Below are positions 1 through 64,000 of a DNA stretch of 64,000 nucleotides, piece by piece (position 1 is the first letter of the stretch; each line of letters begins with the position of its first letter). Both the position numbers and the translations under genes were made by a program. This DNA comes from a phage. Under the pieces are notes generated by a model. That model worked only from the letters and a program-made list of their open reading frames with translations, ran no database searches and was not told the origin of the DNA. The stretch lies in NCBI GenBank assembly GCA_029366385.1, contig GCA_029366385.1_4540.1; one strand, given 5' to 3'.

Positions 1-160
1 AAAAAAACTTTAAATACTGTGGGCGCGCAAAATTTTTAAAATTTTCCTTGACTTTTGAGTTTTGTTTTGTATCTAACATTTTAAGATAATTTTCCTAAAC
101 TTTAAATTTTGGTTTTCAACTTTCACTTTTGTAAATTCTTAAAAAGTTTAAATAATTTGA

Positions 161-199
161 GGGATTTTTGAGATAATAGGTAGTGGGAATTTGAGATAA
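161..199. repeat. Imperfect direct repeat GGGA(T/A)TTTGAGATAA x2 (10-bp core TTTGAGATAA at 167-176 and 190-199) in AT-rich non-coding end region
   Basis: Two copies 23 bp apart; further TTTGAG copies at about 54-59 and 156-161; no ORF of 60 aa or more in 1-377. Confidence 0.4.
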
Positions 200-296
200 C
201 CTTTAATCTTATTGGTAAACCTTCAGGAACCCACCTAGATCGAATCCTAGTGATGCAAACTGAAAAAGACAAGGGTTTGTATAGGACAAAATAACA

Positions 297-330
297 GGCT
301 CTCTACGGTGCTGTAGGAGCCTTATTTCTG
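297..330. terminator. Putative bidirectional rho-independent terminator
   Basis: Stem GGCTC(t)CTAC / GTAGGAGCC with 6-nt loop; followed by TTATTTCT on + strand and by a T-rich run on - strand; lies 50 bp past the stop of the leftward gene 378-920. Confidence 0.4.
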
Positions 331-377
331 TGCTACAAAGTGACGCCTTTGTTCTAAAAATGAAAAAAGTTAAAATA

Positions 378-920
378 TCACAAATATCGTCTTTGCGGTA
401 TTTTGTCTGGGAAAAGTATTTCGATCAGTTTATTATGATATTTGCCTAAAAGATTCTGCCCTTTCCAGGTAGCAGGGTTTAGCACCCCTGGTTCATACAT
501 CCCCATTCCAATTCCGTAAACCTTATCGTAGGGGCTTGCTTCAACAAACGTTTTGTATTGGTAAAGGTGTAAGTCTGCATACAAATCTGGATTCTGTACA
601 TATTTCAAGCATAAACCTCGCATAACAATACGCTCACGGTTCTCTTCCCATACATTGTTATCAAAATCCGACACTGCCCTACCCATACGTTTGTAATAAG
701 CTTGGATCTTCTCATCTTTCCGTATCAAACTATGAGTCAGAATAGCCTGTGCAGTGTTGTGATCATTAAAAAGCAAAGCTTTACGCCACATCATGTATTG
801 TTCGACACAATTAAATGTCTGATTGTAACCTGGTTCGGTTTCTGTAAAGGGTGCAATATACCAATTACTAAACACATCTTTATGTGAAAAGAAGAATACA
901 TATTCATCAGTTATTCGCAT
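378..920 (-). CDS. NADAR-domain protein (YbiA-like N-glycosidase / ADP-ribose-processing fold)
   Basis: 180 aa; motifs FFFSHKDVFSNWY..APF, CVEQYMMWRKALLF, W..NRERIVMRGL..KYVQNP, ASPYDKVYGIG align with E. coli YbiA-type NADAR domain by eye. Confidence 0.75.
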   Translation of the reverse strand: MRITDEYVFFFSHKDVFSNWYIAPFTETEPGYNQTFNCVEQYMMWRKALLFNDHNTAQAILTHSLIRKDEKIQAYYKRMGRAVSDFDNNVWEENRERIVMRGLCLKYVQNPDLYADLHLYQYKTFVEASPYDKVYGIGMGMYEPGVLNPATWKGQNLLGKYHNKLIEILFPDKIPQRRYL

Positions 921-1095
921 TTTTCATACTCTCCAAAATTTCACGTTGCCCTTGCTGATAGGCTTTCATCAGAACTACTTTAAGGTTTGTCTCCAAGAGG
1001 TCTTCATTGTAATTATACCGCTCCACAACATATGTCAATTCATCATAAAGATCAAGAACGGGGTAGAATACAGGGTTATCTGCTAAACGTGCCAT
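907..1095 (-). CDS. Hypothetical protein
   Basis: Track ORF 907-1131; start moved to internal ATG (1095) preceded by AAGGAG at 5 nt spacing; stop overlaps start of 378-920. Confidence 0.45.
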   Translation of the reverse strand: MARLADNPVFYPVLDLYDELTYVVERYNYNEDLLETNLKVVLMKAYQQGQREILESMKNANN

Positions 1096-1108
1096 AGTTT
1101 CTCCTTTG

Positions 1109-1474
1109 TTAATCCATCCACCAGTAGCCATAAACTGCGTCTGCGTCGATGAGTTTGTGTTTGTTGTTCCGCATGTAGTCTAAGATAAGTAGACGTTTAT
1201 TGTATCTGGAGAGATTATGACCCTCTTTTCCGCCATAGTCAAAATATTTTGCAAGATCTTTACACTCAAACAAAATCAGTTCGGGAGTTTCTTCGCACTG
1301 GTCTGTCTGGTACACTTGACGAATGATCATGTATACATCGTCGTCTTCCGCTAAATGCTCTACTGGTCCACATCCAGCAGGAACAAATTCATAGTCCCAT
1401 CGGATCAGATGTTTCTCTACTGCTTCAAAGAAGTCCATTCTTTCGTTGCGCATAATTTGAACGTCAACTAACAT
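1109..1474 (-). CDS. Hypothetical protein
   Basis: 121-aa ORF; start overlaps stop of upstream gene (translational coupling). Confidence 0.5.
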   Translation of the reverse strand: MLVDVQIMRNERMDFFEAVEKHLIRWDYEFVPAGCGPVEHLAEDDDVYMIIRQVYQTDQCEETPELILFECKDLAKYFDYGGKEGHNLSRYNKRLLILDYMRNNKHKLIDADAVYGYWWMD

Positions 1475-2676
1475 GTTTCCTCCTGTAATGTTCCACCATA
1501 AAGTTTATAAATATTTTGTATTGATGCCATGCAAGATAACTCCACTGTCTCTGTGTAGCCATCTGGCATAGAATATTTGCTCACTGCTTCCGTGTGAAGG
1601 ACACGCTTACAACGCTTTTCTGCATCTTTGCATTGCTTCACAGTAGGGAAGTGCCACACTTGGCTCTGTTTCATAGTAAACACATTACGACTATTTTGTT
1701 CTTTGATACGGCGATTACTATTATTAGCAATACCAAACTTCAGTGCACAGATAATATCTTGCTCATCGTAAATATAATTAATGTAGGCTTGTTGTTGATT
1801 CATACCTGCACAACCAGGGCAACCACACCCCTTATTTAACCAATTGTTAGCACTACACACATGTTTCCCATGATCCTTGCAACCATATTCAAAATCCCCA
1901 AGTATAGAAGCTTTCCCGATCCACCCCAACCACACGTACCCTCTACGTTCTACGTCACTTTTTGCTCTAAATGTCATCTCTTCTTCAGAATATTTGTAAC
2001 TGGCAGAACAACGACAAGGGCGCATACCCTGTTTTAATGAACTACCTCTACCGATAAAATATCCCGTTCCTACCCCAGCTTTGGAAAACTCATCTATAGC
2101 ACAGATAGGGCAAAATACACTCCAAAGTATTTCGCTCCTCCCAGCTTTTTCCCCTGTATTAGTGAAGGTAGTGCCTTCGGGAAACACACCCGTACTCATG
2201 AAATCTTGTATGTGCTGATCGTCTGAAAGCTTATTGTGTTTACCTATATCCTCTAAACGACAAACTGGACAACCTTGTTTATTATTCTTAAAGTTGTCTA
2301 TGGTAGATGTGTTAAACTCGTGACCCCTATCACAACGTAAGATTACTCGTGTCTTTTTAGCTTTCAGCCATTCTCCGTAGATACCCAAGAAGCGCCAACC
2401 TCTTTTTAACGCTTCTTCTTCACACTCTTTCTCTTGGTCCTCTCTGCTCTTCGTTCTCTTCTCCCTTTTTGTTAATTCACCACAAGAAGGGCAAGACTTC
2501 CCACTTTTAAAGTTAGATATTTTACAAGTATCCCATACACCGTGCACAGGACATTCTATCAGGAGTTTAGTCTCACACCCTTTCCATTCTTTATGGCCTA
2601 AAATTTTATATCCTTTAGAGAGAGCTATGATCTCGCATTCTGCTTTATATTCTTCCCAACTTTTAGCTTTACTCAT
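1468..2676 (-). CDS. Cysteine-rich protein with three tandem zinc-ribbon-like repeats
   Basis: 402 aa; three copies of a roughly 55-aa module ending C-x2-HG-x5-7-I-x-NF-x3-K-x-GCP-x-C (ECPVHG..NFKSGKSCPSCG; RCDRGHEF..NFKNNKQGCPVC; CKDHGKHV..WLNKGCGCPGC). Confidence 0.6.
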   Translation of the reverse strand: MSKAKSWEEYKAECEIIALSKGYKILGHKEWKGCETKLLIECPVHGVWDTCKISNFKSGKSCPSCGELTKREKRTKSREDQEKECEEEALKRGWRFLGIYGEWLKAKKTRVILRCDRGHEFNTSTIDNFKNNKQGCPVCRLEDIGKHNKLSDDQHIQDFMSTGVFPEGTTFTNTGEKAGRSEILWSVFCPICAIDEFSKAGVGTGYFIGRGSSLKQGMRPCRCSASYKYSEEEMTFRAKSDVERRGYVWLGWIGKASILGDFEYGCKDHGKHVCSANNWLNKGCGCPGCAGMNQQQAYINYIYDEQDIICALKFGIANNSNRRIKEQNSRNVFTMKQSQVWHFPTVKQCKDAEKRCKRVLHTEAVSKYSMPDGYTETVELSCMASIQNIYKLYGGTLQEETC

Positions 2677-2694
2677 GATTTCATCCTATAAGAA

Positions 2695-2712
2695 ATGCCC
2701 CTTGCGGGGCAT
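2695..2712 (-). terminator. Putative terminator/attenuator hairpin
   Basis: Perfect 7-bp stem ATGCCCC / GGGGCAT with loop TTGC; on - strand followed by TTTCTTATAGG; sits between stop of 2718-3857 and RBS of 1468-2676. Confidence 0.45.
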
Positions 2713-2717
2713 CTTTA

Positions 2718-3857
2718 TTAGAACACGCTACCCAGTGTGGTGGAACGTTGTGTTACAGGTTCCAGCACCACTCGCAGAGTGTTTCCTGGTGTAGTGCTCA
2801 TAACCAGAATCTTACCACCTTCAATCAGATCACAAGTTAGACCATCAGCCGTTGCACATAGATCAATATGTGGATCACCATCTTCATCCAGGATAACATA
2901 ACTGTTGGTTTCCATTGCTTCCACTTCATCATCTTTCAAACTTTGTAGATAGATGTTCAGGGAACAAGCACCCGACAAAAACTTAGTAGGGGTGAAGTCG
3001 TGCCAGTTATTGATCCAATTCACCTTCAAGGTTTTGCCATTAGCTACGATAGAAGCCACATTCCATTTAGCATCGTTCCCTAAAGAAATACCCATCATTT
3101 CAAGACATTCTTTAAAAGTCATTTTTGGATAGAAATTCAATTCTTCTACAATGCCTTGAATAACATCGAAAGACAACTCTGTGCTAACATCCCATAAACG
3201 TTGGAAGTTATCTACGTGCTTTTTATTTACCAAGTTCTTATCCAAGTAATCTAACATAGTTTCACTAGACAGTTTATCGTAATTGAAACTGTAGTAGATA
3301 CGACTAGGACGGTTTACAAAATATTCCGAGATATAGCCACTATTTTTAGTAAGGATGTAAAGTTTATTTCCACTTCCTGTTCCATCCAACAAGGTCAACA
3401 GTGCTTCCTGATCTTCTTTCTTAGCGTACACTTTATCAAACTCGTCAAATAAAACAACAGCACGATCTGTAATTTTACTCATAAATTCTAAGAATCCAGC
3501 ATCTGTGTAAGGCTGTGTCACCAAAATGGTTGGAATACCTAAACCTTCTGTGGACATTAGGGACATGCTAATCAGTTTAGCTAACATCGTCTTACCACTG
3601 CCCTTTGTCCCTGTCAGTAACACCCCAGTATTTTTACCTTCTTTACTACGACGAGCAAATGTTTTAATAACATGTGCGGCGCGGTCTTTAGTTTCCCCAT
3701 AAAGAGTGTTCGGAAGAGAGAAACTTTCACCACGCACTAAAGAGTAGTTACCGTGCGGATCGCAGTTGACAACCCAAACTCCAGCAGGAAGTTTATTAGC
3801 TTCAACGCCATATTCCTTATTTACAACAGCTACATCTCCAAAAATAGTGTATTTCAT
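2718..3857 (-). CDS. AAA+ family ATPase
   Basis: 379 aa; Walker A GTKGSGKTMLAK, Walker B VVLFDEFDK. Confidence 0.65.
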   Translation of the reverse strand: MKYTIFGDVAVVNKEYGVEANKLPAGVWVVNCDPHGNYSLVRGESFSLPNTLYGETKDRAAHVIKTFARRSKEGKNTGVLLTGTKGSGKTMLAKLISMSLMSTEGLGIPTILVTQPYTDAGFLEFMSKITDRAVVLFDEFDKVYAKKEDQEALLTLLDGTGSGNKLYILTKNSGYISEYFVNRPSRIYYSFNYDKLSSETMLDYLDKNLVNKKHVDNFQRLWDVSTELSFDVIQGIVEELNFYPKMTFKECLEMMGISLGNDAKWNVASIVANGKTLKVNWINNWHDFTPTKFLSGACSLNIYLQSLKDDEVEAMETNSYVILDEDGDPHIDLCATADGLTCDLIEGGKILVMSTTPGNTLRVVLEPVTQRSTTLGSVF

Positions 3858-4213
3858 TAGAACGTTTCTCCTTTTAAAATAATTACTGTAAACTTTGCAG
3901 TTTTTTCACTCTTAATATTCTTGACTAATAAGTATTCTCCTCCAGGGGCATCTTTGTATTGTTTAATAGCTACTATTTCATTTTTGCAAGTAGCTATAAT
4001 CGAATAAAAAGGACGTTCCGTGTTATCTTCTTTTCCTGTATATGCCTCAATATCTTTACACTCTTCTAGAACACCATTTCCAGGTGTATAGTAAAACTTG
4101 TTGCCTGTGATCACAACATCTTTACCAATATCTGTTTTAACTGCTACAAACTTTTGAGCGTAAGTGGTGAAGCTTACGGTAGCCAGCAATGTGGCTAAGA
4201 TTAGTTTTTTCAT
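3857..4213 (-). CDS. Secreted/periplasmic protein (signal peptide)
   Basis: Track ORF 3857-4243; start moved to ATG at 4213 preceded by AGGAGGG; N-terminus MKKLILATLLATVSFTTYAQ is a typical Sec signal peptide. Confidence 0.5.
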   Translation of the reverse strand: MKKLILATLLATVSFTTYAQKFVAVKTDIGKDVVITGNKFYYTPGNGVLEECKDIEAYTGKEDNTERPFYSIIATCKNEIVAIKQYKDAPGGEYLLVKNIKSEKTAKFTVIILKGETF

Positions 4214-4224
4214 AAACTTCCCTC

Positions 4225-4389
4225 CTATTCCCACAACATACAAATCGCAGCGACAAACATATTAGCAATAGCCGCACCAAGAACTATAAACATCGCCAAT
4301 TCAGAACAATATTCACCAACCAAAGGGGATACTATTGCACAAAGTAGTCCCAATGTCAAACACAAGTTGATGATGAAGTTTAAAATCAT
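4225..4389 (-). CDS. Small hydrophobic protein (54 aa)
   Basis: Unlisted short ORF MILNFIINLCLTLGLLCAIVSPLVGEYCSELAMFIVLGAAIANMFVAAICMLWE; AAGGAG 5 nt upstream; fills the gap between flanking genes. Confidence 0.3.
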   Translation of the reverse strand: MILNFIINLCLTLGLLCAIVSPLVGEYCSELAMFIVLGAAIANMFVAAICMLWE

Positions 4390-4416
4390 ATTCTCTCCTT
4401 ACAACCAACCCTTTGC

Positions 4417-4563
4417 CTAGTAGCCTTTAGAAAATCCATCTTCCCATTCTTCGAATTCCTTTTTGTGTGTCATTGGACAGTATGGATTTACTTTATTAAA
4501 CATACCAAACTTGAACCCTGCGGTATACCCTTTCTTAAAAGCTATTGATTCTAAAGAGATCAT
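4417..4563 (-). CDS. Small protein (48 aa)
   Basis: Unlisted short ORF; GAGGAG 7 nt upstream of ATG; directly follows stop of 4577-4828. Confidence 0.35.
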   Translation of the reverse strand: MISLESIAFKKGYTAGFKFGMFNKVNPYCPMTHKKEFEEWEDGFSKGY

Positions 4564-4576
4564 ATTCTTTCTCCTC

Positions 4577-4828
4577 TTAGAACTCGACAATGATTTTGTC
4601 TAAGTGTTCTGCTTCAACTTGGGATAATGTTAACACCTGCACCAAACCTCTGTCAATACCAATTTTAATGACTTGCAAATAATCACCAAAAAGATCTGAT
4701 AAAGAAATAGCATGTTCCGTAACTACAATAACTTCATTACCTTTAGTGTATTCTTTCCACACCCGACCACATTTATAAATGTAATCTTTTTGATCTTCAG
4801 TAATCATTTTAGGTTTGATACTTAACAT
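4577..4828 (-). CDS. Hypothetical protein
   Basis: 83-aa ORF, start overlaps stop of upstream gene. Confidence 0.5.
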   Translation of the reverse strand: MLSIKPKMITEDQKDYIYKCGRVWKEYTKGNEVIVVTEHAISLSDLFGDYLQVIKIGIDRGLVQVLTLSQVEAEHLDKIIVEF

Positions 4829-5166
4829 TACATACTCCCGTATTCTGGTTCAATATTATGTTTACGACAAATGGTATCCCAACGTTCATTACCAAAACTT
4901 CTTCCATGTAGAGCGTTAAATGCGAAATGCTCTGCCAACCACAATACTACATCATCAGGATCTGTGTCAAGAGGAATTCTAAACTCTCGATCATAACGCA
5001 TACGCAGAATAAAATCCTTATCATCTTCAAGGAGATACATGTGACTTTTAGCCCGTGATGCCAAATCAAAGAAAGGAGGCTCATCTTTCCAAACGTGACG
5101 CTCAACTTCAACACCATGATCTACTACCAGAGTAGCGATCACCTCTCTCATTTCTTTACTAAACAT
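4828..5166 (-). CDS. Hypothetical protein
   Basis: Track ORF 4828-5193; start moved to ATG at 5166 preceded by GGAGGT. Confidence 0.5.
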   Translation of the reverse strand: MFSKEMREVIATLVVDHGVEVERHVWKDEPPFFDLASRAKSHMYLLEDDKDFILRMRYDREFRIPLDTDPDDVVLWLAEHFAFNALHGRSFGNERWDTICRKHNIEPEYGSM

Positions 5167-5176
5167 ATTACCTCCA

Positions 5177-5365
5177 TTAACCAATGAGTTCAACTGCTTT
5201 GCAGATGTAGATCCAAACCGGAGTGAGCATAAGAGCTATACCGAATGCACAATTCCACTTAATTCCCATTTCCTCTATTAGAGACATGATTAAGCCAACA
5301 GCACTAATAATCAGATAGATCCCTAAGAAAGCCATTGTGAAGAATTCAGACATATTTAGCTCCAA
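5177..5365 (-). CDS. Small membrane protein (two hydrophobic segments)
   Basis: 62-aa ORF with FLGIYLIISAVGLIMSLI and FGIALMLTPVWIYIC segments. Confidence 0.45.
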   Translation of the reverse strand: MELNMSEFFTMAFLGIYLIISAVGLIMSLIEEMGIKWNCAFGIALMLTPVWIYICKAVELIG

Positions 5366-5712
5366 AGATTATCAAAATAACTAGCGAATAAAAGACGGCC
5401 CTCTAACCGTGCCTTCCTTTGATCTTCAGCATACACGATTTCTGGATTACCACTATCAATAAAAGCATTCTCCATCTTTTCTAAAATATTTAACCACTCT
5501 CTTCTACCTGTCTCCTCTTCTTCATCTGTATACGGCGCACTTCTATTTGGATACAAAACACGCATCAGTTTAGTGGGGATCATGACAAACGTGCTATTGT
5601 TTGCCTTCTCACGGAAGGCTTTAATTCCTGCATAGATTACCTTCCCCAAAGCTGCATCCAAATCCATCAGGTCACTTTCTTCTATTTGAATTTCATCGTG
5701 TACAATTTTCAT
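5356..5712 (-). CDS. Hypothetical protein
   Basis: 118-aa ORF in co-directional overlapping series. Confidence 0.5.
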   Translation of the reverse strand: MKIVHDEIQIEESDLMDLDAALGKVIYAGIKAFREKANNSTFVMIPTKLMRVLYPNRSAPYTDEEEETGRREWLNILEKMENAFIDSGNPEIVYAEDQRKARLEGRLLFASYFDNLWS

Positions 5713-5996
5713 CGTGCCTTCTCCCGATCTGCGTCCAATTTCAACAAGAAGGTTGCATACTCTTCTGAGCCTTGATGCAAGAACATACGATAAGAACTTA
5801 CCAGTTTCTTGGTCGTTGTATAACGTTCCATTTCCCCAACAACACCTCCACCCAGGGTGTAGAGCACAACACCCTCAAACCCAACATGAGTTACTACTTC
5901 AACCAAGTCTGTGTTATCCCAATGGTAGTTAGGTGACACAATAAGATCGCCAACTGCCAGTTTAATGTTTGCTACTTCATTTTGTGAATAATACAT
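5709..5996 (-). CDS. Hypothetical protein
   Basis: 95-aa ORF; ATGA start/stop overlap with downstream gene. Confidence 0.5.
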   Translation of the reverse strand: MYYSQNEVANIKLAVGDLIVSPNYHWDNTDLVEVVTHVGFEGVVLYTLGGGVVGEMERYTTTKKLVSSYRMFLHQGSEEYATFLLKLDADREKAR

Positions 5997-6008
5997 TTGG
6001 TTCTCCTC

Positions 6009-6302
6009 TCACATTAAGACACGTTTTGTATCGATGGGTGCATTATCAAACATGTTAAGAACATTGTCAAGCAGTTTTACTAATTCATTTGTAATTTGTT
6101 CTTTTGAACGGGAGGAAGTGAGCACTTTGCTTTCACCAACGATATGCATAACTTTTATAGGAGCATCTAAAATAATGTTGTGCTGACGATCCTCTTCAAA
6201 AGAAGCCAACCATTTCTCGTTGTTACCGTGTAAGGCTACAATGACACCAAAACCGTTAATTGTCTCAGAAATATTCTTAGTTGCTAAAGTAATGTTCATC
6301 AT
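6009..6302 (-). CDS. Hypothetical protein
   Basis: 97-aa ORF; first gene of leftward block, RBS-like AGAGAGG upstream. Confidence 0.5.
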   Translation of the reverse strand: MMNITLATKNISETINGFGVIVALHGNNEKWLASFEEDRQHNIILDAPIKVMHIVGESKVLTSSRSKEQITNELVKLLDNVLNMFDNAPIDTKRVLM

Positions 6303-6327
6303 CTACCTCTCTTGTTAATGTTCATAT

Positions 6328-6355
6328 ATGATACCTGAAAATAATTTCAGATCAA
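6328..6355 (-). promoter_or_regulatory. Putative sigma70-like promoter for leftward block (TTGATC-N16-TATCAT on - strand)
   Basis: Reverse complement of 6328-6355 gives TTGATC, 16-nt spacer, TATCAT; located in divergent intergenic region. Confidence 0.3.
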
Positions 6356-6358
6356 GTA

Positions 6359-6386
6359 TTGACATGCTTTTTAGTCCTGTTAAGAT
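6359..6386 (+). promoter_or_regulatory. Putative sigma70-like promoter TTGACA-N16-TAAGAT for rightward block
   Basis: TTGACA 6359-6364, TAAGAT 6381-6386; 30 nt upstream of RBS AAGAGGAGA and ATG 6417. Confidence 0.45.
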
Positions 6387-6416
6387 CAACTCATACAAAA
6401 CAAGAGGAGAAAACAA

Positions 6417-6851
6417 ATGCAAAACATCAAACTGACTTGGACCGAAGCTAAAGAAGCAATGAAGGAAGGTAGACGTGTTGAGCACAGTTATTTTTGCGGT
6501 GGTGAATGGTTTGAGATGCGAGATGGTGTTATTCTCGACGAACAAGGTTATAACATGGAAACTTGGTTCAGAGGGGAAGCTTGGCAGGAAGAGGGTTGGT
6601 CTGTAATTGAAAAAGAAGACAGTAAGGAAGAAGGCGTGTTGTCTAATGTAGAACGCAAGATGAGGGAAACAAAGATACCTGCTTTGGATTTTGTATACCT
6701 GGAAGAACTTGTGGCAGCATCTTTTGTAGCAGGAAATCTTTGGAATACACCTGTTAGCCGACTGGAGAACCAAAATAACCCATCTGCTCGTAATCACAAG
6801 CTTTATAAGGGTAAAGGTCACAACAAATTAAAGAAAGGAAAGAAGAAATGA
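6417..6851 (+). CDS. Hypothetical protein, possible DUF2829-like N-terminal region
   Basis: 144 aa; strong RBS; pattern W-TEAKEAMKEGRRV ... W..EEGWSVIE recalls DUF2829; Lys-rich C-tail; antisense track ORF 6315-6821 judged spurious. Confidence 0.5.
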   Translation: MQNIKLTWTEAKEAMKEGRRVEHSYFCGGEWFEMRDGVILDEQGYNMETWFRGEAWQEEGWSVIEKEDSKEEGVLSNVERKMRETKIPALDFVYLEELVAASFVAGNLWNTPVSRLENQNNPSARNHKLYKGKGHNKLKKGKKK

Positions 6852-6994
6852 TCTACAAAAACAAGTTCACTGGTTGTCTCCGTAAATTTATCGATAAGAA
6901 AGGGTATGTTTCTCTTGACAACGGGGTTACATGGACAGAGAATGGCACTTCAGAACAGCTGATCAAAGCTTTGCCTTACTACGAGGAGGTTTAA
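6848..6994 (+). CDS. Small protein (48 aa)
   Basis: Unlisted ORF MIYKNKFTGCLRKFIDKKGYVSLDNGVTWTENGTSEQLIKALPYYEEV; ATGA overlap with upstream stop, stop abuts next ATG. Confidence 0.35.
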   Translation: MIYKNKFTGCLRKFIDKKGYVSLDNGVTWTENGTSEQLIKALPYYEEV

Positions 6995-7318
6995 ATGTCA
7001 AACAGTTTGTTTAGCGTGTCAATTGCACCACGTGTCAACATCCGTTGTCAGTTTGTTACTTTACCTGGTGTAACGCATATCACATTAGAATACGATCCTC
7101 GCTCACGAGACAACCCAATCACAGGGAAAATTGATTGTGCTTATGGAGACTTTGTTATGGATCACCAAACCCTCTTATGCTGTGTGCAACGCTTACAGGC
7201 AGGATCTTTATACATCTTTAAGAAAACAGTGTTCCAAGAGATTGCTCAAGCAGTTGAAAGCGGTATGGAGACTCTTAACGTTATGATTGAAGCAGCCAAC
7301 CAGAAGGAGGTTTTATGA
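6995..7318 (+). CDS. Hypothetical protein
   Basis: 107-aa ORF, GAGGAGG RBS. Confidence 0.5.
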   Translation: MSNSLFSVSIAPRVNIRCQFVTLPGVTHITLEYDPRSRDNPITGKIDCAYGDFVMDHQTLLCCVQRLQAGSLYIFKKTVFQEIAQAVESGMETLNVMIEAANQKEVL

Positions 7319-7572
7319 CACTTTATCACGTAACCACTGAAGGCGATACCGAAGGTCGTACTACGAAAGATTTAGGGTATGTTGAAGCAGATTCCCCTGA
7401 ACACGCAATTAAGTATTTGCATTCCATCGGTAAATATGCGACTTATGAATATACTATCTACAAGGTTGAAGTTAGCCCTATACAAGTGGCAACTCCTATG
7501 GTAGAGTTGAAACATCTTAAGGCAAAAGTAAGACCTGGTATAGTGTCCGATTACAAAGGGGAAGTAAAGTGA
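7315..7572 (+). CDS. Hypothetical protein
   Basis: 85-aa ORF, overlapping start/stop. Confidence 0.5.
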   Translation: MTLYHVTTEGDTEGRTTKDLGYVEADSPEHAIKYLHSIGKYATYEYTIYKVEVSPIQVATPMVELKHLKAKVRPGIVSDYKGEVK

Positions 7573-7781
7573 GTGGATGGATTAAAGTATCTGGTACCGA
7601 GGATGTTCCTATCGGAGAGTGGCTTGTAATCATGGCAAACGGCAAGAAGGGATTCTGTGAAGTTAACAAAACACGCAATGGCACGATAGCTGTTATCAAT
7701 GGTCATTTTTATTTTGACTTGGCACCTGTGATCGCATACCATGCACTACCAACATATGAAGAGGAGATTAACAATGGCTAA
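7569..7781 (+). CDS. Hypothetical protein
   Basis: 70-aa ORF. Confidence 0.45.
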   Translation: MSGWIKVSGTEDVPIGEWLVIMANGKKGFCEVNKTRNGTIAVINGHFYFDLAPVIAYHALPTYEEEINNG

Positions 7782-8097
7782 CAAAGAACCACATGTATAC
7801 ACTGCACTGGTAAAGCACTTGAACAAAGAACGTAACAAGATCATTGCAGATTATCGTAAATTTAAACGTAGTAGTCTAAATCGTAAATACATGCCACATG
7901 CAGCTTTTGACGCTACACGTGCAGTGTTTCGTGCAAAGATTGCAGAAATGGATAATCTGCTTAAGCTTGCACGATTATCTATTCAGGCATCCAAAGTAAC
8001 AGGAGTCACTCACTTCTTTGACTTCGATACTAAAGCACTATATGCACCAGAAGCAGGTGAACAATTGATTTATCTACTTACCAAAAATAAGTGTTGA
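7774..8097 (+). CDS. Hypothetical protein
   Basis: Track ORF 7741-8097; start moved to ATG 7774 after GAGGAG; overlaps upstream stop (ATGGCTAA). Confidence 0.5.
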   Translation: MANKEPHVYTALVKHLNKERNKIIADYRKFKRSSLNRKYMPHAAFDATRAVFRAKIAEMDNLLKLARLSIQASKVTGVTHFFDFDTKALYAPEAGEQLIYLLTKNKC

Positions 8098-8266
8098 CTT
8101 TTTTCAAAAAATATGCTACCCTAACCCCGAAGGGTCGAGCGATAGCGAGTATAGATTATGTAATAGATTAATCTCTATCGTTAGATGTTCGAAGAACAGA
8201 GAGTTAAGTACTTGTTCTTATCGGTAGATGATCGTAAGATCAAGAACAATAATAGGAGAGTGTGTT

Positions 8267-8464
8267 ATGTTAGTCAGTGAAATACTACCTGACTCTAATG
8301 GTAATCAGATCACTATTGATTGGTTTCCTGGTACTGGTACACTAGATCTAACTGCTGAATGGTCTGGTGATATTTATGGAGAAGGTGTATTATCATTGTC
8401 TACAGAACAAATGATCATCCTTCGTGACTTCTTAATTAGTTTAGATCTAGGAGAAAACAAATGA
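8267..8464 (+). CDS. Hypothetical protein
   Basis: Track ORF 8228-8464; ATG 8267 preceded by AGGAGAG. Confidence 0.45.
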   Translation: MLVSEILPDSNGNQITIDWFPGTGTLDLTAEWSGDIYGEGVLSLSTEQMIILRDFLISLDLGENK

Positions 8465-8730
8465 GTAAAACTTCTGTTGAGTTTATCGAGAAATCCCCTG
8501 TTCCAAAGTTATACCGTTTATCTGAAATTGAACCTATGTCTGTTTTCTATTACTACAACTCAGAAGTAAATGAACAAGAACGGGACTACTACTTAGCTAC
8601 AGATACAGGTGCAGTTTGCTTAACAGGTTCTCGTGCAGGAGAATACATTGCAAATAGTCGTTTTAATGAAGCAGATTCCTGTTGGGCTAAGGTTGAAACT
8701 AAGATCGTCATCAACATCATCAATCATTAA
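8461..8730 (+). CDS. Hypothetical protein
   Basis: 89-aa ORF. Confidence 0.5.
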   Translation: MSKTSVEFIEKSPVPKLYRLSEIEPMSVFYYYNSEVNEQERDYYLATDTGAVCLTGSRAGEYIANSRFNEADSCWAKVETKIVINIINH

Positions 8731-8752
8731 GATTAATCTCACAAAGAGTTAC

Positions 8753-8782
8753 TTGACATGTGCAAAGCTCTTTGTGTAGAAT
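8753..8782 (+). promoter_or_regulatory. Putative promoter TTGACA-N18-TAGAAT bracketed by 9-bp inverted repeat
   Basis: TTGACA 8753-8758, TAGAAT 8777-8782; inverted repeat CACAAAGAG (8740-8748) / CTCTTTGTG (8768-8776) flanks the -35 element. Confidence 0.35.
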
Positions 8783-8812
8783 AAAGATTCACTTACTAAG
8801 GAGACTTTATAA

Positions 8813-9010
8813 ATGGCTACAAAGAAACAGAAAATGAAATGTCTTACTCTTACTGAACTGGGTCAAGCTTCCAACTGCGTTACTGTTGGTAAGATTTATT
8901 CTACAGTTCTTGATAAAGACAACAACAGTTTTACTTTCAAAGATGATAACGGAAACCCTCAAGTTGGAATCTACCCTTCCTGTGCTTTTGGTACTTGGGA
9001 AAAAGTGTAA
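8813..9010 (+). CDS. Hypothetical protein
   Basis: 65-aa ORF, AAGGAG RBS. Confidence 0.45.
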   Translation: MATKKQKMKCLTLTELGQASNCVTVGKIYSTVLDKDNNSFTFKDDNGNPQVGIYPSCAFGTWEKV

Positions 9011-9053
9011 CTAATTAGAGGGTATACTTGTAAACAAGATTAAGGAGGCATTT

Positions 9054-9227
9054 ATGGGAGATAAACAAAGTAACATCCGTTACGCGCTTTATGGAAGAAT
9101 GGGTGCAGATTGTGAATGGATGCTTCTGTCGCAACGTATACCCTCTTACAAAGAGGCTCTTGAAAAAAGAGACTATTATAAACAAACATGGCGTTTTGTC
9201 ATTTGTAAACACTATTTGGAGGCGTGA
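9054..9227 (+). CDS. Small protein (57 aa)
   Basis: Unlisted ORF with AAGGAGG RBS; preferred over antisense track ORF 9015-9242. Confidence 0.35.
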   Translation: MGDKQSNIRYALYGRMGADCEWMLLSQRIPSYKEALEKRDYYKQTWRFVICKHYLEA

Positions 9228-9535
9228 TGAGTACATTATCATTAGCAGTTATGGTACATCAACAGTATGAAGAAGCTGTGAAAGATTCAGAAAACCCTTC
9301 TACATTGGTGTTTGAAGATCGGACTGGTCTTAAATGGGTAGAATCTTGTGGTGAACTTTACTTTTGGTATCCACAAGGTTGCACAAGTAATTCTAATCTG
9401 TATAGTTATGAATTGGAGTATCGTGCGCCTGTAGACGAAGATGATAATTACATCATGTATTATGTTAATAATGGTTGCGGTGAAATGTTTAATGTAGTAT
9501 TCTCTAAAGCCTTGAAGTCCGACGAGGAGATGTGA
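9227..9535 (+). CDS. Hypothetical protein
   Basis: Track ORF 9224-9535 (GTG) taken from the ATG at 9227. Confidence 0.5.
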   Translation: MSTLSLAVMVHQQYEEAVKDSENPSTLVFEDRTGLKWVESCGELYFWYPQGCTSNSNLYSYELEYRAPVDEDDNYIMYYVNNGCGEMFNVVFSKALKSDEEM

Positions 9536-9894
9536 TGAGAAAAGTGCTGTTTGCCTTGCTGTTATTAGCCTCTACTGGTGTTTTTGCTCGTGACGGCTTT
9601 AAGGTTGGGGCAGATCGCACTAAATTCTTCACATGGTTCGGAGGTGAAGCACTTTACCAAGACGGTAAAGATAAAATAAAATGTAAGTATGTAGAAACAT
9701 TAAAAGGTGTGGATGATTGGGGCGATGCTTATCAAGCAACAGGCTTCTCTTGTAAGAAACACCTTTACATTGTAGTAAAAGAGTTTCAAGATATAAATAA
9801 ACAACTTTTTATTTTAGTAGATCCTAGTAAATTTAATGAACGGGCAGCTTATGAAGTTGACATGTTCTTAGAATACAAGAAGGAGGAAAAATGA
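9532..9894 (+). CDS. Secreted protein (signal peptide)
   Basis: N-terminus MMRKVLFALLLLASTGVFA typical Sec signal. Confidence 0.55.
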   Translation: MMRKVLFALLLLASTGVFARDGFKVGADRTKFFTWFGGEALYQDGKDKIKCKYVETLKGVDDWGDAYQATGFSCKKHLYIVVKEFQDINKQLFILVDPSKFNERAAYEVDMFLEYKKEEK

Positions 9895-10253
9895 GAGAAA
9901 CGATTGTAGATGTTGTTATTAATGGTCAACGTTATGTGCCTGTTGTAGATAAAGCTGAACCAGATGCTTTAGATGTTGTTTTTGAAGACGATGATCTTGG
10001 CACTGTTACTGTGCGTGAATATTTCAGACGACTGCTCTCTACACTTTGGGAAGAAGAAGACAGTTTCAGTGGAAAACGTCCTTTCGGTAATTCTTGTTGG
10101 CAGTTCGATTTGATTATTGGTTTGATCGATGCTGGGTACCTGGAAGGTAAAGTTTATCGTGACGAAGATGGTGGTATAGAAGATACCGACTATGATCGAG
10201 AAGAAGCAGATAAACTAATTCAAGGTCTGATCGCACGTATGTGTTTAGGTTAA
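9891..10253 (+). CDS. Hypothetical acidic protein
   Basis: 120-aa ORF. Confidence 0.5.
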   Translation: MRETIVDVVINGQRYVPVVDKAEPDALDVVFEDDDLGTVTVREYFRRLLSTLWEEEDSFSGKRPFGNSCWQFDLIIGLIDAGYLEGKVYRDEDGGIEDTDYDREEADKLIQGLIARMCLG

Positions 10254-10254
10254 T

Positions 10255-10623
10255 ATGAAGGTATTAAACTTTTACCATTTAGGCAAAACAATCCCAGAAG
10301 GTGCTGTTTATATTGGTAGAGCAATGCCACACATGGGACTAAAAGCCTCCAAGTTTGCAAACCCTTTTAAGTTAAAAGATGATGAACCACGAGGATCAAC
10401 TATACAAAGGTATAAAGAGTGGTTGTGGGAGCAAATTCGTTGTGGTAAGATCACTCTTGAAGATTTATTAGAGCTAGAAGGGAAAGATTTAGTTTGCTTC
10501 TGCTCCCCTCAACCTTGTCATGGAGATGTATTGATAGCAGCCGTGGCTTGGGCTAGAAAAGAGTGGGACAAAAGGCATCCTACTTATGTAGACAATTATT
10601 GGATTTGGGAGGAGAATTTTTGA
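10255..10623 (+). CDS. Hypothetical protein with NPF and C-x-C-SPQPCH motifs
   Basis: 122 aa; FANPFKL and LVCFCSPQPCHGDVL; family not resolved. Confidence 0.5.
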   Translation: MKVLNFYHLGKTIPEGAVYIGRAMPHMGLKASKFANPFKLKDDEPRGSTIQRYKEWLWEQIRCGKITLEDLLELEGKDLVCFCSPQPCHGDVLIAAVAWARKEWDKRHPTYVDNYWIWEENF

Positions 10624-10973
10624 AAAATATTATTGATGTAGATGTGTTTGGTATCACAACACTACAAGACAAACAAGCAACACTGTATTATCATAAAAAA
10701 GAGGACCAAGCTTACATCTACATCGGGGCAGAAAAGTTTGGTGTTGGAGATATGGTTTTAAATGTTGAAGGAGATCTTCCTTTAGAACAAAAGTTGAAAG
10801 TTTTTCGTTTCACAGGAGATGTTAAACTAGACGGCGTTATCGCAATCCTACAAGAAGACCATTATTATATGGTAACTTTCGTTACTCCTGCTTTCTCTGG
10901 CCTTAATGGAGAAGAAGCCCTTAACGATGTTATTATCTTAAAGATTGGTAATGCTCTAAACGATGTAAACTAA
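10620..10973 (+). CDS. Hypothetical protein
   Basis: Track ORF 10563-10973; probable TTG start at 10620 after GGGAGGAG, overlapping upstream stop. Confidence 0.4.
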   Translation: MKNIIDVDVFGITTLQDKQATLYYHKKEDQAYIYIGAEKFGVGDMVLNVEGDLPLEQKLKVFRFTGDVKLDGVIAILQEDHYYMVTFVTPAFSGLNGEEALNDVIILKIGNALNDVN

Positions 10974-10983
10974 AGGAGGGAGT

Positions 10984-11493
10984 ATGTTCTTTGATGCAAA
11001 TTCTCTTTTTGTATCTACAGCAGGGCAATCTGCTGTTAATGCAGAATTTGAGGAAAGAGAAGAATGGATTGATAATCACAACTATGATCCAAGTAATTTA
11101 AACTGGTGCAGTTTGGATGTTGGTAATCTTAGTAGAGATAATGCACTTAGAGCATACTACTCTGTATATACTGTTGACAATCTTTATCAATACTATGTGT
11201 TTCGTAGTCTTATTGTTAATCTTAATTTAGCTGGACGTTTAAAGAACAATAAGGCATTCACATTGGGACATTATATTCCCTTCCGTAAAGGTGGTGTGCA
11301 TTTTCCATGTAATTGGATTATTCAAACACGAAAAGAAAACAGTTTAGCAGGAGATACCATGCCAAGATTTAAAGATAAGTGGACATGGGAAAAACAAATG
11401 GGATACATTAATGCACATTTGCCACCTAATCTAAAAGAACCTTATGCCAGCAGAGCTAAGGAAATGATGAGGATTGTCAAGAGTTTTTATTAA
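10984..11493 (+). CDS. Putative HNH-type endonuclease
   Basis: 169 aa; LGHYIPFRKGGVHFPCNWIIQTRKEN resembles HNH core (H-x2-P ... GG ... N ... N). Confidence 0.4.
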   Translation: MFFDANSLFVSTAGQSAVNAEFEEREEWIDNHNYDPSNLNWCSLDVGNLSRDNALRAYYSVYTVDNLYQYYVFRSLIVNLNLAGRLKNNKAFTLGHYIPFRKGGVHFPCNWIIQTRKENSLAGDTMPRFKDKWTWEKQMGYINAHLPPNLKEPYASRAKEMMRIVKSFY

Positions 11494-11507
11494 GAGAGGA
11501 GAAATAC

Positions 11508-13100
11508 GTGTCTACACAATTGAGTTTTACACCTACCGACGAACAATACGCTATTGAAAGTGGGTATCAAGAAAATCGTTTCGTTACAATTCAAGCTAAA
11601 TCTGGATCAGGTAAAACGTCAACGCTGTATATGTTGGCTAATGGCACAAATGATAGTATTCTATACTTGGCGTTTAACAAAAGTATGGCAGAGGAAGCTC
11701 GACGTAAAATGCCGCCTAATGTTATGTGCCGAACGCTACATTCAATCTGTTACCAGCGTCTTCCACAAAACCTTCGACACAAATTGTCTCGTCCAGAAGG
11801 TCAATATGTTAACGTAGCTGGAACTGGTAGTGAGATTGCCAAAAAATTCAAGATTCAGAACTTGATTGATAAGAATGGTAAAGTGCTACTGACTCGTGCA
11901 ATGATCGGGTTAATGGTAAAACAAACTTTAGCTAAATATGAGTTTTCTGACGATGAACATATTGGACATAAACATTTTCCTAAAGTACATATGTCAGATC
12001 TTAAACGTAAGAACATCAACGAACAAAAACTTATTAACGAAGTTGTTAAATATGCGAAGCAACTTTGGCGTGAGCGTATTGATCCTAAATCAGAAACCAT
12101 TATGACTCATGACACCTATGTGAAACTCTTCGAATTGAGTAAAGAAGATTTAGGATACGATATTATTTTTGGAGATGAATTCCAGGATGTTAACCCTGCA
12201 TTCCTGTCTATCCTTCGTAATGCTAAATCGGCTAAACGTATTGTTGTTGTGGGTGATGAATTTCAGAGTATTTATCAGTTCCGTGGAAGCCAGAACATGA
12301 TGAAGCAAACGGCTACATATGGGGTTGAGTTGCCTCTGACAGCTTGTTTTCGCTTTGGTCCTAAAGTTGCGGACATTGCTAATGCGATCCTTTCTGATCG
12401 TTCACCTCTGAAGCATCCGCTGGTAGGCAAAGGTTATGATACTGTCACTGGAAGTTTTCATTCTGATGTGGTAGATTATAGTAAACCTTACACCATTATT
12501 TTCCGTAAGAATTTGACCCTGTTGCTCGAAGCTATGGACCGAATCGCTAACGGAGAAGAGATTATTATTAACGTAGATACCAAAGATTTCATTTCTATGG
12601 TTGATAGTGTTAATGCTTTACGTAGAGGTGATTTGGACAAAGTTAAGCATGAGACAGTTCTACCTTACACTTCTTGGGAAGAATTTGTAGAGTGTGCAGA
12701 ATCAGATCCTGATGCAAAACGACTTTTAAACATTGTTGTTTCTGGTAAAGCTAATAATATTGCATACACTTTACGTATGCACCGTAACTCTCCAACGGCT
12801 AAAGTTACTTTAACTACAGCCCACAAATCAAAAGGTTTGGAATGGGATCAGGTTATTGTTGCAAATGACTTCCCTTCTAATTACGATAAGAAGGGTGAGT
12901 GGGTAGGTCTTGAAGAATCAGAACGAAATCTTCTGTATGTTGCACATACACGTTGTATTAAATGTCTGCAATGGAACCGAACTGTTCAAGAGATTTTAGA
13001 CATGCATCGTTTAGGTAAGAGCACGGCTCCTGTATCTGAAGAAGATAAGCTTATAGCTGCCCTTGCTCGTAAGATTAATCAAATCAGAGAGGATCGTTAA
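11508..13100 (+). CDS. UvrD/Rep-like superfamily 1 DNA helicase
   Basis: 530 aa, GTG start; Walker A AKSGSGKTS, DEFQD, GDEFQSIYQFRGS, TAHKSKGLEWDQV. Confidence 0.75.
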   Translation: MSTQLSFTPTDEQYAIESGYQENRFVTIQAKSGSGKTSTLYMLANGTNDSILYLAFNKSMAEEARRKMPPNVMCRTLHSICYQRLPQNLRHKLSRPEGQYVNVAGTGSEIAKKFKIQNLIDKNGKVLLTRAMIGLMVKQTLAKYEFSDDEHIGHKHFPKVHMSDLKRKNINEQKLINEVVKYAKQLWRERIDPKSETIMTHDTYVKLFELSKEDLGYDIIFGDEFQDVNPAFLSILRNAKSAKRIVVVGDEFQSIYQFRGSQNMMKQTATYGVELPLTACFRFGPKVADIANAILSDRSPLKHPLVGKGYDTVTGSFHSDVVDYSKPYTIIFRKNLTLLLEAMDRIANGEEIIINVDTKDFISMVDSVNALRRGDLDKVKHETVLPYTSWEEFVECAESDPDAKRLLNIVVSGKANNIAYTLRMHRNSPTAKVTLTTAHKSKGLEWDQVIVANDFPSNYDKKGEWVGLEESERNLLYVAHTRCIKCLQWNRTVQEILDMHRLGKSTAPVSEEDKLIAALARKINQIREDR

Positions 13101-13352
13101 ATGGCAGGGTATCACATAACAGACATTAAGAAACAACCTTATGGCAGCATAGAAAAGATTAAAGAGGAAGTAGAAGAACTTTTTGATGCTGTTGAGCAGG
13201 ATTGCAAAATAATGCAACTTGTTGAATTGTCAGATATTATAGGGGCTGTCGAGGGAGTTTTAGAACAACAGTTCCCAGATATGACTTTACAAGATTTAAT
13301 CATTATGTCCAACATTACTAAACGCGCTTTCCGCACAGGAGGAAGGTCATGA
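13101..13352 (+). CDS. Putative MazG-like nucleotide pyrophosphohydrolase
   Basis: 83 aa; EKIKEEVEELFDAVE and ELSDIIGAVEGVLEQ resemble the all-alpha NTP-PPase motifs. Confidence 0.45.
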   Translation: MAGYHITDIKKQPYGSIEKIKEEVEELFDAVEQDCKIMQLVELSDIIGAVEGVLEQQFPDMTLQDLIIMSNITKRAFRTGGRS

Positions 13353-13906
13353 ACACAAGTGTGATTGCCGAAGCCATCCAGAGTTATGGACGCTTTGCTG
13401 AAATGTTAGATGTTCCTTATTTAGTGGATGCAGATATTTTGGCATTCACACTGCCACCTGGCAAAGAAGATGCTCCTTTGGGGCATCCTAATGGGAAGTT
13501 TTATGTTGCCAGTGCCGAGCAATCATTCTTGCAAATGGAAAAGGATGGCTACGAGTTTATCGCTGGTCATCCCTACATGGCCCTGACACCATGTTACCGC
13601 ACAGAGGAAGTGTTGGATGATTCTCACTTCAACATCTTCTTGAAGCTGGAGTTGATTGAGTTCTATCCCAGCTTTGGTGAAGTGAAAGAGTATGCCGAAG
13701 AAATGCGATACTTCTTCTGGACCTACTACAAAGTCCAAACAAGAATTGTAGAAACAGAAATAGGGCTTGACGTGGAAGATATGTATGGGTTAGAATTAGG
13801 TTCGTTTGGGATGAGAACTTCTCCACAAGGTCATCCGTATTTATACGCCACTGGTATCGCAGAGCCTAGGGCATCTATTGCAATAAAACGAGGAGGGTTA
13901 TTATGA
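13349..13906 (+). CDS. Hypothetical protein
   Basis: 185-aa ORF. Confidence 0.5.
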   Translation: MNTSVIAEAIQSYGRFAEMLDVPYLVDADILAFTLPPGKEDAPLGHPNGKFYVASAEQSFLQMEKDGYEFIAGHPYMALTPCYRTEEVLDDSHFNIFLKLELIEFYPSFGEVKEYAEEMRYFFWTYYKVQTRIVETEIGLDVEDMYGLELGSFGMRTSPQGHPYLYATGIAEPRASIAIKRGGLL

Positions 13907-15252
13907 ATGTATATACACATAAGCAAGATTTGGTAACAGCGGCAAACAATCGGGGCTTGTTCGATAGGCTTTGCAAAGCTATTGAAATTGCATATGGTTG
14001 GACTAAAGAGACAGATCCTAAACTTACAGGACAATATGCTCTTTTACACGGTTGCACAAATTTTCCATACGTCTGTCACACAGTCGGGACCAATGAATTT
14101 TCTGGAGAGCCGACAGTAGGAGATAATGAGCTACGTTTTACAGGAGATGCAATGCTAGATTTAATTCTTAAGAAAACTAAAATGTTAAAAATTGAAGATG
14201 TTTACACAGACACTGGTAACCTTTCTGAAGAAGAAATTGGAGAAATGATTACTACTTTCAATAATACAACAGGGAAGAGTTTTTGGACTAAAAGCGATGC
14301 TTCCCGTCTTAAACGAGTAGACCCTGCTATTCCAGAAGACGGTAAGAAGTATCGAAAAGTTATCTTTTACGATAAAATGGCAGGTCTGGATGCGCTGCAT
14401 CTTGAGTGTGGAAGCCTTGTGCCTCCGGCTGTCAGAGAACATGAATTTGCAGTTGAGGTTGAAGCACAGGAGTTTAAAGATATGTTTTATACTAAGCATG
14501 TAAGGAAAGTGGAAGATATGGAACAACAAAAAGAGACTTTTGAACCAGAAGACACAGAGCCTACCTATATTCCTAATACAGGTATTCAACCTTGTGAAGA
14601 CTTTGTTCAAGTCCGTTACAAAAATGGTGTTTTAGAAGTATGCAAAGCCAACCACTTTGAATGGGAGAAATACGATAGTGAATGGCAGATTGAAGAATAT
14701 TTTGTTCTCCCAAGAACAGCAAAATACCAAGCCCACATTGGAGGTAAACGCCCTTGTGATGGTCCTGTTGATGTTCTTTTTCGAAATGGGGACCAAGGAA
14801 AAGGTTTGTCGGCAGAGACGCTTTATTGGAGCCACTCTGGAGATGGATCAGACATTGTAGGTTATATTAAACTTAACCCGTCTCCACGTTACCGCAAGCG
14901 TCGTCAGAAGCCGCCAGTAGGTAAGAAGAGTGTCGTTCGTGTCCTCTACACTACACAACAGACCTACACATTTAAAAATGTGGTAGACGTGCAAGTGACT
15001 GAGGAGCGAGTTTATATCCAATATGATCGTGAAGTTACAGAGGGTATCAAAGAATCGGTTACTACCGAAATTGAAAATAAGCTTGTTATGGCGATCATTG
15101 TGGAAGAAAGTAAAGTAGAGAACGGTAAAGCCTACACTGTTCGTGATAGCTTCTTGCGTAATATCGATGGAACTTGGGATTATAATGGACATGATGGGAC
15201 CGCTGTAAAGAACGGTAAGATTATGGGAAGACAATTCCTCTCCAAACAATAA
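13903..15252 (+). CDS. Hypothetical protein
   Basis: 449-aa ORF; antisense track ORFs inside it judged spurious. Confidence 0.55.
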   Translation: MNVYTHKQDLVTAANNRGLFDRLCKAIEIAYGWTKETDPKLTGQYALLHGCTNFPYVCHTVGTNEFSGEPTVGDNELRFTGDAMLDLILKKTKMLKIEDVYTDTGNLSEEEIGEMITTFNNTTGKSFWTKSDASRLKRVDPAIPEDGKKYRKVIFYDKMAGLDALHLECGSLVPPAVREHEFAVEVEAQEFKDMFYTKHVRKVEDMEQQKETFEPEDTEPTYIPNTGIQPCEDFVQVRYKNGVLEVCKANHFEWEKYDSEWQIEEYFVLPRTAKYQAHIGGKRPCDGPVDVLFRNGDQGKGLSAETLYWSHSGDGSDIVGYIKLNPSPRYRKRRQKPPVGKKSVVRVLYTTQQTYTFKNVVDVQVTEERVYIQYDREVTEGIKESVTTEIENKLVMAIIVEESKVENGKAYTVRDSFLRNIDGTWDYNGHDGTAVKNGKIMGRQFLSKQ

Positions 15253-15257
15253 AACTT

Positions 15258-15287
15258 AAAGGCGCACTTTGCGCCTTTTTTGATTTT
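15258..15287 (+). terminator. Rho-independent terminator
   Basis: 8-bp stem AAAGGCGC / GCGCCTTT, loop ACTTT, then T-run; 6 nt after stop of 13903-15252. Confidence 0.6.
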
Positions 15288-15352
15288 CCTCAAAGCTTTT
15301 TTCGGTTGGAAGAGGTAGAATAATAGTTCTACTCACAAAATAAGGATTAATA

Positions 15353-17167
15353 ATGAAAGATTTGTACCAAGATGTTTTTTCTTTTTTAGATCGCACTTCA
15401 GAAACATACACTAGAGAGAATGCAAACAAACCTTCCCACCTCGTTAACACGCATAGGGATCTCTTGGCGGGGATTTTAAGCAAACATATGGCAATGACAC
15501 AGATACTGCCAAAAAACTTGTCAGAATGGCATACAGAAGGTTTTGGACATATTCACGATTTGGATTATCTACTCTCTCCTCTTACAAACTGTTGTCTTGT
15601 TAATTATCAAGATATGTTAGAGAATGGTTTTAAGATCGGAGCCGCACAAATAGAAAAACCAAAATCTATTGGGGTAGCTACTACAGTGCTAACTCAAATC
15701 ATTCAAGCTGTTGCCTCCAGTCAGTATGGAGGTCAGACGTGTGCGCACATTGATAAAGGTCTTAGTCCTTATGTTGAAGCTAGTTTCCTTAAAAACATGG
15801 AGATAACTAAACGTCGCTACGGTTGTTATGCAAGGAAAGAAGCCCTAGAAATGACCGAACAAGATGTATATGATGCTATGCAAACTCTCTTGTATCAGGT
15901 TAATACTTTAATGAGTGTAAATGGACAATCTCCTTTTATTACAATTAGTATGGGTCTGGATACCTCTGTTTTTGGCAGAATGATCACAGCTAACTATCTT
16001 AAAGTGCATAGTAATGGTCTAGGCAAAGATCATGTAACACCTGTATTTCCTAAAGTTATTTTCTTTTTACAAGAAGGTGTTAACATGAAACCTAGTGATC
16101 CTAATTATGACCTTAAGCAACAAGCTTTGGCATGTTGTGCTGATCGCATTTATCCAGATTTTATTTCTGTTCCTTTGAACAAAGAAGTTACGGGATCAGC
16201 AGATGGTACTGTTACGAGTATGGGTTGTCGTTCCTTTTTGTCGTACTATGCCACCGAACAAGGAGAAAAATATGATGGACGATTCAACCTTGGAGTAGTT
16301 TCTATCAACTTGCCTCTGATTGCTGCGGAAGCGAGAAGTAAAGGAGAATCTTTCACCGACCTCCTTAATAAACATATGGAGATAGCCTACGATGCTCACA
16401 TGTTACGTGTAAACCGTATTAAACATACCAAAGCATCTGAAAACCCTATTCTTTTCATGGAAGGGGCTTTAGCGCGTTTAAATGCCAACGATGAAATTGG
16501 TGTTTTGTTTGAAGATGGTTATGCTTCTATTAGTATTGGTTATGTAGGTCTTGCTGAAGCTTTGGAAATCCTTTATCCAGAAGAAAAAGATAAAAAGGAG
16601 CTAGGTAAAAACATTCTGCAACATATGAAAGATGTGTGTGCTGTGTTTAAAGAGCGATCTAAGCTGGCATTTAGTCTCTATGGAACTCCAGCAGAATCTT
16701 TGTGCTATAAGTTTGCAACAGCTTTAAATGAAAAATATCCAGGTCTGGTAGAAAGAGATTATCTTACTAACTCTTTTCATCAACCTGTATGGTTGGTAAC
16801 AAATCCTTTTGAAAAATGGGATTATGAAGCAGGTTTTGCACAGATTAGTAATGGTGGTAACATAAGTTATGTCGAAACACCAAACTTAAAGAATAACTTA
16901 GAAGCTTTGGAGACTTTAGTAGACTACGCTTATGAACATATTCACTATTTTGGTATTAATCAGCCCGTGGATCAATGCTTTAAGTGTGGTTTTCATGGAG
17001 AATTTAAGGCAACGGCTAAAGGGTTTGAGTGCCCTGATTGTGGCAACCATGAAGAAGAAACTATTTCTGTAGTTAGGCGTGTATCAGGGTATCTTTCTGC
17101 TCCTAATTCACGGCCTTATAACAAAGGTAAAATGCAGGAAGTTTTGCAAAGGGAGAAACATCTTTGA
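15353..17167 (+). CDS. nrdD: Anaerobic ribonucleoside-triphosphate reductase (class III)
   Basis: 604 aa; C-terminal Zn ribbon CFKCG..CPDCG and glycyl-radical motif RRVSGYL. Confidence 0.9.
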   Translation: MKDLYQDVFSFLDRTSETYTRENANKPSHLVNTHRDLLAGILSKHMAMTQILPKNLSEWHTEGFGHIHDLDYLLSPLTNCCLVNYQDMLENGFKIGAAQIEKPKSIGVATTVLTQIIQAVASSQYGGQTCAHIDKGLSPYVEASFLKNMEITKRRYGCYARKEALEMTEQDVYDAMQTLLYQVNTLMSVNGQSPFITISMGLDTSVFGRMITANYLKVHSNGLGKDHVTPVFPKVIFFLQEGVNMKPSDPNYDLKQQALACCADRIYPDFISVPLNKEVTGSADGTVTSMGCRSFLSYYATEQGEKYDGRFNLGVVSINLPLIAAEARSKGESFTDLLNKHMEIAYDAHMLRVNRIKHTKASENPILFMEGALARLNANDEIGVLFEDGYASISIGYVGLAEALEILYPEEKDKKELGKNILQHMKDVCAVFKERSKLAFSLYGTPAESLCYKFATALNEKYPGLVERDYLTNSFHQPVWLVTNPFEKWDYEAGFAQISNGGNISYVETPNLKNNLEALETLVDYAYEHIHYFGINQPVDQCFKCGFHGEFKATAKGFECPDCGNHEEETISVVRRVSGYLSAPNSRPYNKGKMQEVLQREKHL

Positions 17168-17634
17168 ATTTTGCAGGATATGAACCTGTAGATCTTATTA
17201 ATGGTGAGGGAGTTAGGTGCTCCCTCTGGGTTAGTGGTTGTAGCCACGGTTGTCGTGGCTGTTTTAACCAAAAAGCCTGGTCTTATTCTTATGGGAAACC
17301 GTTTACTGACGAAAATGTAGAGCAAGTTTTAAAAGATTTGTCAAGACCATTTGTAAAAGGTTTAACAGTTTTAGGAGGAGAACCATTAGATCCGCAGAAT
17401 ATTCACAATGTTAAAAGCCTTATAGAAAAGGTTAGAGACGTTTATGGGTCAAGCAAAGATATAATGGTGTATACAGGATATACTTTTGAGGAAGTGCCTT
17501 TGTATATTAAAAATCTTGTTGACATTATTGTAGACGGAAAGTACGAAATAAACAATCCAACTACAAAACCTTTCAGAGGGTCAGATAATCAAAGATTATG
17601 GACCAAAACGGCAAGTGGTTGGCAATCAGATTAA
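17164..17634 (+). CDS. nrdG: Anaerobic RNR activating protein (radical SAM)
   Basis: 156 aa, TTG start overlapping nrdD stop; CSHGCRGC (Cx3Cx2C) cluster. Confidence 0.85.
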   Translation: MNFAGYEPVDLINGEGVRCSLWVSGCSHGCRGCFNQKAWSYSYGKPFTDENVEQVLKDLSRPFVKGLTVLGGEPLDPQNIHNVKSLIEKVRDVYGSSKDIMVYTGYTFEEVPLYIKNLVDIIVDGKYEINNPTTKPFRGSDNQRLWTKTASGWQSD

Positions 17635-17647
17635 CTTAGGAGGTTTC

Positions 17648-17839
17648 ATGGTTACATATTTTGCTGTAGGAGATAGAGTAGGGACGGCAGGAGAACTGTT
17701 GAAGAACAGTGATCGGGACGTTAAGGAGATTCTTGCAACCCTTGTGGATATTTTACAAAGAAAAGAGTTGCTTTCTGATCGAGATGTTGCTAAATTACTT
17801 GATATCGGAGGAGATGAACTTCAAAGACTTCCATTTTAA
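17648..17839 (+). CDS. Hypothetical protein
   Basis: Track ORF 17615-17839; ATG 17648 after TAGGAGG. Confidence 0.4.
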   Translation: MVTYFAVGDRVGTAGELLKNSDRDVKEILATLVDILQRKELLSDRDVAKLLDIGGDELQRLPF

Positions 17840-17854
17840 GTGAGGAGATAAGTA

Positions 17855-18460
17855 ATGCAACATAGTGTAGTAGTCAACATGCCGAACAGCGGAGATAAAT
17901 CTTTTGGTGTCCCTGCTAAAAAAGTGTGGAAAGCCCATTTTCATCTTACTTTATCTAACGTTAGTTCTGAAGAGTTGATGAAAGCAGCTAAGATTATTGG
18001 TGCCAAATGCACAACAATTGATTTACATCGGGATACAAAGTCTCAACGTGATCGTATGTTAACAAAGTATCAAAGCGATCTCGACACTACTTTAATGTTG
18101 CAATGTGTAGAAAAACTTGAGAATGCAGGTTTCAATGTTGTTCGTTACAAACTGGAACGAATGTTTAAACATGTTGCCTGTGTTCTTTTCATGGATCTAA
18201 GTAAAGAAAATTATGGAGAAGTTCACATTAAGACTTCAGCAAGTGATCCCGAAGTAGAAACAAACTTCTTCCGTATTTCTTCTAATGCTGAAGAAATTGA
18301 TTACCGATTTTATAATGCTCGCTTATATTCCGCAGAAGATAAGTTGCGTTTCAATGAAGCGTATGATATGCTCTTGAACAGTGGGATACAGATAAAAGGC
18401 TACCACATAGAACAAGTTGTGGTAGACAGTAACTTAAATCTTGATGCGTGGTGGGCCTAA
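17855..18460 (+). CDS. Hypothetical protein
   Basis: 201-aa ORF with RBS; contains HFHLTL but no second H-x-T/S motif. Confidence 0.5.
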   Translation: MQHSVVVNMPNSGDKSFGVPAKKVWKAHFHLTLSNVSSEELMKAAKIIGAKCTTIDLHRDTKSQRDRMLTKYQSDLDTTLMLQCVEKLENAGFNVVRYKLERMFKHVACVLFMDLSKENYGEVHIKTSASDPEVETNFFRISSNAEEIDYRFYNARLYSAEDKLRFNEAYDMLLNSGIQIKGYHIEQVVVDSNLNLDAWWA

Positions 18461-18461
18461 T

Positions 18462-19118
18462 ATGACAATAAAACATATCTCTTTTGATGTATGGAACACT
18501 CTTATTTCTGCCAATCAAAACTATGCAGATGCACGTACGCACACTATTGCGACATATGGTAGAATGTCTGAACGTGCCGCAAAAGAAGCATATAAAGATG
18601 CCAAAGAAATTATGGATAATGCTGCACTAAATGGGTGTGCAGAAGGTGTAGCATATGCATGGAATATGTTGGGAAGAAAAATAGGTTTAACCCCTGTAGA
18701 ATCTGCACAAATGCGTTTTGAGTGTGAACAATGGTTTCTTAAATTTCCTCCACATATTGCTTTAGATTTGCCAGTTTGTTTGCTATACTTGTCTGGTAAA
18801 TATGATCTTAGTATTAAAAGCAATACTAATTTTATATCTGGAGATATTTTGCGTCGTGCTTGCATGTTTGATAGTTGGAATTGTTTTGAATTTATGCATT
18901 TTTCAGACGAACATCTGTTGTGTAAACCAGATCCTAGATTCTTTGTTAGGACCGCCACATATTCAAGCATTCCTTTGAAGGCTGAAGAGATCTTACATGT
19001 TGGGGACAGCGAAGAATTTGATGGTAAATGTGTTGACATAGGGATTAACTTCTGTCATATTAAGAACCCTAACGATTTACTAGAGAAACTTAAAAGAGGA
19101 GAAATTGTAAATGCGTAA
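18462..19118 (+). CDS. HAD-superfamily-like hydrolase
   Basis: Track ORF 18441-19118 taken from ATG 18462; motif I-like ISFDVWNTL and motif IV-like LHVGDSEEFD. Confidence 0.45.
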   Translation: MTIKHISFDVWNTLISANQNYADARTHTIATYGRMSERAAKEAYKDAKEIMDNAALNGCAEGVAYAWNMLGRKIGLTPVESAQMRFECEQWFLKFPPHIALDLPVCLLYLSGKYDLSIKSNTNFISGDILRRACMFDSWNCFEFMHFSDEHLLCKPDPRFFVRTATYSSIPLKAEEILHVGDSEEFDGKCVDIGINFCHIKNPNDLLEKLKRGEIVNA

Positions 19119-19938
19119 TCAAACTCAAATTTTTGCAAATAAATTTGATGCCCTGGAAACTGCTACTTTTGATATCAAAGATTATTCAAAATTGAAATTT
19201 GGTAGTAACCAAGCTGCGCGTCGTATGGGTAAAGAATTGGCACTTCAGTTTTTTGCTCAAGTAGCAATGAAACATATTGGGGAACAATTTGTTATCATTC
19301 CTTCTCCTTATAACCATGTGCATAATGCTGCAACAATGATGACAGATCATTTTATTAATTACTTTAATATGTTACAAGCACAATATGATCAAGGTCGTTC
19401 AGCAGAACTGGATATTATTCATCGTAAAGTTAGCTATATCAACGATTATGGTTTCTTGGATAAAGCTAGTCGTAAGAAACTTATTGATGGGGATACATTC
19501 TACTGCAACAAAGAATTCTGGGGTGATAAGAAGCTTGTGTTCATTGATGATGTAAATATCACTGGAACTCATGAAGACAAACTGATTGAGATTCTTGATG
19601 AAAATCAAGTTAAAAATGATGTTTACTTCTTGTATTTTGCAAAATATGAAGGTAATCAAGCAGATACCGAAGCTAAGCTGAATTTTAACTATATTAATAC
19701 ACCAGAAGCGTTTGTTAAAATGATTAATGAAGAATGTGATGCACAGTGTCTTGTTCGTCCTATTAAGTATCTTATGGGCCAAAATCATGAAGACTTCAAA
19801 ATCATTCTTAGCCAATTGCCACACTACTATGTGGAACAACTTTTCTTCGGCTGTTTAGCTGAAGGCTACAATCGAATTGCAAAGTATGCTGAAAACTTTG
19901 AGTTCTTGGATCGTTACACAAAACAACATATTCTGTAA
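19111..19938 (+). CDS. Phosphoribosyltransferase (type I PRTase fold)
   Basis: 275 aa; PRPP-binding signature KKLVFIDDVNITGTHED. Confidence 0.55.
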   Translation: MRNQTQIFANKFDALETATFDIKDYSKLKFGSNQAARRMGKELALQFFAQVAMKHIGEQFVIIPSPYNHVHNAATMMTDHFINYFNMLQAQYDQGRSAELDIIHRKVSYINDYGFLDKASRKKLIDGDTFYCNKEFWGDKKLVFIDDVNITGTHEDKLIEILDENQVKNDVYFLYFAKYEGNQADTEAKLNFNYINTPEAFVKMINEECDAQCLVRPIKYLMGQNHEDFKIILSQLPHYYVEQLFFGCLAEGYNRIAKYAENFEFLDRYTKQHIL

Positions 19939-19947
19939 GGAGGAAAA

Positions 19948-20421
19948 ATGTTGAAGGTTGTTACTGGGAATCTGATCGATGCAGCGAAGAATGGGGAAGT
20001 GAACGTTATTGCTCATTGTTGCAATTGTATGTGTAATATGGGGGCAGGAATTGCTCCGCAAATTAAACGAGCATTCCCTTATGCATATGCGGCAGATTTA
20101 GACACAATGGCTGGTGATCAAAGTAAGTTAGGTTCTTTTAGTTTAGGGGTGCCAGACGAACAATCAGACCCTTTGGTATATAATCTATACGGGCAATACC
20201 GTTACGGATATAATGCTAAAGGTCGTCAGTTGGACTATGATGCCCTATACGATGCACTAATAGCTATGGCTAACGATTTGCTTCTCCGTGACCAAAAATG
20301 TAAGATCGGTTTACCTATGATTGGAGCGGGACATGCCGGAGGTAATTGGGCTATCATCCAAGTGATGATTGAAGAAACTTTAGTAAAAACAGGTCACGAT
20401 GTGACTATTTATAAACTTTAA
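19948..20421 (+). CDS. Macro-domain protein, TARG1/OARD1-like
   Basis: 157 aa; VIAHCCNCMCNMGAGIAPQIKRAFP aligns with human TARG1 [24 protein letters not shown], and IGLPMIGAG..VTIYKL with MPRIGCG..ITVYTL (recalled sequence). Confidence 0.75.
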   Translation: MLKVVTGNLIDAAKNGEVNVIAHCCNCMCNMGAGIAPQIKRAFPYAYAADLDTMAGDQSKLGSFSLGVPDEQSDPLVYNLYGQYRYGYNAKGRQLDYDALYDALIAMANDLLLRDQKCKIGLPMIGAGHAGGNWAIIQVMIEETLVKTGHDVTIYKL

Positions 20422-20433
20422 GAGGAGATTAGT

Positions 20434-20655
20434 ATGGGTGTTTTTGCAGGTATTGTTGCAGTGGTAAGCTTTTTTGTTATTGCTTTTATGCTTAGTTTGA
20501 TTCCAGCTTGGTTACTGTTGCTGGCTTACAACTATGTTGCTGAAGTTATGGGTCATGCAGATATCACTGTCCCAGTAACCTTCTGGACCGTGGTTTGTGT
20601 TTCGTTTATTCTGGCGGTATTACGAGGAATCTTTTCCTCTCATTCAACAAAATAA
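20434..20655 (+). CDS. Small membrane protein
   Basis: 73 aa, two hydrophobic segments. Confidence 0.45.
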   Translation: MGVFAGIVAVVSFFVIAFMLSLIPAWLLLLAYNYVAEVMGHADITVPVTFWTVVCVSFILAVLRGIFSSHSTK

Positions 20656-20658
20656 GTG

Positions 20659-20686
20659 TTGACATAGTTCTTAAAAAGAGTAAGAT
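20659..20686 (+). promoter_or_regulatory. Putative promoter TTGACA-N16-TAAGAT upstream of terC
   Basis: Same -35/-10 hexamers and spacing as the 6359 promoter. Confidence 0.45.
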
Positions 20687-20698
20687 ATATCACATGAA

Positions 20699-20717
20699 GC
20701 GGGGAATAGTTCCCCGC
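20699..20717 (+). promoter_or_regulatory. Leader stem-loop upstream of terC
   Basis: Perfect 8-bp stem GCGGGGAA / TTCCCCGC with loop TAG, between the -10 and the RBS GAGAGGAG. Confidence 0.35.
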
Positions 20718-20734
20718 AAAGAGAGGAGAAAAGA

Positions 20735-21709
20735 ATGCAACTCGGTTTCCCAATTATTGATGTAGTTGTTTTAGTTGGTATTTTAGCATTGTCTATTGGT
20801 ATCGATTTCTTTGGTCATAAAGAGAATAAAGAAATTGGAATTAAATCTGCTTTGCTTTGGTCTGTTTTTTGGATTGCTTTAGCTTTAGGATATTACGCAT
20901 TCATTTGGGTAGAACATGGTAAAGAGTTTGCCGCGCTTTTCCTAAGTGGCTATGTGTTGGAAAAGAGTCTTTCTGTAGATAACCTAATGGTGTTCATGGC
21001 AATTTTTGCAAGCTTTGGAATTAAGAGCACACATCTCCAACATAAGATTTTACTTTGGGGGATTGCAGGAGCCATTGTCTTCCGAGGTATTTTTGTTGCA
21101 GCAGGAACAGCTTTATTTAACCTGCATTGGTCGGTCCAAGTGCTGTTCGGTCTGATTGTAGCTTGGTCTGCCGTTGCTATTATCAAAGGTGGTGACGAAG
21201 AAGAGGATATCGATTACTCTAAACATTGGGCTGTTCGTTTAGTAGGTAAAATCCTGCCTGTGCACAATGCACTGGATGGTGAAAAGTTCATTACCATTAA
21301 GAATGGTATTAAATATGCAACTCCTGCTCTTCTTTGTGTGTTTGTTATTGAGCTTACAGATATTGTCTTCTCTTTTGATTCAGTTCCGGCTGTGATCGGT
21401 GTGACACAAGAACCTCTGCTAGTTTATTCTGCAATGCTGATGGCTGTTCTTGGTTTACGTGCACTTTTCTTTGTGTTAAGTGTAGCTGTGAAATATTTGG
21501 TTCACTTAGAGAAAGCTGTTGCTGTGGTTCTGGTGTTTGTTGGTGCTAAACTTATGTATCATCCGTTCGGTGAAACACTTCATGCCAAGTGGTCATTCCT
21601 CCCGCATGATATTTCCCCTAACGTAAGTCTGATGATTGTTCTAGGCACATTAGCTCTTGGTGTTATTGCAAGCTTTATCTTCCCTGAAAAAGAAGAAGCT
21701 ACTGTTTAA
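20735..21709 (+). CDS. terC: TerC-family integral membrane protein
   Basis: 324 aa, multiple TM helices; motifs EKSLSVDNLMVF and TDIVFSFDSVPAV. Confidence 0.8.
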   Translation: MQLGFPIIDVVVLVGILALSIGIDFFGHKENKEIGIKSALLWSVFWIALALGYYAFIWVEHGKEFAALFLSGYVLEKSLSVDNLMVFMAIFASFGIKSTHLQHKILLWGIAGAIVFRGIFVAAGTALFNLHWSVQVLFGLIVAWSAVAIIKGGDEEEDIDYSKHWAVRLVGKILPVHNALDGEKFITIKNGIKYATPALLCVFVIELTDIVFSFDSVPAVIGVTQEPLLVYSAMLMAVLGLRALFFVLSVAVKYLVHLEKAVAVVLVFVGAKLMYHPFGETLHAKWSFLPHDISPNVSLMIVLGTLALGVIASFIFPEKEEATV

Positions 21710-21715
21710 TAGATG

Positions 21716-21740
21716 AGCCTCCTTCGGGAGGCTATTTTAT
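21716..21740 (+). terminator. Rho-independent terminator (UUCG loop)
   Basis: Stem AGCCTCC / GGAGGCT, loop TTCG, then ATTTTAT. Confidence 0.55.
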
Positions 21741-21751
21741 AGGAGAGACTT

Positions 21752-22102
21752 ATGAGTAATTTTGATGAAATTCAAAAACTTGTTTGGGATTTACCTGGGG
21801 ATGTTGATTACGTTTCAGATTATCTTTCAAAAGTTTACCCTGGGGTAAGCGTTATGATTGTGACCAAAGATCCAATTAACCTTCCTCCTAACGTAGTAGC
21901 TTGTTGTGGAAGTGGTTCAGGAGAGGTAGAACCTGTATCTCGTTGGGAATTAACCAAAGCTGTTTCAAAACGAAACGGCGAAGTTTTGAATATTGATATC
22001 GAACAAATCTGGACTTCTCCAGCCGCCAAGTGGAATGATCCTAATGGTTGGGATTTGTTCTTCTGGGATAATGAAACTGATGATGAGGTATTTTTAAAAT
22101 GA
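21752..22102 (+). CDS. Hypothetical protein
   Basis: 116-aa ORF with AGGAGAG RBS. Confidence 0.5.
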   Translation: MSNFDEIQKLVWDLPGDVDYVSDYLSKVYPGVSVMIVTKDPINLPPNVVACCGSGSGEVEPVSRWELTKAVSKRNGEVLNIDIEQIWTSPAAKWNDPNGWDLFFWDNETDDEVFLK

Positions 22103-22344
22103 AATACTTGTTGGTTGTGTTTGAAAATATTTGTTTTGCAATAGGGTTGTTTGTTGTAATTTTTGTATTGACAAGCGTAATCAACGGCAGTAAAGTGAGT
22201 TTATACCGAGATGGAGAGCAACTTTATTGCTTCTCTGGAGATTTCAAACACAGATGTATTAATAGCCAAAACGAGGAAAGCAAATATGAAAAAACTAGCC
22301 CTGATTTTAATTGGTTGTATCTTTTTAACAGCTTGCGAGGATGA
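22099..22344 (+). CDS. Possible small membrane protein
   Basis: 81-aa ORF with ATGA overlap, but its 3' end overlaps the lipoprotein gene by about 59 nt. Confidence 0.3.
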   Translation: MKYLLVVFENICFAIGLFVVIFVLTSVINGSKVSLYRDGEQLYCFSGDFKHRCINSQNEESKYEKTSPDFNWLYLFNSLRG

Positions 22345-22723
22345 AACAAATCCCGCACAATACCAACAACCTCCTCAACAATACGCTCAACAAGGATCTG
22401 ACGGAGATACAACTATTATCAACAATGGTGGCGGTTCTAGTAGTAGCGGTGTTGGTGAGTTTGCTACAGGTATGTTGTTAGGGCATATGATGAGTGGCGG
22501 TAGTAATCGTAGCAGTGGGGATTATAACGATAACAGAACGATTATTAATAAGCATTATAATACACCTAAACCGAAAACTAATTTTTATGGTAAGCCTAAA
22601 CAAGAGATAAAAACTTATGAAAAGCCGAGACAAACTTTTAAAACAAATAGTAGCTATACAACTCGTAAATCTTACAATAGCCCTTTAAGTAAAAAGAGTT
22701 CATCTCGTAGCAAGCGACGTTAA
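22286..22723 (+). CDS. Putative lipoprotein (Gly/Ser-rich, basic C-terminus)
   Basis: Track ORF 22211-22723 taken from ATG 22286 after GAGGAAAG; lipobox-like LILIGCIFLTAC. Confidence 0.55.
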   Translation: MKKLALILIGCIFLTACEDETNPAQYQQPPQQYAQQGSDGDTTIINNGGGSSSSGVGEFATGMLLGHMMSGGSNRSSGDYNDNRTIINKHYNTPKPKTNFYGKPKQEIKTYEKPRQTFKTNSSYTTRKSYNSPLSKKSSSRSKRR

Positions 22724-22737
22724 TAAGGAGAAAAACA

Positions 22738-23331
22738 ATGACAATTTCTATTCGTACTTCCATCGTAGGTGTTAAAAGGTTGCCTAATGCTTTGCAAATC
22801 ACACGCGCTTTGAGGGATACATTCTCTGCTGTGGACGAGCATAAGATGCTTGATAATCTTTCAAATTGGCCCTATTTCCATTATTTTAAAAATGAAGATG
22901 ACGAGTTTATAGACGCTGTTTCTTATGGTTATGATTTCGGTAAGGAGGTTTCTGCTGAAGAATTTGTAGCTATGGTGTTCCCAAACGGTTTGCCTACTCG
23001 CAGTAAACGTAAAAAAGGACCAAAAAACAAGAAACGTGCTACTAATAAAGCTACCATTTTCTTTACTGATGGCACACAATATACTATTAAAGATTTTGAA
23101 GAGGTATCTTATACAGCAGGTGGGAATCTTTCTTTCTACACCATCAAAAAACAAAACTCTACGTTCAGCCATGTTTCTAACATGATTGAAATGTTAGTAG
23201 AAGATATTGAAAGCGTGGCTGTGTTAGGTATGCATAAAAGCTTTTTAATTACAAATATTTCAGATTTCAGTGCAAGTTTATCTGGCCCTGATTTTGAAGC
23301 CACGACCACGCATTTCGCTTTTAAGGTGTAA
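22738..23331 (+). CDS. Hypothetical protein
   Basis: 197-aa ORF. Confidence 0.5.
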   Translation: MTISIRTSIVGVKRLPNALQITRALRDTFSAVDEHKMLDNLSNWPYFHYFKNEDDEFIDAVSYGYDFGKEVSAEEFVAMVFPNGLPTRSKRKKGPKNKKRATNKATIFFTDGTQYTIKDFEEVSYTAGGNLSFYTIKKQNSTFSHVSNMIEMLVEDIESVAVLGMHKSFLITNISDFSASLSGPDFEATTTHFAFKV

Positions 23332-23334
23332 GTT

Positions 23335-23925
23335 ATGCATACCGAGAGAGACTTGCAACTCTTGTGGTGGGAAGTGATGCAGGAAATAAAAGAAGATTTT
23401 CCTGTTTACTACAACATGTTACATGAAGCAGGATATAAAGCTTGTGTTAGAAACAAAGTGAATAACTCTTTCGGTTGGTGCAACTACCGAGATAAAATTG
23501 TTGTTGTAAATTGGCACTTGCATAAGAACTCCACAAGAGATATGATCGTGGATACAATGAAGCACGAAATTGCTCATGCTATTGATGGTTGTATGGGTAA
23601 GTTTAGTAGACACGGTGCTCATTGGCAAAAACTGGCAGCAGAGTTAGGGGCTAATCCTAAAGCCACTTCCAAAGAGCCGTTGAACCACGAATATAAATAT
23701 GTTCTTGTTCTGGTAGATAGGTTTGCGACAAGATGTGTTAGAGGTTATAATCGTAAACCTAATCGCATGTACCCAGGTAAGCAACCTAATATGTGGTTGA
23801 AATCAGATAAAGAAGGGACCGAAGGAAAATTATGGTTGTATAAATGGGACGATTGGGTTAAAGTAGCTAAAGAGTACGGTGTTTCACCATATATAAGAGA
23901 TGCAGAAGAGGAGAATGAAGAATGA
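23335..23925 (+). CDS. SprT-like zinc metallopeptidase domain protein
   Basis: 196 aa; HEIAHAI (HExxH) followed by HGAHWQ. Confidence 0.6.
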   Translation: MHTERDLQLLWWEVMQEIKEDFPVYYNMLHEAGYKACVRNKVNNSFGWCNYRDKIVVVNWHLHKNSTRDMIVDTMKHEIAHAIDGCMGKFSRHGAHWQKLAAELGANPKATSKEPLNHEYKYVLVLVDRFATRCVRGYNRKPNRMYPGKQPNMWLKSDKEGTEGKLWLYKWDDWVKVAKEYGVSPYIRDAEEENEE

Positions 23926-25034
23926 CAAGTCCATTTTTAAAAGCAGCTACTGGCGGTCAGAAGAAACCTGAAATGAGCGTATTTGCTGCAACAACAGATG
24001 CAAGTAAATCTGTATTCGCTCCAAGCGTGTTAGATGCCAGTCCTGTTTATGCACCAGCGGCACCGCAAGAAGTTCCAGTTTTGCCTTCTATGACCCGACA
24101 AGAGATCGAAGAGATTGGGGCAGAGGCAGGAACAACCTTGCGTTCCTTGAATGCCGAGGTATTAAAACATCAACGTAGTAATCAAGGCGATCAGATGAGT
24201 GAACGACTCACAGCTTTGATTAAACAGGCAAAACAACTTGATCCAAACTCTATTAAACAAAGCAAGGGTATTACTAAACTCATTAAAAAAGTTATGGGTA
24301 TGAAAGAAGATCTGTTTGGGGAGTTTGATAATGTTAATAACCGTATTGAAGAGTTGGTAAAAAACCTTCAAATGGATATTCGCAAAGAAGAAGATTCCTT
24401 GGTATATCTTGAAAAGCTACATCAAGCTATTGGACAATATGCTGCAAGTTTGAACCGAGATATGCAGCTTCTAACAGCAACCTATGAAAAAGAAGAACAA
24501 GCTTTGGCTGCTCTTCCAGAAGATGCAGTAGAACAGCGACAAGTGATCCGAGACACTTTGGATCTTCTGGAGATTCGTATTGCAGATTTAAAAGCATTGC
24601 GCCTACTGTGTGTCCAAATGGGACCGCGTGTACAAGGTATGCAAAAAGTTTCTGCAAGCTTAATGCGATCTGCGCGTAACATAGTAAATAATGTTATTCC
24701 TGCTTACTCTGCTAACTTCTCAATGTATATCGAGAGCTTACGTCAAATGAAAGCAGCAGAGACGCAGAATAACGTTCTTGATGAATTTAACCTAGCAATT
24801 AAACTGGGTAGCGATCTTGCCACACAGAATCAGATCGAAGCAGCAGCACTGGCTAACCGTCAAGTGTTGGATATTGAAACTCTGCGTCACGATCAGGAAA
24901 ACTTGGTTAAGATGTTGGAAGAAACTAACCGCATCAATACGGAAGCCCGTGCTGCTCGTGTTGATTATATTAATGAAGTTCAATCTCTGGAAGACGGGAT
25001 GGTAGCTGCTGTGAAACGAGGGCTTGGTAAATGA
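23922..25034 (+). CDS. Putative TelA-like (toxic anion resistance family) protein
   Basis: 370 aa, long helical protein; resemblance to TelA is from recalled pattern only. Confidence 0.4.
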   Translation: MTSPFLKAATGGQKKPEMSVFAATTDASKSVFAPSVLDASPVYAPAAPQEVPVLPSMTRQEIEEIGAEAGTTLRSLNAEVLKHQRSNQGDQMSERLTALIKQAKQLDPNSIKQSKGITKLIKKVMGMKEDLFGEFDNVNNRIEELVKNLQMDIRKEEDSLVYLEKLHQAIGQYAASLNRDMQLLTATYEKEEQALAALPEDAVEQRQVIRDTLDLLEIRIADLKALRLLCVQMGPRVQGMQKVSASLMRSARNIVNNVIPAYSANFSMYIESLRQMKAAETQNNVLDEFNLAIKLGSDLATQNQIEAAALANRQVLDIETLRHDQENLVKMLEETNRINTEARAARVDYINEVQSLEDGMVAAVKRGLGK

Positions 25035-25228
25035 GAATCCGTATCTATATAATTGATGAGGACATTGGTGTCCGTTATGATGACGAAAAACGATTCGCGC
25101 CGATGGGAGGCATATATCCCCCAAGTGTTCTAGCAGTTTGTCGTGATTGTTATATTTATGAAGGTTGTCGTAACTTCCGTAAATTCGAACTCCTTGCAGA
25201 TATTGACTTCAATGAGGAGGAGGAGTAA
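25031..25228 (+). CDS. Hypothetical protein
   Basis: 65-aa ORF. Confidence 0.4.
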   Translation: MRIRIYIIDEDIGVRYDDEKRFAPMGGIYPPSVLAVCRDCYIYEGCRNFRKFELLADIDFNEEEE

Positions 25229-25401
25229 TGAAAATATTACGAGTGAATATTGAAACTGCTTGGTGTGGATGCAATGAGGTTGTGGATATCGAAATTGAAG
25301 ATGATATGTCTCAAGAGGATATAGAAGATCTTGCACACGAAACCTTTCAGGACTATTGTAATTACGGGTTCCATATTTTAGAGGAGGAAGAGGATGTTTA
25401 A
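25228..25401 (+). CDS. Small acidic protein (57 aa)
   Basis: Unlisted ORF; TAATG overlap upstream, overlaps next start. Confidence 0.4.
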   Translation: MKILRVNIETAWCGCNEVVDIEIEDDMSQEDIEDLAHETFQDYCNYGFHILEEEEDV

Positions 25402-25597
25402 CTACGATAACGACCCTAATATTATCCAGTTAACCCGACAAGAACTGATCACAATCATTGAAGATGCTTTTATTGATGGCTGGAATACACAAGACAATGA
25501 TTGGGGTGGACCCGAAGCTTTTCTGGAACATCATAAAGCTTATGGAGAATTTTGTGAAACCACTGTAGCTCTTGATAATCTGAAGGAGGGTTTGTAA
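25394..25597 (+). CDS. Hypothetical protein
   Basis: 67-aa ORF. Confidence 0.45.
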   Translation: MFNYDNDPNIIQLTRQELITIIEDAFIDGWNTQDNDWGGPEAFLEHHKAYGEFCETTVALDNLKEGL

Positions 25598-26160
25598 TGG
25601 GTTGTTTTAGCTTTTTGTGCAAAGAATCGGGCAAAGCTGCCCTTTCTACTTCTTTCGACGGATCACCTTGTTATCTCTTTCTTTTGAAGGACGGTGTTGT
25701 TATTGAAGAGATGTATGGCAACTATGATAGTTATGGTTGTGTTTTCTCTGGAAAGGAGGATGAAAATGGCGTTCGTGAAAGGTTCGAATGGGCTATGGAT
25801 TGGGGTAAGGTTTGTGATTTAATGCATTCCTCAAATCCAAGGGACGGTATTGCTATGGTGCTGGAAGAGTACTTTACAGGTGAAATCCCTACAGAACAAT
25901 CTGACGGAGATCCTAACCAAGGTTGGGGTGATGGTGAAGAAGATCCAGATTGTTTTTTCAGCACAGAAAAGAATAAGTTTAAACGTGTTGACAACCCTTA
26001 TCACAAAGTGCATAATACTCTCATTGAAACAGAAGATGACAAGATGGAAATTGAAGAAGATGATCCTCTTGTAACACTTCCTATAAGTGAGTTACAAAAG
26101 ATCACTAAGGAAGCTTACGATTTGGGCTTCAAAATTGGTAGAGGAGGTATGCGTGTTTAG
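25597..26160 (+). CDS. Hypothetical acidic protein
   Basis: 187-aa ORF. Confidence 0.5.
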   Translation: MGCFSFLCKESGKAALSTSFDGSPCYLFLLKDGVVIEEMYGNYDSYGCVFSGKEDENGVRERFEWAMDWGKVCDLMHSSNPRDGIAMVLEEYFTGEIPTEQSDGDPNQGWGDGEEDPDCFFSTEKNKFKRVDNPYHKVHNTLIETEDDKMEIEEDDPLVTLPISELQKITKEAYDLGFKIGRGGMRV

Positions 26161-26431
26161 ATTCAATATTCAAGAAGAAAAGTATCAAGATTTACCTATT
26201 GCTTTCGAAGATCTTGGCATAGGGGCCACATTCATGTATTATGATGCCTATGAAGACGCAGGGTTGGATACCTACCGTAACTTGGTGTTCATTAAAAATT
26301 CCACAAACAGTGCGATCTGTATTAATGGATCACTAGCACAACGAGGCTATACTCATTGCATCCCGCCAGATACAAATATGGTGGAAGTAGATTTAGAAGT
26401 TACCAATATTACACTTAAGAAGGAGAAATAA
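26153..26431 (+). CDS. Small protein, paralog A of 27453-27722
   Basis: Track ORF 26087-26431 taken from GTG 26153 after GAGGAGG; shares F-I-E.K...I.DL..G.TF.Y..A.....LD ... EV.L.VT.ITLK with 27453-27722. Confidence 0.5.
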   Translation: MFRFNIQEEKYQDLPIAFEDLGIGATFMYYDAYEDAGLDTYRNLVFIKNSTNSAICINGSLAQRGYTHCIPPDTNMVEVDLEVTNITLKKEK

Positions 26432-26432
26432 T

Positions 26433-27227
26433 ATGTCCGAGAAAATCAGCCTGAAAAAACGTCAAGAAAACCTTGCTTTCTCTCTGAAAAAGAATAAGAA
26501 CCTGAATGAAGGTAAGATTGTTCTTCGTGTAGCATGTGCTCTAGATATTTCTGGTAGTATGCATGGTCTATATTCTAGTGGGGTAGTAAGTGATTTTGTA
26601 GGTAAACTGCTTCCTTTTGGTATGTTGTTCGACGATAATGAACAAATTGACATGTGGGCCTTCAATACGAGTTCTCAAGAGCTTACTCCAGCAACAGCAG
26701 ACGTTTACGATGACTATGTTGGTAAATGTATGCGTAATATTCGTATTGGAGGTGGAACAAATTACGCCCCTGTAATGGCAGATATCTACGATGAGTATTT
26801 TGGCACTGTTACCAAATATGTTACCACTAAACAAGTGGTACAAGAGGAGGCTCCAAAGAAAGGCTTCTTTAATCGTCTGCTTGGTAAAACTGAAACAGTA
26901 TCTGTAGAGCGTGAAAAGGTTGTAGCTGTATCTGAACCAGGTGCTGACGTTACCCCTGGTGTTGTATTCTTCCAGACGGATGGTGAGAATGGTGATCCTA
27001 GTGCTGTTCGTCGTCTTATTGAAGAGAATAAGAATAAGCCTATCTATTGGTTCATGGTTGGCGTTGGTAATGAGAAGTTCAGCTTCCTGAAAGAACTGGC
27101 AAATGCTTATGATAATGTTGGTTTTATTGGCATTAAAGATTTAGACTTGACAGATTCAGAGCTTTATGACAAACTCTTATCTGAAGAGTTCGGAGAGTGG
27201 GTTGTTAAAGTAGGTGCTAAAAAATGA
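26433..27227 (+). CDS. von Willebrand factor A (vWA) domain protein, TerY-like, with TerD-like N-terminal segment
   Basis: 264 aa; MIDAS-type ALDISGSM; N-terminus MSEKISLKK resembles the TerD N-terminus. Confidence 0.65.
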   Translation: MSEKISLKKRQENLAFSLKKNKNLNEGKIVLRVACALDISGSMHGLYSSGVVSDFVGKLLPFGMLFDDNEQIDMWAFNTSSQELTPATADVYDDYVGKCMRNIRIGGGTNYAPVMADIYDEYFGTVTKYVTTKQVVQEEAPKKGFFNRLLGKTETVSVEREKVVAVSEPGADVTPGVVFFQTDGENGDPSAVRRLIEENKNKPIYWFMVGVGNEKFSFLKELANAYDNVGFIGIKDLDLTDSELYDKLLSEEFGEWVVKVGAKK

Positions 27228-27472
27228 TCGACGAGCTTGCCTCTCAAGTCGTAGAAAATTATTGGCGCGAGAGAGAAGCTTTCATTATGCGCAGTCTCAA
27301 AGAATATTTCATTGGGACTGTGCGGATGGAAGATATTGTAAGTAGAGTAGAGATTCATGTATGGCCTGATTATGAAGAATGGGTTGACAAAGAAAATGAA
27401 AATGCTATAATTCTTCGTATATACAAACCGGAGATAACATTAGGAGGAAGAAGTGTTAAACTTCGAAATTGA
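27224..27472 (+). CDS. Hypothetical protein
   Basis: 82-aa ORF. Confidence 0.45.
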   Translation: MIDELASQVVENYWREREAFIMRSLKEYFIGTVRMEDIVSRVEIHVWPDYEEWVDKENENAIILRIYKPEITLGGRSVKLRN

Positions 27473-27722
27473 TGAGCAAAAAATAAATAAACGATGCCTT
27501 ACCATTAAAGATTTGGATGTAGGAGATACTTTCGTCTATGAAAATGCATTTGACGAAAATGGTTTAGACCTTAGTGAAGTCATTGTTTATTTAAAAGTAG
27601 ATGATGGGGAAAATGATTATTCTGCTGTAGAACTAAACCATCATGCACAATTAGTAGCAATCCAAAACACATCTAAGCTTTTGGAAGTAGAATTGACTGT
27701 AACTGGTATTACACTTAAATAA
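27453..27722 (+). CDS. Small protein, paralog B of 26153-26431
   Basis: 89 aa, GTG start after AGGAGG. Confidence 0.5.
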   Translation: MLNFEIDEQKINKRCLTIKDLDVGDTFVYENAFDENGLDLSEVIVYLKVDDGENDYSAVELNHHAQLVAIQNTSKLLEVELTVTGITLK

Positions 27723-27737
27723 TAGAGGAGACAAAAG

Positions 27738-28340
27738 ATGACTGATAAAATTTCCCTGAAAAAAGGCTCTAGCGAAAAAATTTCCCTGAAGAAAGTTGCT
27801 CCGGCTCTGAAAGAACTGCGCCTGGAATTCTCTTGGAAATCTGATTCTAAACTGGATCTGGATGTAAGTGCACTGGTTTGTCGTCACAATGCCGCTGGCA
27901 ATCCGGAAATGCTGTCTGCACGTCATCTGGTTTGCTATGCTAACAAGTTTGATCCTGAACGTTCTACCTTCGCTGGTGACGATGTTCGTGATGGAACTGG
28001 CAGCATGGAGCAGATTGATATTACTCTGGCTAAAATCTCTCCTGATGCACAAGAGATTGCCTTTGTTCTGACCATTGATGATGATACAGGTCTGAAACGT
28101 TTTGGTCATGCTTCTGAAGGTATGCTTAAAATCTTCGACTCCGAGCGCAATGTGGAAATTCTGGATTTTGACTTCCTGGCTCCTGAAGTAGCTGGCAACA
28201 CAATCTGCCACGTGGCTTCCTTGGTTCGTGAAGATGGGGAATGGAAACTGAAAGCATATGGTGTAGGTAAAGCTGGTCTGGATATTTGCGATGTGGTGAT
28301 GGCCTTCGGTGGTAAAAAAGAATGGTATGAATGTCCATAA
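27738..28340 (+). CDS. terD: TerD-domain stress protein
   Basis: 200 aa; aligns by eye with enterobacterial TerD (ISLKKG..ISLKK, FVLTIDD, DGEWKLKAYGVGKAGL); CTG/CGT/GGT-rich codon usage. Confidence 0.85.
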   Translation: MTDKISLKKGSSEKISLKKVAPALKELRLEFSWKSDSKLDLDVSALVCRHNAAGNPEMLSARHLVCYANKFDPERSTFAGDDVRDGTGSMEQIDITLAKISPDAQEIAFVLTIDDDTGLKRFGHASEGMLKIFDSERNVEILDFDFLAPEVAGNTICHVASLVREDGEWKLKAYGVGKAGLDICDVVMAFGGKKEWYECP

Positions 28341-28355
28341 TTAACAAATGATTTT

Positions 28356-28375
28356 GAGGGGGAGAAATCCCCCTC
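28356..28375 (+). terminator. Stem-loop with GAAA tetraloop (terminator-like or RNA processing site)
   Basis: 8-bp stem GAGGGGGA / TCCCCCTC; 16 nt after terD stop; no long T-run. Confidence 0.4.
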
Positions 28376-28404
28376 TTGCAATAAAGCCTCTATCGTGTTA
28401 TACT
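28376..28404 (+). promoter_or_regulatory. Putative promoter TTGCAA-N17-TATACT with extended -10 (TGt)
   Basis: TTGCAA 28376-28381, TG 28396-28397, TATACT 28399-28404. Confidence 0.4.
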
Positions 28405-28436
28405 AGAAATTCGTTAACTTAAAAAGGAGGCAAAAT

Positions 28437-28958
28437 TTGCTGATAAAAAACTTTGTAACAGTTGCGTTACTATCCTTAACTGCTTTTACATTTACACCTG
28501 TTGTGGCGAAAGCCGAAGCTGCAAACGTAAAAACCGCTAAAGTAGTTCACAAATGTACAAAGCAATATAATGATAAAATTCTATTAGCTTGTGCAATTTA
28601 CGCAGAAGGTCGCGGTCTGGGTAAAAAAGGAATGAATGCCGTTGGGAATGTGGTAATCAACAGAAGAAATGATGCCTACTTCCCTAACACAGTCAAGGGA
28701 GTCTTGTTCCAGAAAGGGCAATTCTCATATGCGAAAACTTTTAACGTGACAGAGAAAGATAAATGGCAGGAAGCAAAAGCAATAGCGGAGCGTTTACTTT
28801 ATTTAGAGAAACATTTTCCTGAATTGCGGTCTGTTTTAGATGTTACTAAAGGTGCTCTATACTTCAAGAAACGGAATATAAGGACACACTGGGAGCGTGA
28901 TATGCGTCTTGTTTATCGAGATAAAGTGCATGGTTTCTATCTACCAAAGGGGAGTTAA
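28437..28958 (+). CDS. Secreted SleB/CwlJ-type cell-wall hydrolase
   Basis: 173 aa, TTG start after AAGGAGG; signal peptide; CAIYAEGRG..GMNAVGNVVINRR..FPNTVKGVLFQKGQFS matches the SleB-type hydrolase pattern. Confidence 0.6.
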   Translation: MLIKNFVTVALLSLTAFTFTPVVAKAEAANVKTAKVVHKCTKQYNDKILLACAIYAEGRGLGKKGMNAVGNVVINRRNDAYFPNTVKGVLFQKGQFSYAKTFNVTEKDKWQEAKAIAERLLYLEKHFPELRSVLDVTKGALYFKKRNIRTHWERDMRLVYRDKVHGFYLPKGS

Positions 28959-28959
28959 A

Positions 28960-29244
28960 ATGCAAGAAGATAATACTGTTGTTGTAGCAAGTTACCTGGT
29001 TGTCGGTCTTACCGAAGAGGACGTATACTACACCCGTAAACATTTGGAAGCATACGCTACTTTGTTTATGGAAGATGAAAAGGATGTAGATAAATATAGC
29101 ATTGATATGATCAACGACAGTATTTATCCTTGTGTGGTTCTTAAAGTAGATGCTGTGCTGTGGGAGCGTTTTGCAAGGACTCATGATGCTGTAGAATGCT
29201 CCACAGTAATGTCTCAAAACAACATTTTAGGGGAGATTCACTGA
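28960..29244 (+). CDS. Hypothetical protein
   Basis: Track ORF 28897-29244 taken from ATG 28960. Confidence 0.45.
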   Translation: MQEDNTVVVASYLVVGLTEEDVYYTRKHLEAYATLFMEDEKDVDKYSIDMINDSIYPCVVLKVDAVLWERFARTHDAVECSTVMSQNNILGEIH

Positions 29245-29474
29245 TGGGAGAAGTCATTGAAGTAAATTTTCGCACTAAACAAAAAGTGCAAAAATATGTT
29301 GTTATTAAAAACATTTGCGTTGTCTGCTTCAATACTGTAATATACGATTCACGACGCGGAGAAAACGAAAATGAACCTTACATTGAAATTTCTAAGAACA
29401 AAGGTCAATGTATTTGTAAGAACTGTGCAGTAGCTATTAAGGAGGTTGTAAATGAAAACGCTTGGGACCAATGA
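29244..29474 (+). CDS. Hypothetical Cys4 zinc-ribbon protein
   Basis: Track ORF 29196-29474 taken from ATG 29244; CVVC ... CICKNC. Confidence 0.45.
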   Translation: MGEVIEVNFRTKQKVQKYVVIKNICVVCFNTVIYDSRRGENENEPYIEISKNKGQCICKNCAVAIKEVVNENAWDQ

Positions 29475-29643
29475 AACTGGCGAGATCTCTCTTCAAGAAG
29501 TGACAAACGACAAGCTGATTAAACTACGGGATGTAGCTCGTGACCATCTCCAAGAATCTTTTAAAGAATATATGGAAGCACGAGATCGTGTCATCCAAAT
29601 CCAACAAGAAATGATTAAACGTGGGATTGTAGCTGACAGTTAA
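29452..29643 (+). CDS. Hypothetical protein
   Basis: 63-aa ORF. Confidence 0.4.
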   Translation: MKTLGTNETGEISLQEVTNDKLIKLRDVARDHLQESFKEYMEARDRVIQIQQEMIKRGIVADS

Positions 29644-29659
29644 TATAACGGAGGGGAGA

Positions 29660-30223
29660 ATGATTTATTATATTACTCCCTATCTGACAGGAAATATCGG
29701 CAAGGCTATCAATGAAGCTATTGCCGTTCTTCCAGATGATAGTTGGGTGTGCTTAAGAGATACCGATACAATGTTCCTCCTGCCTGATCAACCATCTATG
29801 CTTGAAGAGCTTGTTATGTCAAACCCGCCTTTTGATGTAATAGGTGCAACTTGTAACAGGTTAGGTAGTGGTTATCAGCTTTTCTCTAACCAAATTAACG
29901 ATGATCCAGATATTCTAAACCATATAGAATATGCTAAGATTGCAAGAGAATATCATAAAGTGAGTGTTGAAGAAGTTCCTTTCGGAACACCTCTGGCAGG
30001 TTTCTTTTTGCTTTTTAGAAAATCATTGTGGAATGAAATTCCTTTCGAAGAAAAATCTATCCAATTCGACTTAATTTTCTCTCGCACTTTACATGAAAAA
30101 GGAAAGAGGTTAGGATTGATGCGGGGAATGTATCTGTTTCACATTTACAGATTAGGTCAAACAAATCCTCAACGGTCTATACATCATTTATTACACTGTC
30201 ACGATCACAGTAAAACTATTTAG
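29660..30223 (+). CDS. Putative glycosyltransferase (GT-A-like)
   Basis: 187 aa; N-terminal ITPYLTGNIGKAINEAIAVL ... CLRDTDTMF resembles GT-A nucleotide-sugar binding region. Confidence 0.4.
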   Translation: MIYYITPYLTGNIGKAINEAIAVLPDDSWVCLRDTDTMFLLPDQPSMLEELVMSNPPFDVIGATCNRLGSGYQLFSNQINDDPDILNHIEYAKIAREYHKVSVEEVPFGTPLAGFFLLFRKSLWNEIPFEEKSIQFDLIFSRTLHEKGKRLGLMRGMYLFHIYRLGQTNPQRSIHHLLHCHDHSKTI

Positions 30224-30231
30224 GAGAGAAA

Positions 30232-30915
30232 ATGGAAAATATTAAAATCGGAGTGGGTGTTATCACTGTAGGTGTCCGTCCACTTAAAGACTACCTTGTA
30301 ACAGATCCACATGCAGATTTTCGAGTATTCAACGATCCAGATCGTAAAGGTGTAGCTTACGCCAGGAATGAACTTATGCACCAGTTTTATGAAGAAGGTT
30401 ATGATTATTGGTTTATTTTTGACGACGATTGCTACCCAATCATGGAGGGATGGGAAACATATTTTGTAGATCAAGCTGTCTCTGGAGGATGGGATTTCTT
30501 TGGTATGCCGGAGTATTTCAAAGATAAAGTTGTTGGGAGTAAAGGAGAAGTTATTCTCTGGGAACTTGCAATGTGTCAATTTGCAATGTATTCTCGTGCC
30601 GTTGTTGAGAAGATGGGTTATTTCCGCCCTTACACTCACGGCTATGGTTTTGAAGATGCTGAATGGGTACACCGTTTGAAAGCTGCTGGTTTGAATCAGG
30701 GCATTCAGGCAATACCTTGTCCACTTCGTATCATGGCTTATATCCACCCAGACGATGTTTTTGGAAACAATCTTATGCCTTTTGCTAATCTGACAAAAGA
30801 AGAGAAAGAAGTTGCTATTGGCATTAACTGGGAAGAATATAAAGCGTCTTTAGAAGATATTAAAAATGGGAAAATCCGAATTTCTTATGAGGAGGCACTG
30901 GCACATGTCAAATAA
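30232..30915 (+). CDS. Glycosyltransferase family 2-like
   Basis: 227 aa; GVGVITVG ... GVAYARN ... YWFIFDDDCYP (DxD). Confidence 0.55.
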   Translation: MENIKIGVGVITVGVRPLKDYLVTDPHADFRVFNDPDRKGVAYARNELMHQFYEEGYDYWFIFDDDCYPIMEGWETYFVDQAVSGGWDFFGMPEYFKDKVVGSKGEVILWELAMCQFAMYSRAVVEKMGYFRPYTHGYGFEDAEWVHRLKAAGLNQGIQAIPCPLRIMAYIHPDDVFGNNLMPFANLTKEEKEVAIGINWEEYKASLEDIKNGKIRISYEEALAHVK

Positions 30916-31852
30916 AAAATGGACTAAACTGAAAATTGATGCAAAACCTCACAGTGGTTGTGATTATCATCGTATTGTTATACCATTTAACAACAATAAT
31001 TTTCAGCCTAAGAAAGATGTTGTCGTGTTTAACCGTATTCATTCTAAAGGGGCAGAATATGTTCTGTCCCTGAAACGTCAAGGTGTTAAGATTGTTGTAG
31101 ATTTAGATGATTTCTACCAACTTAATCCAGAACATTATTTAGCAAGTTTATATGAGTCAAACACTCATGCTATTGTAGCTATGGTTAAGCTTGCCGATGT
31201 GGTCATTGTGACTACGGAATATTTGGCATATAAGATCCGTCACTTAAATAGGAATGTTGTTGTGATCCGAAATGCACTTCCTTTTGATAGCGGACAATTC
31301 ACTTTGTCAAATGATCGTTCATCCGGTACCCCTGTTGTATGGGCTGGCGGTGCTAGTCACGAACCCGATTTACGACTAGTCTCTAATACTTTCGATGATG
31401 AACTTCTTACTATTGCAGGATATGAAGCATCGCAGAGTATCACAGGGCAAGAGTGGATTAAGATCCGTAGAAATTTACCAAACGCCAAATATAAAGCTGC
31501 TGTAAAAGATTTAGATAATTACATGAGTGTTTACGAAAGTCATGCTATTGCTATAGCTCCTTTGGTAGACAATGATTTTAATAATTGTAAAAGTAATCTC
31601 AAAATCCTTGAAGCTGGGGCAAAAGGTATTCCGATTGTTTGTTCTAAGGTATTACCTTATTTTAACCCTGTAGATGCTCGCGCTGTTGCTTACGCAGAGA
31701 ATAAAGCTGAATGGCATTACGAAATTGTTAAGCTTCTTCGCAATCCGAACTATCGGGAAGATCGCGGCTTGTTCTTAGCGGAACATGTTCGAACACATTA
31801 TAATCTGGCAGATGCAAACGAATTGCGACGCCAGGTTATTGAAAGTTTGTAG
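30905..31852 (+). CDS. Putative glycosyltransferase (GT-B-like), paralog of 31860-32804
   Basis: Track ORF 30866-31852 taken from ATG 30905 after GAGGAGG; KSNLKILEAGAKGIPIV. Confidence 0.5.
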   Translation: MSNKKWTKLKIDAKPHSGCDYHRIVIPFNNNNFQPKKDVVVFNRIHSKGAEYVLSLKRQGVKIVVDLDDFYQLNPEHYLASLYESNTHAIVAMVKLADVVIVTTEYLAYKIRHLNRNVVVIRNALPFDSGQFTLSNDRSSGTPVVWAGGASHEPDLRLVSNTFDDELLTIAGYEASQSITGQEWIKIRRNLPNAKYKAAVKDLDNYMSVYESHAIAIAPLVDNDFNNCKSNLKILEAGAKGIPIVCSKVLPYFNPVDARAVAYAENKAEWHYEIVKLLRNPNYREDRGLFLAEHVRTHYNLADANELRRQVIESL

Positions 31853-31859
31853 GTGAAGT

Positions 31860-32804
31860 ATGGGACAAATAATTCTTGACAATCGTAACGGAATCAATTA
31901 TAGTGTCTGCGATTTCCATAGGGTAGTGCTGCCTTACTCAAGGCAGTTCTCTTCACAACCTAAACACAACGTTTTCGTTTTTAACGGAGTGCCAACAAAA
32001 GGTAAAGAGGGCTTTTTAGCCCTTAAAAACCTGGGCTTTAAAATGGTTATGGATTTGGATGACTCTTTAGTTATTCCAAAAGGACACATGTTAGAAGGTA
32101 TTTTTGAATCAGGTATTCGTGAACATTTAAAATGGTTTTTAGAGCACAGTGATCTTGTTACAACTACGACACCTGCCTTGCAAGTTGAACTTTCACAATA
32201 CAATGATAATGTGCACATAATCCCTAATGGACTTCCTTACGATGAAGGTCAATTTGTGTTGACCCGTGATCGCTACTCCAAAACTCCATTAGTCTGGGCT
32301 GGAAGTGAAACACATAAACAAGATTTGGCTATCTTGCCCGATTTTGGTAAAGATCTTACAATATGTGGTTTTCGTAGGGATTCTGAAGTTTTAAGTAGTC
32401 GTGAATGGTCTTTAATCAGGGAAAATGTAGCACCAACTTGTGTTTATGAAGGTGTAAGACCATATGCCTACTACATGGAATCTTACGATGGTCATCAAAT
32501 CAGTCTTGCACCATTGATCGATAACGTGTTTAATAATGCAAAAAGCAATCTTAAAATTCTTGAGGCAGGTGCTAAGGGTTTACCTTTAATCTGCTCTCCT
32601 CGTGAGAATTATCATACACAAGAGTTTAAAGATTTGTTATTCTTTGCTGAAACACCTTCCGAGTGGAAAGATATTACGGAATACTTATTAAGTGCTCCCG
32701 ATGTTTGCATGGAGAAAGGATTAGCATTAGCTAAGTATGTCAGGACTCATTATCACATTGATGTGTTGAATGAGCGTCGTAGACTTTTATTTGAGGAGCT
32801 ATAA
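31860..32804 (+). CDS. Putative glycosyltransferase (GT-B-like), paralog of 30905-31852
   Basis: 314 aa; CDFHRVVLPY ... MDLDD ... KSNLKILEAGAKGLPLI collinear with upstream paralog. Confidence 0.5.
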   Translation: MGQIILDNRNGINYSVCDFHRVVLPYSRQFSSQPKHNVFVFNGVPTKGKEGFLALKNLGFKMVMDLDDSLVIPKGHMLEGIFESGIREHLKWFLEHSDLVTTTTPALQVELSQYNDNVHIIPNGLPYDEGQFVLTRDRYSKTPLVWAGSETHKQDLAILPDFGKDLTICGFRRDSEVLSSREWSLIRENVAPTCVYEGVRPYAYYMESYDGHQISLAPLIDNVFNNAKSNLKILEAGAKGLPLICSPRENYHTQEFKDLLFFAETPSEWKDITEYLLSAPDVCMEKGLALAKYVRTHYHIDVLNERRRLLFEEL

Positions 32805-33082
32805 TGATTAACACTTTTGATTTTGAATACACCACTCGTAACGGGAAAGCCTTGGTCGTGGAGGTGGATTACTATTATGAAGAACCTAATCCACTTTCTC
32901 GTGAAAGCGATTGGGATTACCACGGAGGGCTTTTAATTGACGGTATTCGTTTTTATGAAGGATCTACAGAAGTTTTTGAAAAAGATTTAAATATAACTGT
33001 AGCAGAAATTGCTTTCCAATTTAGAAAGCACATGGAAGAACTAGAAGCAGAATATATGATGGAGACTAACGAACCATTTTAA
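32804..33082 (+). CDS. Hypothetical protein
   Basis: 92-aa ORF. Confidence 0.5.
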   Translation: MINTFDFEYTTRNGKALVVEVDYYYEEPNPLSRESDWDYHGGLLIDGIRFYEGSTEVFEKDLNITVAEIAFQFRKHMEELEAEYMMETNEPF

Positions 33083-33094
33083 CAGGAGAACAAA

Positions 33095-34873
33095 GTGTCG
33101 CACATTATAACTAAATATGGATTTGATGTTGATCTTAGCAAGGAAGGACATACAGGTTGTCCGCGCTGCATGAAAAATGGCAAGGATCGCTCTCGTAATA
33201 ACCTGATGGTTTATGGATTAGATTCTAATGGAGAGCATAAAGGTGCTAAGTGCTTTGCGTGTGAATACACTATTCCTAGCGTAGAATGGTTACGAGAAAA
33301 TGGTGAAGTTTTAGAAGAAGAGGAGGAGATTGTGGGTTCGGAATTTAATAAACAGATTCATCGTAAAATTGTTCAAGAAACATCAACCAACCCACGTGGT
33401 TATCGAGGCATTAAAGAAAAAGTTTCATCTTTCTATGGTGTTCGTTATGAATACCGTCAGGAAGGGGATCAGATGGTAGTAGAAAGTTGTTTATATCCAA
33501 CTACCATCGGTAAAGAATTGGTTGGTTTTAAGCGTCGTATTCATCCTAAAGATTTCAGTAAACCTATTGGTCAAGTAGGTAAAGATGTAGATCTTTTTGG
33601 ACAAATTCGTTTTGCAGATCGTTCTCATACTGTTGTAATTACAGGTGGTGAACACGATGCTCTGGCAGCTTATCAAATGCTATCTGAAAACTTGGACAGT
33701 AAATATGAGCTTCCAGCCGTAGTAAGTGGCACAACTGGTGAAACCAGTATGTATAAACAAGTTCAGGCACAATATCCTTTCTTTGAAAAATTTAAGAAGA
33801 TTATTGTTTGCATGGATAACGACAAAGCAGGTAACGAGGCATTTGAAAATATTGTTAAGGTGCTGCCTCGTAACAAAGTCTACCGTATGCAGATGGATCT
33901 TAAGGATGCCAATCAGTATCTGGAAGAAGGCCGTGCAAAAGATTTCGTAAAAGCTTTTTGGAGTGCTCGTCTATACACCCCAGCAGGTGTTTATGCTTCT
34001 AATGTCTTGTATGAAGCTGCATTGGAATGCTTGGAATCCAAGATGATTACCTTGCCTCCTTTTATGCGTGTTGCTGCAAACATGTTGGGTGGTGGTTTAG
34101 TAGAGGAAGAGATTACAGTCATCCTGGCAAAGACCAGTATCGGTAAAACTTTGATGGTGAACGAGATCACCAAACATATTATTGTTGCACACCCAGAACA
34201 TACCCTAGGTATTCTGTCCTTGGAAGCGACTTATAAAAAGTATTCTCGTAACCTGTTATCCTCTTTCCTACACATTCCTCTACACAGGAAAACACCGGAA
34301 GAGAAATTTCAAATCTTGGAAGAGAATAAAGAAAAAATCCTAGATTTTTACGAAAGAGAAGATGGATCACCACGTTTTTACGTGTGTGATGATCGTGGAG
34401 CAGATGTGGAGTCTATCAAAGAAAAAGTTTTGGAGATGATCATCTATTTTGGAGTAACAATTCTTGTTATCGACCCTTATTCTGATTTGCTTTCTGGTAT
34501 GGATGTTCAAGCCCAGGAAGAGTTAGCAACATGGTTGAAGCGAATCATGAAAGAGTATGCTATAACTATTATCGTCATCTCACACGTTAAGAAGTCAGCT
34601 AATGGTGGCAATGAGCACTTAACAGAGGACGATGCAATGGGTAGTAGTTTCTTGGCTAAAGGTGCTGGTATTACCTTGGCTTTGGAACGAGATAAGGCTG
34701 CTGAAGATCCTGTAGAACGTAATACAACTCATTGCTTTATCCTAAAAAACCGTGAGTTCTCGGAGACTGGTCCAGCAGGGCAGTTTTACTATGACATTAG
34801 AACTGCAACTCTTCACGACAAAGAGCAGTATTTTAACAACCCTGCTAACTTACCTACGGATAGCAACTACTAA
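33095..34873 (+). CDS. Bifunctional DNA primase/helicase (T7 gp4-like)
   Basis: 592 aa, GTG start; N-terminal Cys4 zinc finger, TOPRIM-like region, DnaB-type Walker A AKTSIGKT. Confidence 0.85.
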   Translation: MSHIITKYGFDVDLSKEGHTGCPRCMKNGKDRSRNNLMVYGLDSNGEHKGAKCFACEYTIPSVEWLRENGEVLEEEEEIVGSEFNKQIHRKIVQETSTNPRGYRGIKEKVSSFYGVRYEYRQEGDQMVVESCLYPTTIGKELVGFKRRIHPKDFSKPIGQVGKDVDLFGQIRFADRSHTVVITGGEHDALAAYQMLSENLDSKYELPAVVSGTTGETSMYKQVQAQYPFFEKFKKIIVCMDNDKAGNEAFENIVKVLPRNKVYRMQMDLKDANQYLEEGRAKDFVKAFWSARLYTPAGVYASNVLYEAALECLESKMITLPPFMRVAANMLGGGLVEEEITVILAKTSIGKTLMVNEITKHIIVAHPEHTLGILSLEATYKKYSRNLLSSFLHIPLHRKTPEEKFQILEENKEKILDFYEREDGSPRFYVCDDRGADVESIKEKVLEMIIYFGVTILVIDPYSDLLSGMDVQAQEELATWLKRIMKEYAITIIVISHVKKSANGGNEHLTEDDAMGSSFLAKGAGITLALERDKAAEDPVERNTTHCFILKNREFSETGPAGQFYYDIRTATLHDKEQYFNNPANLPTDSNY

Positions 34874-34892
34874 GGGCTTCGGCCCTTTTATT
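34872..34892 (+). terminator. Rho-independent terminator (UUCG loop)
   Basis: Stem AAGGGC / GCCCTT, loop TTCG, then TTTTATT. Confidence 0.6.
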
Positions 34893-34903
34893 AAAAATAC
34901 CTG

Positions 34904-34932
34904 TTGACAACTTTGCGGAAGGGACTTATACT
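34904..34932 (+). promoter_or_regulatory. Putative strong promoter TTGACA-N17-TATACT
   Basis: Consensus -35, 17-nt spacer, near-consensus -10; about 35 nt upstream of ATG 34966. Confidence 0.5.
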
Positions 34933-34965
34933 TGTCTCATCAACCAAACAAGAGGAGAAGTAAAA

Positions 34966-35397
34966 ATGCGTATGACAATCGATCTGAATGCAAAAGTTAA
35001 AGCTGCTGGTGCTCTGGGTGCTGGTGTTATTAAACACAAACAAGCGTTGGCATTTGCCATCCCACACATGATTGTTGAGGATCATCCTGAAGAGTTTGCT
35101 GTAAAAGTTGTTGAGAACAATGTCTCTGTTATTGAACATCTTCCAACTGGACGTTCTTACCGTGTTGTTTCTTCTAAAGGTTTTCGTTTCGATGTAAGCC
35201 CTTCTTTCACAAAAGGTGCTGGTCGTAGTAAAGTGGGTATTCTTTCTTACAAATATTATATCGATAAAGTTGCAGATGGTGTTGCATTCTGTCGTGTAAG
35301 TGAAGGTAAAGTAGATATCATCTTTAAAAATACCAAAAACATGGTTATTTCTGATGATGGTAAAGTTGACCTCACTATTGAGTTCGCTAACAACTAA
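34966..35397 (+). CDS. Hypothetical protein, probably abundant
   Basis: 143 aa; own promoter; codon usage visibly skewed to GGT/CGT/GCT/GTT. Confidence 0.55.
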   Translation: MRMTIDLNAKVKAAGALGAGVIKHKQALAFAIPHMIVEDHPEEFAVKVVENNVSVIEHLPTGRSYRVVSSKGFRFDVSPSFTKGAGRSKVGILSYKYYIDKVADGVAFCRVSEGKVDIIFKNTKNMVISDDGKVDLTIEFANN

Positions 35398-35406
35398 GGA
35401 GGACTA

Positions 35407-36201
35407 TTGAGCAAGTTGAACACACTTGATCAATATTACACTAACCCCGCTTATGCGGGGTTCTTATGTGATAAGATCAAAGAAATTTTTGGAGAGGAAG
35501 CTAACTACGTAGAACCATCTGCGGGAGAAGGAGCTTTCTCTTCTTGTTTTAAAAACATAACTTCTTTTGATATTGACCCTAAGTTTGAAGATTGTATTGA
35601 GGCAGATTTTTTAGCTCAATCTGTTGAGTCTGTTGGTAGTGTAACGGCTTTTGTTGGTAATCCTCCATTCGGAAAAAACGCTAGTCTTGCCATTAAGTTC
35701 TTTAACCATTGTGCTGAAATGCTGGATAACGAAGGTGGTATTTGTTTTATCTTACCTCGCACATTTCAAAAAATCTTTTTTGCACACAAACTAAATCCTT
35801 ATATGCATCTTCTTCACGAAGAAGAGTGTCCCAAAGGATCTTTTATTCTTCATGGAGAACCTTGGGATGTTCCTTGTGTATTCCAAATATGGATTAAACG
35901 CAGCCAGAAGCGTTCTCCCGTTGTTTTAGGAGAGAATCGACTGTTCGTATTAGGTAACAGCAAAGACTACGACATAGCTGTTAGGAGAGCCGGAGCAAGC
36001 GCAGGTAAAGTGCTAACAGAAGAAGATTCTTTATCTGAAGCATCTACCTATTTTTTAAAAGCCTTGACTTCTGATCTTAAAACACGTATCATTGAGGCTT
36101 ACCCGTTACTTAAAACTGAAGCTAGTAAAACTGCGGGAGTAAGAAGTTTAAGTTTAAAAGAACTTCAGTGGGTTCTGGAGAACATTAGAAAGGAGGAATA
36201 G
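35407..36201 (+). CDS. N6-adenine DNA methyltransferase
   Basis: 264 aa, TTG start after TAAGGAGG; LDQYYTNP, VEPSAGEGAF (AdoMet motif I), GNPPF (motif IV). Confidence 0.7.
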   Translation: MSKLNTLDQYYTNPAYAGFLCDKIKEIFGEEANYVEPSAGEGAFSSCFKNITSFDIDPKFEDCIEADFLAQSVESVGSVTAFVGNPPFGKNASLAIKFFNHCAEMLDNEGGICFILPRTFQKIFFAHKLNPYMHLLHEEECPKGSFILHGEPWDVPCVFQIWIKRSQKRSPVVLGENRLFVLGNSKDYDIAVRRAGASAGKVLTEEDSLSEASTYFLKALTSDLKTRIIEAYPLLKTEASKTAGVRSLSLKELQWVLENIRKEE

Positions 36202-38798
36202 TGAGTAAGTTTACATGGGATATTGAAGCAAATGGATTGTTGAATAATGATACTATTGATTATTTAGCTAGTCCTTATCGTCTCAAAGACACATTTCAAA
36301 TGCACTGTATTGTCTTAGAGAACCATGAAACAGGAGAAATAGTAGCTTTCCACGATGGCCCTAAATACATTTTTGATGGTCGTCCTTATGAAGAGTCAGA
36401 TGATAAATATACATATGTTCTTAAAGAATATGTGGCGCAAGATTACACACATTTTCAACTAAAAGATTTCCCAGATTTTATTAATCATGAAGGTTATTTT
36501 AAAGACAAGCCTGAATATTTGGTTGAAATGGCTGTGGCACACAACGGTATCAACTATGACTGGTTGGCTACAAAACTGTTTTATGGATTAGATTACAGTG
36601 TTAAATATAACACGTGGGGTAAAAGCAAGGTAAAACTTATTGACTCCTTAATTTTGAGTAAAGTGTTAAACCCAGATCGAAAGATTGAGGGCAAATCAGG
36701 ACATAGCTTGGCAGCACTTTCTCGAAAGGCAGGCGGGGATGTAAAAATAGATTTCCGTAAAGAGATTCCAGAAGAAGATCGATTTAAGACTTTTGCTGCG
36801 GATATGCTTTATTACTGTATCTATGATAACAAAGCCAACACAAGTGTATATAATTACCTCATGGAAGAATGGGGTGATTATGATAAATGGGAAGGTCCAT
36901 TTGAACTTGAACAACGTGTAGCAGACATTATTACACGCCAGGAACACCGTGGGTTTGCTTTTAACATGAAACAAGCAGAAGAGAACCTTGCTTTTTTGGA
37001 TGCAGAAATGGAGCGTCTTCGTTTACTCGTTGAGCCTATTTTGCCACCTAAACCAGCAACAAAAGGTTATCTTAAAGCTTTTATTCCACCTAAGTTGCAA
37101 ATTAAAAAGAACTTAGAGCCAACTAACCATATGATCAATTTTGCTAAAAAACATGATGGTCATTTGGAAGAGAAGGATGGAGATTGGTGGTTAGTTATGC
37201 TTGGGAAAGAGTGGAAACTGCCAGTTGCAGCAGATGAACCTCTATGTGATCCTAACATCCCTGCAACATTGAACGATACAACCCATATTAAAAACTGGCT
37301 TGTAGGATTAGGTTGGGTACCGTCTGAATATAAAGATAAAGACTTGACTCTTAAATCTGGCACCAAAATTAAAAAGAGCGAGGAAGAACTTCAGAAAGGT
37401 ATTCGAGCTTACGTTGAGCAAACTCTATCTTCTAATTTTTGTCAGGATCGTTGTGATCATCTGGAGTGCACACCGGAAACCTTGGAAAGGAAGATTCAAG
37501 AGCGTATAGCAAAAGGTAAAGGTCGCGGTCTTAAAGTATTGACTAACCCATGTTTTACCAAAGGTCAGGAAAAAGAAATTTGTCCTAACCTGCAAGCTTT
37601 GGGTGAGAAGTTTCCTTATGCTACACAGATTGTAGAATACTTAACGTATAAGCATCGTAGGAACTCTATTTTAGGTGGCGGTGCTGATTGGGAAGAAGAT
37701 GAAGAAGATCAAGAATACGATAAAGGTTTCTTAGCCGCAGTAAGGGCGGATGGTCGTATTCCTACCCCAGCAGCTACATGTGATGCTGCAACCTCTCGTA
37801 TGAAGCATAGGTCTGTAGCTAATATTCCTCGTGTCACATCTTTGTTTGGATGGGAGATGCGTAACTTGTTTGGTGTAGAGGTTCCTAAATACTTCCAGAT
37901 CGGTTATGACTTCGACTCTTTGGAAGCAAAGATTGAGTCGCATTATTGTTGGCGCTACGAACCGGAGCCTCATGAATACTGTAACGCTCTCTTGTTAGAG
38001 AAGCCTAACGATGTTCATACCATGATGGCAAAACGTATTACAGATACTATTGGGCGTAAATTTGAACGTAGTCCGGCGAAATCTGTTAAATACGGGATCA
38101 CTTATGGTGCACAAGCAGACAAGGTTGCTAAAACAATTGGTAGCGATAAATACACAGGGCAACTGGTGTTCGATGCTTTCTGGGAAGCTGCATTCCCACT
38201 GGCGCGTCTTAAAGAACGTTTAAACGATTTCTGGGTTAAGACTGGTAAACAGTATGTTTTGGGTATTGACGGTCGTAAGGTTCCTACTCGTTCTGCTCAC
38301 GCGATTCTTAACTCTCTGTTCCAAAGTGGTGGGGTTATCTGTGCTAAACGTGCAATGGTTATTTATGACGACATGATCGAAGAAGAAGGGCTAAGTGTTG
38401 ACTTCTTTAAAGATGACTGGAAGAATAAAGACTTCGTGCAACAAATGATTGCATACCACGATGAAGCCCAGCTTGAAGTTTCTCGTAACCTTGTAGAATT
38501 CAAATGGTTTTCACCTGAATCATTAGGTTGGAAGAAAGTAGACGATCCTGAAGAACAAAAGAAAATTGATAAAGAATGTCTTGCTAAAGTCGAAGAATGG
38601 AAGCATAATAAGGAAAAAGAGACAGGGCAAATTTGGGCTAACATTCATGAATCTCCCAAAGGTGGATGGTTTACAGCCTATAGTCGGGCAGGTGAACTTG
38701 CTGCTTTAGCTGTTACTAAGGCTGGAGAATTTTACAATCTTAACGTTCAGCTTACTGCCGGATATGATGTGGGTAATTCCTGGGCATCCTGTCATTGA
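36201..38798 (+). CDS. Family A DNA polymerase with 3'-5' exonuclease domain
   Basis: 865 aa, GTG start; Exo I WDIEANGL, motif A DFDSLEAKI, motif B RSPAKSVKYGITYG, motif C YHDE. Confidence 0.9.
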   Translation: MSKFTWDIEANGLLNNDTIDYLASPYRLKDTFQMHCIVLENHETGEIVAFHDGPKYIFDGRPYEESDDKYTYVLKEYVAQDYTHFQLKDFPDFINHEGYFKDKPEYLVEMAVAHNGINYDWLATKLFYGLDYSVKYNTWGKSKVKLIDSLILSKVLNPDRKIEGKSGHSLAALSRKAGGDVKIDFRKEIPEEDRFKTFAADMLYYCIYDNKANTSVYNYLMEEWGDYDKWEGPFELEQRVADIITRQEHRGFAFNMKQAEENLAFLDAEMERLRLLVEPILPPKPATKGYLKAFIPPKLQIKKNLEPTNHMINFAKKHDGHLEEKDGDWWLVMLGKEWKLPVAADEPLCDPNIPATLNDTTHIKNWLVGLGWVPSEYKDKDLTLKSGTKIKKSEEELQKGIRAYVEQTLSSNFCQDRCDHLECTPETLERKIQERIAKGKGRGLKVLTNPCFTKGQEKEICPNLQALGEKFPYATQIVEYLTYKHRRNSILGGGADWEEDEEDQEYDKGFLAAVRADGRIPTPAATCDAATSRMKHRSVANIPRVTSLFGWEMRNLFGVEVPKYFQIGYDFDSLEAKIESHYCWRYEPEPHEYCNALLLEKPNDVHTMMAKRITDTIGRKFERSPAKSVKYGITYGAQADKVAKTIGSDKYTGQLVFDAFWEAAFPLARLKERLNDFWVKTGKQYVLGIDGRKVPTRSAHAILNSLFQSGGVICAKRAMVIYDDMIEEEGLSVDFFKDDWKNKDFVQQMIAYHDEAQLEVSRNLVEFKWFSPESLGWKKVDDPEEQKKIDKECLAKVEEWKHNKEKETGQIWANIHESPKGGWFTAYSRAGELAALAVTKAGEFYNLNVQLTAGYDVGNSWASCH

Positions 38799-38847
38799 TC
38801 TAACATATTGTTTTATAAGGGGCTTCTGCCCCTTTATAGGAGGAGAT

Positions 38848-39039
38848 ATGCATTACGATTTAGATTGTCTTGGTATGCCTTACCTACCAGATGCATTTGA
38901 AGGCGAAGAAGAACGTGAATGGGACGATGGTGATATTCGTTGTTGGTCTTGTGGTAAAGATATGTCTTATGAACAGCATATGCACAACGATGGCTACTGC
39001 ATACATTGCTATAATGAAATTGATCTGGAGGAAGATTAA
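38848..39039 (+). CDS. Hypothetical Cys-containing small protein
   Basis: Track ORF 38764-39039 taken from ATG 38848 after AGGAGGAG. Confidence 0.4.
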   Translation: MHYDLDCLGMPYLPDAFEGEEEREWDDGDIRCWSCGKDMSYEQHMHNDGYCIHCYNEIDLEED

Positions 39040-39206
39040 TGGGAAATGGTATCATGATTTGCTATAAAATTGTGCGTATTGTGGGAGACGAAGTTACCAC
39101 TCGGTATTTTATGATAGAGTCTCAAGCCGATGAGGTTTACAACGACTGGCTTGAAAAAGGTGGATACGATTTTGTATCTAAAGAAACTTTCCGTTTAGAG
39201 GTATAA
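39039..39206 (+). CDS. Small protein (55 aa)
   Basis: Unlisted ORF with ATG overlapping upstream stop; fills the gap before 39217. Confidence 0.35.
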   Translation: MGNGIMICYKIVRIVGDEVTTRYFMIESQADEVYNDWLEKGGYDFVSKETFRLEV

Positions 39207-39216
39207 GGAGAAAACA

Positions 39217-39435
39217 ATGCGTAAACTAGTGAGCTTTAATGTTTCAATTCTTATTGATGAACAAAATGAAGATGTTATTAAAGGTCTTGCAAATAAGATT
39301 GAAGGTGGAATGACGGAAGCAGAAGTATGGGAAGAATGTGCTCGACTTTATGAGGAAGGTGTTATTGAAGTCTTGGGAGATGAGATTAATATGGACGATA
39401 TTGTTAAAGTAACTGTGGAGCGTATCAATGACTAA
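39217..39435 (+). CDS. Hypothetical acidic protein
   Basis: 72-aa ORF. Confidence 0.45.
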   Translation: MRKLVSFNVSILIDEQNEDVIKGLANKIEGGMTEAEVWEECARLYEEGVIEVLGDEINMDDIVKVTVERIND

Positions 39436-40024
39436 ATCAAAACAAATCAATATTGCCAAAGAAATTCTTACCGTATTAAAGATCGCTGATCCTAATTCTG
39501 TCTTGGCTGGCGGTGCTGTTCGTGATTGGCGTATTCTTGATATTGCTGGACGTGATCTGGATTTTTACACGTCTCTTCCTGCACATCGATCAGAAGAGCA
39601 AATACAAGACTTGATTGCATCTGCTTTGATGGGAACTAATATTCGTAAACTAGGAAACAAAGAGGCTTCTGATAACTACGAGGGTGTTACTGGTCTTAAA
39701 CACGTTTTTGAATTTGAACGTGATGGTCAGCTTTGCAACCTTATGATTATGGACCCAAATGTAATGACAACCTTTCTGAATGAGTTTGATCTGTCCATCT
39801 GCCAGGCTGCATTTGATGGAAAGGATTGTTATTACTCTAAAGATTTTGAAACAACTTTGGAAACAGGGATCTGCTTCTTGCACAAAGATGTTAGAGAAGA
39901 TGCCAAACATGTTATTAAAATCGCTACACGTTTTCCATATCTTCGTTTTGTTAAAGAGGTTAAGGTTCCACGTCCACCTCAAGTAGATACCAAATCGGAA
40001 GAAGAAGATGATATTCCTTGGTAA
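39428..40024 (+). CDS. Nucleotidyltransferase (Pol-beta superfamily, CCA-adding/poly(A) polymerase head-like) with SSB-tip-like C-terminus
   Basis: 198 aa; LAGGAVRDWRILDIAGRDLDFY resembles GGAVRD..DxD of tRNA nucleotidyltransferase heads; ends SEEEDDIPW. Confidence 0.5.
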   Translation: MTKSKQINIAKEILTVLKIADPNSVLAGGAVRDWRILDIAGRDLDFYTSLPAHRSEEQIQDLIASALMGTNIRKLGNKEASDNYEGVTGLKHVFEFERDGQLCNLMIMDPNVMTTFLNEFDLSICQAAFDGKDCYYSKDFETTLETGICFLHKDVREDAKHVIKIATRFPYLRFVKEVKVPRPPQVDTKSEEEDDIPW

Positions 40025-40031
40025 TTAAAGC

Positions 40032-40061
40032 TTGACAATATTAAACATTTTATGATAGGAT
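40032..40061 (+). promoter_or_regulatory. Putative promoter (TTGACA, extended -10 TGaTAGGAT)
   Basis: TTGACA 40032-40037, 18-nt spacer, TAGGAT 40056-40061; ATG at 40070 leaves almost no leader. Confidence 0.3.
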
Positions 40062-40069
40062 AGCATTCA

Positions 40070-40462
40070 ATGACTGAACGTTCTAAGATAGCTGTTGAAA
40101 CTGTTTATGGAAACTATACCAGTTTGACACTAGTTGAGAAAAATGTTGTAGGTCTTGACAACTCTTTTTATTTTCAAATTTTGGTTATTCAAGGTGGAAA
40201 CAAGAAGCTAACTGCTCGTGTTGAAACATCTGAAATAATTGAAACCACTGTTACAAACAAAGAATTCATTTCACTGCAAGATACAATCCGAAACGTTATA
40301 GACGAAGAAGGCAAAGCTGCCACAATTAAACTCGGAGGTTTCCCAGTGCAAATAGTTCATTTTCCTAATGGTGAAATTGGAGTTGGAATAGGTAAAGGTA
40401 AATACCTGTTAGAGCAAGATGATATGGAAAGACTCCGCTCTTTCTGTGCAAAATTAATGTAA
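40070..40462 (+). CDS. Hypothetical protein
   Basis: 130-aa ORF, no obvious SD. Confidence 0.5.
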   Translation: MTERSKIAVETVYGNYTSLTLVEKNVVGLDNSFYFQILVIQGGNKKLTARVETSEIIETTVTNKEFISLQDTIRNVIDEEGKAATIKLGGFPVQIVHFPNGEIGVGIGKGKYLLEQDDMERLRSFCAKLM

Positions 40463-40478
40463 TGTAGAGGAGATAATA

Positions 40479-41366
40479 ATGTCCGTAATTAATACTGAAA
40501 CTGATCGTAAAGGCAAAACCGTAACTTATGCAACTGGTATCGTAGACTACGTTAAACTGGATAAATTCGCTGAACCTAAAACTTTTCATTGGGAAGGAAA
40601 AACGATTGTTTCAACTCACCGAGCTTCTCTTGTTCTGAAAGAGAAAGGTGCTAAACCAGATGAGAAAGGTGTTTGGATTTCTCTTGGTGACATTGAACTG
40701 AAAGAAGGTTATGAAAACCTGCAAGTCAAAGAAGGTGATAATTGGATCACTATTGAAAAAGGTGTAGAAGTAAGTATTGATATTGATCGCGTTGATAATA
40801 AAGGCGGTAAGACTTACTACAATACTAAAAAATCTCGTATTACAGTATTGTCTACCGATGGTGTTCAGAAGTCTAACAAATCTTCTGGCAATAAAGGTTC
40901 CAACGATGCTGCTCCTAAGCAGTCCTATAAAAAACGTGATACTGTAGGTCTGGAAACTGGTCACGCAGTAAATGGTGCACTGGAACTGATTCGTAATGGT
41001 GTTAAAGGCGATGCTTTCGATATCGCTGGGGTTGTTCAATCTGCAACTGTCACGCTGAAATCTGAAATTGCTGAATCTCGTGGCGTTGATATTAATGATT
41101 ATGATCTTGGGGCATCTGTTGGTCACGCTATTCTCAATGCTTGTAAAGACCATACCATTAAGACTGTATCTGTAGAAGATCTGATTGACTCTGCTCGTAA
41201 AGTTCTGGCTCTGTCTGATAAAGTTGCTGCTGCCATTCGTGGTTCCGCAGAACAACCTAAGAAAGAAGAGAAGAAAGAAGAGAAGAAACCTGAACCACAA
41301 CCAGAACCAACTCCAAGTAATCAAGAAGAACCTCCAATGGACTTCGACGATGATATCCCATTCTGA
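40479..41366 (+). CDS. SSB-like protein with enterobacterial SSB C-terminal tip
   Basis: 295 aa; last 12 residues EPPMDFDDDIPF match my recollection of the E. coli SSB C-terminus; Lys/Glu-rich linker; biased codon usage. Confidence 0.5.
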   Translation: MSVINTETDRKGKTVTYATGIVDYVKLDKFAEPKTFHWEGKTIVSTHRASLVLKEKGAKPDEKGVWISLGDIELKEGYENLQVKEGDNWITIEKGVEVSIDIDRVDNKGGKTYYNTKKSRITVLSTDGVQKSNKSSGNKGSNDAAPKQSYKKRDTVGLETGHAVNGALELIRNGVKGDAFDIAGVVQSATVTLKSEIAESRGVDINDYDLGASVGHAILNACKDHTIKTVSVEDLIDSARKVLALSDKVAAAIRGSAEQPKKEEKKEEKKPEPQPEPTPSNQEEPPMDFDDDIPF

Positions 41367-41398
41367 TCTTATTGATTTATAAAGAGTCTTTATAAAAG

Positions 41399-41430
41399 AA
41401 AAGGGAACCTTTGCGGGTTCCCTTTTTTAT
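41399..41430. terminator. Strong bidirectional rho-independent terminator between convergent blocks
   Basis: Stem AAAGGGAACC / GGTTCCCTTT, then TTTTTT on + strand and A-run (T-run on - strand) on the other side. Confidence 0.6.
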
Positions 41431-44105
41431 TAGTCGTAATATTTCAAACCTGTAATGAACTTCGATCCCCAATCCGCACTTGCGGCGGTGAACGTCAACA
41501 TCCAAGTTGTAGCTGTACCAGTGAAGACCTCTCGTTGCACAGTACCATCAGTGTGGTAAATGTCCACGCCAGTATGTCCATTCTTAGGAATAGTGAAGGT
41601 AACAGCACTGGTAGTGTCTCGTGCATAAGAACAAACAAATGGTGTCCCCGCCCAAACTGGATTTGTCATATCACCCATCTCAAGCTGTGGAACCCAAGCA
41701 ATAAGACCTGCCGTACCATCTCCTGCAAAAGTGTCTGATCCACTTGCATTCAAAGCTATAATCTCATAGGTTATAGATGCTTGTTTGGCAACTGTCACTT
41801 TGTGTAGAATTACACGATACCAACCATTCCCCATATTGATTATGTTTGCATCTGCACCTGTAAATGTTCCAGCTACAAGATCATAAGTCCCTTCGTTAAT
41901 CTCATCTCCTGAAGTCAATTTGAGTTTCACTTTAGTGATCCCATCTGGCTTCAAGAATACGGATGCCGCCCAGTGCTTACCTGCTGTAATATCAGAAGCT
42001 GTATTCACTGCTGATAAAATATGTTGTCCTGAAGTTGTAGAAGGTGTTAACTTGTAAGTGTTAGCTGTAGTTCCAACCGGAGAGTTGATTGTTGATGCTG
42101 TGACTGTCAAGTTCGTCTTCAACCACGGGGAAGCTGTTGTCAAGTTATTGTTGATAAAGATATGTGTACGGTTGGCTGCTACAACACGTCTACCTTGTGG
42201 AGTTGTACCAACATATTCTAAAGGTGCTACGGGAGCAGAACTCTCTGTAGGTACAAGGATATCTCCAGAAGCCCTGGCATAACGGTTACTCCTGTTGACC
42301 TTTACATCCGCCGGAATAGTTTCTTGCGTCAAATCATAGTCCATCACAATCACCACAGCATTCACTGTGAGATAAGAACTATCTTCGGCAGTTACCACAC
42401 CTTGATAAGTTGCTCTACAACCGATACGACAACCTCCATCAGCAACCGCTGTAATAACGCCTGTAACGGGGTCAACTGTTGCTACCGTAGGGTCATTAGA
42501 GAAATACTCAACAACCATACCAGGTAAGCTTGCTGCTCCTGTTGGCGTTATTTCTGCTACCATTGTTTGTGTTGTTCCTACATCCATCGCAGATAAGCTA
42601 GGGGTGTAAACACTCAATGTTGAAGCATATCCTCCAGAGGTATCTGATAAAGTTGTTCCTTCAGCATTTAAGGCTGTCATACCTGCATCAAAACCACCTT
42701 CTGCATGGAAAGTCATTAAACCAGTAGATGATATTGTCATGTTTGCAGGGGCAGAAGAAGTGTATTTAATATTGAAAAGTTTACCTCCTTCTGGGCTAAC
42801 AGAATGTGTCAACTGTTTAGTTCCACCTACAATACAAATTCCTAAAGAATCTGTAGTTAAACCAGTTGCCAGAATATCACCCGTAATCACGGAGCTTGCT
42901 ATTGGTGTGAATTTATTATAGTTTAGACCACTATTGAACAGATACGAGGCTTTCCCATCTTTCCAAATACCGGAATAATACATATCTCCATTATAAACGA
43001 AAAAGGTTCCTTGATAACCTAATTGGTTAGTAACATCCATATTCAGCGTATGAACGCTTGTGAGCTTGTTTATATCCCAAGAACCCACTCCTTCAGGTTT
43101 AACTGGTTTTCCCACTTGAAGTGGATCTCCGCTCGCAGAATCATACCCCAAACCTAAGTTTGCAGTGTAGTTCTTACCAATAGCCCACAAGGAATTATTG
43201 ATCCCAACGAAAAAAGAGTGGCGGCTTGGTGGAAACTTCCATGTTGAGAAACCTGCTGCAAAGGTATCCAGTTTAGTGTAGGTTGTTTCTGTATTAGACC
43301 TAACATATAAGTAGTTTACTGTACCCGTGCCACCGGAGGTATCTCCTACAACTATTGTCTGGGAAACTGTATTGATGTAATCTTTGACATACACTGTTTC
43401 AGTAGCTGATATCTTGGCATTGACAAAAGCTGTTGTTGTGTTATTATTACCTGCTAAACCTTTACTGGCTCCACAAACACGCAAGGTTCCCGCATTATTG
43501 ACATAAGAGCATTGGTTGTAACCTGCATCAAAAGCAACTGCTGAACTTGTTATCTGACGAGGAGTAGAAACTTCGTTAGTAGTACTTGCACCTAAACTGC
43601 CTACTGTGTTTTGACCAGATCCGTAAAGAACACCACTATTCATTAACCAGAGAGTGTTGTTATATCCTCCCTTAACTTCTTTAAGATTGGCTAAAGAGAT
43701 AGTTCCCGTTATTACAGATGGAAAGCTGGTCCAAGTGGTTACACATGCATCCGTACCACCTGCTGCTATAGATCCTACTAATCCTGCTGTCAATCCTGAA
43801 TATTGCCATCCCCCACTGTTAGTTTTAATAACAAAACAACGATCTGCGGTAAACACATCCGCTACTACAGTAGAAGCCAAGTGGAAATTATTGAATCGTG
43901 CACTACGAGTTCCATCTGCAATCTCACCAAAAAGGTTTGCGCCTTGAGTAAACAATCTACCATCATTAAGCAAAATTGCTAAACTGCTGTTAGAATTACC
44001 AGCATTATCTGGGTAATCTAAAGTGATTACTTTTTTAACAATACCCGCTGGCAGAGGAACGACACCAGTGCTGGTCATAATAGTAAATATTGGAATTGGA
44101 AACAT
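41430..44105 (-). CDS. Tail fibre / receptor-binding protein with Ig-like (Big_2-type) segment
   Basis: 891 aa; Ser/Thr/Gly/Asn-rich; TTQTMVAEITPTGAAS..VEYFSNDPTVATVDPVTGVITAVADG resembles a bacterial Ig-like domain. Confidence 0.55.
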   Translation of the reverse strand: MFPIPIFTIMTSTGVVPLPAGIVKKVITLDYPDNAGNSNSSLAILLNDGRLFTQGANLFGEIADGTRSARFNNFHLASTVVADVFTADRCFVIKTNSGGWQYSGLTAGLVGSIAAGGTDACVTTWTSFPSVITGTISLANLKEVKGGYNNTLWLMNSGVLYGSGQNTVGSLGASTTNEVSTPRQITSSAVAFDAGYNQCSYVNNAGTLRVCGASKGLAGNNNTTTAFVNAKISATETVYVKDYINTVSQTIVVGDTSGGTGTVNYLYVRSNTETTYTKLDTFAAGFSTWKFPPSRHSFFVGINNSLWAIGKNYTANLGLGYDSASGDPLQVGKPVKPEGVGSWDINKLTSVHTLNMDVTNQLGYQGTFFVYNGDMYYSGIWKDGKASYLFNSGLNYNKFTPIASSVITGDILATGLTTDSLGICIVGGTKQLTHSVSPEGGKLFNIKYTSSAPANMTISSTGLMTFHAEGGFDAGMTALNAEGTTLSDTSGGYASTLSVYTPSLSAMDVGTTQTMVAEITPTGAASLPGMVVEYFSNDPTVATVDPVTGVITAVADGGCRIGCRATYQGVVTAEDSSYLTVNAVVIVMDYDLTQETIPADVKVNRSNRYARASGDILVPTESSAPVAPLEYVGTTPQGRRVVAANRTHIFINNNLTTASPWLKTNLTVTASTINSPVGTTANTYKLTPSTTSGQHILSAVNTASDITAGKHWAASVFLKPDGITKVKLKLTSGDEINEGTYDLVAGTFTGADANIINMGNGWYRVILHKVTVAKQASITYEIIALNASGSDTFAGDGTAGLIAWVPQLEMGDMTNPVWAGTPFVCSYARDTTSAVTFTIPKNGHTGVDIYHTDGTVQREVFTGTATTWMLTFTAASADWGSKFITGLKYYD

Positions 44106-44118
44106 TTAAACCCTCCAT

Positions 44119-44143
44119 AAAAAGAAAGCCCCTTTCGGGGCTT
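44119..44143 (-). terminator. Rho-independent terminator (GAAA loop on - strand)
   Basis: On - strand: stem AAGCCCC / GGGGCTT, loop GAAA, then TCTTTTT; follows stop of 44147-46171. Confidence 0.5.
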
Positions 44144-44146
44144 CTG

Positions 44147-46171
44147 TTATCGTGTTACAACAACCATGTCCACGATATCACCCACACCAGGATACGTTAA
44201 TTGCAAAATTGTTACTGCGTTAGCAGTAGTTGCTATTTCTGTATCATTTAGTGCTCCATAAGACGCATCTAGTGTAACCGTGTGTCCCGTTGTATCTTGA
44301 ATCAAATAAATCATTGCTGAAAACGCTTTAGGTTTTGTAGAGCCAGTGACACCAGGCCATGCTCCAACTGTCAGAGCGTCAGTTACTGTAACAACATACA
44401 TATTGGAAGTTCCAGAAGGAGTCCAAGATGCTCCAGAGTTGGCAGTAGTTGTTTCAAGTTCCATGAAACCTGCTGTAACTCTAGTTGGTGTTATAGCTTC
44501 CGTAGGATCTGATCCTGATATTTCGATCCAGTTTCCATCAGAACGACCATACGTCAAGCCGTCTTGAGGGGCTTCTGGTATACTAGGAAGAGTTCCTATA
44601 AGTGTCCACGTAGAAGAATCTGTTTTCTTAAACACTGCTCCAGTGGTAGTATTGAAGGCGTAATCATTGATAACACCGTCTCCTGCGACTGGATTAGTTG
44701 TTGCTACAAACCACTGTGCGCCGTCCTTACCGTTGGTCCCATCAGTACCGTTGGTTCCATTTGTTCCAGGATCACCCTTATCTCCTTTATCCCCTTTATC
44801 CCCTTTTTCACCTTTAATACTTCCCATGTCAACAAAAGATGCGGAATTGGTGTCCTGATCGTAAGTATAGATGTAAAGATTACTAGTGTCTTCAGTTAAG
44901 TAAGCATCACCATAGTTATTGTAAACAGGGAGAGCTTCACTGTTCGGAACATGACCTTTAGCTGTAATTGATGTTCCTCCAAGACTGCCAACATTCATCC
45001 ATTCCGTAGCATCTTGAACCCAAACATACAAATCATTATTAATTTTATATGCATCACCTACTTCTCCAGTAGGAGGAAGTTCAGCTTCACTGTTCAGAAC
45101 CCCGATAATCTCTAAGCCTGATCCTGTTGCACCCACTGGTCCTTGTGGACCTAGTTCACCTTGTGGACCTCGTTCTCCTTGATCACCCTTGTCTCCTTTT
45201 GGACCTTTAAGTGAGGCAATAAAATCTACCTCTGTCCCTTCATTACCAGCATCCAGCCAACTTTGATATGCAGATTTCCCTTCATCTCCATCTGTTCCAT
45301 CAAGACCGTCTTTACCTGCCTCACCTTGTGGACCTTGAGGACCAACAATATTACCCATGTTGACCCAAGCTGTCCCGTTAGAGACATAAAGATTACCATT
45401 GATAGAATAAGCTTGGCTTACGTTTTCAGAGTTAGGTTGTGGTAAGTTACTTGTAGAAGGCAAATCCCCACGATAATCAAAACCGTTGGCGTTAACACCA
45501 GGTGCTCCCTGTGGCCCTGTAGGACCAACATCGCCTTTATCACCTTTTATAGAGGTAAGAAAATCATAAACAGATCCTGTATTACCATCTGCCAACCATA
45601 CCTCGTAAGCTGATTTACCTTCTGGCCCAAGAGAAGAAATAAGTTTCCAAACAGAACCATCCCAAGCGTAGATTACATCACCTACGATATAACCATCCCC
45701 TGCAACGTTACCTGTAGATGGTAGTTCACTAGTGCTTGCTAATGATCCTTTAATATTAAGTTGAGCACCAGTATCCCCTTTCAAAGAAGCAAGCCATTGT
45801 GCTTCTGTTCCAACAAAACCATTATCAAGTGCGATCTGATAAGCCGATTTACCAGCTTCAGGTATTGTTTCCGACAGATCATCAATCTGTTGCTGCATTG
45901 CCGTAAATTTGGCATTGATAATTGCTATATCATCAGCGGTCCCAACACTTTGCCATGCAAGGGAAGAAATACCACCTGTGGTGGCTGGCGTAGAGTTTGC
46001 TGGAACTACTTTAGGAAAAGTTCCTTTCCATTGGTAATAATTCCCTTCTGCTGCTAACAGCAAAACTTCACGGGAATTACGTAATGTAAAACCTGCCTCA
46101 AAGCTGCGACGTTTTCGATAAGTAGCTTCTACCAGATCGGCTATCGCACTATTAGGTCTTGTTAAATTCAT
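44147..46171 (-). CDS. Tail fibre protein with collagen-like Gly-X-Y repeats
   Basis: 674 aa; runs such as GEKGDKGDKGDKGDPGTNGTNGTDGTNGKDG, KGPKGDKGDQGERGPQGELGPQGPVGATG, GPTGPQGAPG. Confidence 0.65.
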   Translation of the reverse strand: MNLTRPNSAIADLVEATYRKRRSFEAGFTLRNSREVLLLAAEGNYYQWKGTFPKVVPANSTPATTGGISSLAWQSVGTADDIAIINAKFTAMQQQIDDLSETIPEAGKSAYQIALDNGFVGTEAQWLASLKGDTGAQLNIKGSLASTSELPSTGNVAGDGYIVGDVIYAWDGSVWKLISSLGPEGKSAYEVWLADGNTGSVYDFLTSIKGDKGDVGPTGPQGAPGVNANGFDYRGDLPSTSNLPQPNSENVSQAYSINGNLYVSNGTAWVNMGNIVGPQGPQGEAGKDGLDGTDGDEGKSAYQSWLDAGNEGTEVDFIASLKGPKGDKGDQGERGPQGELGPQGPVGATGSGLEIIGVLNSEAELPPTGEVGDAYKINNDLYVWVQDATEWMNVGSLGGTSITAKGHVPNSEALPVYNNYGDAYLTEDTSNLYIYTYDQDTNSASFVDMGSIKGEKGDKGDKGDKGDPGTNGTNGTDGTNGKDGAQWFVATTNPVAGDGVINDYAFNTTTGAVFKKTDSSTWTLIGTLPSIPEAPQDGLTYGRSDGNWIEISGSDPTEAITPTRVTAGFMELETTTANSGASWTPSGTSNMYVVTVTDALTVGAWPGVTGSTKPKAFSAMIYLIQDTTGHTVTLDASYGALNDTEIATTANAVTILQLTYPGVGDIVDMVVVTR
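44777..44812. repeat. Short tandem DNA repeat (CCTTTATCC units) encoding KGDKGDKGD
   Basis: Visible on + strand as TATCTCCTTTATCCCCTTTATCCCCTTTTTCACC inside the collagen-like gene. Confidence 0.5.
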
Positions 46172-46207
46172 TTATCTCTCCTATCATTAGACCATTCTAT
46201 TGGAAGA

Positions 46208-46226
46208 AGAGGGGGAATCCCCCTCT
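46208..46226 (-). terminator. Stem-loop between tail genes (terminator-like)
   Basis: 8-bp stem AGAGGGGG / CCCCCTCT, 3-nt loop; shares the GAGGGGG/CCCCCTC core with hairpin 28356-28375. Confidence 0.35.
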
Positions 46227-46232
46227 ATTCCA

Positions 46233-49200
46233 TTAGGTTGTTGGCACATCTACTACTGGCGTTGGGCGAATAACCGCAGTATTACCTACAGAAACATTAC
46301 TGGAATCATTAGGTATGGTTTTAATTCTAACTCCAGCACTTGTAGGCGTTACAATTGGATCTGCAATGTCTATTTTAACTGGGTTAGTCCACGTATCATT
46401 ATCTTGATAAGGTGCACGAGTAATAACTGTGTCCAAATCTGCTCCACCTACGCCAGCACCAGGAATACGGATACGTGTCCCTGCTGACAGAGGGTAATGA
46501 TACAACCAAGAAGCATTTGTTGCTGTCCCGTTAGGAGTCAAGTTCTGTGTCAGGAAGGTATCTCCTGCCTGTGTAGCTCGAATACCGAAAGCTGGGATAT
46601 CTGGAATATATGCCCCACTTGTTGTTACAAGGAAGAACGTATTATCCGCCTTGACTATCATATCACCTTTGTCAAACTCTTTCCCTGTTGGGAAATGCAT
46701 TCCATCAATGTTTCGACTAGGATTAGGCTCTAAGTAATAAACTTTGCCCGTTGTCCCTACAATAGCTCCAATACCACCTGCGATATTGGTATACATATTA
46801 GCTTCAACATTACAGTTGACACGATGAATATCCGAGTAACGGCAACGGCTCCACTGTGGACGACCAGTAACCATCGTCTTGCCATCTGGGTAACAGTTTA
46901 CGTTAACCATTTCAAGAACAGATTTTTCTCTACGGAAGAATCCATCATAAAATGTTCCTGGACCAGATTCAGGTTGACCAACACAATCGAAGATATTACA
47001 GGTGATGTTAGACATTGAAAGCCAAGAAGCTATACCGAACAACTGCAATGCAGCGCAACGAATATTTTCAAAGCTAACTCTGTTTTCATAACCTGGCCCA
47101 GCGGAAACTCCCGCAAAAACACGCCCAGTTTTGGTGTGAATGTTACGAACAGAATAGTTAAAACATGGGTTTGAAGGTCTACCCTGTGCCGGAACTACCG
47201 GATTACCCTCTTCGTCCAGAACTGCGTTAGTTCCCCACTCCAAATAAATCATACGGATATTACTTGCAAGTGTGCTACCGTCTGTTTTAGGCTCTCCATA
47301 AACACCGTCAATCGTAAAATCTTTACTTCCATACATTACAACTGCGCCAGTTGCCAAACCTGTCCCAACAGATACGGTTTGATCTGGATCGCCATGAATG
47401 TTTTCGATAGAAATATTACGACCAACTTCTACGTGGACAATCTGACGGCAACGTTTTGCAAAAACGTTACGAATTGTAATATTCTTGCAATATTGATCAT
47501 CAGGGATTCCGTAACCATATGGTCCTTTACCAGCTACACCGATACCGATACCCCAGTTGGACAGAGGAATAGGAGCGTTAGTCCCATCGATATTAGACAG
47601 GTAAATATTCTCAATCACACAACCATCATCATAATGTTTATTGATGACGTTCAGTTCTATCGCATCACCTTGCATGTCCATGAAGGTAAGGTTACGGAAG
47701 ACACCGCGTGTTACTGGTTCTCCTGTCCCTTGTTGAAGGATGCCATATAACCCGTTTTTAAAAGTACAATTATCAATTTCAAAAGTACCTGATATTGGGT
47801 TGCCTTGGAATACCAAGCTACCAACTTGACCTGCGCGAGGAGCACCGTCCCACAAACAATCGAACATGCGCACAGCACCACCCCAATACATAACACGAGA
47901 GTTACGGAAAGTTGTGCCTTCTACTGTAGCATTTTGCACACGATAGTCGCGTTGACCACGGAACACACCCCCACGCAAAGTGATACCTTGAATATCAAAA
48001 GAGCTTGTCGTGAAAGTCATATCGCAACCGTAAGCATCGAGAATCTTGCTTTTCGAAGCTTTTGCTGCTAACAGTGCCGCTTGGAAAGCTGCTTCTGGTG
48101 TGGTATATGTTGTTGTGTTGTTAGCAAATTCTGATAAGTAGACAACATCGAATAAATCGTTGTATGTTCCACCACGAGGGGTTAACAGTCCTTCTGTATT
48201 GGTCAGAACCCATGCATTTGGACCTAATCCACCGCTTGTCTCCAATGTATCGGAGGCCAAAATACTTTTTGGTAAACTTCCAGCCCAACGATAACGACCA
48301 GCGCCACGTCCAATCGTCTGATTTTTAGCTGTCAGAGTTACATTATTACCAAAGCTTGTAGGCAAATGAACAAACTGTCCACGCTCAACAGCCAGTGCAG
48401 AAAGGTCTACAGATCCTCCAGAATAAGTCATTACTCCAGAAACAGACAAGGATGTTAAAGTTCCTGTGATGTTAGGAGGTAATGTGTAGGAAGACTGTGC
48501 TACCGGATCATACAGAGCTTTAATCCCTGTTAACGATTGACCTGCTGTTGCGTAAGCCACCTCATCATCTAACAAACCATACTTACGAGCAATAGTTTGC
48601 AGAGGGACTTTATCCATGCTTTCTGTTAGTTCTTCCGTTTTTGTTTCTAAACTAACAAGACGGTTCTCTAGATTAGGATCTGTATCTGCTGAAGCTACGA
48701 TTTTACCAATATAAGCAAAAAGCTTGTTTGGCAGTCCTGTTGCAGGATCGTGTCCCAAAGGTTCAGATAAGATGATCTTACTATCTTCTATACGGAAAGC
48801 TTCCCCCAGAACCTGAATAACACCATTGATCGTAACAATAGCACTATCAAAGATGTAAGGAGGACTAATTACTGTTTCATAACCAGTTGCACCAGAGTAT
48901 ACCCACGGGGTGACTTCTGTTGCTAATTGTTCTGTTTTCAGTCCCCACAATACCCAGTTGTTATCTCCTACTGGAGTCCCTTGCATAGGGATTGGGTTAA
49001 CCAATGTAGCGTTAGGAGCATAGTAATAACCGCTCAATACTCCATTCTGGAAATAACGAAGTTGGTTAAAAACTGTTTCGTTTGTGCCTTGCGCCCAATC
49101 CAATGGGCTTTTAAAGAAAAAGTTGTCAACAAGGGCTTTTCTCAGGGTTGGTATCAACCCTGATTCTGTTTCAATACTCTCTGTAGCACTTCCATTAATA

Positions 49201-49286
49201 ACATCATGGAGTTGGTTAGATGAGAAAATAACCAGATCTACGCCCTGTTCGAGAGACGTTGCTGGATATGTTGGGAATGTTGCCAT
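46233..49286 (-). CDS. Tailspike protein with parallel beta-helix (pectin-lyase-like) repeats
   Basis: 1017 aa; repetitive N-I-x-I/V-x-N coils (NITIRNVFAKRC, NISIENIHGD, NYSVRNIHTKTG, FENIRCAAL). Confidence 0.6.
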   Translation of the reverse strand: MATFPTYPATSLEQGVDLVIFSSNQLHDVINGSATESIETESGLIPTLRKALVDNFFFKSPLDWAQGTNETVFNQLRYFQNGVLSGYYYAPNATLVNPIPMQGTPVGDNNWVLWGLKTEQLATEVTPWVYSGATGYETVISPPYIFDSAIVTINGVIQVLGEAFRIEDSKIILSEPLGHDPATGLPNKLFAYIGKIVASADTDPNLENRLVSLETKTEELTESMDKVPLQTIARKYGLLDDEVAYATAGQSLTGIKALYDPVAQSSYTLPPNITGTLTSLSVSGVMTYSGGSVDLSALAVERGQFVHLPTSFGNNVTLTAKNQTIGRGAGRYRWAGSLPKSILASDTLETSGGLGPNAWVLTNTEGLLTPRGGTYNDLFDVVYLSEFANNTTTYTTPEAAFQAALLAAKASKSKILDAYGCDMTFTTSSFDIQGITLRGGVFRGQRDYRVQNATVEGTTFRNSRVMYWGGAVRMFDCLWDGAPRAGQVGSLVFQGNPISGTFEIDNCTFKNGLYGILQQGTGEPVTRGVFRNLTFMDMQGDAIELNVINKHYDDGCVIENIYLSNIDGTNAPIPLSNWGIGIGVAGKGPYGYGIPDDQYCKNITIRNVFAKRCRQIVHVEVGRNISIENIHGDPDQTVSVGTGLATGAVVMYGSKDFTIDGVYGEPKTDGSTLASNIRMIYLEWGTNAVLDEEGNPVVPAQGRPSNPCFNYSVRNIHTKTGRVFAGVSAGPGYENRVSFENIRCAALQLFGIASWLSMSNITCNIFDCVGQPESGPGTFYDGFFRREKSVLEMVNVNCYPDGKTMVTGRPQWSRCRYSDIHRVNCNVEANMYTNIAGGIGAIVGTTGKVYYLEPNPSRNIDGMHFPTGKEFDKGDMIVKADNTFFLVTTSGAYIPDIPAFGIRATQAGDTFLTQNLTPNGTATNASWLYHYPLSAGTRIRIPGAGVGGADLDTVITRAPYQDNDTWTNPVKIDIADPIVTPTSAGVRIKTIPNDSSNVSVGNTAVIRPTPVVDVPTT

Positions 49287-49289
49287 TAA

Positions 49290-49625
49290 TTACCCCTTAT
49301 TCTGTGTACGTTTAACTATGTCATCTAGCATCATTTGGATAGTCGCATTCTTGAGGTCCATAATCTTTTCAATTTTTTGCTCAAGGGTGTTATTATTTGC
49401 CATTAATGTAGAGTTAATTTGATTTAGCATCTGGGTAAGTTCTGCTTTAGTTGCATAAGTTGATTCAACAAAGACCAACTTCTTCTCTAGCTCTCGACTT
49501 TTCTCCTCCATTTCCTCAAGATCAGAGCCGAATTTATCCATTTTTTGTTTGAAAAAGAACCAGATGACTCCGATTAAAGGGATTATTGCATCCTTTGCAA
49601 GTCCCCATGCTTCTTGAAATTCCAT
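49290..49625 (-). CDS. Small protein with N-terminal TM segment and coiled-coil
   Basis: 111 aa; IIPLIGVIWFFF hydrophobic segment. Confidence 0.45.
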   Translation of the reverse strand: MEFQEAWGLAKDAIIPLIGVIWFFFKQKMDKFGSDLEEMEEKSRELEKKLVFVESTYATKAELTQMLNQINSTLMANNNTLEQKIEKIMDLKNATIQMMLDDIVKRTQNKG

Positions 49626-49634
49626 AGTGATCCC

Positions 49635-50180
49635 TTATTCCGTCGGTAATGTAGGCCAATCTATAGTGTAAGGATAATCTTTTTGAAGCGGAACACGATT
49701 TAGTTTAACCACATAAACTTGAAGATTTTTAAGATAAGCTAATTCTTCTTCAGTAGCCATTTCTAAATCTTTAGCATACTGTAAAGGTGTTATAAGTGCT
49801 ACCGCTGTTTCTTGTAAAGAGCGAATTTTTGCACTAGCTTGTGTCATCAACTCTTCACGGGAATACTCTTTATCCTTAAGAGTTAAGGTTTCTAAATCCA
49901 GAACCTTGTTTCTAATATCCTCAAAAGTATCTATATTAAAGTCTACTTGTGCTATAGAAAGATCTTCAGGGCAAAGTAGGGTAGGATCAGTATTCCAAAA
50001 CACAATACGATTTTGATCATCAAAAACGACTTTCATTTTATCGTTATTGAATTCTGTGCTACGTAAATCATACCAATCGTAACCTTGATCGCAACGAAGA
50101 AAAAGAATGTTCTCTGCTTCTACCAATTCTTTTAGTTCAGGATCTTCAGGAATATATTTTTTAAAGTTTGTAAATATCAT
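49635..50180 (-). CDS. Tail fibre assembly chaperone (Tfa-like)
   Basis: 181 aa; C-terminal ITPLQYAKDLEMATEEELAYLKNLQVYVVKLNRV ... DWPTLP matches the Tfa-family pattern; sits directly downstream of fibre gene. Confidence 0.6.
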   Translation of the reverse strand: MIFTNFKKYIPEDPELKELVEAENILFLRCDQGYDWYDLRSTEFNNDKMKVVFDDQNRIVFWNTDPTLLCPEDLSIAQVDFNIDTFEDIRNKVLDLETLTLKDKEYSREELMTQASAKIRSLQETAVALITPLQYAKDLEMATEEELAYLKNLQVYVVKLNRVPLQKDYPYTIDWPTLPTE

Positions 50181-51242
50181 TTAGCCTCCAATATCGTACC
50201 AGTTTCCGTTAACGTTGCGCTGGAGGCGTTTGAAGTAAACCCCACCGATGTTATCCGCAGAGCTACGTCCTGTTTCCTGTACGATAATACCAGAAAGAAC
50301 ATAACCAGAAGAACAGATATAAGTCCAAGAAACCTCGTTCCCTGGTGGATAATACACACCTTGGCTAGTATAACGAATATCTCTTACAAAGGTTCCGTTA
50401 GCATAGTTGTAGTTATTTGTAATCTGACTTTGATGATTACTTTCTACATTGTTTATACGAGAAGAGAGGTTGTTGTTAACATTATTCAAGTTGTTTTGAA
50501 CAGTGTTAATATTCGTCTGCAATGTGTTCTGAAGGGAAGTCAAACGAGAGTTCAGATAATCTAAACGAACTAAAGCATTTCCGTTAGAAGTATCTTGTCC
50601 ACTGTTTGATCTTGGATTATCTATTAGAACATAACCTGCATCATATAAACGAACACCTGCCGATACACTACCTGTGCTAGGATTTCTACGATAAATATAA
50701 AGCTGACCTCCGCTTTGATACTCGGCAGAAATCTCACCATTTGTTTGTCCTGCAAAGTTTTTGAAGAACAGTGTTGCAGGATCTGTTGTGGAAGTACCGT
50801 TAACATAAACATCGCCACCATAAATAGCACCACCCGCATCACGTTTTACCAACACGTTTGGTGTTACTGTTGAACTAGTGGCATCTGTAATGTTTGCCGA
50901 CAAGTGATTATGACTGTTATCTTGAACCTGGATAGATAAAGTAACTTCTTTGTTACCGTTCCAAGTAGCCTCACCAGTAGCATCACCTGCCATTGTAATC
51001 TTAGTTCCCACTAAAGGCAAGTAGGTATTAGGTAAAGTTGGAAGAAAGTCATCCACCAAATAGCGAATCCATAAACCGATATTATTAAGAATCCAGTTCA
51101 TTTCTTCGCAAGTCATGATTTGACCATAATCCATACCAATTGTGCGGATGGTTTCTTTAGGTCTAATTTTGTTTGTGTTTAAAGTTCCTGGGAGCGTTAC
51201 AGTTTGTGTAGCCCAGTCAGGATAATATATTGGCTTCGCCAT
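50181..51242 (-). CDS. Tail fibre protein (distal/tip)
   Basis: 353 aa; Asn/Ser/Thr-rich with NNLNNVNNNLSSRINNVESN; followed by Tfa-like gene. Confidence 0.55.
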   Translation of the reverse strand: MAKPIYYPDWATQTVTLPGTLNTNKIRPKETIRTIGMDYGQIMTCEEMNWILNNIGLWIRYLVDDFLPTLPNTYLPLVGTKITMAGDATGEATWNGNKEVTLSIQVQDNSHNHLSANITDATSSTVTPNVLVKRDAGGAIYGGDVYVNGTSTTDPATLFFKNFAGQTNGEISAEYQSGGQLYIYRRNPSTGSVSAGVRLYDAGYVLIDNPRSNSGQDTSNGNALVRLDYLNSRLTSLQNTLQTNINTVQNNLNNVNNNLSSRINNVESNHQSQITNNYNYANGTFVRDIRYTSQGVYYPPGNEVSWTYICSSGYVLSGIIVQETGRSSADNIGGVYFKRLQRNVNGNWYDIGG

Positions 51243-51251
51243 TTAAACTCC

Positions 51252-51881
51252 TTAATCTATTTGCTTGAGAAGCGTACACATGCGTCCTGTTTCATCCCCA
51301 GTAGATTCCATGTACAGGGAACCTAAACCACCAATACCATGAGGCGGTTTGGTAGCATAATAAGAACTAAAACCAAAAGCTGATCCTGCTTTTGCTCCAA
51401 GACGGTAGCTACTGATAATAGGGAAAACACTTAGCAACTGCTCTAAAGCTTGATCAGATTGAAGACACAGGTTGTAGAAAAACACATCAAAGGTTTTATT
51501 CAAACCTACGTAAGTATTAAGCGTTTCACGCTCTGTTCCTGTGAAACGGGCGAAGATATCAATTATGTCACCACGAGTCCCCGATGAGGCTACGCGGTAA
51601 GCCCTGATTTTTAATATTGTTCTATACTCTTCATCATCAGAGCCATTACGTTCGATCCCCATTTCTTCCCCTAGAATATCTAGGTATTTGCCTGTGGCTG
51701 TAGAGATCAAGCGGTGTTTAGCAAGATAGATCATTGCCTGATCTATCTTTTGCTTTTCACTGGATACGATGTAGAGGAGCTTGACAATGTTAGGAGAAGA
51801 TTTAAAATCTTCAATCAGAAGGTTTTTAACATCTTCATTGATACTGGCCCAAGTTGTTACATGGTCAACACTCACTGCCAT
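51252..51881 (-). CDS. Structural protein, baseplate-associated (unassigned)
   Basis: 209-aa ORF in baseplate gene string. Confidence 0.45.
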   Translation of the reverse strand: MAVSVDHVTTWASINEDVKNLLIEDFKSSPNIVKLLYIVSSEKQKIDQAMIYLAKHRLISTATGKYLDILGEEMGIERNGSDDEEYRTILKIRAYRVASSGTRGDIIDIFARFTGTERETLNTYVGLNKTFDVFFYNLCLQSDQALEQLLSVFPIISSYRLGAKAGSAFGFSSYYATKPPHGIGGLGSLYMESTGDETGRMCTLLKQID

Positions 51882-51883
51882 TT

Positions 51884-53371
51884 TTACACTCCATACTCGT
51901 AAGAAATGTTATCAAGGTCAAAAGAAGGGACAACATTATAAGCAGGAACTATATTATTCTCTGTATATTTACTGTCATCCTCAGTATTAAGTTTAACATA
52001 AACACGAAGAGAAGTCAAGCGTCCAAAAGCAAGTGCTGCATAAATAACACCTTTGATTTGATCGTTCGTTACTGAAGAACCTAACTCAAAGTAAGCTTGC
52101 AGGTTTTGTAAAGCTTCTACGATGTTTTGTTTTTCTGTTCCACTTAAAGTTGTTCCGTTGACAGTTTGATAAACAAGTTTTACGGAATACATAGCAGAAG
52201 CACCAGGGGAGAAGCGAATAATTTCCTGTCTTCCATCTTCTGTTGTAACTGTTATGTTAGTTGTTCCGTGTGTCAAAGTGTTGATTGGTTTGGTTTTATA
52301 GATAACATTTGCAATTTCTTCTGCACTGCCACCATAAACTATAGTCTGGAAAGTCATAGCTGGAGCATGTTCTTGATCATGTAATGTAGGGTTATCATAA
52401 ATCTTCACCTTAGTAACACCATCTGTAAGCAACAGAGCTTTTACAATAGCTGCTCGTGTCCCTGCGTTAGCTTCATCAACGTTGTCATTAAAACGAGAGC
52501 GGAATTCTGCGTCTGTCTCAACATCTCGACCAGGAGAAAATGAATAGAAGTTACCACTGTCAAGATAACCTGTAAAGGTAGAAGATATCCCTGTAATAGA
52601 CTCGACACCAACAGGATTGTATCCTTTCTCTGCTGCAACTACCGGAATCTCACTCCACTTGGTTCCAACCGGAACACTAGCATAAAATTTAATAGGAGTT
52701 ACCAGCCCCACTGGAGTATCACTGGTTAAAGAAGTAAAACCAATTGATAAGTTACCTGAATCAGAAAATACAAGACTACGATCAGCTTCTGTTAAATTCG
52801 CCTTGATAAAAGTTTCAAGATCGGCTATAAATGTAGAAGAACCAGGTGCAAGTGTTTTACTGTTTAATCCTCCGTCTACCGCACTTTGTGCATAAAAAGT
52901 AATATTTGGAACACCTGTAGCAGTTGCATTAGCACGAGAGATTTGATAAGCTGCAATCTTAGCATTCAACATAGTTGGTGTGCTAACATAGTAGTTCATA
53001 TCACTGTCAGAGTTGAAGTAAATATCCGTGCCTAGCTCGTAAGTCCAAGCTGCTTTGTTATTACTTTTAACATATGCATAACCTGTACTTGCTGCCGCCC
53101 CTGCTCGATAGAAACCACGTTTAGAAAAGATTTCATCAAGATAAATACCTTCTGCACCATCCAGTGTTTGAGTATTATAAACCCCTTGCATACCTTCCCA
53201 CAATGTGTAATCTGTGTATGCAATTATTCTAAACAGTTGTCCGATCACAGTATCTTCCGAAGTGGCTGCATCTGCACCAAATGTGTTTTTTACTGCTGTC
53301 ATGTAGTTGTTTAAAACATCGTCAAAAGTCGGGATTACAAATCCCGCATCTGTCAAACCATATTCGTCCAT
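51884..53371 (-). CDS. Baseplate J-like (wedge) protein
   Basis: 495 aa; N-terminal region TLDGAEGIYLDEIFSKRGFYRAGAAASTGYAYV resembles Baseplate_J family. Confidence 0.5.
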   Translation of the reverse strand: MDEYGLTDAGFVIPTFDDVLNNYMTAVKNTFGADAATSEDTVIGQLFRIIAYTDYTLWEGMQGVYNTQTLDGAEGIYLDEIFSKRGFYRAGAAASTGYAYVKSNNKAAWTYELGTDIYFNSDSDMNYYVSTPTMLNAKIAAYQISRANATATGVPNITFYAQSAVDGGLNSKTLAPGSSTFIADLETFIKANLTEADRSLVFSDSGNLSIGFTSLTSDTPVGLVTPIKFYASVPVGTKWSEIPVVAAEKGYNPVGVESITGISSTFTGYLDSGNFYSFSPGRDVETDAEFRSRFNDNVDEANAGTRAAIVKALLLTDGVTKVKIYDNPTLHDQEHAPAMTFQTIVYGGSAEEIANVIYKTKPINTLTHGTTNITVTTEDGRQEIIRFSPGASAMYSVKLVYQTVNGTTLSGTEKQNIVEALQNLQAYFELGSSVTNDQIKGVIYAALAFGRLTSLRVYVKLNTEDDSKYTENNIVPAYNVVPSFDLDNISYEYGV

Positions 53372-53613
53372 TAGTCATCCTCTTTGGTAGATTGTGATCT
53401 GCCCCAGCGTAAATCAATAAGATTTTTCATGAGGCGAGAAGGAGTTATCATGAAAACAAAAGCCCAACCCATCCATTCAGGAATTTCTTTTTCTATTCCT
53501 AAAAAGATAAACATGCCTGTCATGGTTAGCATTCCCAGTGCGTTCCACACTTTAGTAGAACTGATTTTGTTGTTTGGATAAGTACAAAACATTCCGATTA
53601 AAAACTTTCTCAT
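53371..53613 (-). CDS. Small membrane protein
   Basis: 80 aa, two hydrophobic segments. Confidence 0.35.
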   Translation of the reverse strand: MRKFLIGMFCTYPNNKISSTKVWNALGMLTMTGMFIFLGIEKEIPEWMGWAFVFMITPSRLMKNLIDLRWGRSQSTKEDD

Positions 53614-53918
53614 GGTGCGTTCTCATTACTTTTTAAATCACGATATACAGCTAATTCCCCAAGGTCTACAGAACCCGCTGAATGCACAAGTACATCAGCA
53701 CTAAGACTAATGGCAGTAATACCTGGGGCAATATCAGCAGGTAGGGAATACGCCCTTTGCGTCTCCTTATCATAGATAACCTTATACCCACCCAAATCCA
53801 CACCAACTGAGAAGTAAACAACCTCAGATTGTTTAACTCCAAAGTAACGGGCTACTGCTTGTTTATTGGTTAAGATTCCGGTTGAACCTTTACCACCTTG
53901 GGAGAACATTTCGTTCAT
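53610..53918 (-). CDS. Hypothetical structural protein
   Basis: 102-aa ORF. Confidence 0.45.
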   Translation of the reverse strand: MNEMFSQGGKGSTGILTNKQAVARYFGVKQSEVVYFSVGVDLGGYKVIYDKETQRAYSLPADIAPGITAISLSADVLVHSAGSVDLGELAVYRDLKSNENAP

Positions 53919-53970
53919 AACAACCTCTTTGTTTTTCTAAGTAATGCCCCCTACAAAGAGGGGCTAAGTA

Positions 53971-55647
53971 TTATGAATGTAACCTAACATCAGCCGATAC
54001 AATGGAAGAAGCAAGGGGAACTAACGTACCATTACTATTGTAGAAACGTAAAACTAAGTTACGACCAACAACCTCTGGTAGACACACAAACCCTGCCGTT
54101 GATGCTGGGGTTACAGTACAGTTCCGGACCGCATTAGTAGTAACGTGATTTTTGAATACAACAGTAATCTCACCAGTACCGGTATCAGTAACAGAACTGA
54201 ATAGTGAGTTGCTATCTGTTATGGTGATATTTCCGTTGTTGTTCACAATACGACCGAATCGTTCCCAGTTAACGGTAAGGTTAGTTACATTATCCAGCCC
54301 AAAGAACATAGTATCTCTAGGGGTATCTATGTTCAGCACTGATATATCAGAGCAAGTTCCCTGAAATCGCAAGAATGGTTGGGTAACACTACCAGCGTTT
54401 ATCGTATCAGTGACCCCATCAATGGTTAATTGTGAGCAGGAGCCTAGCAATATTGGTGTAGACGCACCGTTACCTGCTATTTTAATGTTCTCGATACGTG
54501 AACGCTGACAACTCAGGGATATCGGGATTAAGCCATTGGTCGTAGCCGTAACTCCTGATTTAGTTTGCATATCAAAGGAGACACCACTAATCAGGAGGTT
54601 GTTAAGAAGAGAACTATCAGCAGGTGTACCACTAATACCATAGACAGTGTCGCTTCCATACTGGAGAACTTGCAAATGCCCATTCTTTATTTGAGTATCT
54701 CTAACTTCTCCGTCATCAGTGTTTAGTGCTACACCACCGTTACCACCTTGCAGCAGGAACCCATCTACCAATACTCGCTTACTATGGCGAATATTAATAA
54801 ACCACATATTACGGTCATCGACGCCTGAATAGCGACCTATAATATTTTTTGCAATAATATCCTCACAGTACGAACCATCTGACTGTACTACGGACACATA
54901 CAGAGCATGGCGACCTAAGTCTCCCTTTGCCTGGTCAGCCTCAAAATTAATACCGTCAATGAGAACTCTCTTACACCCGCCAAGAAGAACTCCATACCCG
55001 CCAGCAACAACATCAGAATGGTATCTATTACCTCTAGAATGCACATCCCTAACAACTGAGTCTGCAACTCTTGTTAGCTGCACGGAGCCTGTATAGCCAA
55101 ATGTATTAATACCAATCATTGAAATATCTGAGCAGTCATTAGCATTAACAGCATACGCCACATTACCCCCAGTTGTAGGGGCATTCACAATTAAACCAGA
55201 AACACGTATATCTCTTACTTTAACTCCGTTCTTTCCATTAATATTCACAGCTTGCGTTTTTGTAGTATTGGAGACTAAACCGCCTACCCCTTGAATTACT
55301 TGGTAGTCAGCCACAGGCGATATTACTGTTGCGATATTAATATCTTTTGCAATCTGCACATCCTGACCATTCGATAGAACTGTTTGGATATTATTGGAAT
55401 ACCCATCAGGACGACGGTCGATAGCATCTAAATCTTCCTGTAAAGTCCCCCGGTGGTTAGTGCCGATAATGGATAAACCTGAATCTGCTCCATCTGTATC
55501 TTTCAACTGGGTGGCTAAAACCACCCCAGTGTCAGTAAGAAAGTTGGAAACTGTGCTTTTAACAGTCTTATCAGGTTGGTCTAAAACCAGGTAATCAGAA
55601 CCATTAACTTTTGATGTTTCGGGTAAATTAGTAATTGTAGTTGACAT
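53971..55647 (-). CDS. Tailspike protein (beta-helix)
   Basis: 558 aa; beta-helix-like repeats (VKVRDIRVSGLIVNAP, ISMIGINTFGYTG, LIDGINFEAD, FINIRHSKRVLVDGFLLQGG). Confidence 0.5.
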   Translation of the reverse strand: MSTTITNLPETSKVNGSDYLVLDQPDKTVKSTVSNFLTDTGVVLATQLKDTDGADSGLSIIGTNHRGTLQEDLDAIDRRPDGYSNNIQTVLSNGQDVQIAKDINIATVISPVADYQVIQGVGGLVSNTTKTQAVNINGKNGVKVRDIRVSGLIVNAPTTGGNVAYAVNANDCSDISMIGINTFGYTGSVQLTRVADSVVRDVHSRGNRYHSDVVAGGYGVLLGGCKRVLIDGINFEADQAKGDLGRHALYVSVVQSDGSYCEDIIAKNIIGRYSGVDDRNMWFINIRHSKRVLVDGFLLQGGNGGVALNTDDGEVRDTQIKNGHLQVLQYGSDTVYGISGTPADSSLLNNLLISGVSFDMQTKSGVTATTNGLIPISLSCQRSRIENIKIAGNGASTPILLGSCSQLTIDGVTDTINAGSVTQPFLRFQGTCSDISVLNIDTPRDTMFFGLDNVTNLTVNWERFGRIVNNNGNITITDSNSLFSSVTDTGTGEITVVFKNHVTTNAVRNCTVTPASTAGFVCLPEVVGRNLVLRFYNSNGTLVPLASSIVSADVRLHS

Positions 55648-55655
55648 TTTTACTC

Positions 55656-57809
55656 CTATATATAAAATTTTTGTGTTGTTACTAAATCTTCTCCAGATTT
55701 AGTAGCTAATGTAATTCCACTTATGGTGGCAATCTCAACATTTACCTGTTTAAGAGTGATATCCTGTAAATAAGCGTTCAAAGGCACGTTACCCATATAG
55801 AAAACTTGGGATTGAGAATTAACTACCGTGATAGAATCGTGCATTATTTGAGGATAGGCCCATATATATTGTGTAAGTCCATTGAACTTATTGGCGTTCA
55901 ACACTATGTTACCTATAATCATTTTCCAAAGATACGTGCGGTAGTTTGATTCAGGATCAAAACCATACAAAGGTGCAAGAGTAGCATCTGGAACAAAACC
56001 TGCAAGATAGTGAATATCAGAATATTCAAAACCTAATTTTTCATGTGGTATGGTAATTGCATCAAATGCTTTCATCATTTTACCTTCCAGAAGCCAGTCG
56101 TAACACTCTGAACAATAAAAATCAAAAGCTTCAGGAATGTAGTAATCAGACGGAAAGTTAACTTTCTCCATCAAACCGTTGCCGATAATTGATGGTAAGA
56201 ACGGAAGCAATGTTACCTTGGCTCCTGGGTAAGTTGCTCTAGTATCTGTTGCAAACTTTGTAACTCTTAATCCTAGTTTACGAGACAAAAATGCATAGTA
56301 TTCGTCAAACGGCGTTCCTGTTTTATAATTATCTATTGTTCCTGCATCTTGTGCAAATAAACCTGTTTCTGTGTTGAATGCCAGTTTGGTAGTGTAATCA
56401 TATATGCAAGGCATTTTACTTGCTGTATTATACCACCACCAAGGCTCACCAATTTGAATGACAACTGGAATATTATTAGCTTGCGAAATAGATGCTATTT
56501 TATTAATAACATTTTGCAAATATTCCATACCTTCGTCAATAGTTGGAGACAACACATAACTAGGAGGTTCATACCCTGTTGCTGCAAGAGCATCGTTCCA
56601 ATCATGCTGGACCCATTCTACAGGACAAACTGTGCTCATCAATTCAAAACTTAAAGAGTTCATTATTGTGTAGCCCTTCTCGTTTGCTATAGAATGGAAG
56701 CTGTTAAGCCAAGCTTCTGTAGCCGGATTCAGGAAAACAGATTTATTTAAAGCCCAAGATGTTCCATTCCATGAGAACTCATAATAGTGAGACATTCCGT
56801 TATAATGGTTAATCATCCCACGATAACCTAGTGCATATGTATTATAAATAACTCTCTCTGGAGTCAGGTTATACATATCATCATAAGATGTGCACATGCG
56901 AATATCATGTTCAGGCTGGACAAGGTTGCTGACTTTCATCATACTGTAACCAGAAGTAGGTTCAAGAAGAATGAAAGTAAACCAAGCCTCTTGACTGGCA
57001 ATAGGTACAATCTCTTCTATTTCTTCATACCTTGCTGTAATCAAAGAGAAGAAAATATTATCTACAGCACTCATATCCAAAGGAATATCATTATTAGGGC
57101 CAGAAAAGATATTACCAAAATCTAACTTGATTGTGGCTGTTTTACCATCTTCTGAAATATCTGAAGCGTAGAATCCTAAACTGACATAATGAACACTTTT
57201 ATCCAGGAGAGTTACAGTCAAAGTCGGCACCAAAGGTTCTTCTTTAAAACCTGGCATGTTTTGACTAATTTCCATTTTAAACCAAAGTTTCTCTGAACTT
57301 AAATCTGTGTGAGGCAAATACCCAACACCTTTATGGTCATATTTGTCAACTGTGCTCCAGATAACCCCTGCCAAACCTGCTGTTGTTCTGTTTACAAATC
57401 TTGCAGTAAAAGAGTCTCCATGAGATACAATAGAACAACTTTCCGTTGCTTGAGAATCTATTGTCCAATACATAGGAGAGAACATTTTAACGTCTTTTGT
57501 AGTCCAAGTTATTGGAGTAGTATTTTCTTGGATAGTAGTTATAATACAATTGATGGTTGTTTCAACCATCATGTTATTTTGACTAATCCCTGAAACTTGG
57601 AGGGAGAAGTTAAGATCTATTGAGTTCTTTGGTCGTTCAAATACTTCAACCACAATAGTAGCAGAATCAGCATCATCAGGGAACACAAGTGTTCCCGATT
57701 TTGCAATATAATCTCTACCAGCGACTGCTGTTCCGTCAACAGTCGTGTAGTTAAATGAACTCGCATTTACTCTCTTGTCTCGCGTGACAGTAAATATAGC
57801 TTGTTTCAT
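55656..57809 (-). CDS. Large tail-associated protein, aromatic-rich (possible carbohydrate-active domain)
   Basis: 717 aa; no motif assigned. Confidence 0.45.
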   Translation of the reverse strand: MKQAIFTVTRDKRVNASSFNYTTVDGTAVAGRDYIAKSGTLVFPDDADSATIVVEVFERPKNSIDLNFSLQVSGISQNNMMVETTINCIITTIQENTTPITWTTKDVKMFSPMYWTIDSQATESCSIVSHGDSFTARFVNRTTAGLAGVIWSTVDKYDHKGVGYLPHTDLSSEKLWFKMEISQNMPGFKEEPLVPTLTVTLLDKSVHYVSLGFYASDISEDGKTATIKLDFGNIFSGPNNDIPLDMSAVDNIFFSLITARYEEIEEIVPIASQEAWFTFILLEPTSGYSMMKVSNLVQPEHDIRMCTSYDDMYNLTPERVIYNTYALGYRGMINHYNGMSHYYEFSWNGTSWALNKSVFLNPATEAWLNSFHSIANEKGYTIMNSLSFELMSTVCPVEWVQHDWNDALAATGYEPPSYVLSPTIDEGMEYLQNVINKIASISQANNIPVVIQIGEPWWWYNTASKMPCIYDYTTKLAFNTETGLFAQDAGTIDNYKTGTPFDEYYAFLSRKLGLRVTKFATDTRATYPGAKVTLLPFLPSIIGNGLMEKVNFPSDYYIPEAFDFYCSECYDWLLEGKMMKAFDAITIPHEKLGFEYSDIHYLAGFVPDATLAPLYGFDPESNYRTYLWKMIIGNIVLNANKFNGLTQYIWAYPQIMHDSITVVNSQSQVFYMGNVPLNAYLQDITLKQVNVEIATISGITLATKSGEDLVTTQKFYI

Positions 57810-57817
57810 TTTACCCC

Positions 57818-60694
57818 TTACTCGGTAACGTCCACACTAATGTTTGCCATTGTCAAAACAGTAAGTGCAGGAATATTGCTCGAATCCAAAACAGGTAATG
57901 CATTTTGGGGATTAAGTTTTTTGTATAAAGCATACAACCCAAAACCACGTAACAACTCTCCAGCGTGGAAGCCAAAGAAGACTCCGTTATCACTATCTGG
58001 TCTAGGAGCAGCACTCCAACAACCATTCATAACGTGATTAGGACCAAGAACAATATAGTTTTCCTGAATAAGTTCAAAACAGCGGTCTGCTACTATTTTA
58101 ATGTTAGGAATTTCTGAATCATATCCAGCCATCCCCATTATAGCACATCCCGCCATAAAGAGCGCAGACATGTGACTTGTAAAGTCATCTACAGGCGCAG
58201 CCACTTCTCCATTGGGATAAAATATTGTTGGTGTTCTTCCTTCGTTGTTATCTTGGAACCACTTCAGGTAGTTGATCCAGTTTTTACAAACTGTTAAAAG
58301 TTTTTCAGGAACTTCGGCTCCTCGTCGCTTTAGTTCGTATACCGTATGACACGCACAGAAGAATGCTCGTGCTTCATAACCATCCCAAGCTTTATCGTTC
58401 CAATGATACATTGTGAACTCATTTTTGTTTCCATATTTATGAGCATCCCAACGATCCCAAACATAAGCTTGTGCCATTGGCCCAGGCATTACAGGGGCAA
58501 ACTTATTATAAAACCACATTTGTGAATCATATAAAAAGTCTATACTGTTGTTCATACGAACCCAGTCAATATCTCTCCCTTTAAAACAATATAAGGATGG
58601 GTATTGATAACCTGGGTAAGGAATACCACGCCAACCGTCATATAATGCTGTGTTAGGATCACTAATATTGGAAAATGGAATGATTCCTGGAGTATAATTC
58701 AAACTGTCAAGTTTGTAGTCCAGTATTGTACAATCTCCAAGTTTTGCTGTATAAGGATTTTCAGATGAAACTGTAACCCTGAAATACATTGTGTAATCAT
58801 CACCAGCGGCTGAAGAATACAAAGATGGGATATCGTTAACGCAATAAAAGTCGATTGCCCCTGTCAAGCCATTTGCAGGTTCAGAATCCAATGCAATGTT
58901 CATCTGATCAACAGCAGTCAAGTTTATTGACGAAGGTTTTGTCTCTGTGTCATTGTGATTAGGTTGCCAAGTACTTAATTTGAAATCAGCAGGACTTAAA
59001 GCTTTAGTAACCCATGCAGAATTTGTTTTTTCTAACATGGCCCACCATCTCCAACCTGCGGAATCCGTAATAGTGATGTTAAAATCATCTGCGTATGAAC
59101 GATACGTAATAGATTTTAAATTGGTTGTTTTAGTTGGTGTTAACCAAAACCCAATAGTAAAACCACCATCTGAATCCATATTAGCAGAAACTATCTGATC
59201 ACTATTTGTCCCAGCAATACCAGTTGCATATTTATATTGTATCACAGTATTGCTTCCCCAGTCAACAATGATTCTAGGTTCAGCAATAATATATACACCA
59301 CCTCCAGGAGGTTCAGTGCGCATAAAACTGGATAAAGGTATATCCATCTTAGTCATATTAGCTGCACCAAGAGGTAAGCCACAACGATATGTCACTGTGT
59401 CTGTTTCACTCTTAGTCTTGCTTAATTCTAACTCTGGACGGAAAAGAACACCTTCCCCTGCATCATCTACGCCTTGAAACTCAATACGCAGTTTTGAATT
59501 CTGATCCACTCTGAACCAAACTGCCTGTTGTTCTAGAGTTGTTTGTGCTGAAACATCTTGGCGAATTACTGTGTATCCTAATTCGTCACGAGAATATTTA
59601 GGTGTTGCTGTAGATGGGTATGAGTAATCATACGAGATACCATCTGTAAAAGGAATTATTGCTGTCGTAGATCTACGGAAGAATTTATCAAACATATCAA
59701 TGTTTGAGTAGTCTTGACACAACAATAAAGAAGATTGCCAGCAAAGCCAGTATTTTCTCTCTCCTGTGATCTGATACATCAAGTAGTTTGCATCACACCA
59801 CCACGTTTCAGCATCGGAAGCATTATCTTGATAGCCTAACTCTACCGGAACGTTTACAGGACGGTTATGCCACATCTCATTACGCTTAAGCAGATATCCA
59901 CCGTGTTCTACAGGATTGCATGTAGCGTAGTTGAATTTATAGTCCCCGTTCACAGAAGCATTTTTAAGTTGCACTGTTCCATATTCTGCAAAGCTATGAC
60001 CAGTAGATAAAATGTTACCATCCCAATCAACTTTACGTCCTAGACGGTCTATAATCCATTCAACGTCCCACTGATCTCCATATTCTTTCCAGTTGGTTGA
60101 ACCATCTGGGTTAGTTGCATAAACTGTTGCGTTAACGGAGTTCCAACCAAGATTGCCATTGAAAGCAAACCAAGCTTTATCTAAGTATTCCCCCCAATGC
60201 GGTGCACCTTTAGGAATAACAGTCCTTCCGTTAATCCAAGTCATCATGCTACCTTTGAACCCGCCGTGCGTAGGATACCCATCATCTGTGAGAGGGTAAT
60301 GTGCTAAACGTGGTTCTTTACCATTGATGATCCAGTTGGGACGATATTTAGCTGGAGGATCAGGAATAGGTTGGCCCCCGAAGAAGTGATCTATGTAGGC
60401 TTGCCAATACTTCTCGGCAGATTCAAGATATTTTTTATCCCCTGTAGCCAAATATGCATAAGCAAAACCAGTGATAAGCACAGATTGACCTTCGGTAGTA
60501 GCGTCACCGTTTGGTTGCCCTTCCTGCGCTGTCCAGTTAATAAAGTGTCTGTTGTTCGCCAATACGTTTTGTGGGTTGATAATGTAATGCTGAACCGTAG
60601 GATCTATGGTAAGCCCAGTATTTCTTTCCAAAAACTGAACCAACCCTTCAATCAACTGAAACGTGTTGTCAATATTGTGCTTAACTTTTGACAT
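57818..60694 (-). CDS. Large tail-associated protein, possible glycoside-hydrolase-like receptor-binding protein
   Basis: 958 aa; Trp/Tyr-rich; function inferred from context only. Confidence 0.45.
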   Translation of the reverse strand: MSKVKHNIDNTFQLIEGLVQFLERNTGLTIDPTVQHYIINPQNVLANNRHFINWTAQEGQPNGDATTEGQSVLITGFAYAYLATGDKKYLESAEKYWQAYIDHFFGGQPIPDPPAKYRPNWIINGKEPRLAHYPLTDDGYPTHGGFKGSMMTWINGRTVIPKGAPHWGEYLDKAWFAFNGNLGWNSVNATVYATNPDGSTNWKEYGDQWDVEWIIDRLGRKVDWDGNILSTGHSFAEYGTVQLKNASVNGDYKFNYATCNPVEHGGYLLKRNEMWHNRPVNVPVELGYQDNASDAETWWCDANYLMYQITGERKYWLCWQSSLLLCQDYSNIDMFDKFFRRSTTAIIPFTDGISYDYSYPSTATPKYSRDELGYTVIRQDVSAQTTLEQQAVWFRVDQNSKLRIEFQGVDDAGEGVLFRPELELSKTKSETDTVTYRCGLPLGAANMTKMDIPLSSFMRTEPPGGGVYIIAEPRIIVDWGSNTVIQYKYATGIAGTNSDQIVSANMDSDGGFTIGFWLTPTKTTNLKSITYRSYADDFNITITDSAGWRWWAMLEKTNSAWVTKALSPADFKLSTWQPNHNDTETKPSSINLTAVDQMNIALDSEPANGLTGAIDFYCVNDIPSLYSSAAGDDYTMYFRVTVSSENPYTAKLGDCTILDYKLDSLNYTPGIIPFSNISDPNTALYDGWRGIPYPGYQYPSLYCFKGRDIDWVRMNNSIDFLYDSQMWFYNKFAPVMPGPMAQAYVWDRWDAHKYGNKNEFTMYHWNDKAWDGYEARAFFCACHTVYELKRRGAEVPEKLLTVCKNWINYLKWFQDNNEGRTPTIFYPNGEVAAPVDDFTSHMSALFMAGCAIMGMAGYDSEIPNIKIVADRCFELIQENYIVLGPNHVMNGCWSAAPRPDSDNGVFFGFHAGELLRGFGLYALYKKLNPQNALPVLDSSNIPALTVLTMANISVDVTE

Positions 60695-61167
60695 TAAATA
60701 ACTCCTGCTAAAACTAAGCTACCTGTCCAAGTTGCTCCATTATCATAACTGATAAACTCAAAAGTGTCTGTTGCACCTTGACGATAACTCAAAACTGGGG
60801 AACGACCAAAACTCCATTTTACAGAAGAAGGCCATACGACTTTATTTGCACCACTTCCTTGACGCAAAGCTAAAGTAAAGTTTAAAACTGCATTTGTTGC
60901 TACTGGAATATTAGTAAAACTAATTGTGCACGTTGCAGAAGATAAAGTTGCTGAAAAATATTCTGCCGAACTAATATCTAATGCCAAGGTGCTAGTTACT
61001 GTTCCCCGTGCATTCAGACGGTTTCTAGTTACCCCTGCACCACTCAACAACACTTTCAAAGAAGTTTTCTTTGTTATTCCAGCCTGATCTGTTACAAAGA
61101 AATCTGTATCAGACACAGAGGTTGTTTGTGTAAGATCAGAAATTTTGATCGTAGTTAAATCTGCCAT
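60694..61167 (-). CDS. Hypothetical structural protein
   Basis: 157-aa ORF, start/stop overlap with neighbours. Confidence 0.5.
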   Translation of the reverse strand: MADLTTIKISDLTQTTSVSDTDFFVTDQAGITKKTSLKVLLSGAGVTRNRLNARGTVTSTLALDISSAEYFSATLSSATCTISFTNIPVATNAVLNFTLALRQGSGANKVVWPSSVKWSFGRSPVLSYRQGATDTFEFISYDNGATWTGSLVLAGVI

Positions 61168-61793
61168 TACTCTTCTACTCCTGTCATAGCTGTTATACCG
61201 AAATTATTGTTTGTAGCTAATGCATCACCTTTTTCGTTAACCATGATTCTTTCCACTGCTGACTCTGTAGACCATTCATTCCACCAAGTAGAGTAGGTAT
61301 CACGTGGCAAACCAACAAAGTTGATAAAGCGATAAAGTCTATTCGAATTCTCAACAATACTGTAAGCTTCACAAATGATCGCTGCATTGTCTTCACCAGC
61401 TTCAGGGTAAATAAACTCTTCAGAAGGTTGAGTATTGAATATAGATGTTACTGTATCTGCTCCAACTGTGACCATAACTGTCATTGAGTAATAACGTTGA
61501 TCCATGTCATAAGCAGATTTATAACTGTTTATTGTATCTATGTAAACGTTTTTGGCAATCTCTGCTAAAAATATTCTGTCTACAATATCTTTCTTTCTAG
61601 CAACACCAATAATCTCTTGTAAGTAAGGAACACCGAAGTTAGTATTTAAAAACCACTCCCCACGATACGTGTTCAGAGTTATCCCAAGAGTTTGTGCTGC
61701 AATTTCTGTTCTGGTTGTAGTGAGGACCAAATCCCCATCATCCATGATGAGGTCGTTGTTTGGTCCAAGTTTTAAGTCAAAAGGGATTCCCAT
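61167..61793 (-). CDS. Baseplate protein (gp25/gpW-like or DUF2634-type)
   Basis: 208 aa; N-terminal GIPFDLKLGPNNDLIMDDGDLVL..EIAAQTLGITLNTYRGEWFLNTNFGVPYLQEIIG. Confidence 0.5.
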   Translation of the reverse strand: MGIPFDLKLGPNNDLIMDDGDLVLTTTRTEIAAQTLGITLNTYRGEWFLNTNFGVPYLQEIIGVARKKDIVDRIFLAEIAKNVYIDTINSYKSAYDMDQRYYSMTVMVTVGADTVTSIFNTQPSEEFIYPEAGEDNAAIICEAYSIVENSNRLYRFINFVGLPRDTYSTWWNEWSTESAVERIMVNEKGDALATNNNFGITAMTGVEE

Positions 61794-61794
61794 G

Positions 61795-62529
61795 TTAGGC
61801 TCCTGTTGGTTTTAAGGACTCGGCACTTGAGCTACCGCTCTGAATGTTACGAACCGTGTGCGTGTGAGTATGGAATCCGATGCCATTACCATCTGTCATC
61901 AAACCGTTCTGATCTATTTTAAGACCATTGATATCTGCTACTCCGCCTTTGAAAGTTAAATTACCACCTTTTAGATCCAAAGTCCCTGTGCCATCTGTAA
62001 TAGTAATACCGGAGGTAGTAATATCTATTTTCATCCCTTGACTATTCCATATTGAAATATTACCTGTAGGGTCGAAAGAAGCGTACGTGTTTTTGTTATT
62101 AGAAATAACTACCTTTTCAGAATCTACAGCTTCTGTTGAATCTGTTCCTGTAGCTATTTTAGGAATAAAACAAATAGGGTATAATCCACAAGGCTGCATA
62201 AAAGTGGATGATGAAGAAGTTTCCCCACTAGTTTGCAGTGCATTAGAAGGATCTCGTTCAGAAAATATAACGGTCCCTAAATCTCCTGATTTAATAGGGA
62301 ATGAGATTCTTCCTGTCCCACCACCATTAACCATGAAAGGAACATCTTCGAAAGTTGGATAATCTATTTCATCTTCACTAGATCGTGTGTTTTTAACAAT
62401 AGATTCTAAGGTGACAGTCTTAGCACCATAATTAACGCCAGTCACACGGACTGGCAGGGCTGTGTGGACTTCTGCTAATTGTTCTGTCATTAAGCCACGC
62501 ATTGCTGTGACAAAATTTAATGCGTCCAT
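61795..62529 (-). CDS. Baseplate central spike protein (gpV/gp45-like)
   Basis: 244 aa; PVRVTGVNYGAKTVTL..VPFMVNGGGTGRISFPIKSGDLGTVIFSERD resembles the gpV OB-fold; C-terminal repetitive region ending FHTHTHT. Confidence 0.5.
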   Translation of the reverse strand: MDALNFVTAMRGLMTEQLAEVHTALPVRVTGVNYGAKTVTLESIVKNTRSSEDEIDYPTFEDVPFMVNGGGTGRISFPIKSGDLGTVIFSERDPSNALQTSGETSSSSTFMQPCGLYPICFIPKIATGTDSTEAVDSEKVVISNNKNTYASFDPTGNISIWNSQGMKIDITTSGITITDGTGTLDLKGGNLTFKGGVADINGLKIDQNGLMTDGNGIGFHTHTHTVRNIQSGSSSAESLKPTGA

Positions 62530-63539
62530 TATTTCTCCTTAGTCATTATTTCAGACACGGATACACATTCCACTTCAGTAACCCACTCTTTACCTTCTTT
62601 ATCCCCATTGTGGGAAACAGAGACTACTTTAAATGGACCATCATAATCTCGGCTTTTTAACCAGATTGTTTTTTCTGGTAAGATTGCACCATTCATTTGG
62701 CATTTAAATTTAACACCGTCTGTAGGTTTCTTTGCCTTCTTAGAGGATTTGGTAACTTTTTTAGTAGGTTTAATATCATTGTGGAATGGTTCTGGGCTTC
62801 CTATTAAACCAGTTTCAGGACTAATGTAGGCGCTACGTGCACTAGACATTTGTGAACGAGGAGTGACATAAACAGATCCATCTTGTATTGACACATTGTG
62901 ATCAATACTCTTACAAATATGTTCTAGGTAATGTGAAGTGTTCCCACACATAGCTGTTGCTGAAGACAGGGTTTGGTCATTGTCTACATGTATATTACCT
63001 TCTGTAGTCCCTAAATCCTTTACCAAATCTGTCACAACACGTTTGATTTTAGTTCCTTTTGGATAACTGCGGCTTGTTCTTGCTTCTGCAATGTTAATAC
63101 CACCATCCAAACAGTGTAAAGTAGTTTTCCTGTCTACAGAGTCAAAGGTATCACTAACCCACTGGATAGTTCCTTTGAAGATCATAACCAACTCTTCACC
63201 TTCGTATCCTACCGCTAAAGCAACAGCCAAGTTATTTCGGATACCACGGTTTATATAGTTAACAGTATCATCCGAAAGGTTATAAACTACAATCTCTGCT
63301 TGGTTAGGATCTTTGTTATTATCTTTCTTAATACTGAAGGTTATTTGATGGTCTTGCAACAAATACAAATTAGAAGAGGATTTTTCTGTTGTCCCTAACT
63401 TGGTATCCAAATCTACTGTAGATTTAAATGCCGAGTTCTTAGTTCTCTTCTGTATTGTGTTTGTGGCAGAACCAATTAATAATTTGTATGCCCTGTTTAA
63501 ATTAGGGGCAGGAGCTTTTGTATACTCTCTTTCTGCCAT
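62529..63539 (-). CDS. Hypothetical baseplate/tail structural protein
   Basis: 336-aa ORF. Confidence 0.5.
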   Translation of the reverse strand: MAEREYTKAPAPNLNRAYKLLIGSATNTIQKRTKNSAFKSTVDLDTKLGTTEKSSSNLYLLQDHQITFSIKKDNNKDPNQAEIVVYNLSDDTVNYINRGIRNNLAVALAVGYEGEELVMIFKGTIQWVSDTFDSVDRKTTLHCLDGGINIAEARTSRSYPKGTKIKRVVTDLVKDLGTTEGNIHVDNDQTLSSATAMCGNTSHYLEHICKSIDHNVSIQDGSVYVTPRSQMSSARSAYISPETGLIGSPEPFHNDIKPTKKVTKSSKKAKKPTDGVKFKCQMNGAILPEKTIWLKSRDYDGPFKVVSVSHNGDKEGKEWVTEVECVSVSEIMTKEK

Positions 63540-63548
63540 ATTACCTCC

Positions 63549-63962
63549 TTACGCCTGATTAGGTTTGTTATCAATATAAACCAATACAAAACGTTTATCT
63601 CGACCTGTAGTCGTATACCCAGGACGACCATTAATCTTGACTGTATCTACTATATATAATTGACCATCTGGCACACTTTCAAGATATTTGTAAGGTTTAA
63701 GAAGATCTAAACCATTTGTAACTTTAAAAGTAATACTTGGATCGTCTCCAGATAGCCCTATTTGACATTGCCAAGACTCGTCCCTAGTGTTCCACCTTAA
63801 ACGAATGTCATAATCAACTCCATCTAAAGTTACCGTATAAGTTTGATCTGGATATTCATCTGTTTTCAAATACCACGCAAAGTATGTTGAATGATCTTGT
63901 AAATATACTGCACTATAACCAGAATTGCTTGTAGATCGGGTTGTCTTAGAATATGTCGCCAT
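63549..63962 (-). CDS. Hypothetical structural protein
   Basis: 137-aa ORF. Confidence 0.5.
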   Translation of the reverse strand: MATYSKTTRSTSNSGYSAVYLQDHSTYFAWYLKTDEYPDQTYTVTLDGVDYDIRLRWNTRDESWQCQIGLSGDDPSITFKVTNGLDLLKPYKYLESVPDGQLYIVDTVKINGRPGYTTTGRDKRFVLVYIDNKPNQA

Positions 63963-64000
63963 TATTAATTCCCCGTATTAGTTGGTGTTCCAGTGGATGA

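Follow-up and report, generated by a model that had tools for sequence, protein, structure and literature searches.

The distal tail module of a phAPEC8-like phage encodes a phi92-type set of fibres, tailspikes and enzyme-like proteins

The window analysed here is a stretch of 64,000 nucleotides of phage DNA that carries a late block of tail genes between positions 41,430 and 60,694; all features described below lie on the minus strand, and proteins are named by their length in amino acids. An initial annotation had singled out at least seven large tail-associated open reading frames in this block. All seven were recovered at the sizes given there, encoded on the minus strand, and they are not chance reading frames: every one has very strong homologues. 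Database nucleotide comparison showed about 98% DNA identity to Phapecoctavirus genomes over about 90% of the interval, and 62 records, representing some 60 genomes of this genus, cover at least 80% of it. The order agrees gene for gene with the annotation of Ro121c4YLVW, phAPEC8 and ALITA (Justusliebigvirus), and the annotated region of BME3 is likewise collinear (identities by tblastn); it is the order of phi92, running from hub, spike and sheath initiator through gp140-143, the wedge and the short fibre with its Tfa to gp150 and gp151. The numbering from gp140 to gp151 is fixed by the matches of p495 and p209 to phi92 gp145 and gp146 (PDB 21vq). The large genes are all intact and 94-100% conserved across Phapecoctavirus. 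A terminator-like hairpin (41399..41426; 11-bp stem followed by a T-run) closes the block after p891 and another (44125..44144; 8-bp GC-rich stem followed by a T-run) lies between p674 and p891, with terminators annotated at the same places in phAPEC8 and Schickermooser.

Several genes within the interval do not encode receptor-binding proteins. The baseplate wedge is represented by the gpJ-like p495 (51884..53371; phi92 gp145, PDB 21vq_h, E 4.7e-266; Pfam Baseplate_J) and the gpI-like p209 (51252..51881; phi92 gp146, PDB 21vq_D, E 5.9e-121; Pfam DUF2612). In phi92, gp145 is present in two copies per wedge and serves as the platform on which fibres I and III dock (PMC13450770). Neither of these true baseplate proteins was on the list of the initial annotation, and its reading of the listed frames as receptor-binding rather than baseplate or sheath proteins is supported. 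A small membrane-anchored coiled-coil protein, p111 (49290..49625; PHROG 15210), occupies the position of phi92 gp149; it is annotated as a lipoprotein in relatives, but the sequence lacks cysteine and hence a lipobox. The two-helix protein p80 (53371..53613), recognised from its sequence, carries a membrane-protein annotation in relatives, and the 102-aa frame p102 is likewise counted among the non-receptor-binding genes. Just beyond the end of the interval lies an eighth fibre-like gene, p157 (60694..61167; PHROG 9017/7760, ‘tail fiber protein’), encoding a mini-fibre whose N-terminus is anchor-like and whose C-terminus is a knob. It is orthologous to phi92 gp140, listed as a fibre-like candidate (PMC13450770), and corresponds to TfpS3; its N-terminal motif is shared with the anchor of p558 (z 6.0; 0 of 500 shuffles).

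The Mu/P2-type short tail fibre p353 (50181..51242; PHROG 4465) is orthologous to phi92 gp147, identified by cryo-EM as fibre III (PMC13450770), and its C-terminus resembles the short tail fibre 9cuy_c (E 6.9e-23). Directly downstream, with a gap of 0 nt, follows p181 (49635..50180; PHROG 136), whose Caudo_TAP domain (PF02413) reaches 51.4 bits, above the cut-off of 22.1 (E 1.5e-13). By domain and position p181 is a Tfa chaperone of the lambda gpK/P2 gpG type, as had been proposed from the letters of the sequence. The tip of p353 (residues 275-353) is swapped in phages B15 and ukendt, and p181 is exchanged together with it, its identity there falling to 27%. The BASEL study indicates an LPS-core requirement and notes homology to Mu GpS/GpU, and p353 is probably the terminal LPS-core binder.

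The gp143 slot of phi92 is occupied here by p558 (53971..55647), a right-handed beta-helix tailspike. Its AF2 monomer model (pLDDT 86.3) matches the tailspikes of Sf6, Det7, HK620, LKA1 and P22 in Foldseek searches (probability 1.00, E 3e-9 to 1e-6). The modelled fold and the separable N-terminal anchor place it in the P22/Sf6/HK620-type tailspike class, with putative depolymerase activity; invariant residues include R79, D96, Y218, R246, H247, Y250 and R287. The anchor comprises codons 1-55 (55482-55647). It is invariant across both Phapecoctavirus and Justusliebigvirus, these first ~55 residues being identical in nine different slot alleles from nine genomes, and the breakpoints of DNA homology (53950/55482) fall exactly at its edge, so that the exchangeable cassette, including a spacer, spans 53951-55481. 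The slot is empty in Schickermooser and ESCO13. The p558 allele was found in only one INPHARED record, that of B15 (named ‘Campylobacter phage B15’; 97.5%). Bodies of the same type recur elsewhere behind T7-tail (PF03906), P22 head-binding (PF09008) and Tail_spike_N (PF18668) anchors, in other phages and in prophages of Enterobacter, Cronobacter and E. coli.

Tailspike p1017 (46233..49286) is the orthologue of phi92 gp150. Its slot-specific N-terminal anchor (residues 1-215) is followed by N-domains of the CBA120/G7C type (residues 226-370), which match those of CBA120 TSP1/3/4 and 4qnl (E ~1e-26 to 1e-30), and by a beta-helix body (residues ~426-1000), of which residues 426-1000 match the crystal structure of phi92 gp150 (PDB 6e0v, E 1.4e-79). 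It is 100% conserved in eight Phapecoctavirus genomes. Although p1017 belongs to PHROG 6117, ‘colanic acid degradation’ (E 1e-282), phi92 gp150 is the only one for which hydrolysis of colanic acid (at beta-1,4 Glc-Fuc) has been reported, and because the body is only ~33% identical to its Justusliebigvirus counterpart, as against 75% for residues 1-215, a colanidase specificity of p1017 is not assured. Together, the 6e0v match of p1017 and the AF2/Foldseek result for p558 account for two of the ‘two or three’ beta-helix tailspikes initially suggested; the third fell away. The neighbouring p674 (44147..46171), orthologous to phi92 gp151, is a collagen-like fibre as first described (Pfam Collagen, E 3e-12), with four G-X-Y runs of 6-11 triplets each beside KSAY...KG repeats. 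It begins with a Tail_spike_N domain (residues 12-77, E 1.3e-19) and ends in a knob, its C-terminus (560-671) resembling the tail fibre 9cuy_g; identity is 94-100% within the genus and 60% to the ALITA orthologue. Tail_spike_N (PF18668) is found in p1017 as well (E 2.3e-9). A lone docking domain is encoded by p102 (53610..53918), which resembles the first N-terminal domain of G7C gp63.1 and CBA120-type tailspikes: it is 43% identical to residues 230-302 of p1017, and up to 88% identical to the N-termini of full-length Gamaleyavirus and Kuttervirus tailspikes. Cap, adaptor and relic are candidate roles for it.

The two proteins described initially as aromatic-rich are so indeed, with F+W+Y contents of 13.2% (p717) and 13.9% (p958) against 5.4-9.6% in the other large tail proteins. 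In p717 (55656..57809; phi92 gp142 orthologue) Pfam recognises a TIM-barrel_NCTSP domain (PF23845; E 3.2e-79, 266.9 bits) and NCTSP_N (PF23844; E 5.9e-16, 58.7 bits), both above the gathering threshold of 27 bits each, together with Calx-beta (E 7.9e-11). Among known structures it matches N4 gp64 (9lc0_M, E 2.5e-30) and N4 gp65 (E 1.4e-12), and its conservation is 99% within the genus, 76% to Justusliebigvirus and 43% to rV5 gp34. The name ‘non-contractile tail sheath’ that p717 inherits comes from N4 gp65, itself the receptor-binding protein of N4; p717 is encoded by a contractile myovirus, which has a sheath of its own, so that the name refers to N4 and does not tell where p717 is located. 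According to the BASEL study (S5F), a poly-GlcNAc-deacetylase-like domain is common to N4 Gp64 and a conserved lateral fibre, and the family of p717 is linked to dependence on ECA/NGR glycans. We predict p717 to be a glycan-binding or glycan-processing protein, with an NGR/ECA-type glycan as the candidate ligand. Its orthologue does not appear among the virion proteins of rV5 that the main text of PMC3606486 names.

Its partner p958 (57818..60694; phi92 gp141 orthologue, TfpL) is predicted to be glycoside-hydrolase-like, with inserted beta-sandwich domains and an (alpha/alpha)6 barrel that resembles the GH8/GH76/GH88/GH105 class in fold. The pair is 76-83% identical to its orthologues in Justusliebigvirus ALITA, and the rV5 orthologue of p958 is virion-associated (PMC3606486). 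Rather than a distal, strain-specific receptor-binding protein, p958 is probably a wedge-proximal one, attached to the baseplate wedge. The p958/p717 pair may be fibre II or the fibre-I arm of phi92, which we consider one modestly new lead.

At the end of the cluster lies p891 (41430..44105; TfpM1 of PMC12695924), in which an RCC1-like beta-propeller (residues ~40-390; Pfam WD40_RLD/RCC1) is followed by the Ig-like region recognised at the outset (residues ~400-590; Big_2, E 2.7e-9) and a swappable C-terminal domain (residues ~585-891). It is not a classical trimeric fibre. Residues 1-607 exist as a stand-alone protein in Seunavirus. We regard p891 as probably a lateral adhesin.

Three other readings of these genes deserve consideration. 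Fewer of the proteins may be true receptor-binding proteins if p958 and p717 serve as a scaffold at the baseplate periphery, an arm that holds the exchangeable tailspike, with enzyme-like folds but without specificity of their own; the apparatus would then have some four to five specificities and not seven to eight. The conservation of p958 (99% in the genus and 72-73% to its Seunavirus orthologues, as against 26-47% for the flanking baseplate proteins) is far higher than that of a typical receptor-binding protein, its module is fused to the baseplate protein gpI, following V-W-J, in a P2-like prophage, its gene comes directly after those of the sheath initiator and p157, and the L-shaped fibre I of phi92 needs an arm that lacks a gene assignment (PMC13450770). 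Against this, numerous Asp, Glu, Trp and Tyr positions are invariant in an alignment of 52 diverse sequences, suggestive of a maintained sugar-binding cleft. Moreover the p958 module is spread over the unrelated tails of myo-, podo- and jumbo phages, in one podovirus as a fusion with the p717 module, and such mobility is typical of a functional host-interaction module and not of a lineage-specific scaffold; the genetic link of the p717 family in N4 and its relatives to ECA/NGR glycans points the same way. We consider the scaffold role a possibility, if a somewhat doubtful one.

Ig-domain proteins often decorate capsids, and p891 might accordingly belong to the capsid, the neck or a general virion decoration (a Hoc-like Ig adhesin) and be encoded by chance at the end of a tail operon. 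Its Big_2 domains, its match to PHROG 215 (‘structural protein with Ig domain’, a head-and-packaging category), the likeness of residues 615-831 to 6tb9, the head-spike fibre of RcGTA (E 5.9e-14), a transcription unit of its own between terminators and its absence from Justusliebigvirus would all be compatible with this. Nevertheless the best PHROG match (11922) reads ‘tail protein’, the N-terminal 195 residues are common to rV5 gp27, the last large lateral tail fibre gene in the BASEL study, and the C-terminal third, shared with a Justusliebigvirus ‘carbohydrate esterase’ protein, is replaced in B15 in the manner of a receptor-binding tip; since in Phapecoctavirus and Seunavirus the gene also invariably closes the fibre cluster, a role away from the tail appears unlikely. 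Very improbable, in our judgement, is that the set is partly redundant or vestigial, with p102, p157 or p674, for example, as relics of past exchange that are no longer assembled. The bodiless docking domain p102 is missing from phAPEC8, 3A1 and Schickermooser, and the tailspike slot can be empty. Yet p102 is kept at exactly 102 codons in both genera and is translationally coupled to p80, whose start it overlaps by 4 nt, the large genes show the integrity and conservation described above, and the rV5 orthologue of p157, gp43, is, like that of p958, reported in virions (PMC3606486).

The reading we favour, with a probability of about 0.85, is that the interval is the distal tail module (fibre and baseplate genes) of a phAPEC8-like myovirus of E. 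coli, genus Phapecoctavirus, subfamily Stephanstirmvirinae, and that it encodes a multivalent adsorption apparatus of the phi92 type. The analysis shows directly which genes are present, the folds and domains of their products, their orthology to genes of phi92 and rV5, the exchange of modules and the existence of fusion proteins; from these we infer the placement of each protein, all substrates, the trimeric state, enzymatic activity and the breadth of this phage's host range. According to the model, several co-expressed appendages would be carried by a simple P2/Mu-like wedge of two p495 and one p209. The conserved p958 and p717 would probably sit on this wedge and bind a conserved surface glycan of enterobacteria (NGR/ECA type) or process it, and may provide an arm on which other spikes are mounted. 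Other conserved glycan-directed proteins would be p1017, a predicted gp150-like depolymerase of the colanic-acid type, the RCC1/Ig adhesin p891, p674 and p157. Held by its invariant 55-residue anchor, the exchangeable tailspike p558 would present a horizontally traded, polysaccharide-specific body as the main strain-specific determinant of host range, and p353, folded with the help of p181, would make the final contact, probably with the LPS core, and trigger contraction.

A branched apparatus of several specificities and possibly broad host range, as envisaged in the initial annotation, is the published model for this lineage. On the phi92 virion three sets of fibres are assembled together, and fibre II branches off where fibre I has its base (PMC13450770); this apparatus has been called a ‘nanosized Swiss army knife’ (Schwarzer et al., 2012). 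Among 28 phages tested, the Phapecoctavirus phages AV125 and AV126 infected the widest range of hosts, 84/198 and 65/198 strains (PMC10844046). The presence of several fibres and spikes on one virion is known only from phi92 cryo-EM and rV5 proteomics, and for the phage of the window it is predicted from the genes. Only three fibre densities are seen per phi92 wedge, so the seven genes need not correspond to as many separate appendages, and as gp140, gp150 and gp151 could not be placed in fibre II in the 2026 structure (PMC13450770), the eight proteins may not all be mounted on one virion. The set is unusually large against ordinary phages, as had been claimed, but within Stephanstirmvirinae and Vequintavirinae it is the norm; the finding is correct but ordinary, a multi-fibre and spike set having already been described for the phAPEC8 group.

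The closest relatives are phAPEC8, Ro121c4YLVW, ESCO13, AV125/AV126 and B15, with 98% DNA identity and conserved fibre genes 94-100% identical; B15 shares the tailspike allele of the window but has another short-fibre tip and Tfa and another allele of the p891 C-terminus. Phi92 (Justusliebigvirus) has the same gene order from the hub to the last fibre, orthologous wedge proteins and likewise a short fibre with Tfa, a gp150-type tailspike (with a body only about 33% identical to that of p1017), the collagen-like gp151, and gp141 and gp142. Its slot holds an endosialidase, where here it holds the 558-aa beta-helix spike, behind an identical 55-aa anchor. Justusliebigvirus has no p891, but its carbohydrate-esterase protein includes the Ig and C-terminal parts. 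As with TSP1-4 of CBA120 (Ackermannviridae) and gp63.1/gp66 of G7C, several tailspikes would be displayed together with modularly exchanged bodies, and the docking domains of those phages (Tail_spike_N, D1-like) recur in p1017, p674 and p102. In contrast to the Ackermannviridae complex, the apparatus here would hang on a P2/Mu-like wedge and adds fibres and non-spike enzyme-like proteins; Pfam scans found no T4 gp10-like/XD branching domain in any of the 18 module proteins. N4 gp65 and gp64 (PDB 9lc0, 9yf4), of a family that genetic evidence connects with the recognition of NGR, a wecB-dependent glycan, have NCTSP_N and TIM-barrel domains in common with p717. However, N4 is a podovirus in which gp64 and gp65 surround the tail tube, whereas p717 is a single chain with an added Calx-beta domain, encoded in the baseplate module of a contractile myovirus and devoid of the NfrA-binding C-terminal domains of gp65. 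Finally, P2 gpH/gpG and Mu gpS/gpU are, like p353 and p181, adjacent pairs with Caudo_TAP in the Tfa, in which tip and chaperone are exchanged jointly and the fibre is carried on a gpJ/gpI-type wedge, as is predicted for p353; unlike its P2 and Mu counterparts, p353 is short (353 aa) and would be accompanied by many further appendages instead of being the only receptor-binding protein.

The late tail module of this phage (41430-61167, minus strand) is an unbroken series of late genes, closely spaced or overlapping, for which we established the gene set, the folds and orthology of the products, and the modular exchange and fusions that these have undergone. Proteins are named here by their length in amino acids. 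The initial annotation had seen at least seven large tail-associated proteins and a branched receptor-binding apparatus in positions 41430-60694, and every open reading frame that it described is present at its given length. Its labels are borne out by a Big_2 domain in the Ig-like p891, four G-X-Y runs in the collagen-like p674, a Caudo_TAP chaperone gene (Tfa, p181) directly after the short fibre p353, and a combined content of phenylalanine, tryptophan and tyrosine of 13.2% in p717 and 13.9% in p958, where the remaining large tail proteins have 5.4-9.6%. Where two or three beta-helix tailspikes had been proposed, two were found (p558 and p1017), and a search for a third did not find one. 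The interval also holds genes that do not encode receptor-binding proteins, namely the wedge proteins p495 (gpJ-like) and p209 (gpI-like), the small membrane proteins p111 and p80, and a 102-aa reading frame, while an extra fibre-like gene, p157 (60694-61167, minus strand), starts on its last base. A promoter and terminator scan was overall not above chance (15 terminators against 13.3 expected), and the only two terminator hairpins retained both coincide with terminators annotated in relatives.

A megablast search with the interval matched 221 phage records, 62 of which cover at least 80% of it, nearly all at 95-99% identity. The top-listed records that were checked belong to Phapecoctavirus (phAPEC8, Ro121c4YLVW, ESCO13, Schickermooser and others), the block being about 98% identical to deposited genomes, and the gene order is the same in Phapecoctavirus genomes and in the sister genus Justusliebigvirus, which includes phi92. 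Matches of p495 and p209 to the Phi92_gp145 (E 4.7e-266) and Phi92_gp146 (E 5.9e-121) chains of PDB 21vq fix the correspondence with phi92: p157 is gp140, p958 gp141, p717 gp142, p558 occupies the gp143 position, p353 is gp147, p181 gp148, p111 gp149, p1017 gp150 and p674 gp151. Justusliebigvirus lacks an orthologue of p891 (PMC12695924). As regards wedge stoichiometry, the text of PMC13450770 gives one gp145 and two gp146 per wedge, whereas its legend and PDB 21vq point to the reverse, with two gp145 chains (495 aa) and one gp146 chain (209 aa).

Two further annotations deserve comment. The product p111 (49290-49625, minus strand), whose gene separates that of Tfa from that of the gp150-like tailspike, is called a lipoprotein in RefSeq relatives and PHROGs, yet it is cysteine-free and can therefore have no lipobox; its sequence suggests a transmembrane helix at the N-terminus with a coiled coil behind it. 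Beyond the end of the window, a 233-aa gene annotated as a tail fiber protein (L001 27345-28046), upstream of the plug and hub genes, lies where phi92 has the gene for its tube initiator, gp135. Its product is probably not a fibre and, judged by its similar size, is probably the TfpS2 of PMC12695924.

A search for shared N-terminal anchors, which the initial annotation had proposed, revealed three kinds. The first 55 residues of p558 are the same in nine different tailspikes of the gp143 slot across both genera, with complete divergence beyond, and the N-terminus of p157 resembles this anchor (local alignment z 6.0; 0/500 shuffles); p157 itself matched nothing in the PDB sequence search or in Pfam. 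Tail_spike_N domains occur at the N-terminus of the collagen-like fibre p674 (aa 12-77) and in p1017 (aa 302-361); Pfam detected no gp10-like branching domain. The 102-aa reading frame (p102; 53610-53918, minus strand) is a docking domain standing alone, the one that comes first at the N-terminus of G7C gp63.1 and CBA120-type tailspikes. In p1017 this domain lies ahead of Tail_spike_N (43% identity to p102), and identity reaches as much as 88% when p102 is compared with the N-terminal ends of complete tailspikes from other phage families, in Gamaleyavirus and Kuttervirus. Its length is exactly 102 codons in both Stephanstirmvirinae genera, it shares 4 nt with the gene that follows, and phAPEC8, 3A1 and Schickermooser do not have it. 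It may serve as a cap or an adaptor, or be a relic.

The slot tailspike p558 (53971-55647) had no Pfam match and, like p958, no match in the PDB sequence search, so that the folds of both were taken from AF2 models. The p558 model (pLDDT 86.3, confident from residue ~80) predicts a right-handed beta-helix, and its structure is most similar to those of the tailspikes of Sf6, Det7, HK620, LKA1 and P22, which cleave O-antigen. DNA homology to other Phapecoctavirus genomes stops exactly at 55482 and returns at 53950 or inside p80. Slot alleles measure 558, 762, 921 (endosialidase-like), 745, 849 (GDSL), 618 and 804 aa, and Schickermooser and ESCO13 have nothing in the slot; the changed C-terminus of p717 in empty-slot genomes was considered as a docking site and rejected as uninformative, being the deletion junction. 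The body of p558 recurs in prophages and phages of Enterobacter, Cronobacter, Kosakonia and E. coli (30-82% identity), where it follows anchors of the T7-tail-fibre, P22 head-binding and Tail_spike_N types, and the allele itself is found in just one of 50,697 phage records, 'Campylobacter phage B15' (97.5%). More than 20 records named 'Campylobacter phage', with C. jejuni given as host (for example INPHARED MG065650, which is B15, MG065655, MG065646 and MG065689), are as similar to the tail genes as is usual for coliphages of the genera Phapecoctavirus, Justusliebigvirus and Vequintavirus. The record that we read, that of B15, carries the mark UNVERIFIED and is classified as Phapecoctavirus, and the host label of these records looks doubtful.

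Besides the slot, two sites are exchanged within the genus. The pair p353 and p181 is a Mu/P2-type short fibre with its chaperone (p353 had no Pfam match); the tip of the fibre (aa 275-353) is replaced jointly with Tfa in B15 and ukendt (49635-50421, minus strand). The other site is the C-terminal third of p891 (41430-42354, minus strand), which is swapped in B15, divergent in ZCKP1 and also found in a Justusliebigvirus esterase protein; p891 is laid out as an RCC1 propeller, Ig domains and a C-terminal domain, and its N-terminal part is common to rV5 gp27 and a stand-alone Seunavirus protein. The tailspike p1017 combines a slot-specific anchor (aa 1-215; 75% identity between genera), CBA120/G7C-type tailspike N-domains (aa 226-370) and a gp150-like body that matches 6e0v (E 1.4e-79).

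The two aromatic-rich proteins appear globular and enzyme-like. In p717, Calx-beta, NCTSP_N and TIM-barrel_NCTSP (E 3e-79) domains were identified, and it matches gp64 and gp65, both subunits of the 'non-contractile sheath' of phage N4, a homology that the BASEL papers noted for a poly-GlcNAc-deacetylase-like lateral fibre protein. That p717 might on this label be a sheath component was rejected, because the name derives from N4 gp65, which is the N4 receptor-binding protein, and because the gene for the contractile sheath lies elsewhere in this lineage. For p958 (57818-60694, minus strand), Pfam gave no match and a BFVD fold search nothing beyond 'tail fiber' labels; its invariant acidic residues are D64, D172, D294, E296, D336, E388, D544, D750 and E913. 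Its family is present in 534 phage records, including Vequintavirus, the jumbo phages 121Q and SPN3US, 7-11, Rosemountvirus and Vibrio phages, and its rV5 orthologue, gp42 (35% identity), was detected in virions (PMC3606486). Identity to the Seunavirus orthologue (L002, L003) is 72-73%, as against just 26-47% for hub, spike and wedge, an excess which suggests either that the p958 gene is under strong constraint or that it alone has undergone recent lateral transfer.

Two natural fusions indicate that gpI and p958, and p958 and p717, are physically linked: gpI(6-142) is joined to a p958-like segment (182-1082) in a P2-like prophage, directly after V-W-J (L013 8001-11294), and p958-like (13-960) and p717-like (968-1543) segments form one 1557-aa chain in an SU10-like podovirus (L014 6691-11364). 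The 2026 cryo-EM study of phi92 mentions gp141 and gp142 nowhere, and leaves fibre II and the arm of fibre I without assigned proteins (PMC13450770). We tentatively propose, with a probability of about 0.3, that these p958 and p717 orthologues supply fibre II, which is short and thick, or the proximal arm of the L-shaped fibre I, or both. Under this assignment the pair may be a mobile two-enzyme 'glycan arm', bolted to gpI in myoviruses and with a homologue in the 'non-contractile sheath' of N4-like and SU10-like podoviruses; the invariant 55-aa tailspike anchor, and perhaps also the orphan docking domain p102, would dock in the arm.

According to our model for this phage, the conserved glycan-directed proteins p1017, p674, p891 and p958/p717 would bind reversibly and give passage through exopolysaccharide layers common among enterobacteria, the cassette spike p558 would add one strain-specific O- or K-antigen, and terminal contact by p353 would trigger the wedge. 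The block accounts for the ranking of phAPEC8-like phages among the coliphages of broadest host range and for their appeal in therapy and biocontrol, and it offers sites for host-range re-engineering in the slot with its universal 55-residue anchor and in the short-fibre tip, exchangeable together with Tfa.

The interpretation as a multi-specificity receptor-binding apparatus is supported, and it matches a feature known for the subfamily. In phi92, three sets of six fibres each are co-assembled: the L-shaped fibre I, tipped with the gp143 endosialidase, fibre II, branching off the base of fibre I, and fibre III, which is gp147, while gp150 is an enzyme degrading colanic acid (PMC13450770). The BASEL papers use the term 'Swiss army knife' for these large loci, which have orthologues across Vequintavirinae, phAPEC8-like and phi92-like phages, and tie these phages to a wecB-dependent glycan, read first as ECA and later as NGR, with the LPS core as terminal receptor. 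A 2025 paper lists proteins of the window itself as TfpL (958 aa), TfpM1 (891), TfpS1 (353) and TfpS3 (157) (PMC12695924), and among 28 coliphages AV125 and AV126, both Phapecoctavirus, were those with the broadest host range (PMC10844046). Relatives have been shown to co-display several fibres, to carry gp147 as a downward fibre that reorients upon contraction, to have colanidase activity in gp150, to depend on LPS core and an NGR/ECA-type glycan, and to be broad in host range. Given these accounts, the multi-fibre apparatus is a rediscovery and nothing new for the lineage; what our analysis adds to the phi92-type baseplate is a concrete, testable candidate identity for its unassigned fibre densities, and the recognition of the 958/717 enzyme-like pair as a widely travelling module.
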